From positions 1-32,643 of the forward strand of contig JAHFUH010000011.1 of assembly GCA_023265215.1 (NCBI GenBank): a DNA stretch of 32,643 nt, given 5' to 3'. This document shows, piece by piece, positions 1 through 32,643 of the stretch. The notes beneath the pieces are model-generated. The model saw only the letters and a list, made by a program, of their open reading frames with translations. It made no database searches and was not told the origin of the DNA. A program made the translations under genes and the position numbers. Position 1 is the first letter of the stretch. Every line of letters starts with the position of its first letter. The stretch comes from Acidobacteriota bacterium (GTDB taxonomy: Bacteria; Acidobacteriota; UBA6911).

Positions 1-672
1 TCATCTGCAATATTCCTGGCTCTATGGATTACGGCAGTGATTGCCCTCGCACTGTACGTGGGCCGCCAGGTGAAAAAGCCCACACGCTATACAGGGCGGC
101 TGTTCGCGAAGCTGATGAACGCGAGTCATGCCGGGCTGACCGACTGGGCGATGAGCCATCTTGACATCCCGCCTCATGCGACAGCGCTGGATGTAGGATG
201 CGGCGGCGGCCGGACGATTGAGAAGCTCGCTGAGAAGTCTGCGTCGGTCTACGGCGTCGACTATGCCGCAGGGAGCGTGGCTGCATCGCGCGCGCACAAC
301 CAGCGGCTGATCGCAGAGGGTCGCGTATTTGTCGAAAGGGCTTCGGTGTCGAGGCTGCCCTTCGAAGCGGACAAGTTCGATGTGGCAACAGCGGTGGAGA
401 CACAATATTATTGGCCGAATCTCGAGAGCGACATGCATGAGATTCTGCGGGTGCTCAAGCCGGGCGGGCGCCTGATGGTTGTCGCCGAATCCTACAAGGG
501 CGCACGCAACGACGCGGTCCTTGGACCAGTGATGAAGATGCTCGGATCTTCCCGCTTGAGCGTAGAGGATCACCACGCGCTGTTTCTCGCTGCCGGTTTC
601 ACCGAGGTTGCGATCTTCGAAGAACGGAGCCGAGGGTGGCTCTGTGCAATCGGCAGAAAGCCCGTGCTGTAA
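1..672 (+). CDS. class I SAM-dependent methyltransferase; 5' end probably lies outside the window
   Basis: Frame 1 is open from base 1, with no stop before the GTG at 37, so the gene likely starts upstream. The N-terminus is hydrophobic (AIFLALWITAVIALALYV). It carries SAM motif I LDVGCGGGR and a later LKPGGRLMV, typical of Methyltransf_11/25-type enzymes. Confidence 0.8.
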   Translation, partial: SSAIFLALWITAVIALALYVGRQVKKPTRYTGRLFAKLMNASHAGLTDWAMSHLDIPPHATALDVGCGGGRTIEKLAEKSASVYGVDYAAGSVAASRAHNQRLIAEGRVFVERASVSRLPFEADKFDVATAVETQYYWPNLESDMHEILRVLKPGGRLMVVAESYKGARNDAVLGPVMKMLGSSRLSVEDHHALFLAAGFTEVAIFEERSRGWLCAIGRKPVL

Positions 673-752
673 ACCTTACTTCCGATTGCATCCAGATATC
701 AAATGCCTTTCACGCCTTGGATGAATTAAGATGTTTCGAAAAGGGGAAGAAA

Positions 753-1517
753 ATGGACCGTGTCAAAGGCAAGGTGGCAATTATAACCGGCGGAGCTGGA
801 GGTCTCGGGAGAGCTGAAGCTATTCTGCTCGCGGGTGAAGGCGCGCGCGTTGTCGTTACCGATATTGATGAAACGGCAATTGAAAAAGTATCGGTGGAGA
901 TCAACAGCCGAGGCGGAAAATGCATTTCCATTAAACATGATGTGACCAGCGAAAGCGATTGGAGCAGGGTCATACAAAGGACTCTAAGCGAATTTGGAAA
1001 ATTGGACGTTCTCGTCAACAACGCCGGTGTGATCTTCTACAAGAAAATCGAGGATACTTCGCTTGCAGAATGGCGGTCGCTCATGAGCGTCAATCTCGAT
1101 GGTGTTTTTCTCGGTATCCGGTTTGCAATTGAAACGATGAAAAAGACGGGAGGCGGTTCGATCATCAACATCGCTTCCGTCGCCGGCCTCATAGGCAACC
1201 CGGATGCGGCGGCTTACCACGCGAGCAAAGGTGGAGTGCGGTCTCTGACAAAAGCCGCAGCCATCGAGTGCTCAAAGGCAGGATATGGCTACAATATTCG
1301 CGTGAACTCCATTTATCCCGGGGTTATCGAAACCGCAATGGCGGATCCGTTGAAACAGGATGAGGTCAAGTATAGAACCGCTTTGAGCTGGCATCCGATC
1401 GGGCGTTTTGGAGAACCTGAAGATGTGGCAAACGGCGTCCTTTATCTGGCCTCGGAGGAATCAAAATTCATGACCGGCTCTGAACTCGTGATCGACGGCG
1501 GCTGGACGGCGAGGTGA
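753..1517 (+). CDS. short-chain dehydrogenase/reductase (SDR), FabG / glucose-1-dehydrogenase-like
   Basis: Cofactor motif KVAIITGGAGGLG, NNAG, and catalytic YHASK (Y-x3-K). I moved the start from the track position 636 to ATG 753, which is preceded by purine-rich AAGGGGAAGAAA and gives a normal SDR N-terminus. Confidence 0.9.
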   Translation: MDRVKGKVAIITGGAGGLGRAEAILLAGEGARVVVTDIDETAIEKVSVEINSRGGKCISIKHDVTSESDWSRVIQRTLSEFGKLDVLVNNAGVIFYKKIEDTSLAEWRSLMSVNLDGVFLGIRFAIETMKKTGGGSIINIASVAGLIGNPDAAAYHASKGGVRSLTKAAAIECSKAGYGYNIRVNSIYPGVIETAMADPLKQDEVKYRTALSWHPIGRFGEPEDVANGVLYLASEESKFMTGSELVIDGGWTAR

Positions 1518-1522
1518 ATAAA

Positions 1523-1553
1523 GAAGCCGGAAGCCGGAAGCCGGAAGCCGGAA
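1523..1553. repeat. tandem heptamer array (GAAGCCG) x4.4
   Basis: Read directly: gaagccg gaagccg gaagccg gaagccg gaa. It begins 5 nt after the SDR stop and lies between convergent genes. The same unit recurs at 2772-2802. Confidence 0.9.
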
Positions 1554-1565
1554 TAAAAGCCCATT

Positions 1566-2090
1566 CTATTCCGCAAGTTTTTCAATAGCGTCCACTATTT
1601 CGGCAACGAAACGGCTCTCCAACTCCACGGGCTGAAGTGCCCGGTAAAGCTCCTTCATTGCGAAGATCACGCCAATTACCAGGAGAGTCATGCCTGTGAT
1701 GAAAAAAACTACGGCGGCGACTATCAGTCGTGGCCACAGTACGCTGAGGCCCAAAACCAGCGAGCAAATAGAAAGGCATGCAATCGTAAGAAGAAAACAG
1801 GAAAGCGCCCGGCGGATAAGGTGCGCCCGGTATAACACATGGGTGCTCTGCACTTGCAGTGCCTCCAGCTTTTCCTGATGCATCATGGTCGTCACCGCGT
1901 CCGGCTGGGCGCTGGCACGTTGGCGCCCAAGTTCCTCCTCCTGCTCCTTCAAGCGTTCGCGGTGAAATATGCGAAGTCTCGACACCAGGCCGCTTAATCG
2001 GTTGTAAAAGGCCAGACACAACAACCCGCAGGCGGAAATAACGATAATCGGGCCGGTGCCTGCGGAAATAATTTTGGATAGATCTTCCAT
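1566..2090 (-). CDS. small integral membrane protein, DUF2721-like
   Basis: Hydrophobic helices (IIVISACGLLCLAFY, FLLTIACLSICSLVLGLSVLW, IVAAVVFFITGMTLLVIGVIF) flank a charged segment RERLKEQEEELGRQR. I chose ATG 2090 as the start because GGAG lies 5 nt upstream (GGAGCAGAAATG). The track start at 2198 would overlap the upstream radical SAM gene. The family assignment is from memory of its architecture. Confidence 0.55.
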   Translation of the reverse strand: MEDLSKIISAGTGPIIVISACGLLCLAFYNRLSGLVSRLRIFHRERLKEQEEELGRQRASAQPDAVTTMMHQEKLEALQVQSTHVLYRAHLIRRALSCFLLTIACLSICSLVLGLSVLWPRLIVAAVVFFITGMTLLVIGVIFAMKELYRALQPVELESRFVAEIVDAIEKLAE

Positions 2091-2139
2091 TTCTGCTCCG
2101 ATATTTGATAGCGGCTTCATCCGCGTTATTCGGCGTCTC

Positions 2140-2760
2140 TCAACGCACCCGGAACCGTTCGATTCCGAGGGAAAGGGCAAGCCTCCGGGATCGCTCAATC
2201 TCCTCGCCCGTCAAGGCCATCCCTACCACGCTTGCCTGCACACTTTTGAAAAAAGCGGGCGCGCGAGAGAGAAAATCCAGCATGCTTTTCCAAAAGGCTT
2301 CAGCCGGCGCAGGCGATTGGCCAAAGCCGGGCTTGCATAGTTCCTTGTATCGAGAAGAATCCGGCGCATTCATCGAAATGGAAACTTCGTCCACTGCATT
2401 CGACAATTCCGGGAGGATGTCGCGGCCATGGATCAGACAGCCGTGTCCATTCGTATTCAAGCGGATTCTGGCCCCGTTGCTCCGAAGCCACGAGGCTGAT
2501 TCCGTTATAAGCTCAAGGCGAAAGGTCGGCTCGCCATACCCACACCATATAAACTCGGACACTTCCGAAAATGAATTTTGGGCTAGAACAGAATCACGCA
2601 GCAAACTAAAATCCGGCTCACCGCCTCCCAAAAGGATTGCGCCGCCCAGCCCTTTCCTGTAATTGCGCACACAGAAGGTACAATGGTTGGTACACCTGTT
2701 CGTGACGTTCAGATAAAGACGCCACGGCTCGCCGTATGTATATGCGTAATCCACAGCCAT
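2140..2760 (-). CDS. small radical SAM protein (about 206 aa; resembles the TatD-associated radical SAM group)
   Basis: N-terminal CTNHCTFC (Cx3Cx2C) radical SAM cluster motif, followed by GGGEP and GYGEPT glycine-rich SAM-binding-like motifs. The short length fits the minimal radical SAM families. Confidence 0.75.
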   Translation of the reverse strand: MAVDYAYTYGEPWRLYLNVTNRCTNHCTFCVRNYRKGLGGAILLGGGEPDFSLLRDSVLAQNSFSEVSEFIWCGYGEPTFRLELITESASWLRSNGARIRLNTNGHGCLIHGRDILPELSNAVDEVSISMNAPDSSRYKELCKPGFGQSPAPAEAFWKSMLDFLSRAPAFFKSVQASVVGMALTGEEIERSRRLALSLGIERFRVR

Positions 2761-2771
2761 ATCCTACACCA

Positions 2772-2802
2772 GAAGCCGGAAACCGGAAGCCGGAAGCCGG
2801 AA
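2772..2802. repeat. tandem heptamer array (GAAGCCG family) x4.4
   Basis: gaagccg gaaaccg gaagccg gaagccg gaa lies immediately upstream of the radical SAM start codon. An inverted, degenerate complement array sits at 2905-2936. Confidence 0.9.
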
Positions 2803-2904
2803 TTTTTCGAAGCGAGGATATTATTTGCAGATGACTGATAAAGTAACCGGCTGCCAGCGAGATGCCGGCGCTCCCAGCAATGTCGGACTCAATCACCCTA
2901 TGCC

Positions 2905-2936
2905 CTTCCGGCTTCTTGCTTCCAGCTTCCAGCTTC
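2905..2936. repeat. degenerate complementary heptamer array (CTTCCGG CTTCTTG CTTCCAG CTTCCAG CTTC)
   Basis: Heptamer phasing was read directly. The first 11 nt (cttccggcttc) are the exact reverse complement of the 2772-2802 unit, giving an imperfect long-range hairpin with a loop of about 100 nt. Confidence 0.8.
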
Positions 2937-3091
2937 TTTGTTCCCCCCGGGAACCAAATTCCCGTCTTGCCCGTATTAACGTATGTTCTTGACCTGTCTC
3001 GGGCTCCCATATATAAAAGGATGGACCAGGTAGGTTTCATCGGCAGTTTATTTTGGTTTAACTCGTCCTAGCTATAGGAGCGCTGCCCCAA

Positions 3092-3760
3092 ATGTCAGAA
3101 GAAGAAAAAAATACAGAAGAAGCAGTCAAACCGGGCGTATCCCGCAGGAGTTTTTTAAAGGACGCAGGTTTAATGATTGGGGCGCCCGGCCTGGGTTCCA
3201 TTGCTGCGGTTGCCGGGCAAATTGCGACTTCGCCCAAAGCTGAAGCCGCGCAATCTCCTAATCAGACGGCCCCCCAAAAGATCACATCCACGGCTACAAC
3301 AATTGACCTGACGGTCAACGGTGGGAAATACAGATTTGCCGTTGAGCAGAACTGGAGTCTGCGTCAGCTTCTGCGAGACCAGATCGGGTTCACATCGCCC
3401 AAAGACTGGTGCGGCGGCCAGGGAGCATGCGGATCCTGCACTGTCATAATGAACGGCAGACCTGTTTTGTCGTGCATGACATTGGCGTGTGAATGCGACG
3501 GCGCTGTCGTCGAAACCGCAGAGGGCATCGCAAAAGCCAAACACCCTATTATCCAGGCTTATATCAACAACAATGCTTTTCAATGCGGCTATTGCACTCC
3601 CGGTTTTGTCTGCACAGCAAAAGCATTGCTGGACAGGAATAAAAAACCCACGGAAGCGGACGTGAGAGATGCGCTGGGCGGAAATCTCTGCCGATGCGCC
3701 ACATACCAGCGGCATCCGCCGGCCGTTCTGGAAGCCGCAGCAAATCTCGGCAAAGCCTAG
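3092..3760 (+). CDS. (2Fe-2S)-binding small subunit of a xanthine-dehydrogenase-family molybdoenzyme, Tat-exported (PaoA/CoxS-like)
   Basis: Twin-arginine signal SRRSFLKDAGLMIGAPGLGS. Cluster motifs CGGQGACGSCTV, CGYCTPGF and GNLCRCATY are characteristic of the two [2Fe-2S] domains of this family. Confidence 0.9.
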   Translation: MSEEEKNTEEAVKPGVSRRSFLKDAGLMIGAPGLGSIAAVAGQIATSPKAEAAQSPNQTAPQKITSTATTIDLTVNGGKYRFAVEQNWSLRQLLRDQIGFTSPKDWCGGQGACGSCTVIMNGRPVLSCMTLACECDGAVVETAEGIAKAKHPIIQAYINNNAFQCGYCTPGFVCTAKALLDRNKKPTEADVRDALGGNLCRCATYQRHPPAVLEAAANLGKA

Positions 3761-3821
3761 GACACGGCAATGAGTTTGAACATGAATCGGTATCAAGAAT
3801 GCTAAAGCGCAGGAGCTGAAC

Positions 3822-4784
3822 ATGAAGACATGGAAGAAGTTTGCACATGTTAACGCAAAAACCGTCGATGAAGCTGCTTCAATTTTACGGGCGGGGAAAG
3901 CTGTTGCGCTGTCCGGCGGCACCGATATCCTGAGCGCCATGAGATTTGAAATATTACCGAACTACCCCGAAGTGGTGGTGAACCTGAAGAGCATACCGGG
4001 ACTGGACTATATCAAAGAAGAATCCGGCATACTCAAAATCGGAGCCTTGGTCCGGATGGAAGACATTGTCAGGAATGACACGATTAAAGCCAAATACGTC
4101 GCGCTGGCCGAAGCTGCGCACCGGACAGCGTCTCCTCACATCCGGGAAATGGGCACTATTGCGGGCAACATCTGCCAGATGCCGCGCTGCTGGTACTTTC
4201 GCCTCCCCGATAACCGATTCTATTGCACTCGCAAGGGCGGGAAGATGTGCTATGCAATGGCAGGAGAAAACAGGTACCATTCGATTTTCGGGGCATTGAA
4301 GGCCTGCATTGCCGTTAATGCGAGCGACACAGCCCCGGCGCTTGTCGCTTTGAATGCCAAAATAAAAACCAACAAGCGCCTGATTGAAGCGGAAGCTTTC
4401 TGGGACATGAATGTGCCCGGTTCCACTGTTCTGGCCGCTGATGAAATCGTCACTGAAATTCAAATCCCGGCGCCGGCTCCGGGCGTGAAAAGCTCTTTCA
4501 TCAAATTCGCTATTCGTAAGTCAATCGACTTCCCCATTGTCAACTGCGCCGCGATGATCGGCGGCGGAACTGCCAGGATATGCCTCAACGCCGTCTACAA
4601 CAAACCTTACCGCGCCACCGCTGCTGAAGACGCCATCAAGGGAAAGGCCATTAACGAATCCAGCGCAGATGCGGCTGGCGCCGCTGCAGTGTCAGCAGCC
4701 AACCCTATGCCAGGCGATCGAAACAAATGGAAAATTCCGATTGCCAAGACAATGGTAAAACGCTCCATCCTTGCATGCTCCTAA
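3822..4784 (+). CDS. FAD-binding medium subunit of a xanthine-dehydrogenase-family enzyme (PaoB/CoxM-like)
   Basis: ALSGGTDIL FAD-binding motif near the N-terminus. A Cys-containing segment, CQMPRCWYFRLPDNRFYCTRKGGKMC, is compatible with the extra Fe-S site seen in PaoB-type subunits. It lies directly downstream of the 2Fe-2S subunit. Confidence 0.85.
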   Translation: MKTWKKFAHVNAKTVDEAASILRAGKAVALSGGTDILSAMRFEILPNYPEVVVNLKSIPGLDYIKEESGILKIGALVRMEDIVRNDTIKAKYVALAEAAHRTASPHIREMGTIAGNICQMPRCWYFRLPDNRFYCTRKGGKMCYAMAGENRYHSIFGALKACIAVNASDTAPALVALNAKIKTNKRLIEAEAFWDMNVPGSTVLAADEIVTEIQIPAPAPGVKSSFIKFAIRKSIDFPIVNCAAMIGGGTARICLNAVYNKPYRATAAEDAIKGKAINESSADAAGAAAVSAANPMPGDRNKWKIPIAKTMVKRSILACS

Positions 4785-4791
4785 GAGTTTG

Positions 4792-4871
4792 AAGGTAGAC
4801 GCGGCGTCTCGCCGCGTTCAACTTTCCGTTTAGAAGAAATAAGGCACGCGGCGAGACGCCGCGTCTACCTT
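4792..4871. repeat. 26-bp inverted repeat (25 bp perfect plus one flanking pair) with a 28-nt loop
   Basis: aaggtagacgcggcgtctcgccgcg (4792-4816) is the exact reverse complement of cgcggcgagacgccgcgtctacctt (4847-4871). Each arm contains the self-complementary core agacgcggcgtct. It sits between the FAD-subunit stop and the ubiX RBS. Confidence 0.9.
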
Positions 4872-4884
4872 TTAGGAGATCGAG

Positions 4885-5466
4885 TTGAAGATAGCGGTCG
4901 GCATAAATGGAGCTACCGGAGTCATTTACGGGATACGCCTGCTCCAGGTTCTTTCAGGCATCAAGGGCGTTGAAACGCATCTCATCATTTCGCATGCCGG
5001 CGAACGGACCATTGAAATCGAGACCGATTACAAGCCCGGAGAAATAAAAGCTCTGGCAACCTGCGCTTATCCGGTCGAGGACATAGGAGCTTGCCTCGCC
5101 AGCGGTTCTTTTCTGCTCGACGGCATGATCATAGCGCCCTGCACCATGAAGACGCTTTCGGCATTAGCTAATTCCTATGCAGACAACCTGTTGACCCGTA
5201 CGGCGGATGTGGTTCTCAAAGAGCGCGGAAGACTTGTTCTTCTGGTCCGCGAAACGCCCCTGCATCTCGGACACCTGAGGAATATGGCCAGGGTAACCGA
5301 AATGGGCGCAATCGTCATGCCTCCGATCCCCGCTTTCTATCACAAGCCGCAAACGATTCAGGACATAGTCGACCATTCCGTCGGAAAAGCCCTGGATCTT
5401 TTCAGGATTGAGCACAACCTGTTCCGCAGATGGCCTGGATCGAGCAATCAAAATGAAATCAATTAA
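4885..5466 (+). CDS. ubiX: flavin prenyltransferase UbiX
   Basis: INGATGVIYGIRLLQVL and APCTMKTLSALANSYADNLLTRTADVVLKERGRLVLLVRETPL match the UbiX/Pad1 signature. The TTG start is preceded by AGGAG 6 nt upstream. Confidence 0.9.
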   Translation: MKIAVGINGATGVIYGIRLLQVLSGIKGVETHLIISHAGERTIEIETDYKPGEIKALATCAYPVEDIGACLASGSFLLDGMIIAPCTMKTLSALANSYADNLLTRTADVVLKERGRLVLLVRETPLHLGHLRNMARVTEMGAIVMPPIPAFYHKPQTIQDIVDHSVGKALDLFRIEHNLFRRWPGSSNQNEIN

Positions 5467-5815
5467 ACTTAGTCAGGGGACCGGGCGCACCGGAGTTCAG
5501 CTTTCCACTCAGCTGATCGGCAGCGATCTTATTGTTTGCATATTTAATAAGAAGGGGCACATAGGAGCCGTTGCAGTTGCGGATTACGACTTCAAAGAGA
5601 AGCGGGCATCCACCTCGATCATAACCAGGCTCGGGCACAAAGATGATCACGTGGCGTACAACGCCGCTTATAAGCTCTGCCGCCGGCTCCGAAAACCCGT
5701 TTGCGTCATAGCCGGGATTCACGTAGACAACATCAGCAAAGAAGAAATAGCCCAGATCACGCGCAACTGCGACGCCCTTTTGGAAAAGGGCATCGAGTCT
5801 ATTTGTAATTACTAA
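5453..5815 (+). CDS. small LpdD-like protein (putative prenylated-FMN chaperone / UbiD-system accessory subunit)
   Basis: It is 120 aa and overlaps the ubiX 3' end by 14 nt. GSDLIVCIFNKKGHIGAVAVA and CVIAGIHVDNISKEEI resemble the conserved blocks of LpdD-type proteins as I remember them. The assignment is unverified. Confidence 0.5.
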   Translation: MKSIKLSQGTGRTGVQLSTQLIGSDLIVCIFNKKGHIGAVAVADYDFKEKRASTSIITRLGHKDDHVAYNAAYKLCRRLRKPVCVIAGIHVDNISKEEIAQITRNCDALLEKGIESICNY

Positions 5816-6627
5816 TCGGCGCGCAGAGCCTCTCTGCTGTTGTTCCCGGACTTCAGGGTAATCGAATTGCCGTGAATCTCGCCAGTGTATTCGACCGGAC
5901 CCGCTGAAAATTTGAACGTATCGCCTGTTATCTTGCCTGCAAATTGGACACTTTTGCCGCCGGATACAAGAGCGCCGCTAATTTTCTGGAATTCCTGATT
6001 CACAGTGATCTCGCCGTCGGGAAGCTTCCATTTCCCCGCCATCTTCGCCGGCACAATCCAGAAATATGCGGTGCACCAGGTGGTGCAGCCATTTTCAATG
6101 TGGATGGTATCGTCTGCTTCCCAATCCTCCATCGTGAAACTGTTTGAAACAACGCGGGTGCCGGGCTTCATGTCCAGAATTTTCGGGCGCAGTTTCATGT
6201 TTATATCGGGCAGCAAAAACATGGTCACGACAGTCGCCTTGGAAAAATCGCTCTCGAACAAATCGGCTTTGATGAAGGTTGCTTTTTCGCTCACCCCTGC
6301 TTTGGCGGCATTTTGTTTCGACAAATCAACCATATCGGGATTGAATTCGATGCCGAGGGACCGGGCACCGCGTTTTGCGGCGGTGATGACAGTTCTCCCG
6401 TCGCCTGAACCAAGATCCACGACAAAATCCTGAGGAGTAACTTTCGCAATATCGAGCATTCTATCGACCAAGTCCTGCTGAGTGGGCACCCACACGACAT
6501 CTTTCCCCTGTTGCCCAACTGTAGGCTGATACACGCTTCCCTGCTGAGCCTGAGCCAGGGCACCTGCGGCGATAAACGCCAGTCCTAAAATCACACACAG
6601 CCAACGAACGGAATTCGATCGATTCAT
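5812..6627 (-). CDS. SAM-dependent methyltransferase-fold protein with an N-terminal signal peptide or membrane anchor
   Basis: MNRSNSVRWLCVILGLAFIAAGALAQAQQ is signal-like. SAM motif I is VVDLGSGDGRTV, followed by GIEFNPDMV. I chose ATG 6627 as the start because GGAG lies 6 nt upstream. Confidence 0.75.
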   Translation of the reverse strand: MNRSNSVRWLCVILGLAFIAAGALAQAQQGSVYQPTVGQQGKDVVWVPTQQDLVDRMLDIAKVTPQDFVVDLGSGDGRTVITAAKRGARSLGIEFNPDMVDLSKQNAAKAGVSEKATFIKADLFESDFSKATVVTMFLLPDINMKLRPKILDMKPGTRVVSNSFTMEDWEADDTIHIENGCTTWCTAYFWIVPAKMAGKWKLPDGEITVNQEFQKISGALVSGGKSVQFAGKITGDTFKFSAGPVEYTGEIHGNSITLKSGNNSREALRAD

Positions 6628-6703
6628 ACTCAGCTCCCCTGTCCATTTCTGATTAATGGCATTTGACAAACATCGCTCATCGAAGGTCGTGATTATAACT
6701 GAT

Positions 6704-6777
6704 AAAACGCCACGGATTCCACAGACCCAAAAAGAATTTGAAGAAATCTGTGAAATCCGTGGAATCCGTGGCGTTTT
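6704..6777. repeat. 19-bp perfect inverted repeat (CCACGGATT family) with a tandem unit duplication
   Basis: aaaacgccacggattccac (6704-6722) pairs with gtggaatccgtggcgtttt (6759-6777). The right arm is preceded by a second unit, gaaatccgtg. It lies between divergent genes, so it is not a terminator here. Confidence 0.9.
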
Positions 6778-6822
6778 TTGCTAAGCTCATCAACAACCAG
6801 GCAACAATTTGGAGGATCCGCC

Positions 6823-8340
6823 ATGTCCAGATGTCTTATCATTCTGTTTCTCGGTGCCGCGCTGAATGCCGTCGCCCAAACTCCCTGTGAAAATTTGAAA
6901 TCACTTGCTCTTCCGAATACAACCATCACTGCCGCCGAATCCATTGCAGCAGGCCCATATAGGCCTCAAAGCAAGGCGCCGGCAGGTGCGCCTCAACAGG
7001 CCGCGGCAAATCTGCCGGCTTATTGCCGCGTTGCCGCCGTTCTGAAGCCTTCCCCTGATTCGGAAATCGAAATGGAAGTGTGGCTTCCCGCTGAAAACTG
7101 GAATGGAAAATTTCAGGCGGTGGGCAACGGAGGATGGGCCGGGTCAATCAGCTTTCCGGCGATGTCCTCGGCGCTCCAGGAAGGATATGCAACAGCTTCG
7201 ACCGACACAGGTCACAAAGGCATGAATTCCGTCTTTGGAATCGGACACCCGGAAAAAGTTGTGGATTACGCCTATCGTTCGGTCCACGAAATGACAGTCC
7301 AATCAAAAGCCATCATGGCGGCTTTTTACGGCAAAAGCCCGCGCTTGTCCTATTGGAACGGCTGTTCCACCGGAGGACGTCAAGGCTTGATGGAGGCGCA
7401 GCGCTATCCGGAAGACTTCGACGGGATAATAGCCGGGGCGCCTGCCAATTTTCACAGCCACCTGCACTCGGGAGATATGGCGGTTTCCGTTCCGGTTCTG
7501 AAAGATCCATCCAGCAGCGTTCCAAGAACCAAGTTAACGCTTTTGAACCAGGCGGTTATGGCCGCATGCGACATGCTCGACGGAGTAAAGGACGGGCTTA
7601 TATCGGATCCGATTCAGTGCCACTATGACCCATCCGCGCTTCTTTGCCGCAGCGGCGATGCAGATAACTGCCTCACTGCACCGCAACTCGAAGCCGTCAA
7701 AAGAGTTTATTCCCCCCCGAAAATGAAAAATGGAGATCCGATTTTCCCTGGAAAAGAGCCGGGAAGCGAACTGGACTGGAGCATGCTTAACAGCAAACAG
7801 CCGTCCACGGTATCGGTTGGGACTTTTCAATTGACGTATCAGGATCCCAATTGGGACTGGCAGACCTATGAAGCGGATCGGGATACGACGCTCGCGGACC
7901 AGAAGACCGGCTTCATCAATGCGATAGATCCCGATCTGAAAACCTTCAAGGCGCGCGGGGGGAAATTGCTCCTCTATCACGGATGGAATGACTTTGGAAT
8001 ATCTCCCGGCAATACGGTCAATTATTATTCGAGCGTGCTTGCGAAAATGGGAAACCAACAAGATAACTGGCTGAGGCTGTTCATGGTTCCGGGTATGGGG
8101 CATTGCAGCGGAGGCCCCGGACCGAACCAGGCTGATTTCATGAGTGCGATGGAGCGTTGGAGGGAAGGCAGCACCGCTCCCAGCCAAATCACCGCATATC
8201 ACGTAAGCAACAACCGGGTCGACATGACGCGGCCGCTTTGTCCATATCCGCAGGTGGCCAAATACAAGGGACTCGGCAGCACGAATGACGCCATGAGTTT
8301 CTCCTGTGTTGCGCCGTCAGGCACCGGGAAAACAAAATGA
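6823..8340 (+). CDS. secreted tannase / feruloyl esterase family alpha/beta hydrolase
   Basis: Signal peptide MSRCLIILFLGAALNAVAQ. The family signature is WNGCSTGGRQGLMEAQRYPEDFDGIIAGAPA, with the nucleophile in GCSTGG. The start at ATG 6823 has GGAGGA 6 nt upstream. Confidence 0.85.
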   Translation: MSRCLIILFLGAALNAVAQTPCENLKSLALPNTTITAAESIAAGPYRPQSKAPAGAPQQAAANLPAYCRVAAVLKPSPDSEIEMEVWLPAENWNGKFQAVGNGGWAGSISFPAMSSALQEGYATASTDTGHKGMNSVFGIGHPEKVVDYAYRSVHEMTVQSKAIMAAFYGKSPRLSYWNGCSTGGRQGLMEAQRYPEDFDGIIAGAPANFHSHLHSGDMAVSVPVLKDPSSSVPRTKLTLLNQAVMAACDMLDGVKDGLISDPIQCHYDPSALLCRSGDADNCLTAPQLEAVKRVYSPPKMKNGDPIFPGKEPGSELDWSMLNSKQPSTVSVGTFQLTYQDPNWDWQTYEADRDTTLADQKTGFINAIDPDLKTFKARGGKLLLYHGWNDFGISPGNTVNYYSSVLAKMGNQQDNWLRLFMVPGMGHCSGGPGPNQADFMSAMERWREGSTAPSQITAYHVSNNRVDMTRPLCPYPQVAKYKGLGSTNDAMSFSCVAPSGTGKTK

Positions 8341-9122
8341 GAAATGACTGTTTGAAAGATAAGGCAGCGATCGTCACCGGAAGCAGAAGAGGCATAGGAA
8401 AAGCAATCGCGCTGGCATTTGCGGGCGCAGGCGCCGATCTTATGATTTGTGACGTGGATGTGGAGGACGGCAGACTTGCGGAAACAGCGCAACAAATCAA
8501 GCTCGCCGGCTCGCAATGCCATGCCCTCCAAACAGACGTTTCCCGGCGAAGTGATGTGGAGAATCTGGTTCAGGCCGCTGAAAATGCATTCGGCAGAATC
8601 GACATATTGGTAAACTGCGCCGGGATCTGGATTCCCGGCCAGACTTTAATTGAATGCGGAGAAGAGAACTGGGATAAGGTTATCAATACAAATCTCAAAG
8701 GCTGTTATCTCTGCTGCCAGGCGGCCGGGAAAGTGATGGCCGCTAATAAAATGGGGAGCATTGTCAACATTTCATCCCAGGTGGGATTAACGCCCGGAGC
8801 GGGAGCAGGCGCCTATCCTGTTTCCAAGGCGGGCATCATCATGCTGACCCGGCAGCTTGCGCAGGAGTTGGCCGGATTTAATGTCCGGGTGAACGCCCTG
8901 GCGCCGGGCATCGTCAAAACGGATTTCAATGCAGCGTTCTGGAAGGATCCTGCGGTGGAAAAACAGACGGCCGGCATGGTGCCGTTGAACCGGCTGGCAG
9001 AGCCGGAGGATATCGCGGAAGCCGCACTGTTCCTGGCTTCCGACAGTTCCAGTTATATAACGGGCGAAGTGCTTGCCATCAACGGCGGCTGGAAGCCGCA
9101 GTCGGCCGTCAGCAGTAGGTAA
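8337..9122 (+). CDS. short-chain dehydrogenase/reductase (SDR), FabG-like
   Basis: AAIVTGSRRGIGKAIA, NCAG and YPVSKAG motifs. The start overlaps the esterase stop (ATGA), which suggests translational coupling. Confidence 0.9.
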   Translation: MRNDCLKDKAAIVTGSRRGIGKAIALAFAGAGADLMICDVDVEDGRLAETAQQIKLAGSQCHALQTDVSRRSDVENLVQAAENAFGRIDILVNCAGIWIPGQTLIECGEENWDKVINTNLKGCYLCCQAAGKVMAANKMGSIVNISSQVGLTPGAGAGAYPVSKAGIIMLTRQLAQELAGFNVRVNALAPGIVKTDFNAAFWKDPAVEKQTAGMVPLNRLAEPEDIAEAALFLASDSSSYITGEVLAINGGWKPQSAVSSR

Positions 9123-9185
9123 GGAGCGCGGGCATGATGCCTAATGCCGCATAGTTTTTCAGATTGTGCCTATAATTCCTTTATT

Positions 9186-9763
9186 AAGCCGCGTAGCGGC
9201 GGTTAGAAAATACCCGGGGGTGAACGCCTTTTGCGAACCCCCGGTATAGCAACAAACAGAATGAGCCCTGGAAGGGCGAAAGATATGGATAAATAAACCT
9301 TTCGCCCTTCCGGGCATGAGCGTCAAACTAAGCCGCATTTCCGGAGCGCCGAAGGCGCGGCGCAGCAAAGCCCAGGGTGAAGGAGCACGCGGTAGCGGGC
9401 TCCGAAACCCTGGGTACAGAACGGGATGTGAAGCGAGCCCTGTAAGGGCGGCACAGCCGGATTGTGTCGCCCTTTCAGGGCTTTTTCTCTCCCGCATCCT
9501 AACCCAGGGCTTCGGCCGCTTTGCGGCCTTCGCCCTGGGCTTTGCTGTGCCGCGCTTTCAGCGCTAGGACTCGTTCTCTCTTAGCTTGACGCGCATGCCC
9601 TCCGGGGCTCCTTAAATACCGAACAAAAATGTTTGAAATTTAGAATATCGAACAAGGAATTTCGACAAAAACCTACATGCAGCTTGTTATACGATTCTTG
9701 GAGTCAGTATCTAATGCCTGCCGGGAGCGCGGCTACTGTCTGATTGCCGCTACGCGGCTCAAA
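9186..9763. repeat. non-coding island of at least 6 GC-rich hairpins bounded by an inverted repeat
   Basis: Hairpins read directly include ccggggg/cccccgg (9214-9243), ccctggaagggcgaaag/ctttcgcccttccggg (9265-9316), cccagggt/accctggg (9371-9414), agccctgtaagggcg/cgccctttcagggct (9436-9482) and cccagggc..ggccgc ttt gcggcc..gccctggg (9503-9538). The boundary repeat is gccgcgtagcggc (9189-9201) against gccgctacgcggc (9746-9758). Confidence 0.75.
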
Positions 9764-9803
9764 TTTGAAAACCTACGCAGCATTGGGCGGGCTGGCACGC
9801 CAA

Positions 9804-10370
9804 CTACCGAAGTCGCCGGGCGAGCTCGACGACATTCGATCCCAGCAGGCGCGCTTCATCGATGGCCGACATTTCAATCCCGCCGCCGACTCCTGTCAGC
9901 ACATCGCCGATTTCCCTGCCATAGCCGATTGCTCCGCCGGCCACAATCATTCCCTGCGCAATGCAGAATGAATTCAGCAGAGACCGTGCCTGGATTGCGC
10001 CCACCCTCCTGGTTACCACCAGCGTTCCAGCCACTTTGCCTTTCAGCGAGCGGCTCCTGAGCAGGGCAAACATGCGGTCCATAGCGGCTTTGGTTTGCGC
10101 ACTGACGCTGCCGAAATAAACCGGGCTTCCGAAGATAATGGCATCGGCCCACTCCATTTTGGTATACAGCTCCTGCATGTCATCCTGCACGATGCAAGTC
10201 CCAAGCTCGAAACAGGTGCCGCAGGCATCACACGGCGCGACCTGCTTTCCCGACATCAAAAAGGCATCCGTTTCGCAGCCAGCTTTGCGCGCCACATCCA
10301 ATATTTCATTCAACAATATTTCGGTATTCCCTTTTTTGCGCGGGCTGCCCGCAAAACCCAAAACTCTCAT
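9804..10370 (-). CDS. iron-sulfur flavoprotein / NADPH-dependent FMN reductase family (Isf-like)
   Basis: Flavodoxin-like N-terminus VLGFAGSPRKKGNT. A compact Cys motif CDACGTCFELGTC (Cx2Cx2Cx5C) is typical of Isf proteins, and FGSPVYFGSVSAQTKAAMDR is present. GGAGGA RBS upstream of ATG 10370. Confidence 0.8.
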   Translation of the reverse strand: MRVLGFAGSPRKKGNTEILLNEILDVARKAGCETDAFLMSGKQVAPCDACGTCFELGTCIVQDDMQELYTKMEWADAIIFGSPVYFGSVSAQTKAAMDRMFALLRSRSLKGKVAGTLVVTRRVGAIQARSLLNSFCIAQGMIVAGGAIGYGREIGDVLTGVGGGIEMSAIDEARLLGSNVVELARRLR

Positions 10371-10491
10371 AGCCTTCCTCCGCTATTCAGACACGCGAAT
10401 CCCAAAATTTGGGATTGTGGCGGTTGTCTCTAATTGTAATAATCGTGGCGATTATATCTTCTGTAATTGCGAATAAAAAGAACGGACGCAG

Positions 10492-12276
10492 ATGAAAATT
10501 GATCCCCGCGCTGAATATGCCAAACGGCTTAAAAAAAGAGAAGCAGCTTTGGAAAAGTGCAAGTCGCGGCATCGACAGATCGGCAATTCAAGACTCGCGG
10601 TTTTTCTGATAGCCGCAGCTCTGGCGTGGTTATCTTTCGGGTCGTATGGAATCTCTTCCTGGTGGATACTGGCGCCGTTTGTCGCATTTATTGCTCTAAT
10701 AGCATGGCACAGCCGCGTTCTGCTGGGACTCAATCGTTTGCGCCGCTCGGTTGATTTCTATATGCGTGGACTGGCGCGCATTGACCAGCAATGGAAAGGC
10801 ACAGGGGAGTCGGGAACTCGTTTTGACGACCCGGCGCATCCCTATGCACAGGATCTTGACCTTTTCGGGGCAGGCTCCTTATTCGAGCTTTTGTCGAGCG
10901 CCCGAACGCACGCAGGCGAACAGATGCTGGCGTCCTGGCTCAAGCATCCGGCGCCACTGGAGGAAATCCGCTCCAGGCAAAGCGCTGTCGATGAACTCCG
11001 ATCCCGCCTGGATTTGCGCGAAGACCTTGCAGTGCTTGGAACTGATGTGCGGACGGGCATGCATCCGGATCCACTGATCGCCTGGGGGAACAGACCCGCA
11101 GGGCCAAAAGCTATCTCATTTAGAATCATCGCCGGGTTTATCTCATTGCTTGCCCTGGCCTCGTTGGCCGTCTGGCTTGTATCGGGCCAGCGCCTTGGGT
11201 TCCTCGTGGTCGTTCTAATTGAAATCATTTTGATCTATTCCAGGCGCCACGCTGTTTCAAAGGCTGCCAGGGAAGCTGAAGAAGCAGGCCGGGATCTGCA
11301 ACTCCTCTCGCTGGTGCTGGCCCGAATTGAGAGGGAGCAGTTCACGACCAGCCATCTTCAAAGTCTGAGTTCAATGCTCAACCGTGAAGTGCGGACTCCG
11401 TCCCGGCGGATCGCACGGCTTAATTCGCTGCTTGGGCTTCTCGATTCAAGGCGAGACCTGCTTTTTGCGCCAATCGCTTTCCTTCTTCTCTGGGAAATTC
11501 AGCTGACATTTCTTATCGAGGACTGGCGAAGGGAAAACGGCGCAAAAATCGAAGGCTGGCTTGCCGCGGTAGCCCAATTCGAGGCACTTTCTTCTTTGGC
11601 CGGCTATAGCTACGAGCACCCGGACGATCCATTCCCGGAACTGGTACAGGAATCGCCCTGCTTTCAAGGTGAAGGATTAGGACATCCGCTTCTCCCGGAG
11701 AACAAATGCGTGCGCAATGACGTAAGCCTCACGGAAGATCTGAAAGTTCTGATCGTCAGCGGATCAAACATGTCCGGCAAGAGCACGCTGCTGAGAACCG
11801 TGGGAATCAATGCGGTTCTCGCCCAGGCGGGCGCACCGGTTCGAGCGCATCGATTGCGCATCGCGCCACTGGCGCTGGGAGCATCCATTCGAATCATGGA
11901 TTCGCTGCAAGCGGGAACATCCAGGTTCTACGCGGAAATCACACGGCTGCAAAAAATAGTCACGCTCGCCGAAAAACAGGCTCCCCTTTTATTTCTGCTC
12001 GACGAATTGCTCCACGGCACGAATTCTCATGACCGGCGCATCGGGGCCGAGGCCATCATTGCCGGGCTTGTGCGCCGGGATGCAATAGGGCTGTTGACAA
12101 CACACGACCTCGCGCTGTCGCATATTGCCGAAGCGCTTGCGCCGCACGCCGCAAATGTGCATTTTGAGGATCATCTCGAAGACGGCCGCATGACATTTGA
12201 TTACCAACTTCGACAAGGCATAGTGCGGAAAAGCAACGCGCTGGAACTGATGAGGTCCATCGGTCTGGAAGTCTGA
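10492..12276 (+). CDS. MutS-related ATPase with N-terminal transmembrane helices; no mismatch-binding domain and no Smr domain
   Basis: Walker A GSNMSGKST, Walker B LFLLDELLHGTNSHDR and TTHD are MutS domain V signatures. The N-terminal half has hydrophobic helices (LAVFLIAAALAWLSF, WWILAPFVAFIALIAW, IIAGFISLLALASLAVWLV, FLVVVLIEIILIY). Confidence 0.8.
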   Translation: MKIDPRAEYAKRLKKREAALEKCKSRHRQIGNSRLAVFLIAAALAWLSFGSYGISSWWILAPFVAFIALIAWHSRVLLGLNRLRRSVDFYMRGLARIDQQWKGTGESGTRFDDPAHPYAQDLDLFGAGSLFELLSSARTHAGEQMLASWLKHPAPLEEIRSRQSAVDELRSRLDLREDLAVLGTDVRTGMHPDPLIAWGNRPAGPKAISFRIIAGFISLLALASLAVWLVSGQRLGFLVVVLIEIILIYSRRHAVSKAAREAEEAGRDLQLLSLVLARIEREQFTTSHLQSLSSMLNREVRTPSRRIARLNSLLGLLDSRRDLLFAPIAFLLLWEIQLTFLIEDWRRENGAKIEGWLAAVAQFEALSSLAGYSYEHPDDPFPELVQESPCFQGEGLGHPLLPENKCVRNDVSLTEDLKVLIVSGSNMSGKSTLLRTVGINAVLAQAGAPVRAHRLRIAPLALGASIRIMDSLQAGTSRFYAEITRLQKIVTLAEKQAPLLFLLDELLHGTNSHDRRIGAEAIIAGLVRRDAIGLLTTHDLALSHIAEALAPHAANVHFEDHLEDGRMTFDYQLRQGIVRKSNALELMRSIGLEV

Positions 12277-12281
12277 AAAGA

Positions 12282-12338
12282 GGGACGCGGAATACGCGGA
12301 TATATTCATGTAATTTTTCCCGCGTTCTTCCGCGTTCT
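12282..12338. terminator. imperfect hairpin of tandem CGCGGAA-type units between convergent genes (possible bidirectional terminator)
   Basis: gggacgcggaatacgcgga, an AT-rich loop, then tcccgcgttcttccgcgttc. It lies between the mutS-like stop (12276) and the wecB stop (12355). The arm 12283-12300 matches 30773-30790 in reverse complement at 17/18. Confidence 0.45.
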
Positions 12339-12354
12339 TTGGGCCAGACACCAA

Positions 12355-13437
12355 TCAACAGTAAACGGTTGCAATGGTCTCGGCAATCCTCTGGGCTGCC
12401 ATCCCATCCCATAAAGGCGGAATCTTGGCCGCTTTGCGCACTCTGTTTTGACTGCACCTATAGCCTTCCACAATGGCATCCGGATCCGTTCCCACAACCA
12501 GATTCGATCCCATTTCGACCGTGCAAGGCCGGTCTGTTTTCGCCTGCAGCGTCAGGCACGGGACATTCAGAATCGTCGTTTCTTCCTGAACACCCCCTGA
12601 ATCTGTAAAAACAGCCTTTGCCGAAGAAACCAGCTTTATAAAATCCAGATAGCCGAGAGGATCAATGAATTTGATGTGCGAGCTGTTGCTTTGCATCTCC
12701 GACACCGATAATTGCGCCCGAGTGCGCGGATGCATGGGAAAAATCACCGGCATTTCCCGGCCGATTGTTTTCATTGCTGAAATAATCCCGGAAAGAGCCC
12801 CGGATTCAAGATTGGATCTGTGGTGCACAGTAACAACTGCGTACGGGCTGTCTCCAATCTCAAGCGCGGAAAGAATTTTCGATATTTGCGCCTTTTCCCT
12901 GTTATGCGCCAGTGTATCGGCAATTAAATTCCCGGCAAAACAAATCTTGCTTTCCGGAATACCCTCCCGGCGCAAGTTCTCAATCGCGCTCTGCTCAGAA
13001 CAGAACAGCAGATCGCTGAGACTGTCGGTCAGAACCCGGTTGGTTTCCTCCGGCATGGATCGATCGAAACTTCGCAGACCGGCTTCGACATGTATAACCT
13101 TTATCCTCATTTTGGCCGCAATCAGCACACAGGCGATGGCACGGTGAACATTGCCCACCACCAGGACGCAATCGGGACGCTGCTCCATCAACAGAGATTC
13201 AAAACGCATGATTACAGCGGCATATTGAGATGCCAGGCTTCCGCCGTCCACGCTGAGGTTGATGTCCGGTACCGGGATGGCTAACTGGTGAAAAATTAAT
13301 CCGCACATTCTCCAATCGTCGCACTGCCCAGCATTCACAAGCACGGGATCGATTACCGGCGGTCGATTCAAAGCATTCAAAAGCGGAGCTATTTTAATGA
13401 AATCGGGACGCGCCCCTGTAACCAGAATTATCTTCAT
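12355..13437 (-). CDS. wecB: UDP-N-acetylglucosamine 2-epimerase (non-hydrolysing)
   Basis: MKIILVTGARPDFIKIAPL N-terminus, HVEAGLRSFD and DSGGVQEE motifs typical of WecB/MnaA. Confidence 0.9.
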   Translation of the reverse strand: MKIILVTGARPDFIKIAPLLNALNRPPVIDPVLVNAGQCDDWRMCGLIFHQLAIPVPDINLSVDGGSLASQYAAVIMRFESLLMEQRPDCVLVVGNVHRAIACVLIAAKMRIKVIHVEAGLRSFDRSMPEETNRVLTDSLSDLLFCSEQSAIENLRREGIPESKICFAGNLIADTLAHNREKAQISKILSALEIGDSPYAVVTVHHRSNLESGALSGIISAMKTIGREMPVIFPMHPRTRAQLSVSEMQSNSSHIKFIDPLGYLDFIKLVSSAKAVFTDSGGVQEETTILNVPCLTLQAKTDRPCTVEMGSNLVVGTDPDAIVEGYRCSQNRVRKAAKIPPLWDGMAAQRIAETIATVYC

Positions 13438-13869
13438 AGGCTATTTCCAGACACAACATCCTTGTTTGTCTTTGTACTGCACACATTAGCTTTAAACGGT
13501 TAATTTGCGCGCGCCAAGAATAAAGCAATAAGCATTCCAAACATGTTCAAAGGCCTTTTTATTGGGAATTTATAATTCCGCCTGTCGGAATGCCATTTTA
13601 TTTGGCAGAATAAATTACACTTTCACGGCATTTGATTTGACCAAAATTTGACAGATTGTCCCAACACTAATTATTAATAAATACTTATGGCAACATTAGA
13701 ATATTATTATTAATGTTGGAAATAGTGACAGGACAAACAAAAATTACGAATGGAATCATCCACAATTTAAGTTTGTGGTTTCAGACAATGCAGGATAATT
13801 ACAGATTGCCGAACTGCCAATATCGATCGGATGTTTAATTTGTCACTCGTAATTCGCAATTCGTAATTA

Positions 13870-14901
13870 TTATTGCGGCTGATCGGACATCCCCATCTCA
13901 TACGTGCTCCAGCCCGAGTTCATTCCATAAGGCGCCTGGAGCAGAATTGCCTCGACTTTGCGGATCTTCCCCTTATCGATTTTAAAAAGCTCTGCAATTT
14001 GCCAAGTCCATGGAATGACTGGGCCTGAAGTCACAATGCGTCCGTCAGGGGTTGGGAAAGTCCGGGTCTTGCCTGCGGCGTGATCGAAGAAAACGAAGCT
14101 GAATACCACGCCGCGTTCGCGATCGACCGCTATAAATCGCCGGTCGCGGGCGCGAGTCAGGAAATGAATAAGTCCGGACTCAAACTGTTCCTTGCAGCCC
14201 CAAGCGGCAGAATATACAGACGCCGTTTTCGGATCGAGCCTTTGCTCCCCGGGTTTCACGGGAACATTGGTTGTCTGCATGCCGTTCTCGAACCGGTCGC
14301 AATCGTCGGAAAAAGGATATGCTTTATTGCCGTCATTCAGCTGGATTCCGGAAAAGTACACGTTTGCGATTCGGATCAACTCCTCGCGGGACGGCCGGTC
14401 TGCCGCAGGAATCACTTCATTAAAAACCGGATGCGGTGCCCCCGCTTTTTCGATGCTCGCACCCGCTGGCGGCATTTGGGAACCGTTTTCCCCGCGTACA
14501 ACGAGCTGTTCCGCCTCTGAAATTTCATTGTTTTGAATTTTAAGACGAAGCGCAACGGCGACGGAGTCCCCCTCACCACCAGTCCGGCTTTGCTCGCGGA
14601 GAGTGCCGATAAACCCAATCTGCTGAACTTCAACATCTGGAACATAGTGCCGGTATGTCCCTTTCCCAACTATGCTGGACCAAAGACCCTCACCCAACTG
14701 GAGACGCACTCCATTTTCGGTAAACCGGACATCTTCGGTAAATGGAACTTTTCCGGGATCATGCGCGACCATGGCATCGATATATTCATCGACGAATTTC
14801 TCCAGGCAGGCACGATCGCAATTCGTCTTTGCACCGGAGCAGCCTGCCGAAATGGCAATTAAGACAGCTATTGCGATTATGCCGAATGTAGTATTTCGCA
14901 T
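13870..14901 (-). CDS. hypothetical lipoprotein (343 aa), function unknown
   Basis: I placed the start at ATG 14901, with GGGAGG 4 nt upstream. The lipobox-like signal is IAIAVLIAISAGCSG. I recognise no catalytic motif. The track extension to 15144 only reads through the upstream repeat. Confidence 0.6.
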   Translation of the reverse strand: MRNTTFGIIAIAVLIAISAGCSGAKTNCDRACLEKFVDEYIDAMVAHDPGKVPFTEDVRFTENGVRLQLGEGLWSSIVGKGTYRHYVPDVEVQQIGFIGTLREQSRTGGEGDSVAVALRLKIQNNEISEAEQLVVRGENGSQMPPAGASIEKAGAPHPVFNEVIPAADRPSREELIRIANVYFSGIQLNDGNKAYPFSDDCDRFENGMQTTNVPVKPGEQRLDPKTASVYSAAWGCKEQFESGLIHFLTRARDRRFIAVDRERGVVFSFVFFDHAAGKTRTFPTPDGRIVTSGPVIPWTWQIAELFKIDKGKIRKVEAILLQAPYGMNSGWSTYEMGMSDQPQ

Positions 14902-14903
14902 CC

Positions 14904-15080
14904 TGCCTCCCTGCTTTTTTTCGGGGTCGGGGTCGGTATCGGTATCGGGGTCGGCTTTTAAAAAACCTCCACCACGATTTGGCATATTATCTAATCCTGA
15001 CCATCCAATTTGATCCAACAAATTAGTCTTGCTGAATTCAAAAGCCGACCCCGATACCGACCCCGATGCCCGACCCCGAA
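14904..15080. repeat. hairpin cassette copy 1: tandem GGGGTCGGTATC-type arms, 80-nt loop, adjoining RBS block
   Basis: The arms tcggggtcggggtcggtatcggtatcggggtcggctttt (14921-14959) and aaaagccgaccccgataccgaccccgatgcccgaccccgaa (15040-15080) have 19 bp perfect pairing next to the loop and slipped pairing beyond. The 26-nt block tgcctccctgcttttttcggggtcgg is shared with copy 2. Confidence 0.9.
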
Positions 15081-15119
15081 TAAGAGCTGTTGTCGGAACC
15101 GGTTGAATAGCCCCGCTGA

Positions 15120-15248
15120 CCAATCTTTGTGAGCATGGCAACAATACGGTCGAGAAGTTCCTTTGCTTCTTTCACATAAACGATATGCCCACCTCTTATA
15201 TTCGATGGAAAATTTGCATGCATCAAGTTTTTCGTATCCGAAGCCCAT
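15120..15248 (-). pseudogene. possible remnant of a four-helix-bundle (23S rRNA IVS-type) protein gene with an internal deletion or frameshift
   Basis: ATG 15248 follows the same GGGAGG block as the lipoprotein gene. Frame A reads MGFGYEKLDACKFSIEYKRWAYRLCE, which resembles the N-terminal helix of that family. From about 15169 a second frame reads EAKELLDRIVAMLTKIGQRG, which resembles the C-terminal helix. The family resemblance is from memory only. Confidence 0.3.
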
Positions 15249-15402
15249 TGCCTCCCTGCTTTTTTCGGGGTCGGCTTTGGTAGAACCTCAACCACCATTT
15301 AACGTTCTTCCTAATTGTGACTACCCAACTCGATCCAACAAATTAGGCTTGCTGAATTAAAAAGCCGACCCCGATACCGACCCCGACGCCCGACCCCGAT
15401 GG
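15249..15402. repeat. hairpin cassette copy 2 (same family as 14904-15080)
   Basis: It starts with the same 26-nt block. The short left arm is ttcggggtcggcttt (15264-15278). The right arm is aaaaagccgaccccgataccgaccccgacgcccgaccccgatgg (15359-15402). The loop is about 70 percent identical to copy 1 by eye, and the block gatccaacaaattagKcttgctgaatt is nearly identical. Confidence 0.9.
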
Positions 15403-15406
15403 GTTG

Positions 15407-16171
15407 TTACAGGAGATGGATGAGAAAATCGAGAGCGGCAATAAGAACCAGTCCCAAAGCAAAATTGATCAGCACCAGCTTCTTGCCGTGTTTGACGAGT
15501 TCTCCGAATACTGCGTGAATAGCCAGGTAGATAAAACCGCCTCCAACATGCGCCAGGACAATATCAAGCCAAAAGCCGGATATCCTGGGCGCTGCAAAAA
15601 TACCTATGGCGCCGCCCAGTAATGTCGTGGCTTCCACTGCCGCCACCAGCATCAGTGCCGAAGTGCGGCGGAAGCCGGATGCAAGCAGCAGCGCGCATAA
15701 CGTAAGCCCCTCGGGAATCTTGTGAACGCATATGGCGAGAAGAAGCGAGGCGTCGAGCCCTCCGGAAATCATCACTTCCCGACCAAAGGCGAGCGCCAGT
15801 CCATCCATGGTGCTGTGCAGGCTTAGCGCTATAACCATGGCCATCGCAATCTCGCTGAAGTGATGTGTGGCCGATTCGTCGAAATGACTCGCAGCGCATG
15901 CAGGGCAGACGTGGAAGACATAACGGCTCACCAGGGAAAAAACCACATACCCGGAAAGCAAACCCAAAGCCAGTTCCCACAAAGGGACAGCACTGAAAAC
16001 CTCGGGAATAATGGAGAAAAGCGTAACGCCAAGAAGAGTTCCGGCGGCAAGGCTGATCAAGCGGCAGAGACGCTGGTGAGAAACGGCAATCATGGAGCTG
16101 ATCGCGCCCCCCACCATGGCCAGCAAAAAAGCCAATAAAACCCTAATAGTCACAGCCCCGAGATACGGCAA
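15407..16171 (-). CDS. ZIP-family divalent metal (zinc/iron) transporter
   Basis: A polytopic membrane protein with the ZIP signature HKIPEGL in a late helix and a histidine-containing central segment (AASHFDESATHHFSE). The TTG start at 16171 is preceded by GGAGGG; the exact start is uncertain. Confidence 0.8.
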   Translation of the reverse strand: MPYLGAVTIRVLLAFLLAMVGGAISSMIAVSHQRLCRLISLAAGTLLGVTLFSIIPEVFSAVPLWELALGLLSGYVVFSLVSRYVFHVCPACAASHFDESATHHFSEIAMAMVIALSLHSTMDGLALAFGREVMISGGLDASLLLAICVHKIPEGLTLCALLLASGFRRTSALMLVAAVEATTLLGGAIGIFAAPRISGFWLDIVLAHVGGGFIYLAIHAVFGELVKHGKKLVLINFALGLVLIAALDFLIHLL

Positions 16172-16184
16172 ATTCCCTCCTGCG

Positions 16185-16204
16185 AATGCAAAGGAGTTTG
16201 CATT
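16185..16204. promoter_or_regulatory. 8-4-8 inverted repeat AATGCAAA-GGAG-TTTGCATT in the ZIP / cyclophilin divergent region (candidate operator)
   Basis: Read directly. It lies 14-33 nt upstream of the ZIP transporter start. Further TTGCA motifs occur at 16236-16240 and 16248-16252. No known operator consensus was matched. Confidence 0.25.
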
Positions 16205-16307
16205 GTAAATAATGTAGGCATACTGTCAAGTTATTTGCAACGGCTCTTGCATTACAAGAACGTGCAGGATAGGATTACTTTCCCCCTTGGAAAATACGGA
16301 GATACTG

Positions 16308-16850
16308 ATGAATCCTGCTCAATTGAACGAAAAAGCACCAGAAGAATTCAAGGCAAAATTCGAAACCACAAAAGGCGATTTTGTCGTGGATGTCACGCGA
16401 GAATGGGCACCCAACGGAGCCGACCGGCTCTATAACCTGGTGAAGAACGGGTATTACGACAACTGTCGTTTTTTCAGAGTGGTGGAGAATTTCATGGTAC
16501 AGTTCGGAATCAATGGCGATCCCGATCTGAACACTATCTGGCGCGCAGCCCGGATTCCAGACGACCAATCCACACAATCCAATTCGCGGGGATGCGTCAC
16601 ATTCGCCACTGCAGGGCCGAATACGCGCACGACACAGCTGTTTGTCAATTTCGCAGATAATTCATTCCTGGACAGCCAGGGTTTCACCCCTTTGGGCAAG
16701 GTGAGTGAAGAAGGAATGAAGGTTGTAGAATCTATTACCGCGAAATATGGCGAAAAACCCGACCAGGGACGAATGCAGAGAGAAGGAAATGCCTATCTGG
16801 AACAAGCATTCCCCGATCTCGACTACATTAAATCCGCCACAATTTTATAA
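16308..16850 (+). CDS. cyclophilin-type peptidyl-prolyl cis-trans isomerase
   Basis: FFRVVENFMVQFG and FATAGPNTRTTQLFVNF match cyclophilin signatures. The start at ATG 16308 has GGAG 6 nt upstream. Confidence 0.9.
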   Translation: MNPAQLNEKAPEEFKAKFETTKGDFVVDVTREWAPNGADRLYNLVKNGYYDNCRFFRVVENFMVQFGINGDPDLNTIWRAARIPDDQSTQSNSRGCVTFATAGPNTRTTQLFVNFADNSFLDSQGFTPLGKVSEEGMKVVESITAKYGEKPDQGRMQREGNAYLEQAFPDLDYIKSATIL

Positions 16851-16910
16851 AAACACCACGGATTTCAGGGAAAAACATTCTGCGATAATCCGTGAAATCC
16901 GTGGCGTTTT
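16850..16910. terminator. hairpin of the CCACGGATT family between convergent genes (likely bidirectional terminator)
   Basis: ccacggatttca (16856-16867) pairs perfectly with tgaaatccgtgg (16893-16904). The pairing extends to about 18 bp with one mismatch. An A-run lies on the left and cgtttt on the right. It sits exactly between the cyclophilin stop and the metV stop. Confidence 0.5.
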
Positions 16911-17580
16911 ATTTCACTTGGTGTTCTTTGCGTACAACCTTGCGGGCGCCGCAGTACCAGGCATGACTCCAGTCTTTCGGTGGAATTATTTCTTCAAGCC
17001 TGTCCAGTTGCCCGATGCTTTTTAGCCGGGAATATATCAACTGCCAGGCACAGGGCCTGTCCGAATCCACTTCGCATCGGCTTTCGAGTGAACCGCCGCA
17101 GGGCCCGTTCAATAGCCGTTTGGCGCATCGTGTCACGGGGCAAATTCCTCCGAACTGCGCCAGCATACAGTCGCCGCAACCCAGGCACTTCTCCGTCCAG
17201 ATCGCCTGCTCTTCCAGCACGCCCAGGAATTGGGTGTTGAGCCCGGCGTAAACCGGAATGGCGGGAAACCGTTCCGCAATCGCCTGAACGCCGGCTCCGC
17301 ACCCGAAAGAAACAATCGCCTCAACTTCGGCCGCAGGGCCCGCCAGGTCTTTGATGAATTCATTTTCACACTGGCGCTCAATCGTAACCTGCCGGATTTC
17401 TATAGGGCTGCGGTCGAGTTTGCGTGCCATCCGCATTGCATAGGAAGCGATCCCGACTTCGCGTTCTCCTCCTGCGAGGCACACAGTGACGCAAGTTCCG
17501 CATCCCACAAAAAGAACCTTCTTGTGATCTGCGATTATTTTTTTCAATTCTGTAATTGACTTGGGTGAGGCAACAATCAT
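16909..17580 (-). CDS. metV: MetV: methylenetetrahydrofolate reductase C-terminal-domain (zinc-ribbon/Fe-S) protein
   Basis: CGDCMLAQFGGICPVTRCAKRLLNGPCGGS is the hallmark of the MTHFR_C family. An N-terminal GCGTCVTVC cysteine cluster is also present. The start overlaps the mvhD stop (ATGA). Confidence 0.8.
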   Translation of the reverse strand: MIVASPKSITELKKIIADHKKVLFVGCGTCVTVCLAGGEREVGIASYAMRMARKLDRSPIEIRQVTIERQCENEFIKDLAGPAAEVEAIVSFGCGAGVQAIAERFPAIPVYAGLNTQFLGVLEEQAIWTEKCLGCGDCMLAQFGGICPVTRCAKRLLNGPCGGSLESRCEVDSDRPCAWQLIYSRLKSIGQLDRLEEIIPPKDWSHAWYCGARKVVRKEHQVK

Positions 17581-18038
17581 GATTCTCCTGCACTTTCTTT
17601 ATTTTCAGACGGCTTGAGAGGACTTGGTCCCAGAGCCGTCACTGTCGACACAATTTCCTGCACATGCTGGACAAATTCCGGCGCCATAGCATCCGAGACG
17701 TTCACCATTTTGAGCCGCTCGCTTCCAAGCCCGATCTCATCAAGAATGAGACAGACGCGCTCGGTTCTTTTTCGCGCCCTCAAGTTGCCTTCCATGAAGT
17801 GGCAGCCCCCTTCGAGGCACCCGACCACCAGAACACCATCGACACCTCTTTCAAAGGCATCCAAAATGTATTCCATTTCAATCTTGCCGGTGCAGGGCAT
17901 ATGGACGATCCGCAAGCCGGCGGAGTATTGCATGCGCTGGATGCCCGCAAGATCCGCCGCCGCAAATCCGCAATAGTTGCAACAAAAGGCGATAATTTCA
18001 GGGGTCCAGGCTGTCTGCTCTTTCTCCAGCTGCATCAT
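17577..18038 (-). CDS. mvhD: MvhD (methyl-viologen-reducing hydrogenase delta subunit / FlpD family)
   Basis: IIAFCCNYCG, HMPCTGKIE and VVGCLEGGCHFMEGN motifs. I placed the start at ATG 18038, which overlaps the TGA of the HdrA-like gene (GTATGA). The track extension to 18248 lies inside that gene. Confidence 0.85.
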   Translation of the reverse strand: MMQLEKEQTAWTPEIIAFCCNYCGFAAADLAGIQRMQYSAGLRIVHMPCTGKIEMEYILDAFERGVDGVLVVGCLEGGCHFMEGNLRARKRTERVCLILDEIGLGSERLKMVNVSDAMAPEFVQHVQEIVSTVTALGPSPLKPSENKESAGES

Positions 18039-21000
18039 ACCAACCCTCCTCCAACGAGCAGCTCGTCCAGCATTGCGGTCACGATGCGGCTGTCCTGATG
18101 CTGCAGCATAATAGTTCTGGCAGGGCAAACCGCAACGCAGCTTCCGCATCCCATGCACTTTGCACCCTGGATTTCGGACTTTCGGACATCGTTGATAACG
18201 GGAGCTCCATAAGGGCAAACCTTGACGCAGGTAGCGCAGGCGACGCAATTAACCGGATTGACATGAGCCACCTGCCCGGCGATCTCCAGCTCAGCCTTCG
18301 ACAGAATTCTGGCTGCCCGGCCTGCCGCAGCCTGAGCCTGCGCAATCGTCTCATCGATGAATCGCGGCGAGTGAGCCAAGCCGCACAGGAATTCTCCTTC
18401 ATTGCTCAGATCCACCGGCCGAAGCTTGGAATGAGCTTCCTGGAAAAAGCCATCCGCATTCAAAGCGCTCCGTAGCGTGCCGGATATGGCAGGATTGTCC
18501 CGGCCAGGCGCGATTCCGGTTGAAAGCACAAGCAGGTCCGGCCGCAAAACCAGATCCCGGCCTGTGGCCGCATCGTGAACCGTCACCTTGATTTGTCCGC
18601 CTTCTTCAACGACCTCGGGGTCCTGACCGTCCGGGCGGCGAATGAACTGCACGCCCTGCTCGCGAGCCTTCTGATAAAAAGCATCCCGGAATCCCGGGGT
18701 TCGAATGTCGCGGTACAAAATAACAACGTTGGAACGCGGCTTGCGCTTTTTAATCTCCAGTGCATTTTTGATCGCTTCAGAACAGCAAACCCGGCTGCAA
18801 TATGGATGCTTTTCGTCCCGGCTCTCAACGCACTGAATCATAACAACTGAAGGATTCGGCTTATCCTCCAACTGCGCGATCGGGTTCCCTGCAAGCGCCG
18901 ACTCCAGTTTGGCCTGAGTGATGACGCGAGGGTTTTTGCCGTTGAAATATTTTTGAGTCGATTGCTCTTGTCCCCCGGTTGCAACAATGACGGAGCCATG
19001 CTCGATGGTCTGCTCCAGGCCCGCAATACTCAACACGCTTTTAAAATTGCCCACCTGCCCGGCAATTGCGGCCAATCTCGCATTCAAATGCACGGTAATC
19101 GAAGGCATTGATAGAGTCTTGGATGTCAAATCACGAATCCGCAACTGAACATCATCCCCCTCGAGAGTGCTGCAAAGTTTAGCCGCCTGCCCGCCGAGAC
19201 TCGATTCCTTTTCAACCAGATGCACCTTATAGCCCTGGCCGGCAATGTTTAAAGCCGCGGTCATCCCTGCAATCCCGCCGCCCAGGATCAACGCCGATGC
19301 CGTCACCGGAACTTCCCCGTTCCTCAATGACTTCAGATGGCGAGCCCGCGCGACCGCCATCGACACAAGATCGATCGCTTTTTCTGTTGCAGCGGCCGGA
19401 TCATCCCTGTGCACCCAGGAACACTGATCCCGTATATTCGTCATTGCCAGAAGGTACTGATTCAATCCGCTTTCACGCAGCGTTTCCTGGAAGAGGACCT
19501 CGTGCGTTCTCGACCAGCAGGATGCAATGACGAGCCGATTGAGCCGGTGCTTCCTGATCATTTCCTTGATGTGCTGCTGGTTGGCTTCCGAGCAGGTGTA
19601 GATGCTCGCCTCGGCGTGGCGCACGCCGGGCATTGCCGCCGCTCTTCTGGCAAGCCGCTCTACATCCACAACCGACGAGATATTATGACCGCAATGGCAG
19701 ACGAAGACGCCAATCCGGGGAGCCTCGTCCGCAACATCCCGCTCCCAGGGATATTCATGCCGCTGGATCATGGTGCCGCGAACGGATGTCAGCTGCTCCA
19801 TTGCCGCCGCTGCAGCAGCCGAAGCCTGAACTACCGATTCGGAAATGTCTTTGGGCTCCTGGAAAGCGCCTGCCACGTAGATTCCCGGCCGCGACGCAGC
19901 AAGCGGCGAAAGCCTTCCAGTTCGCGCAAAGCCAAATTCGTTTAAGTCCAGCCCCAGGCGGCCTGCCATTTCCCTGGCTTCGGAAGGAACCTGAATTCCT
20001 GAACTGAGAACCACCAGATCAAATTCCTGTTGCTGCTCGGCGCCCGACTGGCTGATGTAGCACACGCGCGGATTTTTGGTAGCCGGCATTTCCTCAATGC
20101 GGGAGGGAATCGCACGCACGAACCTGATGCCAAACTCCCTCTGAGCCCGGACGATATACTTGTCGAATTCCTTGCCTGATGCGCACACATCGGAGCAGAA
20201 GATCGATACCTCGGGTCTGTCCTTGGCATGCTCCAACGCAGCCATCGCTTCTTTGGCGGCGCTCATGCAGCAGATTGCGGAGCAGTAACCATTCCCGCGT
20301 TCGGAATTCCGGCTTCCGACGCACTGGATAAATGCAATTTTTTTTGCAGGGCCTCTGTCGGATGGCCTATGCACTTTTCCACCCGTCAGCCCTCCAGCCG
20401 AAAGCATCTGCTCAAACTGGACATTCGAAAGCACGTTGGCCCACCGGCCGTGGCCATACTCTTCCCAATGAGCGGCAGGAAATTCTTCAATTCCAGGCGA
20501 GAGGATGATGCTGCCCACATCCAGGTCAAATTCGGAAATCTGCTGGTCCTGAAGCACCGCACCGGCGGTGCAAGCCTGGACACACTGCATGCACTCGCTG
20601 CAAAGGCCGCACGACAGGCAGCGCCTGGCTTCTTTCTCTGCCTGCTCTTTGATATAGCCCGCCTCGATTTCAGAAAAACTCCCCACTCGATCGCCGGTAC
20701 TCATCCGGGAAACAGGAACTCTCTCCTGCTTTGGCGCTTCCGGAGCGGGATTTTTTGCAAAACCGGAGTTCGCTGAATTCGGGGAAGATCCGGCGGAGGC
20801 GTGCGCAACCGATGCGGTGTTGCGAATATAGGCCGCACCACGAATGAAAGCGTCAATCGACTCGGCAGCCTTGTGGCCTTGAGCAATCGAATCCACAACG
20901 GAGGATGGGCCCAGAACCGCGTCACCGCCTGCGAAAACTCCGGAGACGTTTGTAGCTTGAGAAGCATCCGCGCGGATCCTACCGCCGGGCCGCAACTCCA

Positions 21001-22531
21001 GTCCAAGACCGGAAGAATTGAGTCCCTGGCTCAAAGCAACAATGACTGTGTCTGCCGGGAGCGAAGTTATGGCGGAATCGTCATACAGCGGGTCAAACTT
21101 CTTGTATTCGTCAAAGACGCTGGTGCACGCCCGGAAAACCGCAGAAGAAACTTTTCCTTCCGCAGCCTCGAACCTCGTGAGCCCCAGCCTGTGATAAAAA
21201 GCCACTCCTTCCTCGAGAGCCTCGGCCACGTGCCATGCGCGGGCAGGCATTTCCTCGCGGTTCTCGATGCACGCGACACTCACCGATTTCACTCCCGGCA
21301 GGCGCAATGCGCTTCGCGCAGCATCCATGGCCATATCGCTGCCGCCGATCACCAGCACCTCCGGCCCTATTTTCGGAGAGCATTTCGTGTTTACTTCATA
21401 AAGGAATTTCTGTCCTTCCCAAATGCCCGGAGCGTCCTCACCGGGGATACTCATTTTTCGATTGCCCCAAGCGCCGGACGCAACGAATACAGCGCTGAAT
21501 TCATTCTGTGCAGTTCCGGCCGGCTGCGCTTTTGATTTGAGCAGATCTTTAGGCTTGTTGATTACAACGCCGGCCCGGACCTGCACGCCCAAGTTAAGGA
21601 TCTGACGGATATCTTTATCGAGAACTTCTTTGGGGAGACGATAATCGGGAATCCCGTAGCGGAGCATTCCGCCCAGGAGCGGCTGAGACTCGAAAATAGT
21701 AACGCCATAGCCGGCCAGAGCCAGATCGGCGGCGGCTGTCAAACCGGCCGGCCCGCTCCCAATCACAGCGACTCGCACACTCAGCGAAGGGCCCGCCGGA
21801 TTCCAGGCAGGGTATTGATCGGGGTTGGCATCGATGTAATCTGTGACAAACCTTTCGATAGCGCGGGCCGAAACAGCTTCATCAACCTCCCTGCGGTTGC
21901 AGTTGTCTTCACAAGGACGATTACAGATCCGGCCGCAGACGGCCGGAAGCGGGCAGCGCCGGCGGATGAGATCGTACGCTTCCTTGAATTTGCCCGCGGC
22001 AGTCAAGGCTATGTAGCCTTGAACATTCACCTCCGCGGGGCAGGATCCTTTGCAGGGCGCGGGTCCTGGAGATTTTGAAACACCGAAGACATTGGGAATA
22101 GCTTGCGGGTACGGGCGAAAAATCGCCTTGTGCTTGCTCAACCCGCGATCGAACTCGTTTGGCAATTCAACCGGGCACACAGCGGTGCAGTCGCCGCAGG
22201 CATCGCACTTCTTCAAATCCACATAGCGCGGATTCTGGCGGATTTTTACCTTGAAGCTCCCGGGCTGACCGGAAACGCTTTGGATGTCGGCCAGCGTAAT
22301 TATTTCAATGTTCCTATTTCTTGCGACTTCAACCAGCCTCGGCGAGAGGATGCACATGGCGCAGTCGCCGGTGGGAAAAGTCTTATCCAACTGCGACATC
22401 CGTCCGCCGATGGCCGGCGCCGAATCCAGCAGATAGACCTTGAATCCGCTGTCGGCCAGGTCCAGCGCCGCCTGAATTCCAGTGATTCCAGCGCCGCAAA
22501 CCAGCGCCGCTCCAATCGTTTCGTCACTCAT
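18035..22531 (-). CDS. 1498-aa fusion: HdrA-like module with an embedded GltD/NfnB-like NAD(P)H module, then a second HdrA-like module and a C-terminal 2x[4Fe-4S] ferredoxin domain
   Basis: Residues 1-150: GAGITGIQAALDLA, DCAMCILSPRLVE, CDACGDCTAVCP (HdrA). Residues about 155-565: CPAEVNVQGYI...CGRICNRPCEDNCNR, VAVIGSGPAGLTAA, LLGGMLRYGIPDYRLP, VLVIGGSDMAMDAAR, VFAGGDAV (GltD-like). Residues about 637-910: CLSCGLCSECMQCVQAC, FIQCVGSRNSERGNGYCSAICC, GIYVAGAF. Residues about 940-1040: VFVCHCGHNI. Residues about 1078-1410: LILGGGIAGMTAAL, MIQCVESRDEKHPYCSRVCC. Residues 1429-1470: CVACATCVKVCP and CMGCGSCVAVCP. Confidence 0.85.
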   Translation of the reverse strand: MSDETIGAALVCGAGITGIQAALDLADSGFKVYLLDSAPAIGGRMSQLDKTFPTGDCAMCILSPRLVEVARNRNIEIITLADIQSVSGQPGSFKVKIRQNPRYVDLKKCDACGDCTAVCPVELPNEFDRGLSKHKAIFRPYPQAIPNVFGVSKSPGPAPCKGSCPAEVNVQGYIALTAAGKFKEAYDLIRRRCPLPAVCGRICNRPCEDNCNRREVDEAVSARAIERFVTDYIDANPDQYPAWNPAGPSLSVRVAVIGSGPAGLTAAADLALAGYGVTIFESQPLLGGMLRYGIPDYRLPKEVLDKDIRQILNLGVQVRAGVVINKPKDLLKSKAQPAGTAQNEFSAVFVASGAWGNRKMSIPGEDAPGIWEGQKFLYEVNTKCSPKIGPEVLVIGGSDMAMDAARSALRLPGVKSVSVACIENREEMPARAWHVAEALEEGVAFYHRLGLTRFEAAEGKVSSAVFRACTSVFDEYKKFDPLYDDSAITSLPADTVIVALSQGLNSSGLGLELRPGGRIRADASQATNVSGVFAGGDAVLGPSSVVDSIAQGHKAAESIDAFIRGAAYIRNTASVAHASAGSSPNSANSGFAKNPAPEAPKQERVPVSRMSTGDRVGSFSEIEAGYIKEQAEKEARRCLSCGLCSECMQCVQACTAGAVLQDQQISEFDLDVGSIILSPGIEEFPAAHWEEYGHGRWANVLSNVQFEQMLSAGGLTGGKVHRPSDRGPAKKIAFIQCVGSRNSERGNGYCSAICCMSAAKEAMAALEHAKDRPEVSIFCSDVCASGKEFDKYIVRAQREFGIRFVRAIPSRIEEMPATKNPRVCYISQSGAEQQQEFDLVVLSSGIQVPSEAREMAGRLGLDLNEFGFARTGRLSPLAASRPGIYVAGAFQEPKDISESVVQASAAAAAAMEQLTSVRGTMIQRHEYPWERDVADEAPRIGVFVCHCGHNISSVVDVERLARRAAAMPGVRHAEASIYTCSEANQQHIKEMIRKHRLNRLVIASCWSRTHEVLFQETLRESGLNQYLLAMTNIRDQCSWVHRDDPAAATEKAIDLVSMAVARARHLKSLRNGEVPVTASALILGGGIAGMTAALNIAGQGYKVHLVEKESSLGGQAAKLCSTLEGDDVQLRIRDLTSKTLSMPSITVHLNARLAAIAGQVGNFKSVLSIAGLEQTIEHGSVIVATGGQEQSTQKYFNGKNPRVITQAKLESALAGNPIAQLEDKPNPSVVMIQCVESRDEKHPYCSRVCCSEAIKNALEIKKRKPRSNVVILYRDIRTPGFRDAFYQKAREQGVQFIRRPDGQDPEVVEEGGQIKVTVHDAATGRDLVLRPDLLVLSTGIAPGRDNPAISGTLRSALNADGFFQEAHSKLRPVDLSNEGEFLCGLAHSPRFIDETIAQAQAAAGRAARILSKAELEIAGQVAHVNPVNCVACATCVKVCPYGAPVINDVRKSEIQGAKCMGCGSCVAVCPARTIMLQHQDSRIVTAMLDELLVGGGLV

Positions 22532-22629
22532 TTAAATTTTCCTGGACCGCCTTGGCGGCCCCTTGTGTTTGTACATATTTCCATTGGACGCTTCGCACCG
22601 GATCAAAAGCGCGGAAGGCGCGAGCTATC

Positions 22630-25251
22630 CTACTTTTTCGATGACGCCAATATTGAAAGCTTCACCGCACCAACTTTTCTATAAACCTCATGAGGCGCTT
22701 TGACCTCGCCGTCCACCGTCAGCAAATCCTGAATTTTTATCCCGAAAAGACGCTCGTTCTCGACCAGATAAGGACGGATCAGCCGCCAGTCCTTGTCGCT
22801 CAGGTCCGAAAAAACTCCGCCGTTCAATTGCCGTTCCACTACCTGTCGGCGCGGATCGCGAATGTAAATCGCGCCCCCGCTGGCCAGCGAAAAAAGGTTG
22901 CTGCCGGGATAAGGCGCCTGCTGGGGTTTCATGCGGCCGCGCTGGTCGAATTCGACGCCGTTCAGGATTACAAAACCACCCCCTGCCAACGGGTCGCCCG
23001 CCATGAAGGATTCCGCCAGAAAATCCAGGCACGTTCCGTTAATGACCACGCGCGGCCGCCCGACGGCATTGATCAGCGGCCGGCCGGCAGCGTTGCCCAA
23101 AACGTACACTTCCCCGCCCTTGGCCCCGTACATAAACGTCTGGCCGACATCGCCGTGAATCACAAGCCTGCCGCTTTTGGCAATCTGGGCGACCTGATCT
23201 TGCGCATTTCCATGAATGCATATCTGAAGGCCATCCATTCCGCTCGCGGTGTAGTCCCCGTTGGAACCATACAGGTCAATGCGAACGTCGTTTGTTTCCG
23301 CACCAAGGCCGGCTCCGTGAAATCGCTGACCTCTCAGGCGGTAAACAATGAATCTCTTCCAGCCCGCCTGGTAAGCCTTCCGGAGAAGAACGGCGTCGCA
23401 ATCGTCCCCTTCCGGCGGGAAGCCCTGCGCATCGATGATCAAGATTTCTTCTCCCGCCCTCGGACCCGCCAACCGATCACGCGTAGCCCAGTTTACCCGG
23501 CGCCAGAAGCGGCTCACCGGCTCGCCAAAAAGCGGGGCGCCGTCCAGCAGCTCTTCAAGCGCGTCTTCCGCAACCCGGATCACCGTGGCGCCGCGCTTGT
23601 CGCCCGTGTAGAAGCGCCGATCATGCAGCATGGTCAGCACTTCGATAGCGGTGGATCGGGATTTCGCATTATCCGCGCCCCGGACTACCAGTTTGCAAAA
23701 CCGCTGCAGGTCGCCGGCGGACCAGGAAGGCAGATCCATCGCATATGTGAAGAGGCTCTCCACATTTCCTTTCTGCAGCCATTGGTTTACAAGCTCTTTC
23801 AGCGGATCAGCGGTATTCTTGTCATATACTTGAACAACTCCAAGATCGCAACGGACTGTGCCGGAGTCGAGCGCAACCGGCCGGCCGAATTTGTCGGTGC
23901 ACGTGAGCTTTTTTCCGCCATTCTGCGAATCCACGCTGAAGATAAAAGCCCCTCCGTCCGTGCTTGAGCCGCCGCGCGCGTTCCAATACTTGTCGGCCAC
24001 TGGACAGAAGCGCGGATCTTCCCGGGCAAGGCTTCTCAAAGTGGCGTCGATAGCCTGCTTCTCGGAGCAGATCAGGCCGATCTGCACCTCCCCGTCGTCG
24101 GAAAGCGCAAAAACCTGCGGGCGCAGCATTGCCGTGTCGGTGATGCCAAGCAGCTGGACTTTTCCCTTGTCCGGCTGGCTGCGTGCAATAATGAAAAACC
24201 ATGGGCCGTCAGGCGAGGCATGCATGTGGGTTGCCTGAATTTGCCGGTAGATTGTCTGTTTTTCCGGGGGCAACTGATCAAAATCCAGCTCAGTCGTGGG
24301 CGCCAGCGCTTCGATGATGTATTCCAGCGGGTATTTGTAAACCCGATCCCATAAATCAAACAACTGGACCGAAACCTCGGTATCGGTAAGAAACTGCTGG
24401 CGAATGTTGCGCTGCTTCAGATATTCGCAGACGGAATAGTAGTTGGCGAAATCACCATTGTGCACCAGGGCTTCGTTTACCCCCACGAATGGATGAGCCC
24501 CGCCCGGGTGCCAGACGCGTCCCTTGGTGGGGTAGCGTTGGTGCGCGATCCACGCATGCGCCTTGAAATCCTGGAGTTGATAATACTCAACATTCTGCTC
24601 GGCGTAGCCGACCATTTTGAAAACGAGCAGGTCTCGGCCGTGCGATAGCACGAAGGCGCGCTTTTCTCCGAGGGATGTGTAGAATTCATCGTTCAGACTG
24701 TAGGAATTCCGCCAGATGAATTCGTCCTCCAGATCCCGAGGCGAAAGGCTCCCCAGCCCCGTCTGTTCGGCAAATTTTTTCAGGACCTCGGTCTTCACAC
24801 GAACGATATAACGGTGAACGTCCGGCGGGCAAACCTCCAGGCCGGGAAGATCCCGGTAGTCATCGATATGAGGCTGCCTGGTCGACAATGCCACTTCAAA
24901 ATTAGGCAGTATGTATTTGCGCTCAAGTTCAGCGTGGCAAGCCGGGTCCAGCAGGGCGATCTGGAGAAGATAATAATCATTCAAAACTTCGCGAGGCACG
25001 CCCATCTGCTCAGGTGTCAGACCGACGGCGGCAATGCCTCCGCCCTTGCCGTTGCCCCGGTTCTGCATCTGAACGGACGGCTCGTAGATGAACCGTCCCG
25101 CCAGCGGCACGGTGCAGGCGAAACCGGTAACACCGCATCCCCCCTCTTCAGCTGCCTTCGGAAGACGCAAGTCGCGCCCGGAATAGATTTGTGACCTCGT
25201 CGCAAGCAATCGTTCGGCAATTTCGTTCACGTTATTGTTTCCATCGATCAT
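22630..25251 (-). CDS. glutamate synthase-type class II glutamine amidotransferase domain fused to a GXGXG (GltB C-terminal) domain
   Basis: A candidate Ntn nucleophile sits in EEGGCGVTGFA after a leader of about 38 aa. HQRYPTKG and HNGDFANY resemble GATase_2 blocks. From about residue 633: RFHGAGLG, IHGNAQDQVAQIAKSGRLVIHGDVGQTFMYGAKGGEVYVLGNAAGRPL, VINGTCLDFLAESFMAG (GXGXG repeats). There is no clear RBS at ATG 25251, so the exact start is uncertain. Confidence 0.8.
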   Translation of the reverse strand: MIDGNNNVNEIAERLLATRSQIYSGRDLRLPKAAEEGGCGVTGFACTVPLAGRFIYEPSVQMQNRGNGKGGGIAAVGLTPEQMGVPREVLNDYYLLQIALLDPACHAELERKYILPNFEVALSTRQPHIDDYRDLPGLEVCPPDVHRYIVRVKTEVLKKFAEQTGLGSLSPRDLEDEFIWRNSYSLNDEFYTSLGEKRAFVLSHGRDLLVFKMVGYAEQNVEYYQLQDFKAHAWIAHQRYPTKGRVWHPGGAHPFVGVNEALVHNGDFANYYSVCEYLKQRNIRQQFLTDTEVSVQLFDLWDRVYKYPLEYIIEALAPTTELDFDQLPPEKQTIYRQIQATHMHASPDGPWFFIIARSQPDKGKVQLLGITDTAMLRPQVFALSDDGEVQIGLICSEKQAIDATLRSLAREDPRFCPVADKYWNARGGSSTDGGAFIFSVDSQNGGKKLTCTDKFGRPVALDSGTVRCDLGVVQVYDKNTADPLKELVNQWLQKGNVESLFTYAMDLPSWSAGDLQRFCKLVVRGADNAKSRSTAIEVLTMLHDRRFYTGDKRGATVIRVAEDALEELLDGAPLFGEPVSRFWRRVNWATRDRLAGPRAGEEILIIDAQGFPPEGDDCDAVLLRKAYQAGWKRFIVYRLRGQRFHGAGLGAETNDVRIDLYGSNGDYTASGMDGLQICIHGNAQDQVAQIAKSGRLVIHGDVGQTFMYGAKGGEVYVLGNAAGRPLINAVGRPRVVINGTCLDFLAESFMAGDPLAGGGFVILNGVEFDQRGRMKPQQAPYPGSNLFSLASGGAIYIRDPRRQVVERQLNGGVFSDLSDKDWRLIRPYLVENERLFGIKIQDLLTVDGEVKAPHEVYRKVGAVKLSILASSKK

Positions 25252-25265
25252 GAATTCAATTTTTA

Positions 25266-25449
25266 GGCCCGAAGGGCCGGCAATTAATAGACCCGACCGT
25301 CAGGTCGGGATTAGCCTGGCGATGAAAATGAGCACCGAAGGTGCGGCACTCTAAGAATCTGCCGGTGTCGCACCTTCGGCGCTCATTTCTATTGCGGCCC
25401 CATTTCCCGGCCTCACGGCCGGGCCTATTTATTACCGGTCCTTCGGACC
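25266..25449. repeat. array of five stable hairpins inside the operon
   Basis: ggccc gaa gggcc (25266-25278); cccgacc gtca ggtcggg (25292-25309); a 20-bp stem aaatgagcaccgaaggtgcg / cgcaccttcggcgctcattt (25326-25345 / 25369-25388, 19/20); cccggcc tcac ggccggg (25406-25423); ggtcc ttc ggacc (25437-25449). Confidence 0.85.
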
Positions 25450-25472
25450 TCCATTACTCAGATCTCCGAGTA

Positions 25473-27041
25473 CTACTCCAAGTAACAAAGGACGTCGCTG
25501 CGGCCGCGCAGTTCGCGGATTGACGACACTCCGAGCCGGCTCAACACACCAATCATCTGTTCGTGCCAGGCATTCTGCAGGTTAATCAATCTCTGGGTCG
25601 CCCACTCGAGGCCCATCAAATCCATCAGTTCGGGATCAGTCGACGCAATTCCGCGCGGGCAGCCTCTGCCACTTTCGCAGCAGGCGCAGCGCACGCAGCC
25701 AAGCGCCACCATCTCCGCCGTGCCGATCACGACCCCATCGGCTCCCAGCGCAATTGCTTTGAGCGCATCGTAGGCCGTGCGGATCCCGCCGGAGGCTATC
25801 AGCGTAATCTTCTCCCGGATGCCCTCAGCGACCAGAAACTTATGCACCTTGGGAATGGCGAACTCGATGGGCATTGCAATATTTTTCTTCGCAATGTCCG
25901 GCGCCGCGCCCGTACCTCCATAGCTGCCGTCCAGGTGAATGATGTGAGCACCGGCGTAATAGCTTCCCACCGCAACCATGTCTACATCGGTAGGTGTTGA
26001 TACCTTCACGCTCACCAGGCACCTGGGATTGACTTCCTTGATCCAGTCCAGGTGCTTTTTGTGATCTTCCACGCTGTAAACGCTGTGGAATGGAAAAGGA
26101 CTGAACAATGCATTTCCGGGAACTGCCCCTCGCATTCGCGCAACCGCCGGAGTGTTCTTGTCGCCCAGCAGATGTCCGCCGAGCCCCGGTTTGGCACCCT
26201 GGGCATATTTGAATTCCACAATCCTCACGCGCTGAATCGTCTCCTCGCGTACGCCGAAAAGACCGGTTGCAACTTGGGTGATCATGTGGTCGTCATAAGG
26301 CATGAGCCTGTCGGGATACCCCCCCTCCCCAGTGCAGCTGAAGCTGTTCCATGCAACCGCAGCCCGGGCTTTTGCAAGAATCGTGTGAATGCTGACGGAC
26401 CCGAAGCTCATTCCCCCGCCATAGACCGGTATGTCGATGTGAATCTGCGGCCGGCCATCCTCACGGCGATTCAGATCCAACCCCGTATCAATCGCTTCGG
26501 CTGCAACCCGCGATCCGCCTCCATCCAGCCCGGGAATTTCAAACTTAAACCGGATCTGGTCAAACCCTCCCCCAGAAGCACCGTGTCTGAACTCCAGATG
26601 CGAAGGCGGAGTGTGCCCGGTCTCCGCTTCATGCCATGTGGACAGGATCAGATCGCTGGACCAGCGCGGATCTCCAAAGCACTCAACATTGGGATTCAGG
26701 CTCATGACCAGCGCTTTTTGCGGACACTGGCTGATGCAGTCGCTGCCGGCCTCTGTGCAAGCCGGGCCGATGCAAAGGTAATCCTGAGGCCGCGACATTA
26801 AGGCGTACCCCTCCGGCTTGACGTGCACGCCGTATCCGCACACTTCAACGCAACGGCCGCAAGAAATGCATTTGGCCAGCCGGTCGATTTTGTACTTTCC
26901 GATCGCATTGCGGTATCGCTCAGGCACAGGCCGGATTTTCCGTTCGATATCCTCCTGCGGCCAATCGCTGTGGCCCGGCCTTTGCGGCAGCGCTTCTTCC
27001 TGAATTTCCAGATCGGACTTAATTGCTGTGGTTGTGGTCAT
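25473..27041 (-). CDS. glutamate synthase FMN-binding (GltB domain 2) subunit with N-terminal Fe-S cysteine motifs, archaeal-type
   Basis: CISCGRCVEVCGYG and CIGPACTEAGSDCISQCP cysteine motifs. The canonical substrate/FMN blocks are present: FKYAQGAKPGLGGHLLG, DGSYGGTGAAP, ASGGIRTAYDALKAIALGADGV. A cluster-like LGCVRCACCESGRGCPRGIAS is also present. Confidence 0.85.
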   Translation of the reverse strand: MTTTTAIKSDLEIQEEALPQRPGHSDWPQEDIERKIRPVPERYRNAIGKYKIDRLAKCISCGRCVEVCGYGVHVKPEGYALMSRPQDYLCIGPACTEAGSDCISQCPQKALVMSLNPNVECFGDPRWSSDLILSTWHEAETGHTPPSHLEFRHGASGGGFDQIRFKFEIPGLDGGGSRVAAEAIDTGLDLNRREDGRPQIHIDIPVYGGGMSFGSVSIHTILAKARAAVAWNSFSCTGEGGYPDRLMPYDDHMITQVATGLFGVREETIQRVRIVEFKYAQGAKPGLGGHLLGDKNTPAVARMRGAVPGNALFSPFPFHSVYSVEDHKKHLDWIKEVNPRCLVSVKVSTPTDVDMVAVGSYYAGAHIIHLDGSYGGTGAAPDIAKKNIAMPIEFAIPKVHKFLVAEGIREKITLIASGGIRTAYDALKAIALGADGVVIGTAEMVALGCVRCACCESGRGCPRGIASTDPELMDLMGLEWATQRLINLQNAWHEQMIGVLSRLGVSSIRELRGRSDVLCYLE

Positions 27042-27076
27042 GCATCACCTATGTTAAAAGGATCCGTATGCATTTG

Positions 27077-27191
27077 CCCTTACAGAGCCCCGGCCAATCC
27101 TCCACCCCCTATTTCGGGAGGAGCAACCCCTTGGCGTGGAGAAATGGCCCCGGGCAACAAAAATTGCCCGGCGCCAGGGGGCCCTGTAAGG
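27077..27191. repeat. nested hairpins inside the operon (CCCTGTAAGG family)
   Basis: The outer imperfect stem is cccttacagagcccc (27077-27091) against gggggccctgtaagg (27177-27191). Inner stems are tcctcc/ggagga and a perfect 8-bp ccgggcaa caaaaa ttgcccgg (27150-27171). The ccctgtaagg core also occurs at 9438-9447. Confidence 0.75.
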
Positions 27192-27247
27192 ACTATGGAT
27201 AACAGGCTCGACTCGCCAGAGGAAAAACCTGCTATCCATATTTCAAA

Positions 27248-28651
27248 TCATGCACATGCCTGTTCCTGCGGCACTCGAATCAGATCTCCGAATGATTCCT
27301 TCTCAATTTCTTCCATGAAAATTGCTCGGCCCATTTCGCCGCGCAGCCGGCGCACCTCGCGGATGCCCATGGCTCCAAGAACTTCAATCAATTGGCTGTG
27401 CCATGCGCCAATCAGGTTCACTATTCTCTGGGCCGCATATTCGCTGTCCATGGAATCAATCCCGACGGGACAACCGGCCGGCGAATGTCCGCCGCGGCAC
27501 ACCCTGCAGCCGAGCGCAACCAGCAAAGCGGTATCCGCTGTCACAAGATCGGCGCCACAGATAATCGCCTTGGCCATGTGTTCGGCCAGCGCAATGCCCC
27601 CTGAAATTATCAGCGTGATTTCATCTCGCAGCCCGCTGTCAACAAGACGCGTGTGAATCTCGCGCAGCGCATCCTTGATATGGCGTCCCGACAAATCGCG
27701 TCCGTGCAGATCGGCGCACAAATGAAACACTTTCAACCCGCTCCCCGACAGCTCGATGATGCGTTCAGCAGACTTGGGACCAATCGCCGCCCGGACAGAG
27801 AGGATCGCCTCCGGACGCATGCTCCGTATCCGGTTTGCCGTGCCCAGAATCTCCGGGCCGTCGAGCAATTGAATCATCGGACTGGCGCTGTGGATCACAT
27901 TGCTGAAATCCGGAATGTCGTCGCCGGCAAAAATTGGAATAACCGAAGGCAGGAGTTCCGGCTGCAGGCGCGCGGCTTCCTTCGCAAACATCACGGCAAA
28001 TGTCTTCAGCTCTTTTGCAGCCAAAGCGCGACTGTGGGCAAGCTCAAATTGATGGGTGGGCCATTGCGGAATGTCCAGGATTGCCGGAACCTGGACTTCC
28101 ACCAGGTTTAGGACCGGGGTAAGCATCCCGCCTTCCGGAGTAAAGCTCAGCCGCATCGGCTTTGGACCAATGTCGACAGATGTGGAAATATATTCACGGC
28201 CGTGAATGCCATCGCGCGTCGGCCGGACGATTTCCGACATGTCCGTCCAGATGGAATCAAATCCGGGCCCGTGAAAGGGGCCTCGATAGCCGGCGCCCGA
28301 CACTGGAATTTTTCCCGAGTCGGCTTGCGTCCATGTGCTGGAGAGAATGTCCGGCTTCCAATACTCATCACCCATTTCCAGAAATTCCGGATTCACGGAA
28401 AGGCTCAGCAAACCTTTGGTGCAGCCCTGAACGCAGGAAAGGCAGGCTTTGCACTCGTACAGGGTCTGGGTGGCTGCGAGAGGATCCCGGTTGTGAGCCG
28501 ACTCGTGTTTGTAGACGTCGTAATTGCATCGGGGCTTCACGCAGTTGCTGCAACGCGAGCAATCCTCGCGCCAGTCGACGCCTCCGAATTTGCCGATCCG
28601 GTAAAACCGGCCGGGAGTTGGGACTGTATGGATATGGTATCGGTCAGGCAT
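27248..28651 (-). CDS. divergent glutamate-synthase FMN-domain paralogue with N-terminal 2x[4Fe-4S]-type motifs, lacking the canonical substrate loops
   Basis: CSRCSNCVKPRC and CKACLSCVQGC motifs. GFDSIWTDMSEIVRPTRDG...TSVDIG, ISGGIALAEHMAKAIICGADLV and LGCRVCRGGHSPAGCPVGI are collinear with the neighbouring canonical subunit. No QGAKPGxGG or GGTGAAP block is present. Confidence 0.7.
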   Translation of the reverse strand: MPDRYHIHTVPTPGRFYRIGKFGGVDWREDCSRCSNCVKPRCNYDVYKHESAHNRDPLAATQTLYECKACLSCVQGCTKGLLSLSVNPEFLEMGDEYWKPDILSSTWTQADSGKIPVSGAGYRGPFHGPGFDSIWTDMSEIVRPTRDGIHGREYISTSVDIGPKPMRLSFTPEGGMLTPVLNLVEVQVPAILDIPQWPTHQFELAHSRALAAKELKTFAVMFAKEAARLQPELLPSVIPIFAGDDIPDFSNVIHSASPMIQLLDGPEILGTANRIRSMRPEAILSVRAAIGPKSAERIIELSGSGLKVFHLCADLHGRDLSGRHIKDALREIHTRLVDSGLRDEITLIISGGIALAEHMAKAIICGADLVTADTALLVALGCRVCRGGHSPAGCPVGIDSMDSEYAAQRIVNLIGAWHSQLIEVLGAMGIREVRRLRGEMGRAIFMEEIEKESFGDLIRVPQEQACA

Positions 28652-28675
28652 ATTTTACTTTCTGCTATAAGCACT

Positions 28676-28763
28676 CACCGCAGAGACGCTGAGAACGCAA
28701 AGGGCGCAGAGGAATTTTTATATTAATCTCTGCGATCTCGGCGTCCTCCGCGTCTCTGCGGTG
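28676..28763. repeat. long imperfect hairpin of GAGACGC-type units inside the operon
   Basis: The outer 14-bp stem is perfect: caccgcagagacgc (28676-28689) against gcgtctctgcggtg (28750-28763). The inner stem is cgcagag/ctctgcg, with an AT-rich apex (aatttttatattaat). Degenerate units are gagacgc, gagaacgc and gaggacgc. Confidence 0.85.
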
Positions 28764-28787
28764 AAGATGAAAATAGAGGACGCTTCG

Positions 28788-29678
28788 CTATTTCGCAATC
28801 CGGCCTAAAACAATCGCAGCGGTTGACTCGCAACCCCCGCTGAGAATATGAATCCCACGAACTCCGGCAACTTCCTTCAGCCGTGCGGCCATATCCGAAG
28901 CTATAGCCGCGCCCTCCTGAGCCTCGTCTGCCGCATTGCCGATCCGATCGATGACATGCTCTGCGATCGGTCCATACATCTGGCTCTGCTGCAGGGCTTT
29001 GGCTTGAGCCACGCCGGTTAGCGGCAATACACTGGCGATAATCGCAGTCCGCCTATCAAGGCCGGCCGCGCGCACCTCATCCATCCACAGGCAAAAACCT
29101 TCGAGGTCGAATACGGCTTGAGTTATGACAAAATCCGCCCCTGCCACAATCTTCTTTTTAAACCGGAGAAGATTCAGATCCATCGGACGCAAATAAGGAT
29201 GAGCCACTGCTCCAACCTGGAACTTCAGCTTTGGCTCAATTTCTTTGCCGTCGAATGCCGATCCGTCAAGAATCATTCTCTTTAAAGCCTGAGTGAATTG
29301 AACCGAATCCAGGTCATTCGCCGCTGCAGCCTGCGGGCAAACGCCCATCGATTGATGCTGCCCGCTCATGCAGAGGATCGCGGAAAAATCCAGAGCTGCT
29401 GCTCCCAAAGCATCGCTTAAAAGCGCAAGTCGATTGCGATCGCGGGTCGCCATCGATAATACAATGCCAGTATGGCCCGCATTTCGCAGGATCCGAGCCG
29501 TTGAAAATGCCGAACTGCGAATTTCATCAGGATTGTCCGCAATCACAATGGCGTCGAGACCCGAAGGGAGCGCAGACGAAAGATTCCGGACGGCCTTGAA
29601 ATCAGAACCGCGAGGGGGCAGGCATTCAGCCGTCAATATTAGGCGGTTGGAATTCAACGCCTGTGCAAAGCTGTTCAT
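28788..29678 (-). CDS. metF: methylenetetrahydrofolate reductase MetF (anaerobe type)
   Basis: The TIM-barrel MTHFR pattern includes SMATRDRNRLALLSD (compare the TCRDRNR block of MetF), ADNP, and AGADFVITQAVFD. The start overlaps the upstream mvhD-like stop (ATGA). Confidence 0.8.
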   Translation of the reverse strand: MNSFAQALNSNRLILTAECLPPRGSDFKAVRNLSSALPSGLDAIVIADNPDEIRSSAFSTARILRNAGHTGIVLSMATRDRNRLALLSDALGAAALDFSAILCMSGQHQSMGVCPQAAAANDLDSVQFTQALKRMILDGSAFDGKEIEPKLKFQVGAVAHPYLRPMDLNLLRFKKKIVAGADFVITQAVFDLEGFCLWMDEVRAAGLDRRTAIIASVLPLTGVAQAKALQQSQMYGPIAEHVIDRIGNAADEAQEGAAIASDMAARLKEVAGVRGIHILSGGCESTAAIVLGRIAK

Positions 29679-30190
29679 TTTCCCTCCTGCAATAAATCCC
29701 CTTGCGTCTGAAGGGGACTGGAAGGAAAAGTCTGAAGAGCCTGAAGCACCTGATCACGAATAGCCTCCAACTGGCTGTTCAGTGACTCCGATCCGTTCGT
29801 CCCAGGCTTTCTATGCGCAGCCAGCGCCAGATCCTCAGCGGCAGAACCCGGAAGATACGAGAGCAACAAACGCTCATCACCCAGCCCGATCTCTTTCAGG
29901 ATCGACCGGATGTAATCCACCCGGCGCGCGCAGCGCCTGCTCCCCTCTATGTAATGGCAGTTGTCTTCCTGGCAGGCAACCACCGAAACAATGCTCGCCC
30001 CCGACTCAAACGCCCTCAGGACATGCTCAGGCTGAAGACGGCCCGTGCACGGAACAACCACCTGCTGAAAATTGCCGGGCCAGTTGAAATCGGGGACACT
30101 GGGCCGCGCCCGCCCGGCAGAAGACAACTCCTTGCCAGGCCGCGCACAATTGGCGCAAATAAAAACGGTAACGCCGGAAATGCTTTCCAC
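29675..30190 (-). CDS. second MvhD/FlpD-family iron-sulfur protein
   Basis: VFICANCAR, VVPCTGRLQPEHVLRAFESGA and VVACQEDNCHYIEGS follow the FlpD pattern. The GTG start is preceded by AGGAGGG. Confidence 0.8.
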   Translation of the reverse strand: MESISGVTVFICANCARPGKELSSAGRARPSVPDFNWPGNFQQVVVPCTGRLQPEHVLRAFESGASIVSVVACQEDNCHYIEGSRRCARRVDYIRSILKEIGLGDERLLLSYLPGSAAEDLALAAHRKPGTNGSESLNSQLEAIRDQVLQALQTFPSSPLQTQGDLLQEGK

Positions 30191-30206
30191 CTACCCTCCT
30201 GAATTT

Positions 30207-30533
30207 CTATGCTGCCGACTCGGAGCAATCAGTCCGAGGCAGAACAGTACCATCCGCATCCAGCTGGTATTCCTCACACTGCAGCACGCCGCAGCGCGCA
30301 TTCGGGAATCCGCAATTTTCCACATGCAGGCAATTGGCGCATAAACCCATGCCGGCCGCGTCCTTGGGATCCATTGCCACCCTACCTTCGGAAACAGACG
30401 GTTTCTGGGCAAAAGGCTGAACCGAAAATTCTTCGCACTGAATAATTTCGAGTTTAGTGCTTCGCCTGAGCATGCAGGTGGGGTCATGCTCACATGTTTC
30501 ACAAAGACCGTAATACTTTGGCATTTCAGCCAT
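30207..30533 (-). CDS. 108-aa cysteine-rich protein with an internal duplication; function unknown
   Basis: There are two repeats of G-L-C-x2-C-x-H-x3-C-x(9-13)-QCEE-aromatic: GLCETCEHDPTCMLRRSTKLEIIQCEEF and GLCANCLHVENCGFPNARCGVLQCEEY. A purine-rich RBS (GGGGAAAGGA) lies upstream. It is the first gene after the sigma-54 promoter. Confidence 0.6.
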   Translation of the reverse strand: MAEMPKYYGLCETCEHDPTCMLRRSTKLEIIQCEEFSVQPFAQKPSVSEGRVAMDPKDAAGMGLCANCLHVENCGFPNARCGVLQCEEYQLDADGTVLPRTDCSESAA

Positions 30534-30579
30534 AAGTTTAATCCTTTCCCCTAAGGTTAAAAAACAACCCTATGGCTAT

Positions 30580-30595
30580 AGCAAAAAATATGCCA
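30580..30595 (-). promoter_or_regulatory. sigma-54 (-24/-12) promoter
   Basis: The minus strand reads TGGCAT-ATTTT-TTGCT, with GG and GC at exactly the consensus spacing of TGGCACG-N4-TTGCW. The GC lies 48 nt upstream of ATG 30533, and a sigma-54 activator gene is immediately upstream. Confidence 0.65.
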
Positions 30596-30664
30596 ATGGG
30601 GAAATTTTTAAGATAAAAACATCCTTCATTTTATCAAATTATGTTGCAGATGTTTATCAATATT

Positions 30665-30681
30665 ATGAAATATTATTTCAT
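30665..30681. promoter_or_regulatory. perfect 8-1-8 palindrome ATGAAATA-T-TATTTCAT (candidate upstream activator site)
   Basis: Read directly. Its centre is about 100 nt upstream of the predicted start site. It is flanked by direct repeats TTTATCAA(A/TA)TTATG at 30630-30643 and 30653-30667. Confidence 0.35.
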
Positions 30682-30705
30682 ATCTATAAAATCGGTGTGG
30701 ATTTT

Positions 30706-30720
30706 AAAATGGTCCATTTT
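30706..30720. promoter_or_regulatory. perfect 7-1-7 palindrome AAAATGG-T-CCATTTT (candidate upstream activator site)
   Basis: Read directly. Its centre is about 140 nt upstream of the predicted sigma-54 start site. Confidence 0.35.
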
Positions 30721-30798
30721 GTTTACCATGGGCCAATATATTACCAGCGTCCTTCCGCGTCGTCCGTGTATTCCGCGTCCGGTACGAAAAACCGCTGT

Positions 30799-32607
30799 CT
30801 ACAAAATCCCGTAGTGGTCCAGTTTTTTTCGGAGAGTCACGCGGCTTAGGTTGAGAAGATCTGCCAGTTCCCTTTGGCTGTATTGACTCGATTCCACAAG
30901 GTAACGCAGGAGAGTTTCCTCGACTGTTTCTATCAGGGTGTCCCGAATCCCTGCTGGATTGCTTCGTCCTGCAAGAAACCGGATAACCGCCTGGCGAAGC
31001 TCCGATTTGGGATCCAGGGCGGCGCTCGAATCAGCGATCGCGGGAGACGGAGGAGTACTTTCCCGGATTTCCTCAGGAAGGAGATCGAGAGAGACAGTGT
31101 TGTCGGGACTCATCACGACGGCGCGTTCAATGCAGTTTTCCAGTTCCCGAACATTTCCGGGCCAGGAATGTGCCAGCAGGGCGTCCAAAGTTTCTCGCGG
31201 CACGACCGTGACCTGGCGGCCGGCTTCCCGGTTGTATTTTTCCAGGAAATGGTCCACCAGCAGCGGGATGTCTTCACGGCGCTCGCTCAGCGGAGGGAGT
31301 TGGATGGGGATTACGTTCAGCCGGTAAAACAGATCATGCCGGAACCTTCCGGCTTTGATTTCAGAGCGCAGGTCACGGCCGGTTGCAGCCACGATGCGGA
31401 CGTCCACAGCCAGGGTCCGGCTTGACCCTACCGGCTCCAGCTGGCGCTCCTGCAGGACCCGAAGAAGCTTCACCTGCAGCCGCGGGCTCATTTCGCTGAC
31501 TTCGTCCAGGAAAAGGGTGCCGCCTTCGGCAGCCCTGAACCTGCCTTCGTAATCGCGCACTGCCCCGGTAAATGCGCCTTTCACGTGGCCGAACAGCTCT
31601 GTTTCGAGCAGCGTTTCAGGCAAAGCGCCGCAATTGACCTTAACCAGCGGGCCGGCGGCGCGGTCGCTGTTGTAGTGCACGACATTCGCGATCAGTTCTT
31701 TGCCTGTGCCGGTCTCTCCAGTTATCAGCACCGAGGATCGGGACCGGGCAGCAGTTGCCGCCACGCCAAGCAGGCGCCGGATAGCCGCGCTGCCGCCGAC
31801 AATGCTGTCGACGCGATAGGTCCGGCGCAGTTCTTCTCCCCTCCGGGTCAGCCGGTCGAGGTCCCGGACTTCGATCATCTCGCCGTCCTGCGCAACGAAT
31901 CCCTCGTCAAGATCCAGCGGCTGCGGCACGCCTATCGCCGCGCTTCGTCCCGCGGCCTTGTGCACGGTAAGGGCGCGCTGCCCGTTCGAGAGCGAAATTT
32001 CCATAACAACCTGGGTAATGTGCCGCACCTTAGCCAGAAATGCTTCGCTGTGGGCTTGGGTTTCGATCAGCCAGTAAGCAAGAGTGGAAAGGTCGTACAG
32101 CCTGGGGCAGAGATGGCCGAACAGGCGCACAATCCTGTTTTCGTCCCCCCAGAGATCCAGCATACCGGTAAGGGAGTCAAAAACGTAGTTCGCCGATTGG
32201 CCGCCGCGCGTCCCCACTTCAATCAAAGCCTGCTCAAGACGGGAAGGGTCGGCGGGATCGGCAATGTGGACGGGGGCATGAACGGCGTCGCGCACAGGAT
32301 CGTCGAAAAATTTCAGGAACATCTCGTCGGAGTTGCCTTTGCCGGACGAAAAACAGTCAATCAGCGAAAACCGCCCGGGGGACATAAGCTTGGCATACTT
32401 CGATGCGATCGTTTGAGGCGAGCGGTTGAAGCTTACATAAACGACCGGAACGTTCCCCTTTTCGCATGCGGCAACGAAACGTGAAATAAAATGATCTCCC
32501 GCCACGCCGGAATCAATTTCCCACACGAGGTTATCGCCTGCGATCACCCCGCCGATGGCTTTATCCACTTCCGGTATGCCGGTTGTAGGCTTGATCTTAG
32601 CTGGCAT
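30799..32607 (-). CDS. sigma-54-dependent Fis-family transcriptional activator with an N-terminal degenerate KaiC/RecA-like domain
   Basis: AAA+ core: VLITGETGTGKE (Walker A), GAFTGA, GGTLFLDEV (Walker B). C-terminal HTH: SQRELADLLNLSRVTLRKKL. The N-terminal 230 aa or so follow the KaiC/RadA pattern (TGIPEVDKAIGG, VVYVSF, YVFDSLTGML, ALTVHKAAGRS), but DSGVAGDH stands where the P-loop GxxGxGKT would be. Confidence 0.9.
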   Translation of the reverse strand: MPAKIKPTTGIPEVDKAIGGVIAGDNLVWEIDSGVAGDHFISRFVAACEKGNVPVVYVSFNRSPQTIASKYAKLMSPGRFSLIDCFSSGKGNSDEMFLKFFDDPVRDAVHAPVHIADPADPSRLEQALIEVGTRGGQSANYVFDSLTGMLDLWGDENRIVRLFGHLCPRLYDLSTLAYWLIETQAHSEAFLAKVRHITQVVMEISLSNGQRALTVHKAAGRSAAIGVPQPLDLDEGFVAQDGEMIEVRDLDRLTRRGEELRRTYRVDSIVGGSAAIRRLLGVAATAARSRSSVLITGETGTGKELIANVVHYNSDRAAGPLVKVNCGALPETLLETELFGHVKGAFTGAVRDYEGRFRAAEGGTLFLDEVSEMSPRLQVKLLRVLQERQLEPVGSSRTLAVDVRIVAATGRDLRSEIKAGRFRHDLFYRLNVIPIQLPPLSERREDIPLLVDHFLEKYNREAGRQVTVVPRETLDALLAHSWPGNVRELENCIERAVVMSPDNTVSLDLLPEEIRESTPPSPAIADSSAALDPKSELRQAVIRFLAGRSNPAGIRDTLIETVEETLLRYLVESSQYSQRELADLLNLSRVTLRKKLDHYGIL

Positions 32608-32643
32608 GCGTTCATGTTAAAGCCCGCGCCTGAGGAATTCAAC

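Follow-up and report, generated by a model that had tools for sequence, protein, structure and literature searches.

An operon of Acidobacteriota and other bacteria interleaving split glutamate synthase genes with metF, metV, mvhD and hdrL

A stretch of 32,643 nt from an Acidobacteriota bacterium, referred to here as the window, carries an operon that interleaves the genes of a split glutamate synthase (GOGAT) with metF, metV, two mvhD genes and the gene for the giant HdrA-type protein HdrL, and this operon is real, widely conserved and uncharacterised. It may encode one multi-subunit flavin/iron-sulfur enzyme with a glutamate synthase as its catalytic end, a reading that we put forward tentatively, as we rate its probability somewhat short of even. 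Electron-handling proteins of the HdrA/MvhD type are normally seen in methanogens and acetogens. If true, our reading would point to a hitherto undescribed means by which anaerobic soil bacteria power nitrogen assimilation, possibly at a saving of energy. Literature searches revealed no paper on the operon and no characterised orthologue, in line with the preliminary description of the window, which knew of no characterised complex of such composition and whose interpretation is overall partly supported.

A check of the open reading frames placed ten of them on the minus strand between 16909 and 32607, and Pfam and NCBIfam searches of all ten bore out their domain assignments. The gene set, order, strand and sigma-54 promoter described earlier were thus confirmed, while the count of eleven ORFs had to be corrected to ten as the eleventh entry was the promoter gap; all features named below lie on the minus strand. 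The junctions had been described as short gaps or ATGA overlaps, and overlaps do occur at three of them (29675-29678, 18035-18038 and 17577-17580), but the remaining six are gaps of 16, 98, 136, 206, 221 and 265 nt. The idea of a single assembly leaned on gene order, which neighbourhood comparison found conserved in at least three phyla and many metagenome contigs. The order MvhD1-MetF-GltB'-GltB-GATase/GXGXG-(HdrC-HdrB)-HdrL-MvhD2-MetV was found in Bryobacteraceae, Actinobacteria RBG_16_64_13, Armatimonadota and Acidobacteriota MAGs and recurs in MAGs of Acidobacteriota, Actinomycetota and Armatimonadota and in dozens of metagenome contigs. From 28 metagenome or genome loci with both flanks visible, 21 show this HdrL-type order, five have GOGAT with MetFV only and two have GOGAT alone. 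As stop/start codon overlaps are also common in the clusters of the relatives, the conserved interleaving points to one functional unit and not to a chance juxtaposition.

The GOGAT-like genes very probably encode a true glutamate synthase, because the catalytic motifs are kept, glnA, carA or purF flank the genes and MvhD, GltB' and GltB occur as one fused polypeptide, in keeping with their earlier annotation. GltB (25473..27041, 522 aa; Pfam Glu_synthase 7e-90) begins with a ferredoxin-like domain, after which comes the glutamate synthase FMN/2-oxoglutarate domain, with the motifs QGAKPGLGG, ARMRG and GGTGAAP and the cluster cysteines GCVRCACCESGRGCPRG. It matches residues 857-1168 of the Azospirillum GltS alpha subunit (3e-51) with Lys972, Arg992 and the 3Fe-4S cysteine positions aligned, and its homologues keep QGAKPG (67 of 67) and GGTGA (66 of 67). 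The GATase/GXGXG fusion (22630..25251, 873 aa; Pfam GXGXG 2e-13, GATase_6 2e-6) is a class-II amidotransferase with a variable leader of ~38 aa, an invariant EGGC39GVTGFAC carrying the Ntn nucleophile, and the further motifs HQRYPTKG, HNGDFANY and TDTEV; a linker (~440-600), helical and variable, leads to the GXGXG beta-helix at the C-terminus. The class-II motifs are invariant in alignments A2 and A3, and the motifs of the fusion are present in 84-86 of 86 homologues; PDB matches were FwdC and GlmS, and the AlphaFold model (pLDDT 53) was too poor for use. In the GOGAT-only operons L155 and L111 glnA is located directly upstream, and in eight loci carA or purF directly follows the GOGAT genes; such neighbours are seen in Hdr-free variants.

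The GOGAT module of the window has four parts, the other two being MvhD1 and GltB'. GltB' (27248..28651, 467 aa) matches Pfam Glu_synthase over residues 317-430 only and aligns with GltB by BLASTP in two blocks of 35% and 32% identity. It retains the Cys-rich ferredoxin-like region at the N-terminus and, including a Cys triad, the C-terminal third, but lacks QGAKPG and GGTGAAP, the catalytic motifs being present in none of 57 homologues. By these features it is a catalytically degenerate GltB paralogue and probably serves as an Fe-S scaffold paired with GltB, to which it is fused in L112. MvhD1 (29675..30190, 171 aa; Pfam FlpD 7e-26), with a GTG start after AGGAGG, is from its family and context a [2Fe-2S]-type electron-transfer subunit belonging to the GOGAT module: a FlpD gene lies upstream of GltB' in 46 of 50 loci, and in L151 FlpD, GltB' and GltB form a single ORF of 1154 aa.

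HdrL (18035..22531, 1498 aa) is a tandem HdrA with four stretches of NCBIfam HdrA2 and a PRK12771 match (5e-142), whose regions we mapped by PDB comparison to HdrA 8rvu and NfnB/GltD. Copy I comprises residues 9-151 and 642-861 and lacks the N-terminal domain; its inserted-ferredoxin domain harbours an NfnB/GltD-like NAD(P)H-FAD-2x[4Fe-4S] module (~158-640). Copy II (934-1490) has the N-terminal domain as well as the ferredoxin domain at the C-terminus. Three GxGxxG flavin sites are present (13, 258 and 1084), and the NAD(P)H/FAD module and the two HdrA flavin sites are conserved; over 100 full-length homologues and over 600 matches in genomes were found. The fusion is not new: a giant HdrA-GltD fusion of Desulfobacterium autotrophicum, still uncharacterised, has already been named HdrL (PMC2702500), and fusions of HdrA with NfnB have been described in ANME-1 (PMC9012536). 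MvhD2 (17577..18038, 153 aa; Pfam FlpD 6e-43), whose true start is the ATG at 18038 overlapping the hdrL stop (ATGA), is by context the canonical partner of HdrL, as FlpD follows HdrL in most of 80 genome loci and is fused to it in L037. Neither hdrB nor hdrC nor a remnant of either was found in the window, as stated before; however, of the 21 clusters that contain HdrL and show both flanks, 18 have hdrCB located between the GATase/GXGXG gene and hdrL, so that its absence, judged from these clusters, is the mark of a small Acidobacteriota sub-lineage and not a trait of the system. Likewise, HdrL itself is an optional add-on to a recurrent core of MvhD, MetF/MetV and GOGAT, and since the GOGAT module is found without HdrL, the latter is not required for GOGAT function.

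Control by sigma-54 is supported by a conserved promoter and a linked activator. The activator (30799..32607, 602 aa; Pfam Sigma54_activat 5e-68, AAA_lid_14, HTH_8) has its GAFTGA at residue 344, in the AAA+ domain, and ends in a Fis-type HTH; in place of the receiver of NtrC or the GAF domain of NifA it has a degenerate KaiC/RecA-like N-terminal domain without Walker A motif, and the switch proposed before is only conjecturally nitrogen-style. Orthologues with 78-83% identity occupy the same position in L017, L084, L088 and L100. The predicted -24/-12 promoter (30580..30595, TGGCAT-N5-TTGCT, TGGCATATTTTTTGCT) lies 46 nt upstream of the ATG of a Cys-rich ORF and is the sole TGGCAY-N5-TTGCW match in the window (chance expectation 0.11). 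The motif also precedes the orthologous small ORF, by 44-63 nt, in L004, L017, L084 and L088 and was not found in clusters without the activator. About 70 nt upstream of the -24 element there is a perfect palindrome (30666..30680, TGAAATAATATTTCA), a candidate activator (UAS) or IHF site, which occurs once in the window with none expected and whose TGAA...TTCA core is invariant in an alignment of five orthologous upstream regions. The Cys-rich protein (30207..30533, 108 aa) consists of two repeats C-x2-C-x5-C-x(n)-QCEE[FY] without a family match in Pfam or NCBIfam. Homologues were found only in activator-bearing loci (L004, L017, L084 and L088), L100 and L102 having the activator without the ORF, and in L088 the first repeat is fused in frame to FlpD1; it is probably a small metal or Fe-S protein docking on MvhD1. 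Transcription would start at this promoter, driven by the adjacent activator, and run to a predicted terminator-like hairpin directly 3' of metV (16848..16912; MFE -30.8 kcal/mol, z = -7.4), which is followed by the U-run UGUUUUUAU.

In the enzyme that we propose, an NAD(P)H-fed and possibly ferredoxin-coupled glutamate synthase would sit on an electron wire of HdrL, MvhD and MetV(F). Glutamine would be hydrolysed at the GATase domain, the ammonia handed to GltB and the resulting 2-iminoglutarate reduced by FMNH2, with electrons arriving via the [2Fe-2S] cluster of MvhD1, the ferredoxin-like domains of the GltB'/GltB pair and the GltB cluster. Their source in the window would be HdrL: NAD(P)H would be oxidised at the NfnB/GltD-like insert, and from the flavins and clusters of the two HdrA copies the electrons would reach the GOGAT module by way of MvhD2 and MetV, the MetF flavin being either part of this route or bypassed. 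The potential of the 2-oxoglutarate + NH3/glutamate couple, some -0.12 to -0.14 V, matches that of the heterodisulfide couple, and thus an HdrA-type bifurcation could use the GOGAT arm, with glutamine hydrolysis adding further pull, on its high-potential side and ferredoxin on its low-potential side. This would also explain a possible loss of hdrBC in the sub-lineage, and our model assigns no particular role to HdrBC, which most relatives keep.

A dual-function complex, in which HdrL oxidises NAD(P)H and feeds active MetFV and GOGAT arms while ferredoxin is reduced in parallel, was the main idea of the preliminary description and is less likely than our reading. A MetFV-HdrABC-MvhD complex is quoted as established for Moorella (PMC7325909, PMC8515935), elsewhere HdrL most often occurs in the arrangement HdrL-MvhD-MetV-MetF (~30 of 80 genome loci), and 46 of 50 loci have MetF or MetV alongside the GOGAT genes; moreover, the GOGAT and hdrL genes lie between metF and metV, so that MetFV needs the whole operon expressed. 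MetF (28788..29678, 296 aa) is a divergent protein of MTHFR fold with a weak but full-length Pfam MTHFR match (4e-18) and a match to the MTHFR half of NCBIfam PRK08645 (4e-39). Its equivalents of E. coli Glu28 and Gln183 are kept, but the folate-binding Asp120 is replaced by Gln107 (MSGQHQ), in a register supported by alignment A4 and a human MTHFR profile match with LsGd opposite LRGD. All of 32 ordinary MetV-MetF pairs have this Asp, whereas only 12 of 28 window-type clusters do, the other 16 showing N, Y, F, Q, H, R, T, W or K and three of them also missing the catalytic Glu. In addition, window-type (class-A) MetF shares 50% mean identity within its class and 37-40% with the other classes, between which the figure is 56%, and it evolves far faster than the GOGAT subunits or MetV, which stays at 67%. 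MetV (16909..17580, 223 aa, 14 Cys; Pfam DUF5981/MTHFR C-terminal 3e-37), by homology the Fe-S partner subunit of MetF, is 80-89% identical to its relatives. The missing Asp makes a methylene-THF reductase arm doubtful in the lineage of the window, where the methylene/methyl-THF link suggested before is weak, although the relatives with Asp leave it some ground. In our reading MetF is more likely to relay electrons by its flavin, or to be left over from an ancestral MvhD-MetVF-GOGAT enzyme, than to function as a methylene-THF reductase. A working arm may nevertheless exist, given the kept Glu and Gln, the conserved MetV and the relatives with Asp, and Asp120 variants of the E. coli enzyme keep some activity.

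It is improbable that MetFV acts as donor instead, with GOGAT pulling the oxidation of methyl-THF (E0' ~ -200 mV, too positive for NAD+ reduction) and HdrL balancing the surplus with NAD(P)H and ferredoxin. Such a donor would fit a self-contained six-gene operon of Desulfobacterales, MvhD-MetV-MetF-GltB'-GltB-GATase/GXGXG, which has no other redox input module and keeps the MetF Asp in hosts that run the Wood-Ljungdahl pathway oxidatively. Class statistics indicate that window-type MetF and MetV descend from this GOGAT-associated MetVF and not from the HdrL-associated one, and a loss of the folate site once HdrL supplies NAD(P)H would fit a donor swap. By analogy, giant polypeptides join a GlcD-like FAD dehydrogenase (2-hydroxyacid type, a donor of similar potential) and Fe-S domains to the same GltB'-GltB-GATase-GXGXG set, which shows the GOGAT module to be portable. 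However, without the Asp the MetF of the window would at best have had such an ancestor, L155 and L111 lack a built-in donor, so that an external one such as ferredoxin suffices, and nitrogen-assimilation flux is small compared with catabolic methyl-THF flux.

We also give little credence to two merely co-transcribed enzymes, a ferredoxin-dependent archaeal-style GOGAT and an HdrL-MvhD2-MetV(F) oxidoreductase that do not associate. Either part exists without the other, and none of 165 loci shows a fusion of HdrL or MetF/V with GOGAT, for which reason physical association of HdrL and GOGAT is deduced from operon conservation only. Long gaps in the window with very stable predicted hairpins also fit separate enzymes: 28652..28787 forms a long imperfect hairpin with 37-nt arms (inverted repeat I1; MFE -65.7 kcal/mol, z = -8.5), 27042..27247 several stacked hairpins (-108.8 kcal/mol, z = -7.8) and 25252..25472 a near-perfect palindrome of ~190 nt made of UUCG/GNRA-type tetraloop hairpins (-135.9 kcal/mol, z = -13.2). 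The first and the last of these structures are not conserved in L084, and the internal gaps of 98-221 nt may leave room for processing or partial termination within the operon. Against separate enzymes, metF lies among the GOGAT genes and metV comes last in the Hdr half, a split that is kept across phyla, with stop/start overlaps in relatives; both derive from the GOGAT-associated MetVF, and a single sigma-54 promoter and a single terminator enclose the set.

Finally, action of the GOGAT-like module on another 2-oxo acid or a gamma-glutamyl amide, with a redox arm unrelated to nitrogen assimilation, is highly improbable: the amidotransferase does match PurF/GlmS-type models (GATase_6/7), weakly, rather than GATase_2 of GltS, an extra linker domain of 160 residues and the degenerate GltB' are present, and N-methylglutamate synthase, a three-part GOGAT homologue linked to C1 metabolism, offers a precedent, but the 2-oxoglutarate-binding Lys/Arg motifs (QGAKPG, ARxR) are invariant and as in GltS, glnA, carA and purF repeatedly adjoin the genes, and the Fe-S input domains imply a net reduction, in contrast to the redox-neutral N-methylglutamate synthase.

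The minus-strand genes running from 32607 down to 16909 are best explained as an operon for a glutamate synthase (GOGAT) that would be fed with NAD(P)H electrons through a wire formed by HdrL, a giant HdrA-GltD-HdrA protein of 1498 aa. The preliminary description had counted eleven ORFs in this stretch; we found ten, whereas the domains it had inferred stood in searches against Pfam and NCBIfam. The first gene encodes a sigma-54 activator (30799–32607; Sigma54_activat, 5e-68, and HTH_8, with GAFTGA at residue 344), followed by a Cys-rich ORF of 108 aa without a family match (30207–30533), the FlpD/MvhD-like protein MvhD1 (29675–30190) and MetF (28788–29678), whose match to Pfam MTHFR is weak but full-length (residues 6–280). 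Downstream lie GltB' (27248–28651), in which the Glu_synthase match is confined to the last third, GltB with a strong match to the Glu_synthase FMN domain (25473–27041), and a fusion of a class-II GATase with a GXGXG domain (22630–25251; Pfam GXGXG 2e-13 at residues 643–810, and a PDB match to FwdC). HdrL (18035–22531), a second FlpD named MvhD2 (17577–18038; FlpD 6e-43), whose ATG at 18038 overlaps the hdrL stop codon, and MetV (16909–17580; DUF5981, 3e-37) complete the series, and a strong hairpin with a U-run is located 3' of metV. The genes had been described as separated by short gaps or ATGA overlaps, and the ATGA is indeed present at MvhD1/MetF, HdrL/MvhD2 and MvhD2/MetV, while the remaining junctions are gaps of 16–265 nt.

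MvhD1, GltB', GltB and the GATase/GXGXG fusion are assigned to one GOGAT module, which by its motifs and gene neighbours is very probably a real glutamate synthase. GltB aligns with residues 857–1168 of the alpha subunit of Azospirillum GltS (3e-51) with QGAKPG (Lys972), ARxR (Arg992), GGTGAAP and the three cluster cysteines in register, and among 67 GltB homologues QGAKPG is present in all and GGTGA in 66. In the GATase part EGGC39GVTGFAC is invariant and preceded by a variable leader of 30–38 aa, an arrangement resembling glutamate synthases made with a propeptide and placing Cys39 at the putative position of an Ntn-type nucleophile. HQRYPTKG, HNGDFANY and TDTEV are likewise invariant in our alignments, and the GATase motifs were found in 84–86 of 86 homologues. 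GltB' shows 35% and 32% identity to GltB, confined to the N-terminal Cys-rich region and the C-terminal third, and both catalytic motifs are missing from it (0 of 57 sequences). In one comparison locus (L151) MvhD, GltB' and GltB form a single ORF of 1154 aa and in another (L112) GltB' and GltB are fused. Genes of nitrogen assimilation are frequent neighbours, with glnA directly upstream in two variants free of Hdr and MetF (L155 and L111) and carA, carB or purF directly downstream of the cluster in eight loci; the window itself has no such neighbours, and its contig ends at the activator. An AlphaFold2 model of the GATase/GXGXG protein from a 25-sequence alignment was discarded for its mean pLDDT of 52.9, only the linker at 480–640 being confident.

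A survey of 1.8 billion protein cluster representatives with the protein encoded at 22630–25251 gave 304 clusters at E ≤ 1e-30, which is relatively few. Among the proteins found with this query are P0268 (3016 aa), P0301 (3152 aa), P0314 (2526 aa), P0346 and P0360, giant polypeptides of 2200–3150 aa that join a GlcD/D-lactate-dehydrogenase-like FAD part (FAD_binding_4 and FAD-oxidase_C) and Fe-S domains to GltB'-like, GltB, GATase and GXGXG parts, the GltB part keeping QGAKPG and GGTGAAP. They look like hydroxyacid-dehydrogenase-coupled glutamate synthases, and together with the varied gene contexts these fusions indicate that the GOGAT module behaves as a portable electron-accepting unit coupled to different partners.

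The giant protein can be assigned to HdrL by comparison with published descriptions (PMC2702500, PMC5947623), and full-length homologues number in the hundreds, with more than 600 genome matches. It aligns to solved HdrA (8rvu/5odc) in four stretches with E-values of 1e-155 to 1e-163, and the TrxR-like FAD domain and the N-terminal, inserted and C-terminal [4Fe-4S] domains of HdrA are all present, spread over two tandem copies. Copy I (residues 9–151 and 642–861) is without the N-terminal domain, and an NfnB/GltD-like module of about 480 residues with Fer4_20, FAD and NAD(P)H domains interrupts its inserted ferredoxin domain; accordingly PRK12771 (5e-142) and the gltA/gltD models match residues 158–673, inside HdrA. 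Copy II (residues 934–1490) has the N-terminal and C-terminal ferredoxin domains and no inserted one. The whole protein has four CxxCxxCxxxC motifs and three GxGxxG sites, two of which, at residues 13 and 1084, are of HdrA type. The loci closest to the window are L017 and L004. Many HdrL-MvhD-MetV-MetF clusters, namely HdrL loci of the Desulfobacterota type (L018–L020, L028, L030, L044, L047, L050, L054 and L079), carry a second, very divergent MetF-like gene (25–30% identity) directly upstream of hdrL, in which EG(E/D)DP takes the place of EGDHQ. On a 4.4-Mb long-read contig (L085, 14012–19681) hdrL is fragmented within an otherwise complete cluster, and these breaks are probably assembly frameshifts rather than biology.

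In the best-supported reading NAD(P)H would give its electrons to HdrL and MvhD2, from which they would reach MetV, whether or not the MetF flavin takes part, and finally, via MvhD1, the Fe-S domains of GltB' and GltB. The couple that accepts electrons in GOGAT lies at a potential about as positive as that of the heterodisulfide, and with such a couple the GOGAT arm could form the high-potential side of a bifurcation of HdrA type, ferredoxin being its low-potential partner. Reduction of 2-iminoglutarate, driven by glutamine and strongly exergonic, would then replace HdrBC as the high-potential branch of the HdrL core of tandem HdrA and NfnB-like parts, and oxidation of NAD(P)H would also yield reduced ferredoxin. 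That the operon encodes a first electron-bifurcating glutamate synthase, built on a portable GOGAT class of MvhD, GltB', GltB and GATase/GXGXG which plugs into MetFV, HdrL or GlcD-like donors, is a tentative proposal that we regard as possible but rather unlikely.

About equally doubtful is a complex of dual function, acting as methylene-THF reductase and as GOGAT, and the evidence from MetF points both ways. The general-acid Glu is kept, as TAE18CLPP aligns with xxExxPP and is invariant in the MetF alignment (A4); we take this residue to be Glu28 of E. coli MetF. Kept as well is the equivalent of E. coli Gln183 (VITQ187AVFD aligned with ITQFFFD), and the MetV partner is encoded in the same operon. 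The folate-binding Asp of the RGD/SGD motif is missing in the MetF of the window, where Gln107 (MSGQHQ) is in its place; the register was set by a profile match of LsGd to LRGD of human MTHFR (6fcx) together with an alignment of MetF homologues. This Asp corresponds to Asp120 of E. coli MetF, a residue with a role in folate binding and catalysis. In the ordinary arrangement, with metF behind metV, all 32 genes encode the Asp, and so do 14 of 19 metF genes that are linked to GOGAT with no HdrL in view. Of the 28 window-type metF genes only 12 encode it, the others having N, Y, F, Q, H, R, T, W or K, and in three of them the Glu is also missing. If the protein serves the HdrL-fed glutamate synthase as part of the wire, the drifting active site would be a natural experiment in which a catalytic subunit has turned into an electron relay. 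Window-type MetF proteins are much more divergent, with 50% identity within their class and 37–40% to the other classes, between which it is 56%; for MetV the value is 67%. Their nearest relatives are of the GOGAT-linked Desulfobacterales type (31 of 32 for MetF, 19 of 26 for MetV), and from this kinship the cluster probably arose from an MvhD-MetVF-GOGAT operon that gained hdrCB-hdrL-mvhD. A PDB sequence search with MetV gave no solved relative.

The order of the genes, on whose conservation the preliminary description had staked its interpretation, was followed in a tblastn survey of 165 fetched loci and their gene neighbourhoods. MvhD-MetF-GltB'-GltB-GATase/GXGXG-HdrC-HdrB-HdrL-MvhD-MetV is shared by Bryobacteraceae, Actinobacteria RBG_16_64_13, Armatimonadota and many peat, wetland and sediment contigs, and adjacent genes frequently overlap in these relatives. 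GltB and GltB' occur together in all 50 loci with enough upstream sequence and MetF and FlpD in 46 of them, and among the 28 with both flanks visible MetF, MetV, HdrL and HdrB are present in 18, HdrL without HdrB in 3, MetFV without HdrL in 5 and neither in 2; as the fetched loci were those most similar to the query, all these frequencies describe that sequence neighbourhood and not the whole family. The cluster had been described as lacking HdrBC, and this is correct for the window, where searches for hdrB, hdrC or remnants of these CCG/HdrC genes gave only chance matches (E > 0.3), but hdrB and hdrC are present in 18 of the 21 related HdrL clusters. The absence of HdrBC is thus a trait of a small sub-lineage, namely L004, L017 and L084, all Acidobacteriota or unlabelled, and likewise the window, which also share the activator, the small Cys-rich ORF and the sigma-54 promoter. 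Desulfobacterales MAGs including Desulfosarcina carry a six-gene operon MvhD-MetV-MetF-GltB'-GltB-GATase/GXGXG without any Hdr, and for this form it is attractive to regard methyl-THF as the electron donor, an explanation that we otherwise consider improbable. Loci L100 and L102 contain the activator, MvhD, MetF, GltB', GltB, GATase/GXGXG and MetV but neither HdrL nor a second MvhD, so that metF and metV are seen on either side of the GOGAT genes with no Hdr present. On the metagenome contig Ga0209606_1000183 (L144) a complete MetV-MetF pair occurs twice, upstream of the GOGAT genes and again downstream of HdrL-MvhD, and a glnA homologue lies about 8 kb upstream; this cluster resembles a transitional form between the arrangement free of Hdr and that of the window type. 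Fusions of MetF/MetV or HdrL to GOGAT subunits were found in none of the 165 loci, as would suit two enzymes that are merely co-transcribed; with the gene order shared by several groups, this explanation has only a small chance of being right. That the GOGAT-like module, despite its catalytic motifs, acts on a different substrate is highly improbable.

Compared with known systems, the HdrL-fed glutamate synthase would be composed of familiar kinds of parts. The MetFV-HdrABC-MvhD methylene-THF reductase from Moorella thermoacetica (Mock et al. 2014, quoted in PMC7325909, PMC5736913 and PMC8515935) is proposed to bifurcate, with the second acceptor unidentified, and as in the window its MetF, MetV and MvhD are encoded together with a flavoprotein of HdrA type that has an NAD(P)H site. 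The window differs by having the tandem HdrL with its NfnB/GltD-like insert as HdrA and no HdrBC, by a second MvhD and four GOGAT-type genes between metF and hdrL, and by metF and metV lying apart, with MetF devoid of the folate-binding Asp. HdrL itself was reported from Desulfobacterium autotrophicum HRM2 as a heterodisulfide reductase/glutamate synthase fusion with mvhD always next to it (Strittmatter et al. 2009; PMC2702500), and an HdrABC/HdrL complex of speculative function was detected at the protein level in Syntrophobacter fumaroxidans (PMC5947623). Both share with the window the large HdrA with an NAD(P)H domain like the glutamate synthase small subunit, followed by mvhD, but their reported partners are DsrABC, HdrABC, formate-dehydrogenase-like proteins or MetVF, with no adjacent genes of GOGAT large-subunit type. 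HdrA9–11 (HdrA-NfnB) of ANME-1, for which two potential bifurcation sites and NADPH as carrier were proposed, also have an NfnB-like insertion of about 500 aa within the inserted ferredoxin domain (PMC9012536), but they are archaeal, are not shown as tandem HdrA in this neighbourhood and are without a GOGAT module. With GltBD (Azospirillum, PDB 1EA0/2VDC/6S6S) the window shares the Ntn amidotransferase with its N-terminal Cys behind a propeptide-like leader, the GXGXG beta-helix, the FMN/2-oxoglutarate barrel with a Cys-ligated cluster and the GltD-like NAD(P)H-FAD-2x[4Fe-4S] module, and with the archaeal-type split enzyme the distribution of domains over separate polypeptides. Unlike in both, the GATase is joined straight to GXGXG with the FMN domain left out, its matches are to models of the PurF/GlmS type and not of the GltS type, and the degenerate GltB' and MvhD are additional subunits; moreover, the GltD-like module sits inside HdrA and does not attach to GltB directly. 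Finally, the HdrL insert matches the GltD-like subunit of NfnAB (PDB 4YLF/4YRY, 5JCA; 1e-69 to 7e-63) over the Fer4_20, FAD and NAD(P)H domains, the site of Nfn's bifurcating flavin, but here it is an internal HdrA domain without the NfnA (PyrK-like) partner. Searches of openly available full texts returned papers on MetFV-Hdr, HdrL and HdrA-NfnB, but no cluster of GOGAT with MetFV/MvhD/Hdr and no GOGAT containing MvhD or GltB'. What is new is how these parts are combined, including one or more GOGAT architectures not recognised before.

Nitrogen enters biomass mainly by way of glutamate synthase, whose known electron sources are NAD(P)H via GltD, ferredoxin and possibly F420. The operon would add a new way to power GOGAT, spread over Acidobacteriota, Actinomycetota, Armatimonadota and Desulfobacterales and abundant in peat, wetland and sediment metagenomes. 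If the HdrL form does bifurcate, anabolism would regenerate reduced ferredoxin, giving a new entry among the few flavin-based bifurcating reactions and a clue to two old questions, the partner reaction of MetFV-Hdr and the function of HdrL. Nitrogen assimilation would then add to energy conservation in energy-starved anaerobes.

The sigma-54 control proposed from the initial inspection is supported, since TGGCATATTTTTTGCT at 30580–30595 is the sole TGGCAY-N5-TTGCW match in the window (0.11 expected). Its -24 GG and -12 GC elements (TGGCAT-N5-TTGCT) and the ribosome-binding site are invariant across five orthologous upstream regions, and so is a TGAA-N7-TTCA palindrome about 70 nt upstream (TGAAATAATATTTCA), a candidate activator site; the promoter motif is missing from clusters without the activator. 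The adjacent enhancer-binding protein has the AAA+ domain, GAFTGA and HTH. A receiver domain as in NtrC or a GAF domain as in NifA, either of which would go with nitrogen-responsive sensing, is absent, and the NifA and NtrC models stay below their cut-offs and cover only the AAA+/HTH part. Residues 1–260 (31825–32607) show a weak match to KaiC/RecA-type ATPases without a Walker A motif; this N-terminal domain is kept at about 80% identity in related loci and is an unusual input domain for an enhancer-binding protein. The 108-aa protein, detected only in loci with the sigma-54 activator, contains two repeats of C-x2-C-x5-C-x(n)-QCEE[FY], the first of which is fused in frame to an MvhD-like FlpD1 in L088 (5103–5909). 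Its possible role as a substitute for HdrBC was rejected, as L088 has the activator, the Cys-rich ORF and the promoter plus hdrCB.

Rfam and tRNA scans of the window gave no match, and Pfam identified short-chain dehydrogenases, xanthine-dehydrogenase-type subunits, a tannase, a MutS-like protein, an epimerase and a Zip transporter among its remaining ORFs. Three gaps within the operon (25252–25472, 27042–27247 and 28652–28787, minus strand) fold as exceptionally stable long hairpins (z = -13.2, -7.8 and -8.5, respectively), the first being a palindrome of about 190 nt made of UUCG/GNRA-type tetraloop hairpins. A role as conserved regulatory RNAs was rejected, as the matching gaps of L084 fold no better than shuffled sequences, and palindromes of a similar kind are scattered over other intergenic regions of the window. 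The three gaps look like lineage-specific palindromic insertions with a possible influence on subunit ratios or on how the mRNA is processed. The terminator-like palindrome after metV (16850–16912; AAAACGCCACGGATTTCA...) was found again at 6702–6777, and near-perfect long inverted repeats occupy 4792–4871, 9345–9565 and 14916–15083; this recurrence suggests a genome-wide family of REP-like elements. Near a 424-aa ORF without known function there is a direct repeat of 135 nt (84% identical, 14945–15079 and 15265–15399) that holds short repeats of the GGGGTCGGTATCGG type, and runs of the CGGAAGC heptamer type occur at two further intergenic sites, 1522–1554 and 2771–2803.

Follow-up and report, generated by a model that had tools for sequence, protein, structure and literature searches.

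The 1,498-residue protein encoded at positions 18035–22531 of an Acidobacteriota contig is confirmed here as a genuine, widespread redox protein of a previously described kind, and its sequence leaves little doubt that it is an HdrL. Its architecture is already on record, in HdrL (2009) and in NfnB/GltD-inserted HdrA and fused pseudo-heterodimeric HdrA proteins (2022, 2025), and is less novel than a preliminary description of this DNA had implied. The new point is the operon context, with methylene-tetrahydrofolate (methylene-THF) reductase (MetF and MetV; MetFV) and a split glutamate-synthase (GltS)-like enzyme. This context is more informative than the architecture, and no description of it was found in the literature.

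Integrity and domain anatomy of HdrL

The window analysed is the whole 32.6-kb stretch of DNA. Within it, hdrL and its parts, all on the minus strand, are as follows.

18035–22531 (including stop), minus strand: hdrL, HdrL-type fusion protein, 1,498 aa (ORF list; Pfam, NCBIfam and PDB matches; 120 homologues)
22073–22531, minus strand: HdrA half 1 part a, residues 1–153 (against HdrA 146–290 of 5odc, 172 bits; cysteines invariant in 120 homologues)
20606–22072, minus strand: NfnB/GltD-like insert, residues 154–642 (Pfam, NCBIfam, PDB search)
19727–20605, minus strand: HdrA half 1 part b, residues 643–935 (against HdrA 292–509; cysteines invariant in 120 homologues)
19307–19726, minus strand: HdrA half 2 N-terminal Fe-S domain, residues 936–1075 (against HdrA 2–156, 134–142 bits)
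18287–19306, minus strand: HdrA half 2 divergent thioredoxin-reductase-like FAD domain, residues 1076–1415 (against half 1; 6tjr_A, 104 bits)
18038–18286, minus strand: C-terminal 2×[4Fe-4S] ferredoxin domain, residues 1416–1498 (Pfam Fer4 families at 1420–1475; alignment with the HdrA C-terminal domain)

The ORF list gives an ATG start and no internal stop, and the reading of the frame revealed no selenocysteine candidate, the position of HdrA Cys197 being occupied by Cys60; the intact frame described earlier therefore holds. The protein has 120 full-length homologues (1437–1548 aa, 62–90% identity) from independent assemblies, and the HdrL-centred sample comprises 59 genome loci, all of the relatives coming from metagenome assemblies. 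Both junctions are spanned in one aligned stretch by about 70 of the best 150 clusters (50% identity representatives). Across the 120 homologues, the cluster cysteines (40-odd) and the three GxGxxG motifs show little or no variation, and purifying selection is strong. An assembly chimera or fused pseudogene, a reading with no point in its favour, was rejected as having virtually no chance of being correct, given these full-length homologues and loci, the clusters that bridge both junctions and the invariant cofactor cysteines.

Domain searches back the composite HdrA plus GltD/NfnB architecture far beyond chance at the sequence level. Pfam places Fer4_20 at 158–235 and Pyr_redox_2 at 253–552 (E 2.5e-45). 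NCBIfam places GltD-superfamily models over 158–673 (E 5e-142) and HdrA models in four stretches (E 2e-276), with the HdrA and HdrA2 cut-offs unmet. PDB sequence searches return HdrA (E 1e-155 to 1e-163) and NfnB-type chains (E 1e-65 to 1e-87). The tandem HdrA with a nested NAD(P)H module proposed earlier is thus supported by Pfam, NCBIfam, PDB and literature comparisons alike, and every motif quoted for it is present: GAGITG (residues 13–18), DCAMCILSPRLVE (56–68) and CDACGDCTAVCP (109–120) at the start; CGRICNRPCEDNCNR (199–213), GSGPAGL (258–264), GGMLRYGIPDYRLP (287–300), VIGGSDMAMDAAR (394–406) and VFAGGDAV (532–539) within the insert; CVGSRN (737–742), YCSAICC (749–755) and VFVCHCGHNI (942–951) after it; and GGGIAGMTAAL (1084–1094) and CVESRDEKHPYCSRVCC (1234–1250) in the second half.

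Some boundaries required correction. Half 1 begins without the HdrA N-terminal domain; part a contains the FAD GxGxxG motif, Cys57/Cys60 (Cys60 being the counterpart of HdrA Cys197) and, from the inserted ferredoxin domain, the first CxxCxxCxxxCP motif. The HdrA fold resumes not at CVGSRN, as first described, but at CLSCGLCSECMQCVQAC (638–654), with the latter half of the inserted ferredoxin domain, so that part b holds that domain's second cluster motif (C644–C654) followed by the cluster motif of the thioredoxin-reductase-like domain (C737/C750/C754/C755) and also the C-terminal FAD motif. VFVCHCGHNI, previously assigned to the first HdrA, belongs to the N-terminal domain of half 2, whose cysteines C945, C947, C980 and C1005 are invariant in the 120 homologues. 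The FAD domain of half 2 (28–31% identity to half 1) has its own cluster motif, C1234/C1245/C1249/C1250. However, half 2 is partial rather than the full second module claimed, with neither an inserted ferredoxin domain nor a Cys197 equivalent, both Cys57/Cys60 counterparts being missing. Half 1 thus keeps the Cys197-type ligand and the inserted ferredoxin domain, and half 2 keeps the N-terminal domain and the C-terminal ferredoxin. HdrL therefore appears to be a single chain that mimics an HdrA heterodimer, with complementary loss of the N-terminal domain and Cys197. In one variant (L061-type HdrL), 138 residues of half 1, a cluster motif among them, are gone.

The insert carries an NADH-type site

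The insert spans about 490 aa between HdrA-homologous flanks (HdrA 290/292) and separates the inserted ferredoxin domain's two cluster motifs from each other. It consists of the 2×[4Fe-4S] domain (158–235), an FAD and NAD(P)H Rossmann pair (253–552) and a linker of about 75 aa. The extent given previously (about 410 aa, nt 20839–22069) captured the GltD core at residues 155–565 and missed the linker. At the specificity site the insert reads ACIE(423)N, which is the NADH type. Among the 120 homologues, 104 carry C-[LI]-E and 16 carry Y-R-R, and the acidic NADH-type residue co-varies as a block with the Y-R-R NADPH-type variant, which argues for a working nicotinamide site. In PDB sequence searches the insert lies nearer to NfnB-type proteins (216–297 bits) than to true GltD (150–152 bits), and it also occurs in Desulfobacca-type HdrL loci that lack GltS-like genes, which indicates that it did not evolve as a GltS β-subunit. 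Its scores stay under every GltD and NfnB family cut-off.

In methanogen HdrA, the inserted ferredoxin domain is the ferredoxin-reducing exit. For GltD-inserted HdrA, structure predictions suggest that the module blocks access of ferredoxin (PMC12054007). The preliminary description regarded the module as a hard-wired donor site. The module is present, and we infer that NAD(P)H is its donor rather than its product, as in published proposals on GltD-inserted HdrA (PMC12054007).

hdrL lies in an operon with MetFV and GltS-like genes

The surrounding genes, in order of transcription and all on the minus strand, are as follows.

30799–32607, minus strand: sigma54-dependent transcriptional activator, 602 aa (Pfam; conserved upstream)
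30580–30595, minus strand: sigma54-type promoter-like element TGGCATATTTTTTGCT, 47 nt upstream of the small Cys-rich ORF
30207–30533, minus strand: small Cys-rich ORF, 108 aa (two C-x2-C...QCEE[FY] repeats)
29675–30190, minus strand: second MvhD/FlpD-family protein, 171 aa (Pfam FlpD E 7e-26; position conserved)
28788–29678, minus strand: metF-like MTHFR, 296 aa (Pfam MTHFR; NCBIfam PRK08645 MTHFR half E 4e-39; E. coli MetF alignment)
27248–28651, minus strand: degenerate paralogue of the FMN-domain protein, 467 aa (Pfam, Cys pattern, alignment)
25473–27041, minus strand: GltB FMN-domain protein, 522 aa (Pfam Glu_synthase E 7e-90; Azospirillum GltB 857–1168, 177 bits)
22630–25251, minus strand: class-II glutamine amidotransferase (GATase) + GXGXG fusion, 873 aa (family matches, homologue comparison)
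17577–18038, minus strand: mvhD, 153 aa, FlpD family (Pfam FlpD E 6e-43; DNA read)
16909–17580, minus strand: metV, 223 aa, MTHFR C-terminal/DUF5981 family (Pfam PF12225 E 3e-37; DNA read)

The operon order is small Cys protein (probably the first gene), FlpD, MetF, two GltB-FMN-like Fe-S proteins, GATase + GXGXG, HdrL, MvhD and MetV. Its end is translationally coupled: the mvhD ATG overlaps the hdrL stop codon and the metV ATG overlaps the mvhD stop codon, each as ATGA. The second FlpD gene likewise overlaps the metF start. metV is the final gene, followed by a cyclophilin gene on the opposite strand, and lies about 11 kb from metF at the other side of the cluster. This context was missed in the preliminary description.

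The GltS-like module looks catalytically intact from its sequence. In the GATase/GXGXG protein, Cys39 is invariant and follows a variable, poorly conserved leader, reminiscent of the GltB propeptide. The 522-aa protein has an N-terminal 2×[4Fe-4S]-type Cys motif, a GltB-type cluster motif and a conserved catalytic region, and Azospirillum GltB aligns with it across both the active-site stretch and the cluster motif. Its 467-aa paralogue retains a ferredoxin-like domain at the N terminus and the C-terminal third, but has lost the central, substrate-binding part of the barrel. The ORF list and Pfam show no separate gltD in the operon, the sole GltD-like domain being inside HdrL, and no ferredoxin or flavodoxin gene. 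Pfam and window searches found no hdrBC in the window, and gene annotation by family found neither Wood–Ljungdahl genes nor dsr or other sulfur-metabolism genes there. Family searches returned no match for the small Cys-rich ORF or for the N-terminal 264 aa of the sigma54 activator.

In HdrL-centred loci, the order FlpD-MetF-GluS-GluS-GAT/GXGXG-(HdrC-HdrB)-HdrL-MvhD-MetV is kept wherever the flank suffices, in at least five phyla (Acidobacteriota, Myxococcota, Chloroflexota, Planctomycetota and Actinomycetota) and mainly in peat and wetland samples. MetFV and GltS-like genes are conserved neighbours in every close relative, and hdrL is succeeded by mvhD in practically every related locus. When loci were sampled independently around the GATase/GXGXG gene, 49 of 50 ran on into hdrC or hdrL, and the upstream four genes were present in 27 of 28. 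Although 44 of 50 relatives have hdrCB, a sigma54-linked sublineage that includes the present window does not: an equivalent of the sigma54-type motif occurs in all ten loci of this sublineage and in none of 53 others, the small Cys-rich ORF is present in nine of ten related loci without hdrCB, and the activator is kept upstream in L001, L008, L012, L029, L060, L061, L064 and L066.

Proposed role and alternatives

The ATGA overlaps and the conserved gene order make it very probable that HdrL, MvhD and MetFV form one functional unit, to which the GltS-like proteins probably also belong. On balance, we favour a soluble multi-subunit complex in which an NADH-coupled flavin/Fe-S core, HdrL, would feed both MetFV and a glutamine-dependent GltS-like module. 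Its members, all encoded in this sigma54-type operon, would be HdrL, two MvhD-type adaptors, MetF, MetV and the split, glutamine-dependent glutamate-synthase large-subunit-like module. Electrons from NADH would enter at the GltD-type FAD and move through its pair of clusters, then through the pair in the inserted ferredoxin domain, to the HdrA flavins. One branch would then lead through the C-terminal ferredoxin domain, MvhD and MetV to the MetF flavin and methylene-THF, and another through the second FlpD protein and the Fe-S domains carried by both GltB-like proteins to FMN and 2-iminoglutarate. As drawn in full, this path is possible rather than probable. In methanogen HdrA, the C-terminal ferredoxin domain receives electrons from MvhD (PMC9012536), and in the Moorella complex NADH is oxidized, methylene-THF is reduced and HdrA holds two FAD (PMC5861303). 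The favoured reading is supported by the complementary loss of N-terminal domain and Cys197, as in fused HdrA including the Moorella enzyme (PMC9012536), and by the HdrL insert being the operon's only GltD-like domain. Counting against it, both proposed acceptors are more positive than NADH, which would make the HdrA machinery superfluous for simple reduction; further points are the NfnB-nearer insert, the absence of hdrBC from the window and a locus (L062) without hdrL.

The 2-oxoglutarate/glutamate couple is still more positive than methylene-THF. The same subunits could perform true flavin-based bifurcation, in which exergonic electron flow from NADH to methylene-THF and/or 2-oxoglutarate plus glutamine would power the reduction of ferredoxin, flavodoxin or, in relatives, an HdrBC substrate as low-potential carrier. 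This would be thermodynamically allowed (NADH −320 mV versus methylene-THF −200 mV; PMC5861303), matches what has been put forward for the Moorella MetFV-HdrABC-MvhD enzyme (PMC5861303), and would account for three flavin sites and a complete, strictly conserved HdrA-type cluster set, more than a simple wire requires. We nevertheless consider it somewhat unlikely, because the GltD module sits in the ferredoxin exit, where predictions suggest blocked access (PMC12054007), the operon has no ferredoxin or flavodoxin gene and the window has no hdrBC.

Less likely still is the oxidative direction, in which methyl-THF and possibly glutamate would be oxidized and the GltD-like module would reduce NAD+ (confurcation), which may serve organisms that oxidize methyl groups. 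Desulfobacca and Syntrophobacterales metagenome-assembled genomes (MAGs) also carry HdrL-MvhD-MetV, together with HdrCB, and their cultured relatives oxidize acetate through the reverse Wood–Ljungdahl pathway. Reverse operation has also been proposed for ANME-1 HdrA–NfnB fusions (PMC9012536). However, the invariant amidotransferase nucleophile points to glutamine-dependent synthesis, which is practically irreversible, and the window has no Wood–Ljungdahl genes.

A very unlikely reading makes HdrL-MvhD (with or without HdrBC) an optional addition that would tune the unit to the NAD pool, MetFV and the GltS-like module being each other's main partners and exchanging electrons mutually or receiving them from ferredoxin. 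In favour, the L062 contig reads FlpD-MetF-GluS-GluS-GAT/GXGXG-MetV, with only 106 bp in place of hdrL-mvhD, so that HdrL seems dispensable to this unit; in a distant variant (L124), FlpD-MetV-MetF form an adjacent set upstream of its GltS-like genes; the cluster as a whole lies between metF and metV; and the L061-type deletion removes a cluster motif. Set against these, 49 of the 50 loci sampled have HdrL or HdrC next after the GltS-like genes, and HdrL is under strong purifying selection. A role in sulfur metabolism, passing NADH electrons through HdrBC to DsrC-type or other heterodisulfides as proposed for D. autotrophicum HdrL1 beside dsrABC (PMC2702500) and for Syntrophobacter HdrABC/HdrL, abundant only with sulfate (PMC5947623), is hardly credible in this genomic context, because hdrBC, dsr and other sulfur genes are missing from the window and every close relative has MetFV and GltS-like neighbours.

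Comparison with known systems

The name HdrL was introduced for Desulfobacterium autotrophicum HRM2 (Strittmatter et al. 2009, PMC2702500), and has also been applied to Syntrophobacter fumaroxidans Sfum_0824 and in Desulfurivibrio dismutans. The HdrL-type layout suggested in the preliminary description agrees with literature and domain comparison: both are large soluble HdrA-like proteins with a glutamate-synthase-small-subunit-like NADH-binding domain, followed by mvhD. The likeness to HdrL1–3 is by description, the nearest Desulfobacteraceae MAG copies being 36–44% identical to the present protein. The D. autotrophicum copies adjoin dsrABC, fdh or hdrA genes, whereas the neighbours here are MetF/MetV and GltS-like genes, and two of those copies contain selenocysteine, while the Cys197 position of this protein is cysteine. 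The preliminary description stands in its essentials: the GltD-like insert is supported, the frame is not a chimera, and no orthologue with defined biochemistry, nor biochemistry of any HdrL, was found in the literature.

The Moorella thermoacetica MetFV-HdrABC-MvhD cluster (Mock et al. 2014, via PMC5861303 and PMC9012536) similarly unites metF, metV, mvhD and a fused two-flavin HdrA of an NADH-linked enzyme, with the same complementary loss (PMC9012536, PMC5861303). In the fused type to which Moorella HdrA is likened, the halves are reversed, with the N-terminal domain in the first and Cys197 in the second (PMC9012536). For Moorella HdrA, compared here by description, the literature makes no mention of a GltD/NfnB insert. 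Its cluster has hdrCB, absent here, and lacks the GltS-like genes and second FlpD protein found here.

Archaeal type III HdrA (GltD-inserted; PMC12054007) and ANME-1 HdrA9–11 (NfnB-inserted; PMC9012536) carry an NfnB/GltD-like module of about 500 aa that breaks up the inserted ferredoxin domain at the same place as in HdrL, type III being rare (nine sequences in 624 genomes; PMC12054007). In type II/fused HdrA3–4, as in HdrL, the fused halves are their own heterodimeric partner. The archaeal proteins have either insert or second half, in Mvh, Fdh or HdrBC contexts, whereas bacterial HdrL combines both, here beside MetFV/GltS.

Relative to methanogen MvhAGD-HdrABC (PDB 5odc, 8rvu, 7bkb), the half 1 flavin domain aligns at 144–180 bits per segment, and counterparts of the N-terminal domain, of the ferredoxin domain at the C terminus and of the MvhD partner can all be recognized. 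By contrast, there is neither hydrogenase nor HdrBC, the domains are spread over two non-identical halves and the ferredoxin exit is taken by the NADH module. As in NfnAB and GltBD, the insert begins with a 2×[4Fe-4S] domain and continues with the FAD and NAD(P)H Rossmann domains, and a GltB-like set lies in the operon. Unlike NfnAB, HdrL has no NfnA/PyrK-like partner; unlike GltBD, the GltB-like enzyme is divided among three proteins, with extra ferredoxin-like domains and a GATase–GXGXG chain; and in place of the Y-R-R NADPH type, the insert carries an NADH-type specificity site.

Architecture of HdrL

The open reading frame at 18035-22531 (-), termed HdrL here, is a single ATG-initiated frame of 1498 codons, recorded as uninterrupted in the list of open reading frames. 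It contains no in-frame stop, and the position of HdrA Cys197 is occupied by cysteine, in keeping with the preliminary description, which saw no selenocysteine candidate. The motifs quoted there, each of which was found where expected in HdrL, had been read as a tandem HdrA protein carrying a GltD-like insert, and Pfam, NCBIfam and PDB-chain matches support that reading. Pfam places Fer4_20, the GltD-type N-terminal cluster domain, at residues 158-235 and the pyridine-nucleotide oxidoreductase domain Pyr_redox_2 at residues 253-552 (E 2.5e-45). FAD-binding signatures near residues 10 and 1080 flank these GltD-type domains, and a 2x[4Fe-4S] domain lies at 1420-1475. With NCBIfam, HdrA/HdrA2 models hit four stretches of HdrL (E 2e-276), and models of the GltD superfamily cover residues 158-673 (E 5e-142, PRK12771). 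Among PDB chains, solved HdrA matches at E 1e-163, and those of NfnB type match at E 1e-65 to 1e-87. The scores lie below the curated cut-offs both for HdrA/HdrA2 (919 bits versus 1100, 674 versus 1400 and 650 versus 1300) and for GltD/NfnB-type proteins (PRK12771, 474 versus 516; TIGR01316, 287 versus 472; TIGR01317, 158 versus 448). On these matches, the insert is best classed as a GltD/NfnB superfamily domain and not as an orthologue.

The alignment of HdrL to solved HdrA chains yields the following domain map, in which half 1 and half 2 are the first and second HdrA-like parts.

Domain map of HdrL from alignment to solved HdrA chains
HdrL 9-153 (HdrA 146-290): half 1, flavin domain of thioredoxin-reductase type as far as the first of the two inserted-ferredoxin cluster motifs
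HdrL 154-642 (no HdrA counterpart): the insert, matched by solved NfnB, GltD and related chains at 150-297 bits
HdrL 643-860 (HdrA 292-509): half-1 continuation, beginning at the second cluster motif of the inserted ferredoxin
HdrL 936-1090 (HdrA 2-156): half-2 N-terminal Fe-S domain

The insert of ~490 residues sits between HdrA residues 290 and 292 and so parts the two cluster motifs of the inserted ferredoxin domain. This makes for a double nesting, with the NAD(P)H module inside a ferredoxin domain and the latter inside the flavin domain. Within the module, an N-terminal 2x[4Fe-4S] domain comes first and the Rossmann domains for FAD and NAD(P)H after it. The insert first described is real, but its length between the HdrA flanks is not 410 residues; the HdrA fold restarts at CLSCGLCSECMQCVQAC rather than at CVGSRN, and VFVCHCGHNI, previously assigned to the resumed first module, belongs to half 2. 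Directly before the second inserted-ferredoxin motif, an additional invariant cysteine pair, C638 and C641 (RRCLSCG; residues 636-641, nt 20609-20626), resembles the RCLxC start of GltD-type cluster domains.

The HdrA domains are divided between the two halves in a complementary fashion. Half 1 lacks the N-terminal domain and the C-terminal ferredoxin and keeps Cys60, the equivalent of HdrA Cys197. Half 2 has both of those domains, lacks the inserted ferredoxin domain and carries Asp and Leu at the positions equivalent to Cys57 and Cys60. The four domains and Cys197 do not occur together in one unit, so the second HdrA module that had been called full is present but incomplete. The flavin cores of the halves are 28-31% identical; half 1 resembles methanogen HdrA and half 2 is better matched by chain 6tjr_A. 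The core identity and the differing best matches exclude a recent internal duplication; the halves are old paralogues.

A protein search over 5.8 billion sequences returned more than 7500 HdrL matches; the best 120 measure 1437-1548 aa and align over 97-100% of the query with 62-90% identity. In the alignment of these 120 homologues, the cluster-assigned cysteines and three GxGxxG motifs are invariant or nearly so, with no variation at the insert cluster cysteines C160, C164 and C203-C211. When residues 1-935 were searched without filters against 1.84 billion cluster representatives, both insert junctions were spanned in one aligned stretch by ~70 of the best 150. Protein lengths fall into groups near 900-1140 aa (one HdrA with the insert), 1270-1350 aa and 1470-1530 aa. 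The spanned junctions and varied lengths indicate that the nested architecture is widespread and diverse. The full-length homologues, 59 genome loci, junction-spanning representatives and invariant cofactor residues rule out a chimera or pseudogene. HdrL is predicted to be soluble and to lack transmembrane segments: in a Kyte-Doolittle 19-residue scan, a crude test, the value of 1.6 is passed, by a narrow margin, in a single 19-residue stretch located at the Rossmann strand close to residue 1076.

The nicotinamide site

Residues 421-423 (nt 21263-21271), which follow the second Rossmann strand of the insert, read Cys-[Leu/Ile]-Glu in 104 of the 120 homologues, the window included, and Tyr-Arg-Arg in the remaining 16; all three positions change together. 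Tyr-Arg-Arg is the arrangement that we take to mark the NADPH site of GltD and NfnB. By general Rossmann-fold rules, this block switch points to a working nicotinamide site and suggests that NADH is preferred by the HdrL of the window.

An operon joining hdrL, metFV and glutamate-synthase-like genes

The genes around hdrL include the following.

Genes and elements flanking hdrL
17577-18038: mvhD, an mvhD/FlpD-family gene directly after hdrL
22630-25251 (-): 873-aa class-II glutamine amidotransferase fused to a GXGXG domain (GAT/GXGXG)
27248-28651 (-): 467-aa degenerate paralogue of a 522-aa GltB FMN-domain protein
29675-30190 (-): flpD2, encoding a second FlpD-family protein of 171 aa
30207-30595 (-): sigma54-type element and 108-aa Cys-rich open reading frame
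30799-32607 (-): sigma54-dependent activator gene

The hdrL stop overlaps the start of mvhD (ATGA), and the mvhD stop overlaps the metV start likewise; an opposite-strand cyclophilin gene follows, making metV the last gene of the operon. The genes upstream of hdrL lie on the same strand with gaps of 98-222 bp or overlaps, in the order, outward from hdrL, GAT/GXGXG fusion, 522-aa GltB FMN-domain protein, its 467-aa paralogue, a MetF-type MTHFR, FlpD2 and the 108-aa Cys-rich frame. The cluster thus brings together metF, metV, mvhD and a two-flavin fused HdrA. Anywhere in the 32.6-kb window, we found no CCG-domain frame that could represent hdrB or hdrC, which disposes of an hdrBC placed away from hdrL within it, and no separate gltD. 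Sulfur-metabolism genes are also absent from the 32.6-kb window, ruling out such a context there, and the absence of an NfnA-like gene from the window speaks against an Nfn-type transhydrogenase.

Elsewhere in the window lie unrelated neighbours: the 2Fe-2S and FAD subunits of a xanthine/CO-dehydrogenase-family enzyme (3092-4784 (+)), a PF02441 flavoprotein (4885-5466 (+)), a tannase/feruloyl esterase (6778-8340 (+)) and a short-chain dehydrogenase (8337-9122 (+)), which suggest aromatic or ester degradation. A 424-aa frame with a TTG start (13870-15144 (-)) has no Pfam match.

The upstream genes encode what is apparently an active, split glutamate-synthase-like enzyme, judging from conserved motifs. 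The 522-aa protein combines the GltB FMN domain with an N-terminal ferredoxin-like Cys pattern and aligns to Azospirillum GltB 857-1168, covering the KxAQGAKPGxGG stretch and the cluster motif. Its 467-aa paralogue retains the ferredoxin-like N terminus and, of the barrel, the FMN-phosphate/cluster end; the central substrate-binding part is missing, and the protein is probably a non-catalytic electron-transfer subunit. In GltB, a cleaved propeptide exposes the N-terminal nucleophile. In the amidotransferase, Cys39 of GGCGVTGF is invariant, and the preceding 38 residues show a mean identity to the window residue of 0.48, against 0.88 after it; as expected, this variable leader would fit a propeptide whose cleavage exposes the nucleophile. 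The GAT/GXGXG fusion is more conserved than HdrL (78-85% identical in the top 120 of 7700 matches, versus 62-70% for most of the top 120 of HdrL), and its centre (331-620, ~290 residues) is 76% conserved yet matches no family.

Conservation of the locus

A scan of one genome per species identified 59 HdrL loci, all in metagenome-assembled genomes. Those at 52-73% identity belong to Acidobacteriota/Bryobacteraceae, Anaeromyxobacter and other Myxococcota, Chloroflexota, Planctomycetota and Actinomycetota and, given enough flank, show the order FlpD-MetF-GluS-GluS-GAT/GXGXG-(gap)-HdrL-MvhD-MetV, where GluS denotes the GltB-FMN-like Fe-S proteins. In most of them, the gap of ~1.5 kb before HdrL carries hdrC and hdrB. 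Those at 35-44% identity, from Desulfobacca, Syntrophobacterales and Desulfobacteraceae, have hdrC-hdrB-hdrL, with mvhD-metV present or absent, and lack the GltS-like genes. The same GltD/NfnB-like insert occurs in these HdrL loci without GltB-like genes. In a second, independent metagenome sample seeded with the amidotransferase gene, 49 of the 50 loci with downstream sequence run into hdrC (44) or hdrL (5), and the four upstream genes are present in 27 of 28 with enough upstream sequence. The anatomy of HdrL, its conservation and its gene linkage are directly observed. With hdrCB in 44/50 related loci but absent from the window, the latter falls, by gene content, in a minority sublineage that is hdrCB-less and sigma54-linked.

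Some variants depart from this order. L124 (59% identity) has FlpD, MetV and MetF mutually adjacent. HdrL proteins of the type found in L061 (12669-16634; also a JGI 3300075153 contig) are 1321-1334 aa long (1321 aa in L061) and have no counterpart of residues 696-833 of the window HdrL, which form the central portion of the half-1 flavin domain and contain the CVGSRN...YCSAICC cluster motif; hdrCB, too, is missing from these loci. In methanogen HdrA, the equivalent cluster leads to HdrC (PMC9012536).

A sigma54-type element upstream of flpD2

The sigma54-type element (TGGCATATTTTTTGCT) lies 47 nt before the 108-aa frame, which carries two copies of a C-x2-C...QCEE[FY] repeat and matches no family. 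Among the hdrCB-less sublineage loci, the motif occurs upstream of flpD2 in 10/10, just before the small frame in 9, and the frame itself was detected in 9/10; neither was found in the 53 other loci. Besides the window, the loci listed with the element or the small frame are L001, L007, L008, L012, L029, L060, L061, L062, L064 and L066. The motif count within the window is not above chance (2 versus 1.25 expected), so the element owes its credibility to its position, which is conserved across loci. Further upstream, the N-terminal 264 aa of the sigma54-dependent activator have no Pfam match. Nitrogen control is weakly hinted at by L060, where the activator gene is preceded, ~2.5 kb upstream, by an ammonium transporter gene.

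Candidate routes of electron flow

In methanogen HdrA, electrons from MvhD enter via the C-terminal ferredoxin domain and bifurcate at the FAD; one branch reaches HdrBC by way of the flavin-domain cluster, and the other passes the N-terminal cluster, to which the partner contributes Cys197, and then the inserted ferredoxin domain before reaching ferredoxin (PMC9012536). HdrL holds only one copy of each HdrA element and hence a single asymmetric route, in which what had been the exit to ferredoxin is connected to a flavin module of NADH type. [quoted passage not shown] Complex assembly, direction of electron flow and substrates are what we infer from this arrangement. Tentatively, and with more doubt than confidence, we suggest one soluble super-complex in which the electrons of NADH are split or distributed by HdrL, MetFV and a glutamine-dependent GltS-type module being the two recipients and ferredoxin (or, in relatives, the HdrBC substrate) the co-reduced low-potential partner. 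Both candidate acceptors are more positive than NADH. The HdrA machinery would act as a distribution hub, or else a low-potential acceptor would be co-reduced; true bifurcation by HdrL is possible but rather unlikely.

The same components could run in reverse, oxidizing methyl-THF and reducing NAD+, which we regard as improbable. That MetFV and the GltS-like proteins are the primary partners and HdrL an add-on is suggested by L062 (5323-13399 of a 102-kb metagenome contig), which has FlpD-MetF-GluS-GluS-GAT/GXGXG-MetV without hdrL and mvhD; a 106-bp gap separates its amidotransferase gene from metV where these would sit. We nonetheless consider this reading very improbable.

If correct, this proposal would describe a glutamate synthase / methylene-THF reductase that bifurcates electrons in the Hdr manner. 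HdrL, present in annotations since 2009, would thereby gain a function, and MetFV-Hdr enzymes a concrete partner reaction, answering a question that the second partner reaction of MetFV-HdrABC-MvhD has posed since 2014. Such an enzyme would also represent an unrecognized route by which nitrogen and one-carbon units are assimilated with a saving of energy, one that would be common among the bacteria of anoxic peat and wetland soils. The strictly conserved multi-phylum operon ties HdrL to methylene-THF reduction and glutamine-dependent amination of 2-oxoglutarate, and this link to two chemistries turns a vague redox-hub annotation into specific, runnable assays. Homologues number in the thousands, and peat and wetland metagenomes are rich in the gene set; given this abundance and conservation, the answer would bear on the nitrogen and one-carbon metabolism of anoxic, nitrogen-poor soils.

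Comparison with known systems

The name HdrL comes from the D. autotrophicum genome paper, where it denotes a fusion of heterodisulfide reductase and glutamate synthase that has an NADH site and whose gene precedes mvhD; the protein was proposed to send NADH electrons towards sulfite reduction (Strittmatter 2009, PMC2702500). The name was later reused for an abundant Syntrophobacter protein (PMC5947623) and for a Desulfurivibrio protein. The window protein, in whose layout the preliminary description had seen a likeness to HdrL-type fusions, has the published features: an HdrA-like chain of >1000 aa, a GltD-like NAD(P)H domain, mvhD as the following gene and predicted solubility. It is likened to D. 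autotrophicum HdrL1-3 by description; the Desulfobacteraceae sequences compared are MAG copies at 36-44% identity. An NfnB-like insertion of 500 aa in the inserted ferredoxin domain of ANME-1 HdrA was described by Chadwick et al. (PMC9012536), and a 2025 survey, which terms such HdrA type II and type III, proposed that the ferredoxin site is obstructed by the GltD domain, which would pass NADH electrons to the flavin (PMC12054007). HdrL shares with type III HdrA and ANME-1 HdrA-NfnB a module of ~500 aa interrupting the inserted ferredoxin domain. The frame is thus a further member of a described architecture, one for which no orthologue with defined biochemistry was found, and the first reading of it was correct and well made, although the protein architecture had already been published.

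HdrL differs from the canonical HdrA of HdrABC in its sub-cut-off scores, its split domains and the lack of adjacent hdrBC. Its insert shares the domain order of GltD and NfnB, but it is accompanied by a split GltB-like set in the operon and not by an NfnA-like gene. Closest in gene content is the Moorella MetFV-HdrABC-MvhD enzyme, which oxidizes NADH, reduces methylene-THF and has two FAD in HdrA, its second acceptor being unidentified (PMC5861303). Both systems have metF, metV, mvhD and a two-flavin fused HdrA, whereas the window lacks hdrB and hdrC. A limited literature search, which is not proof of absence, found no paper linking Hdr/MetFV genes with a split glutamate synthase. Within that search, the operon context has no described counterpart and forms a variant of the MetFV-Hdr systems; what it adds is a conserved operon joining HdrL, MetFV and a split glutamate-synthase-like enzyme, through which the question of HdrL function becomes experimentally approachable.
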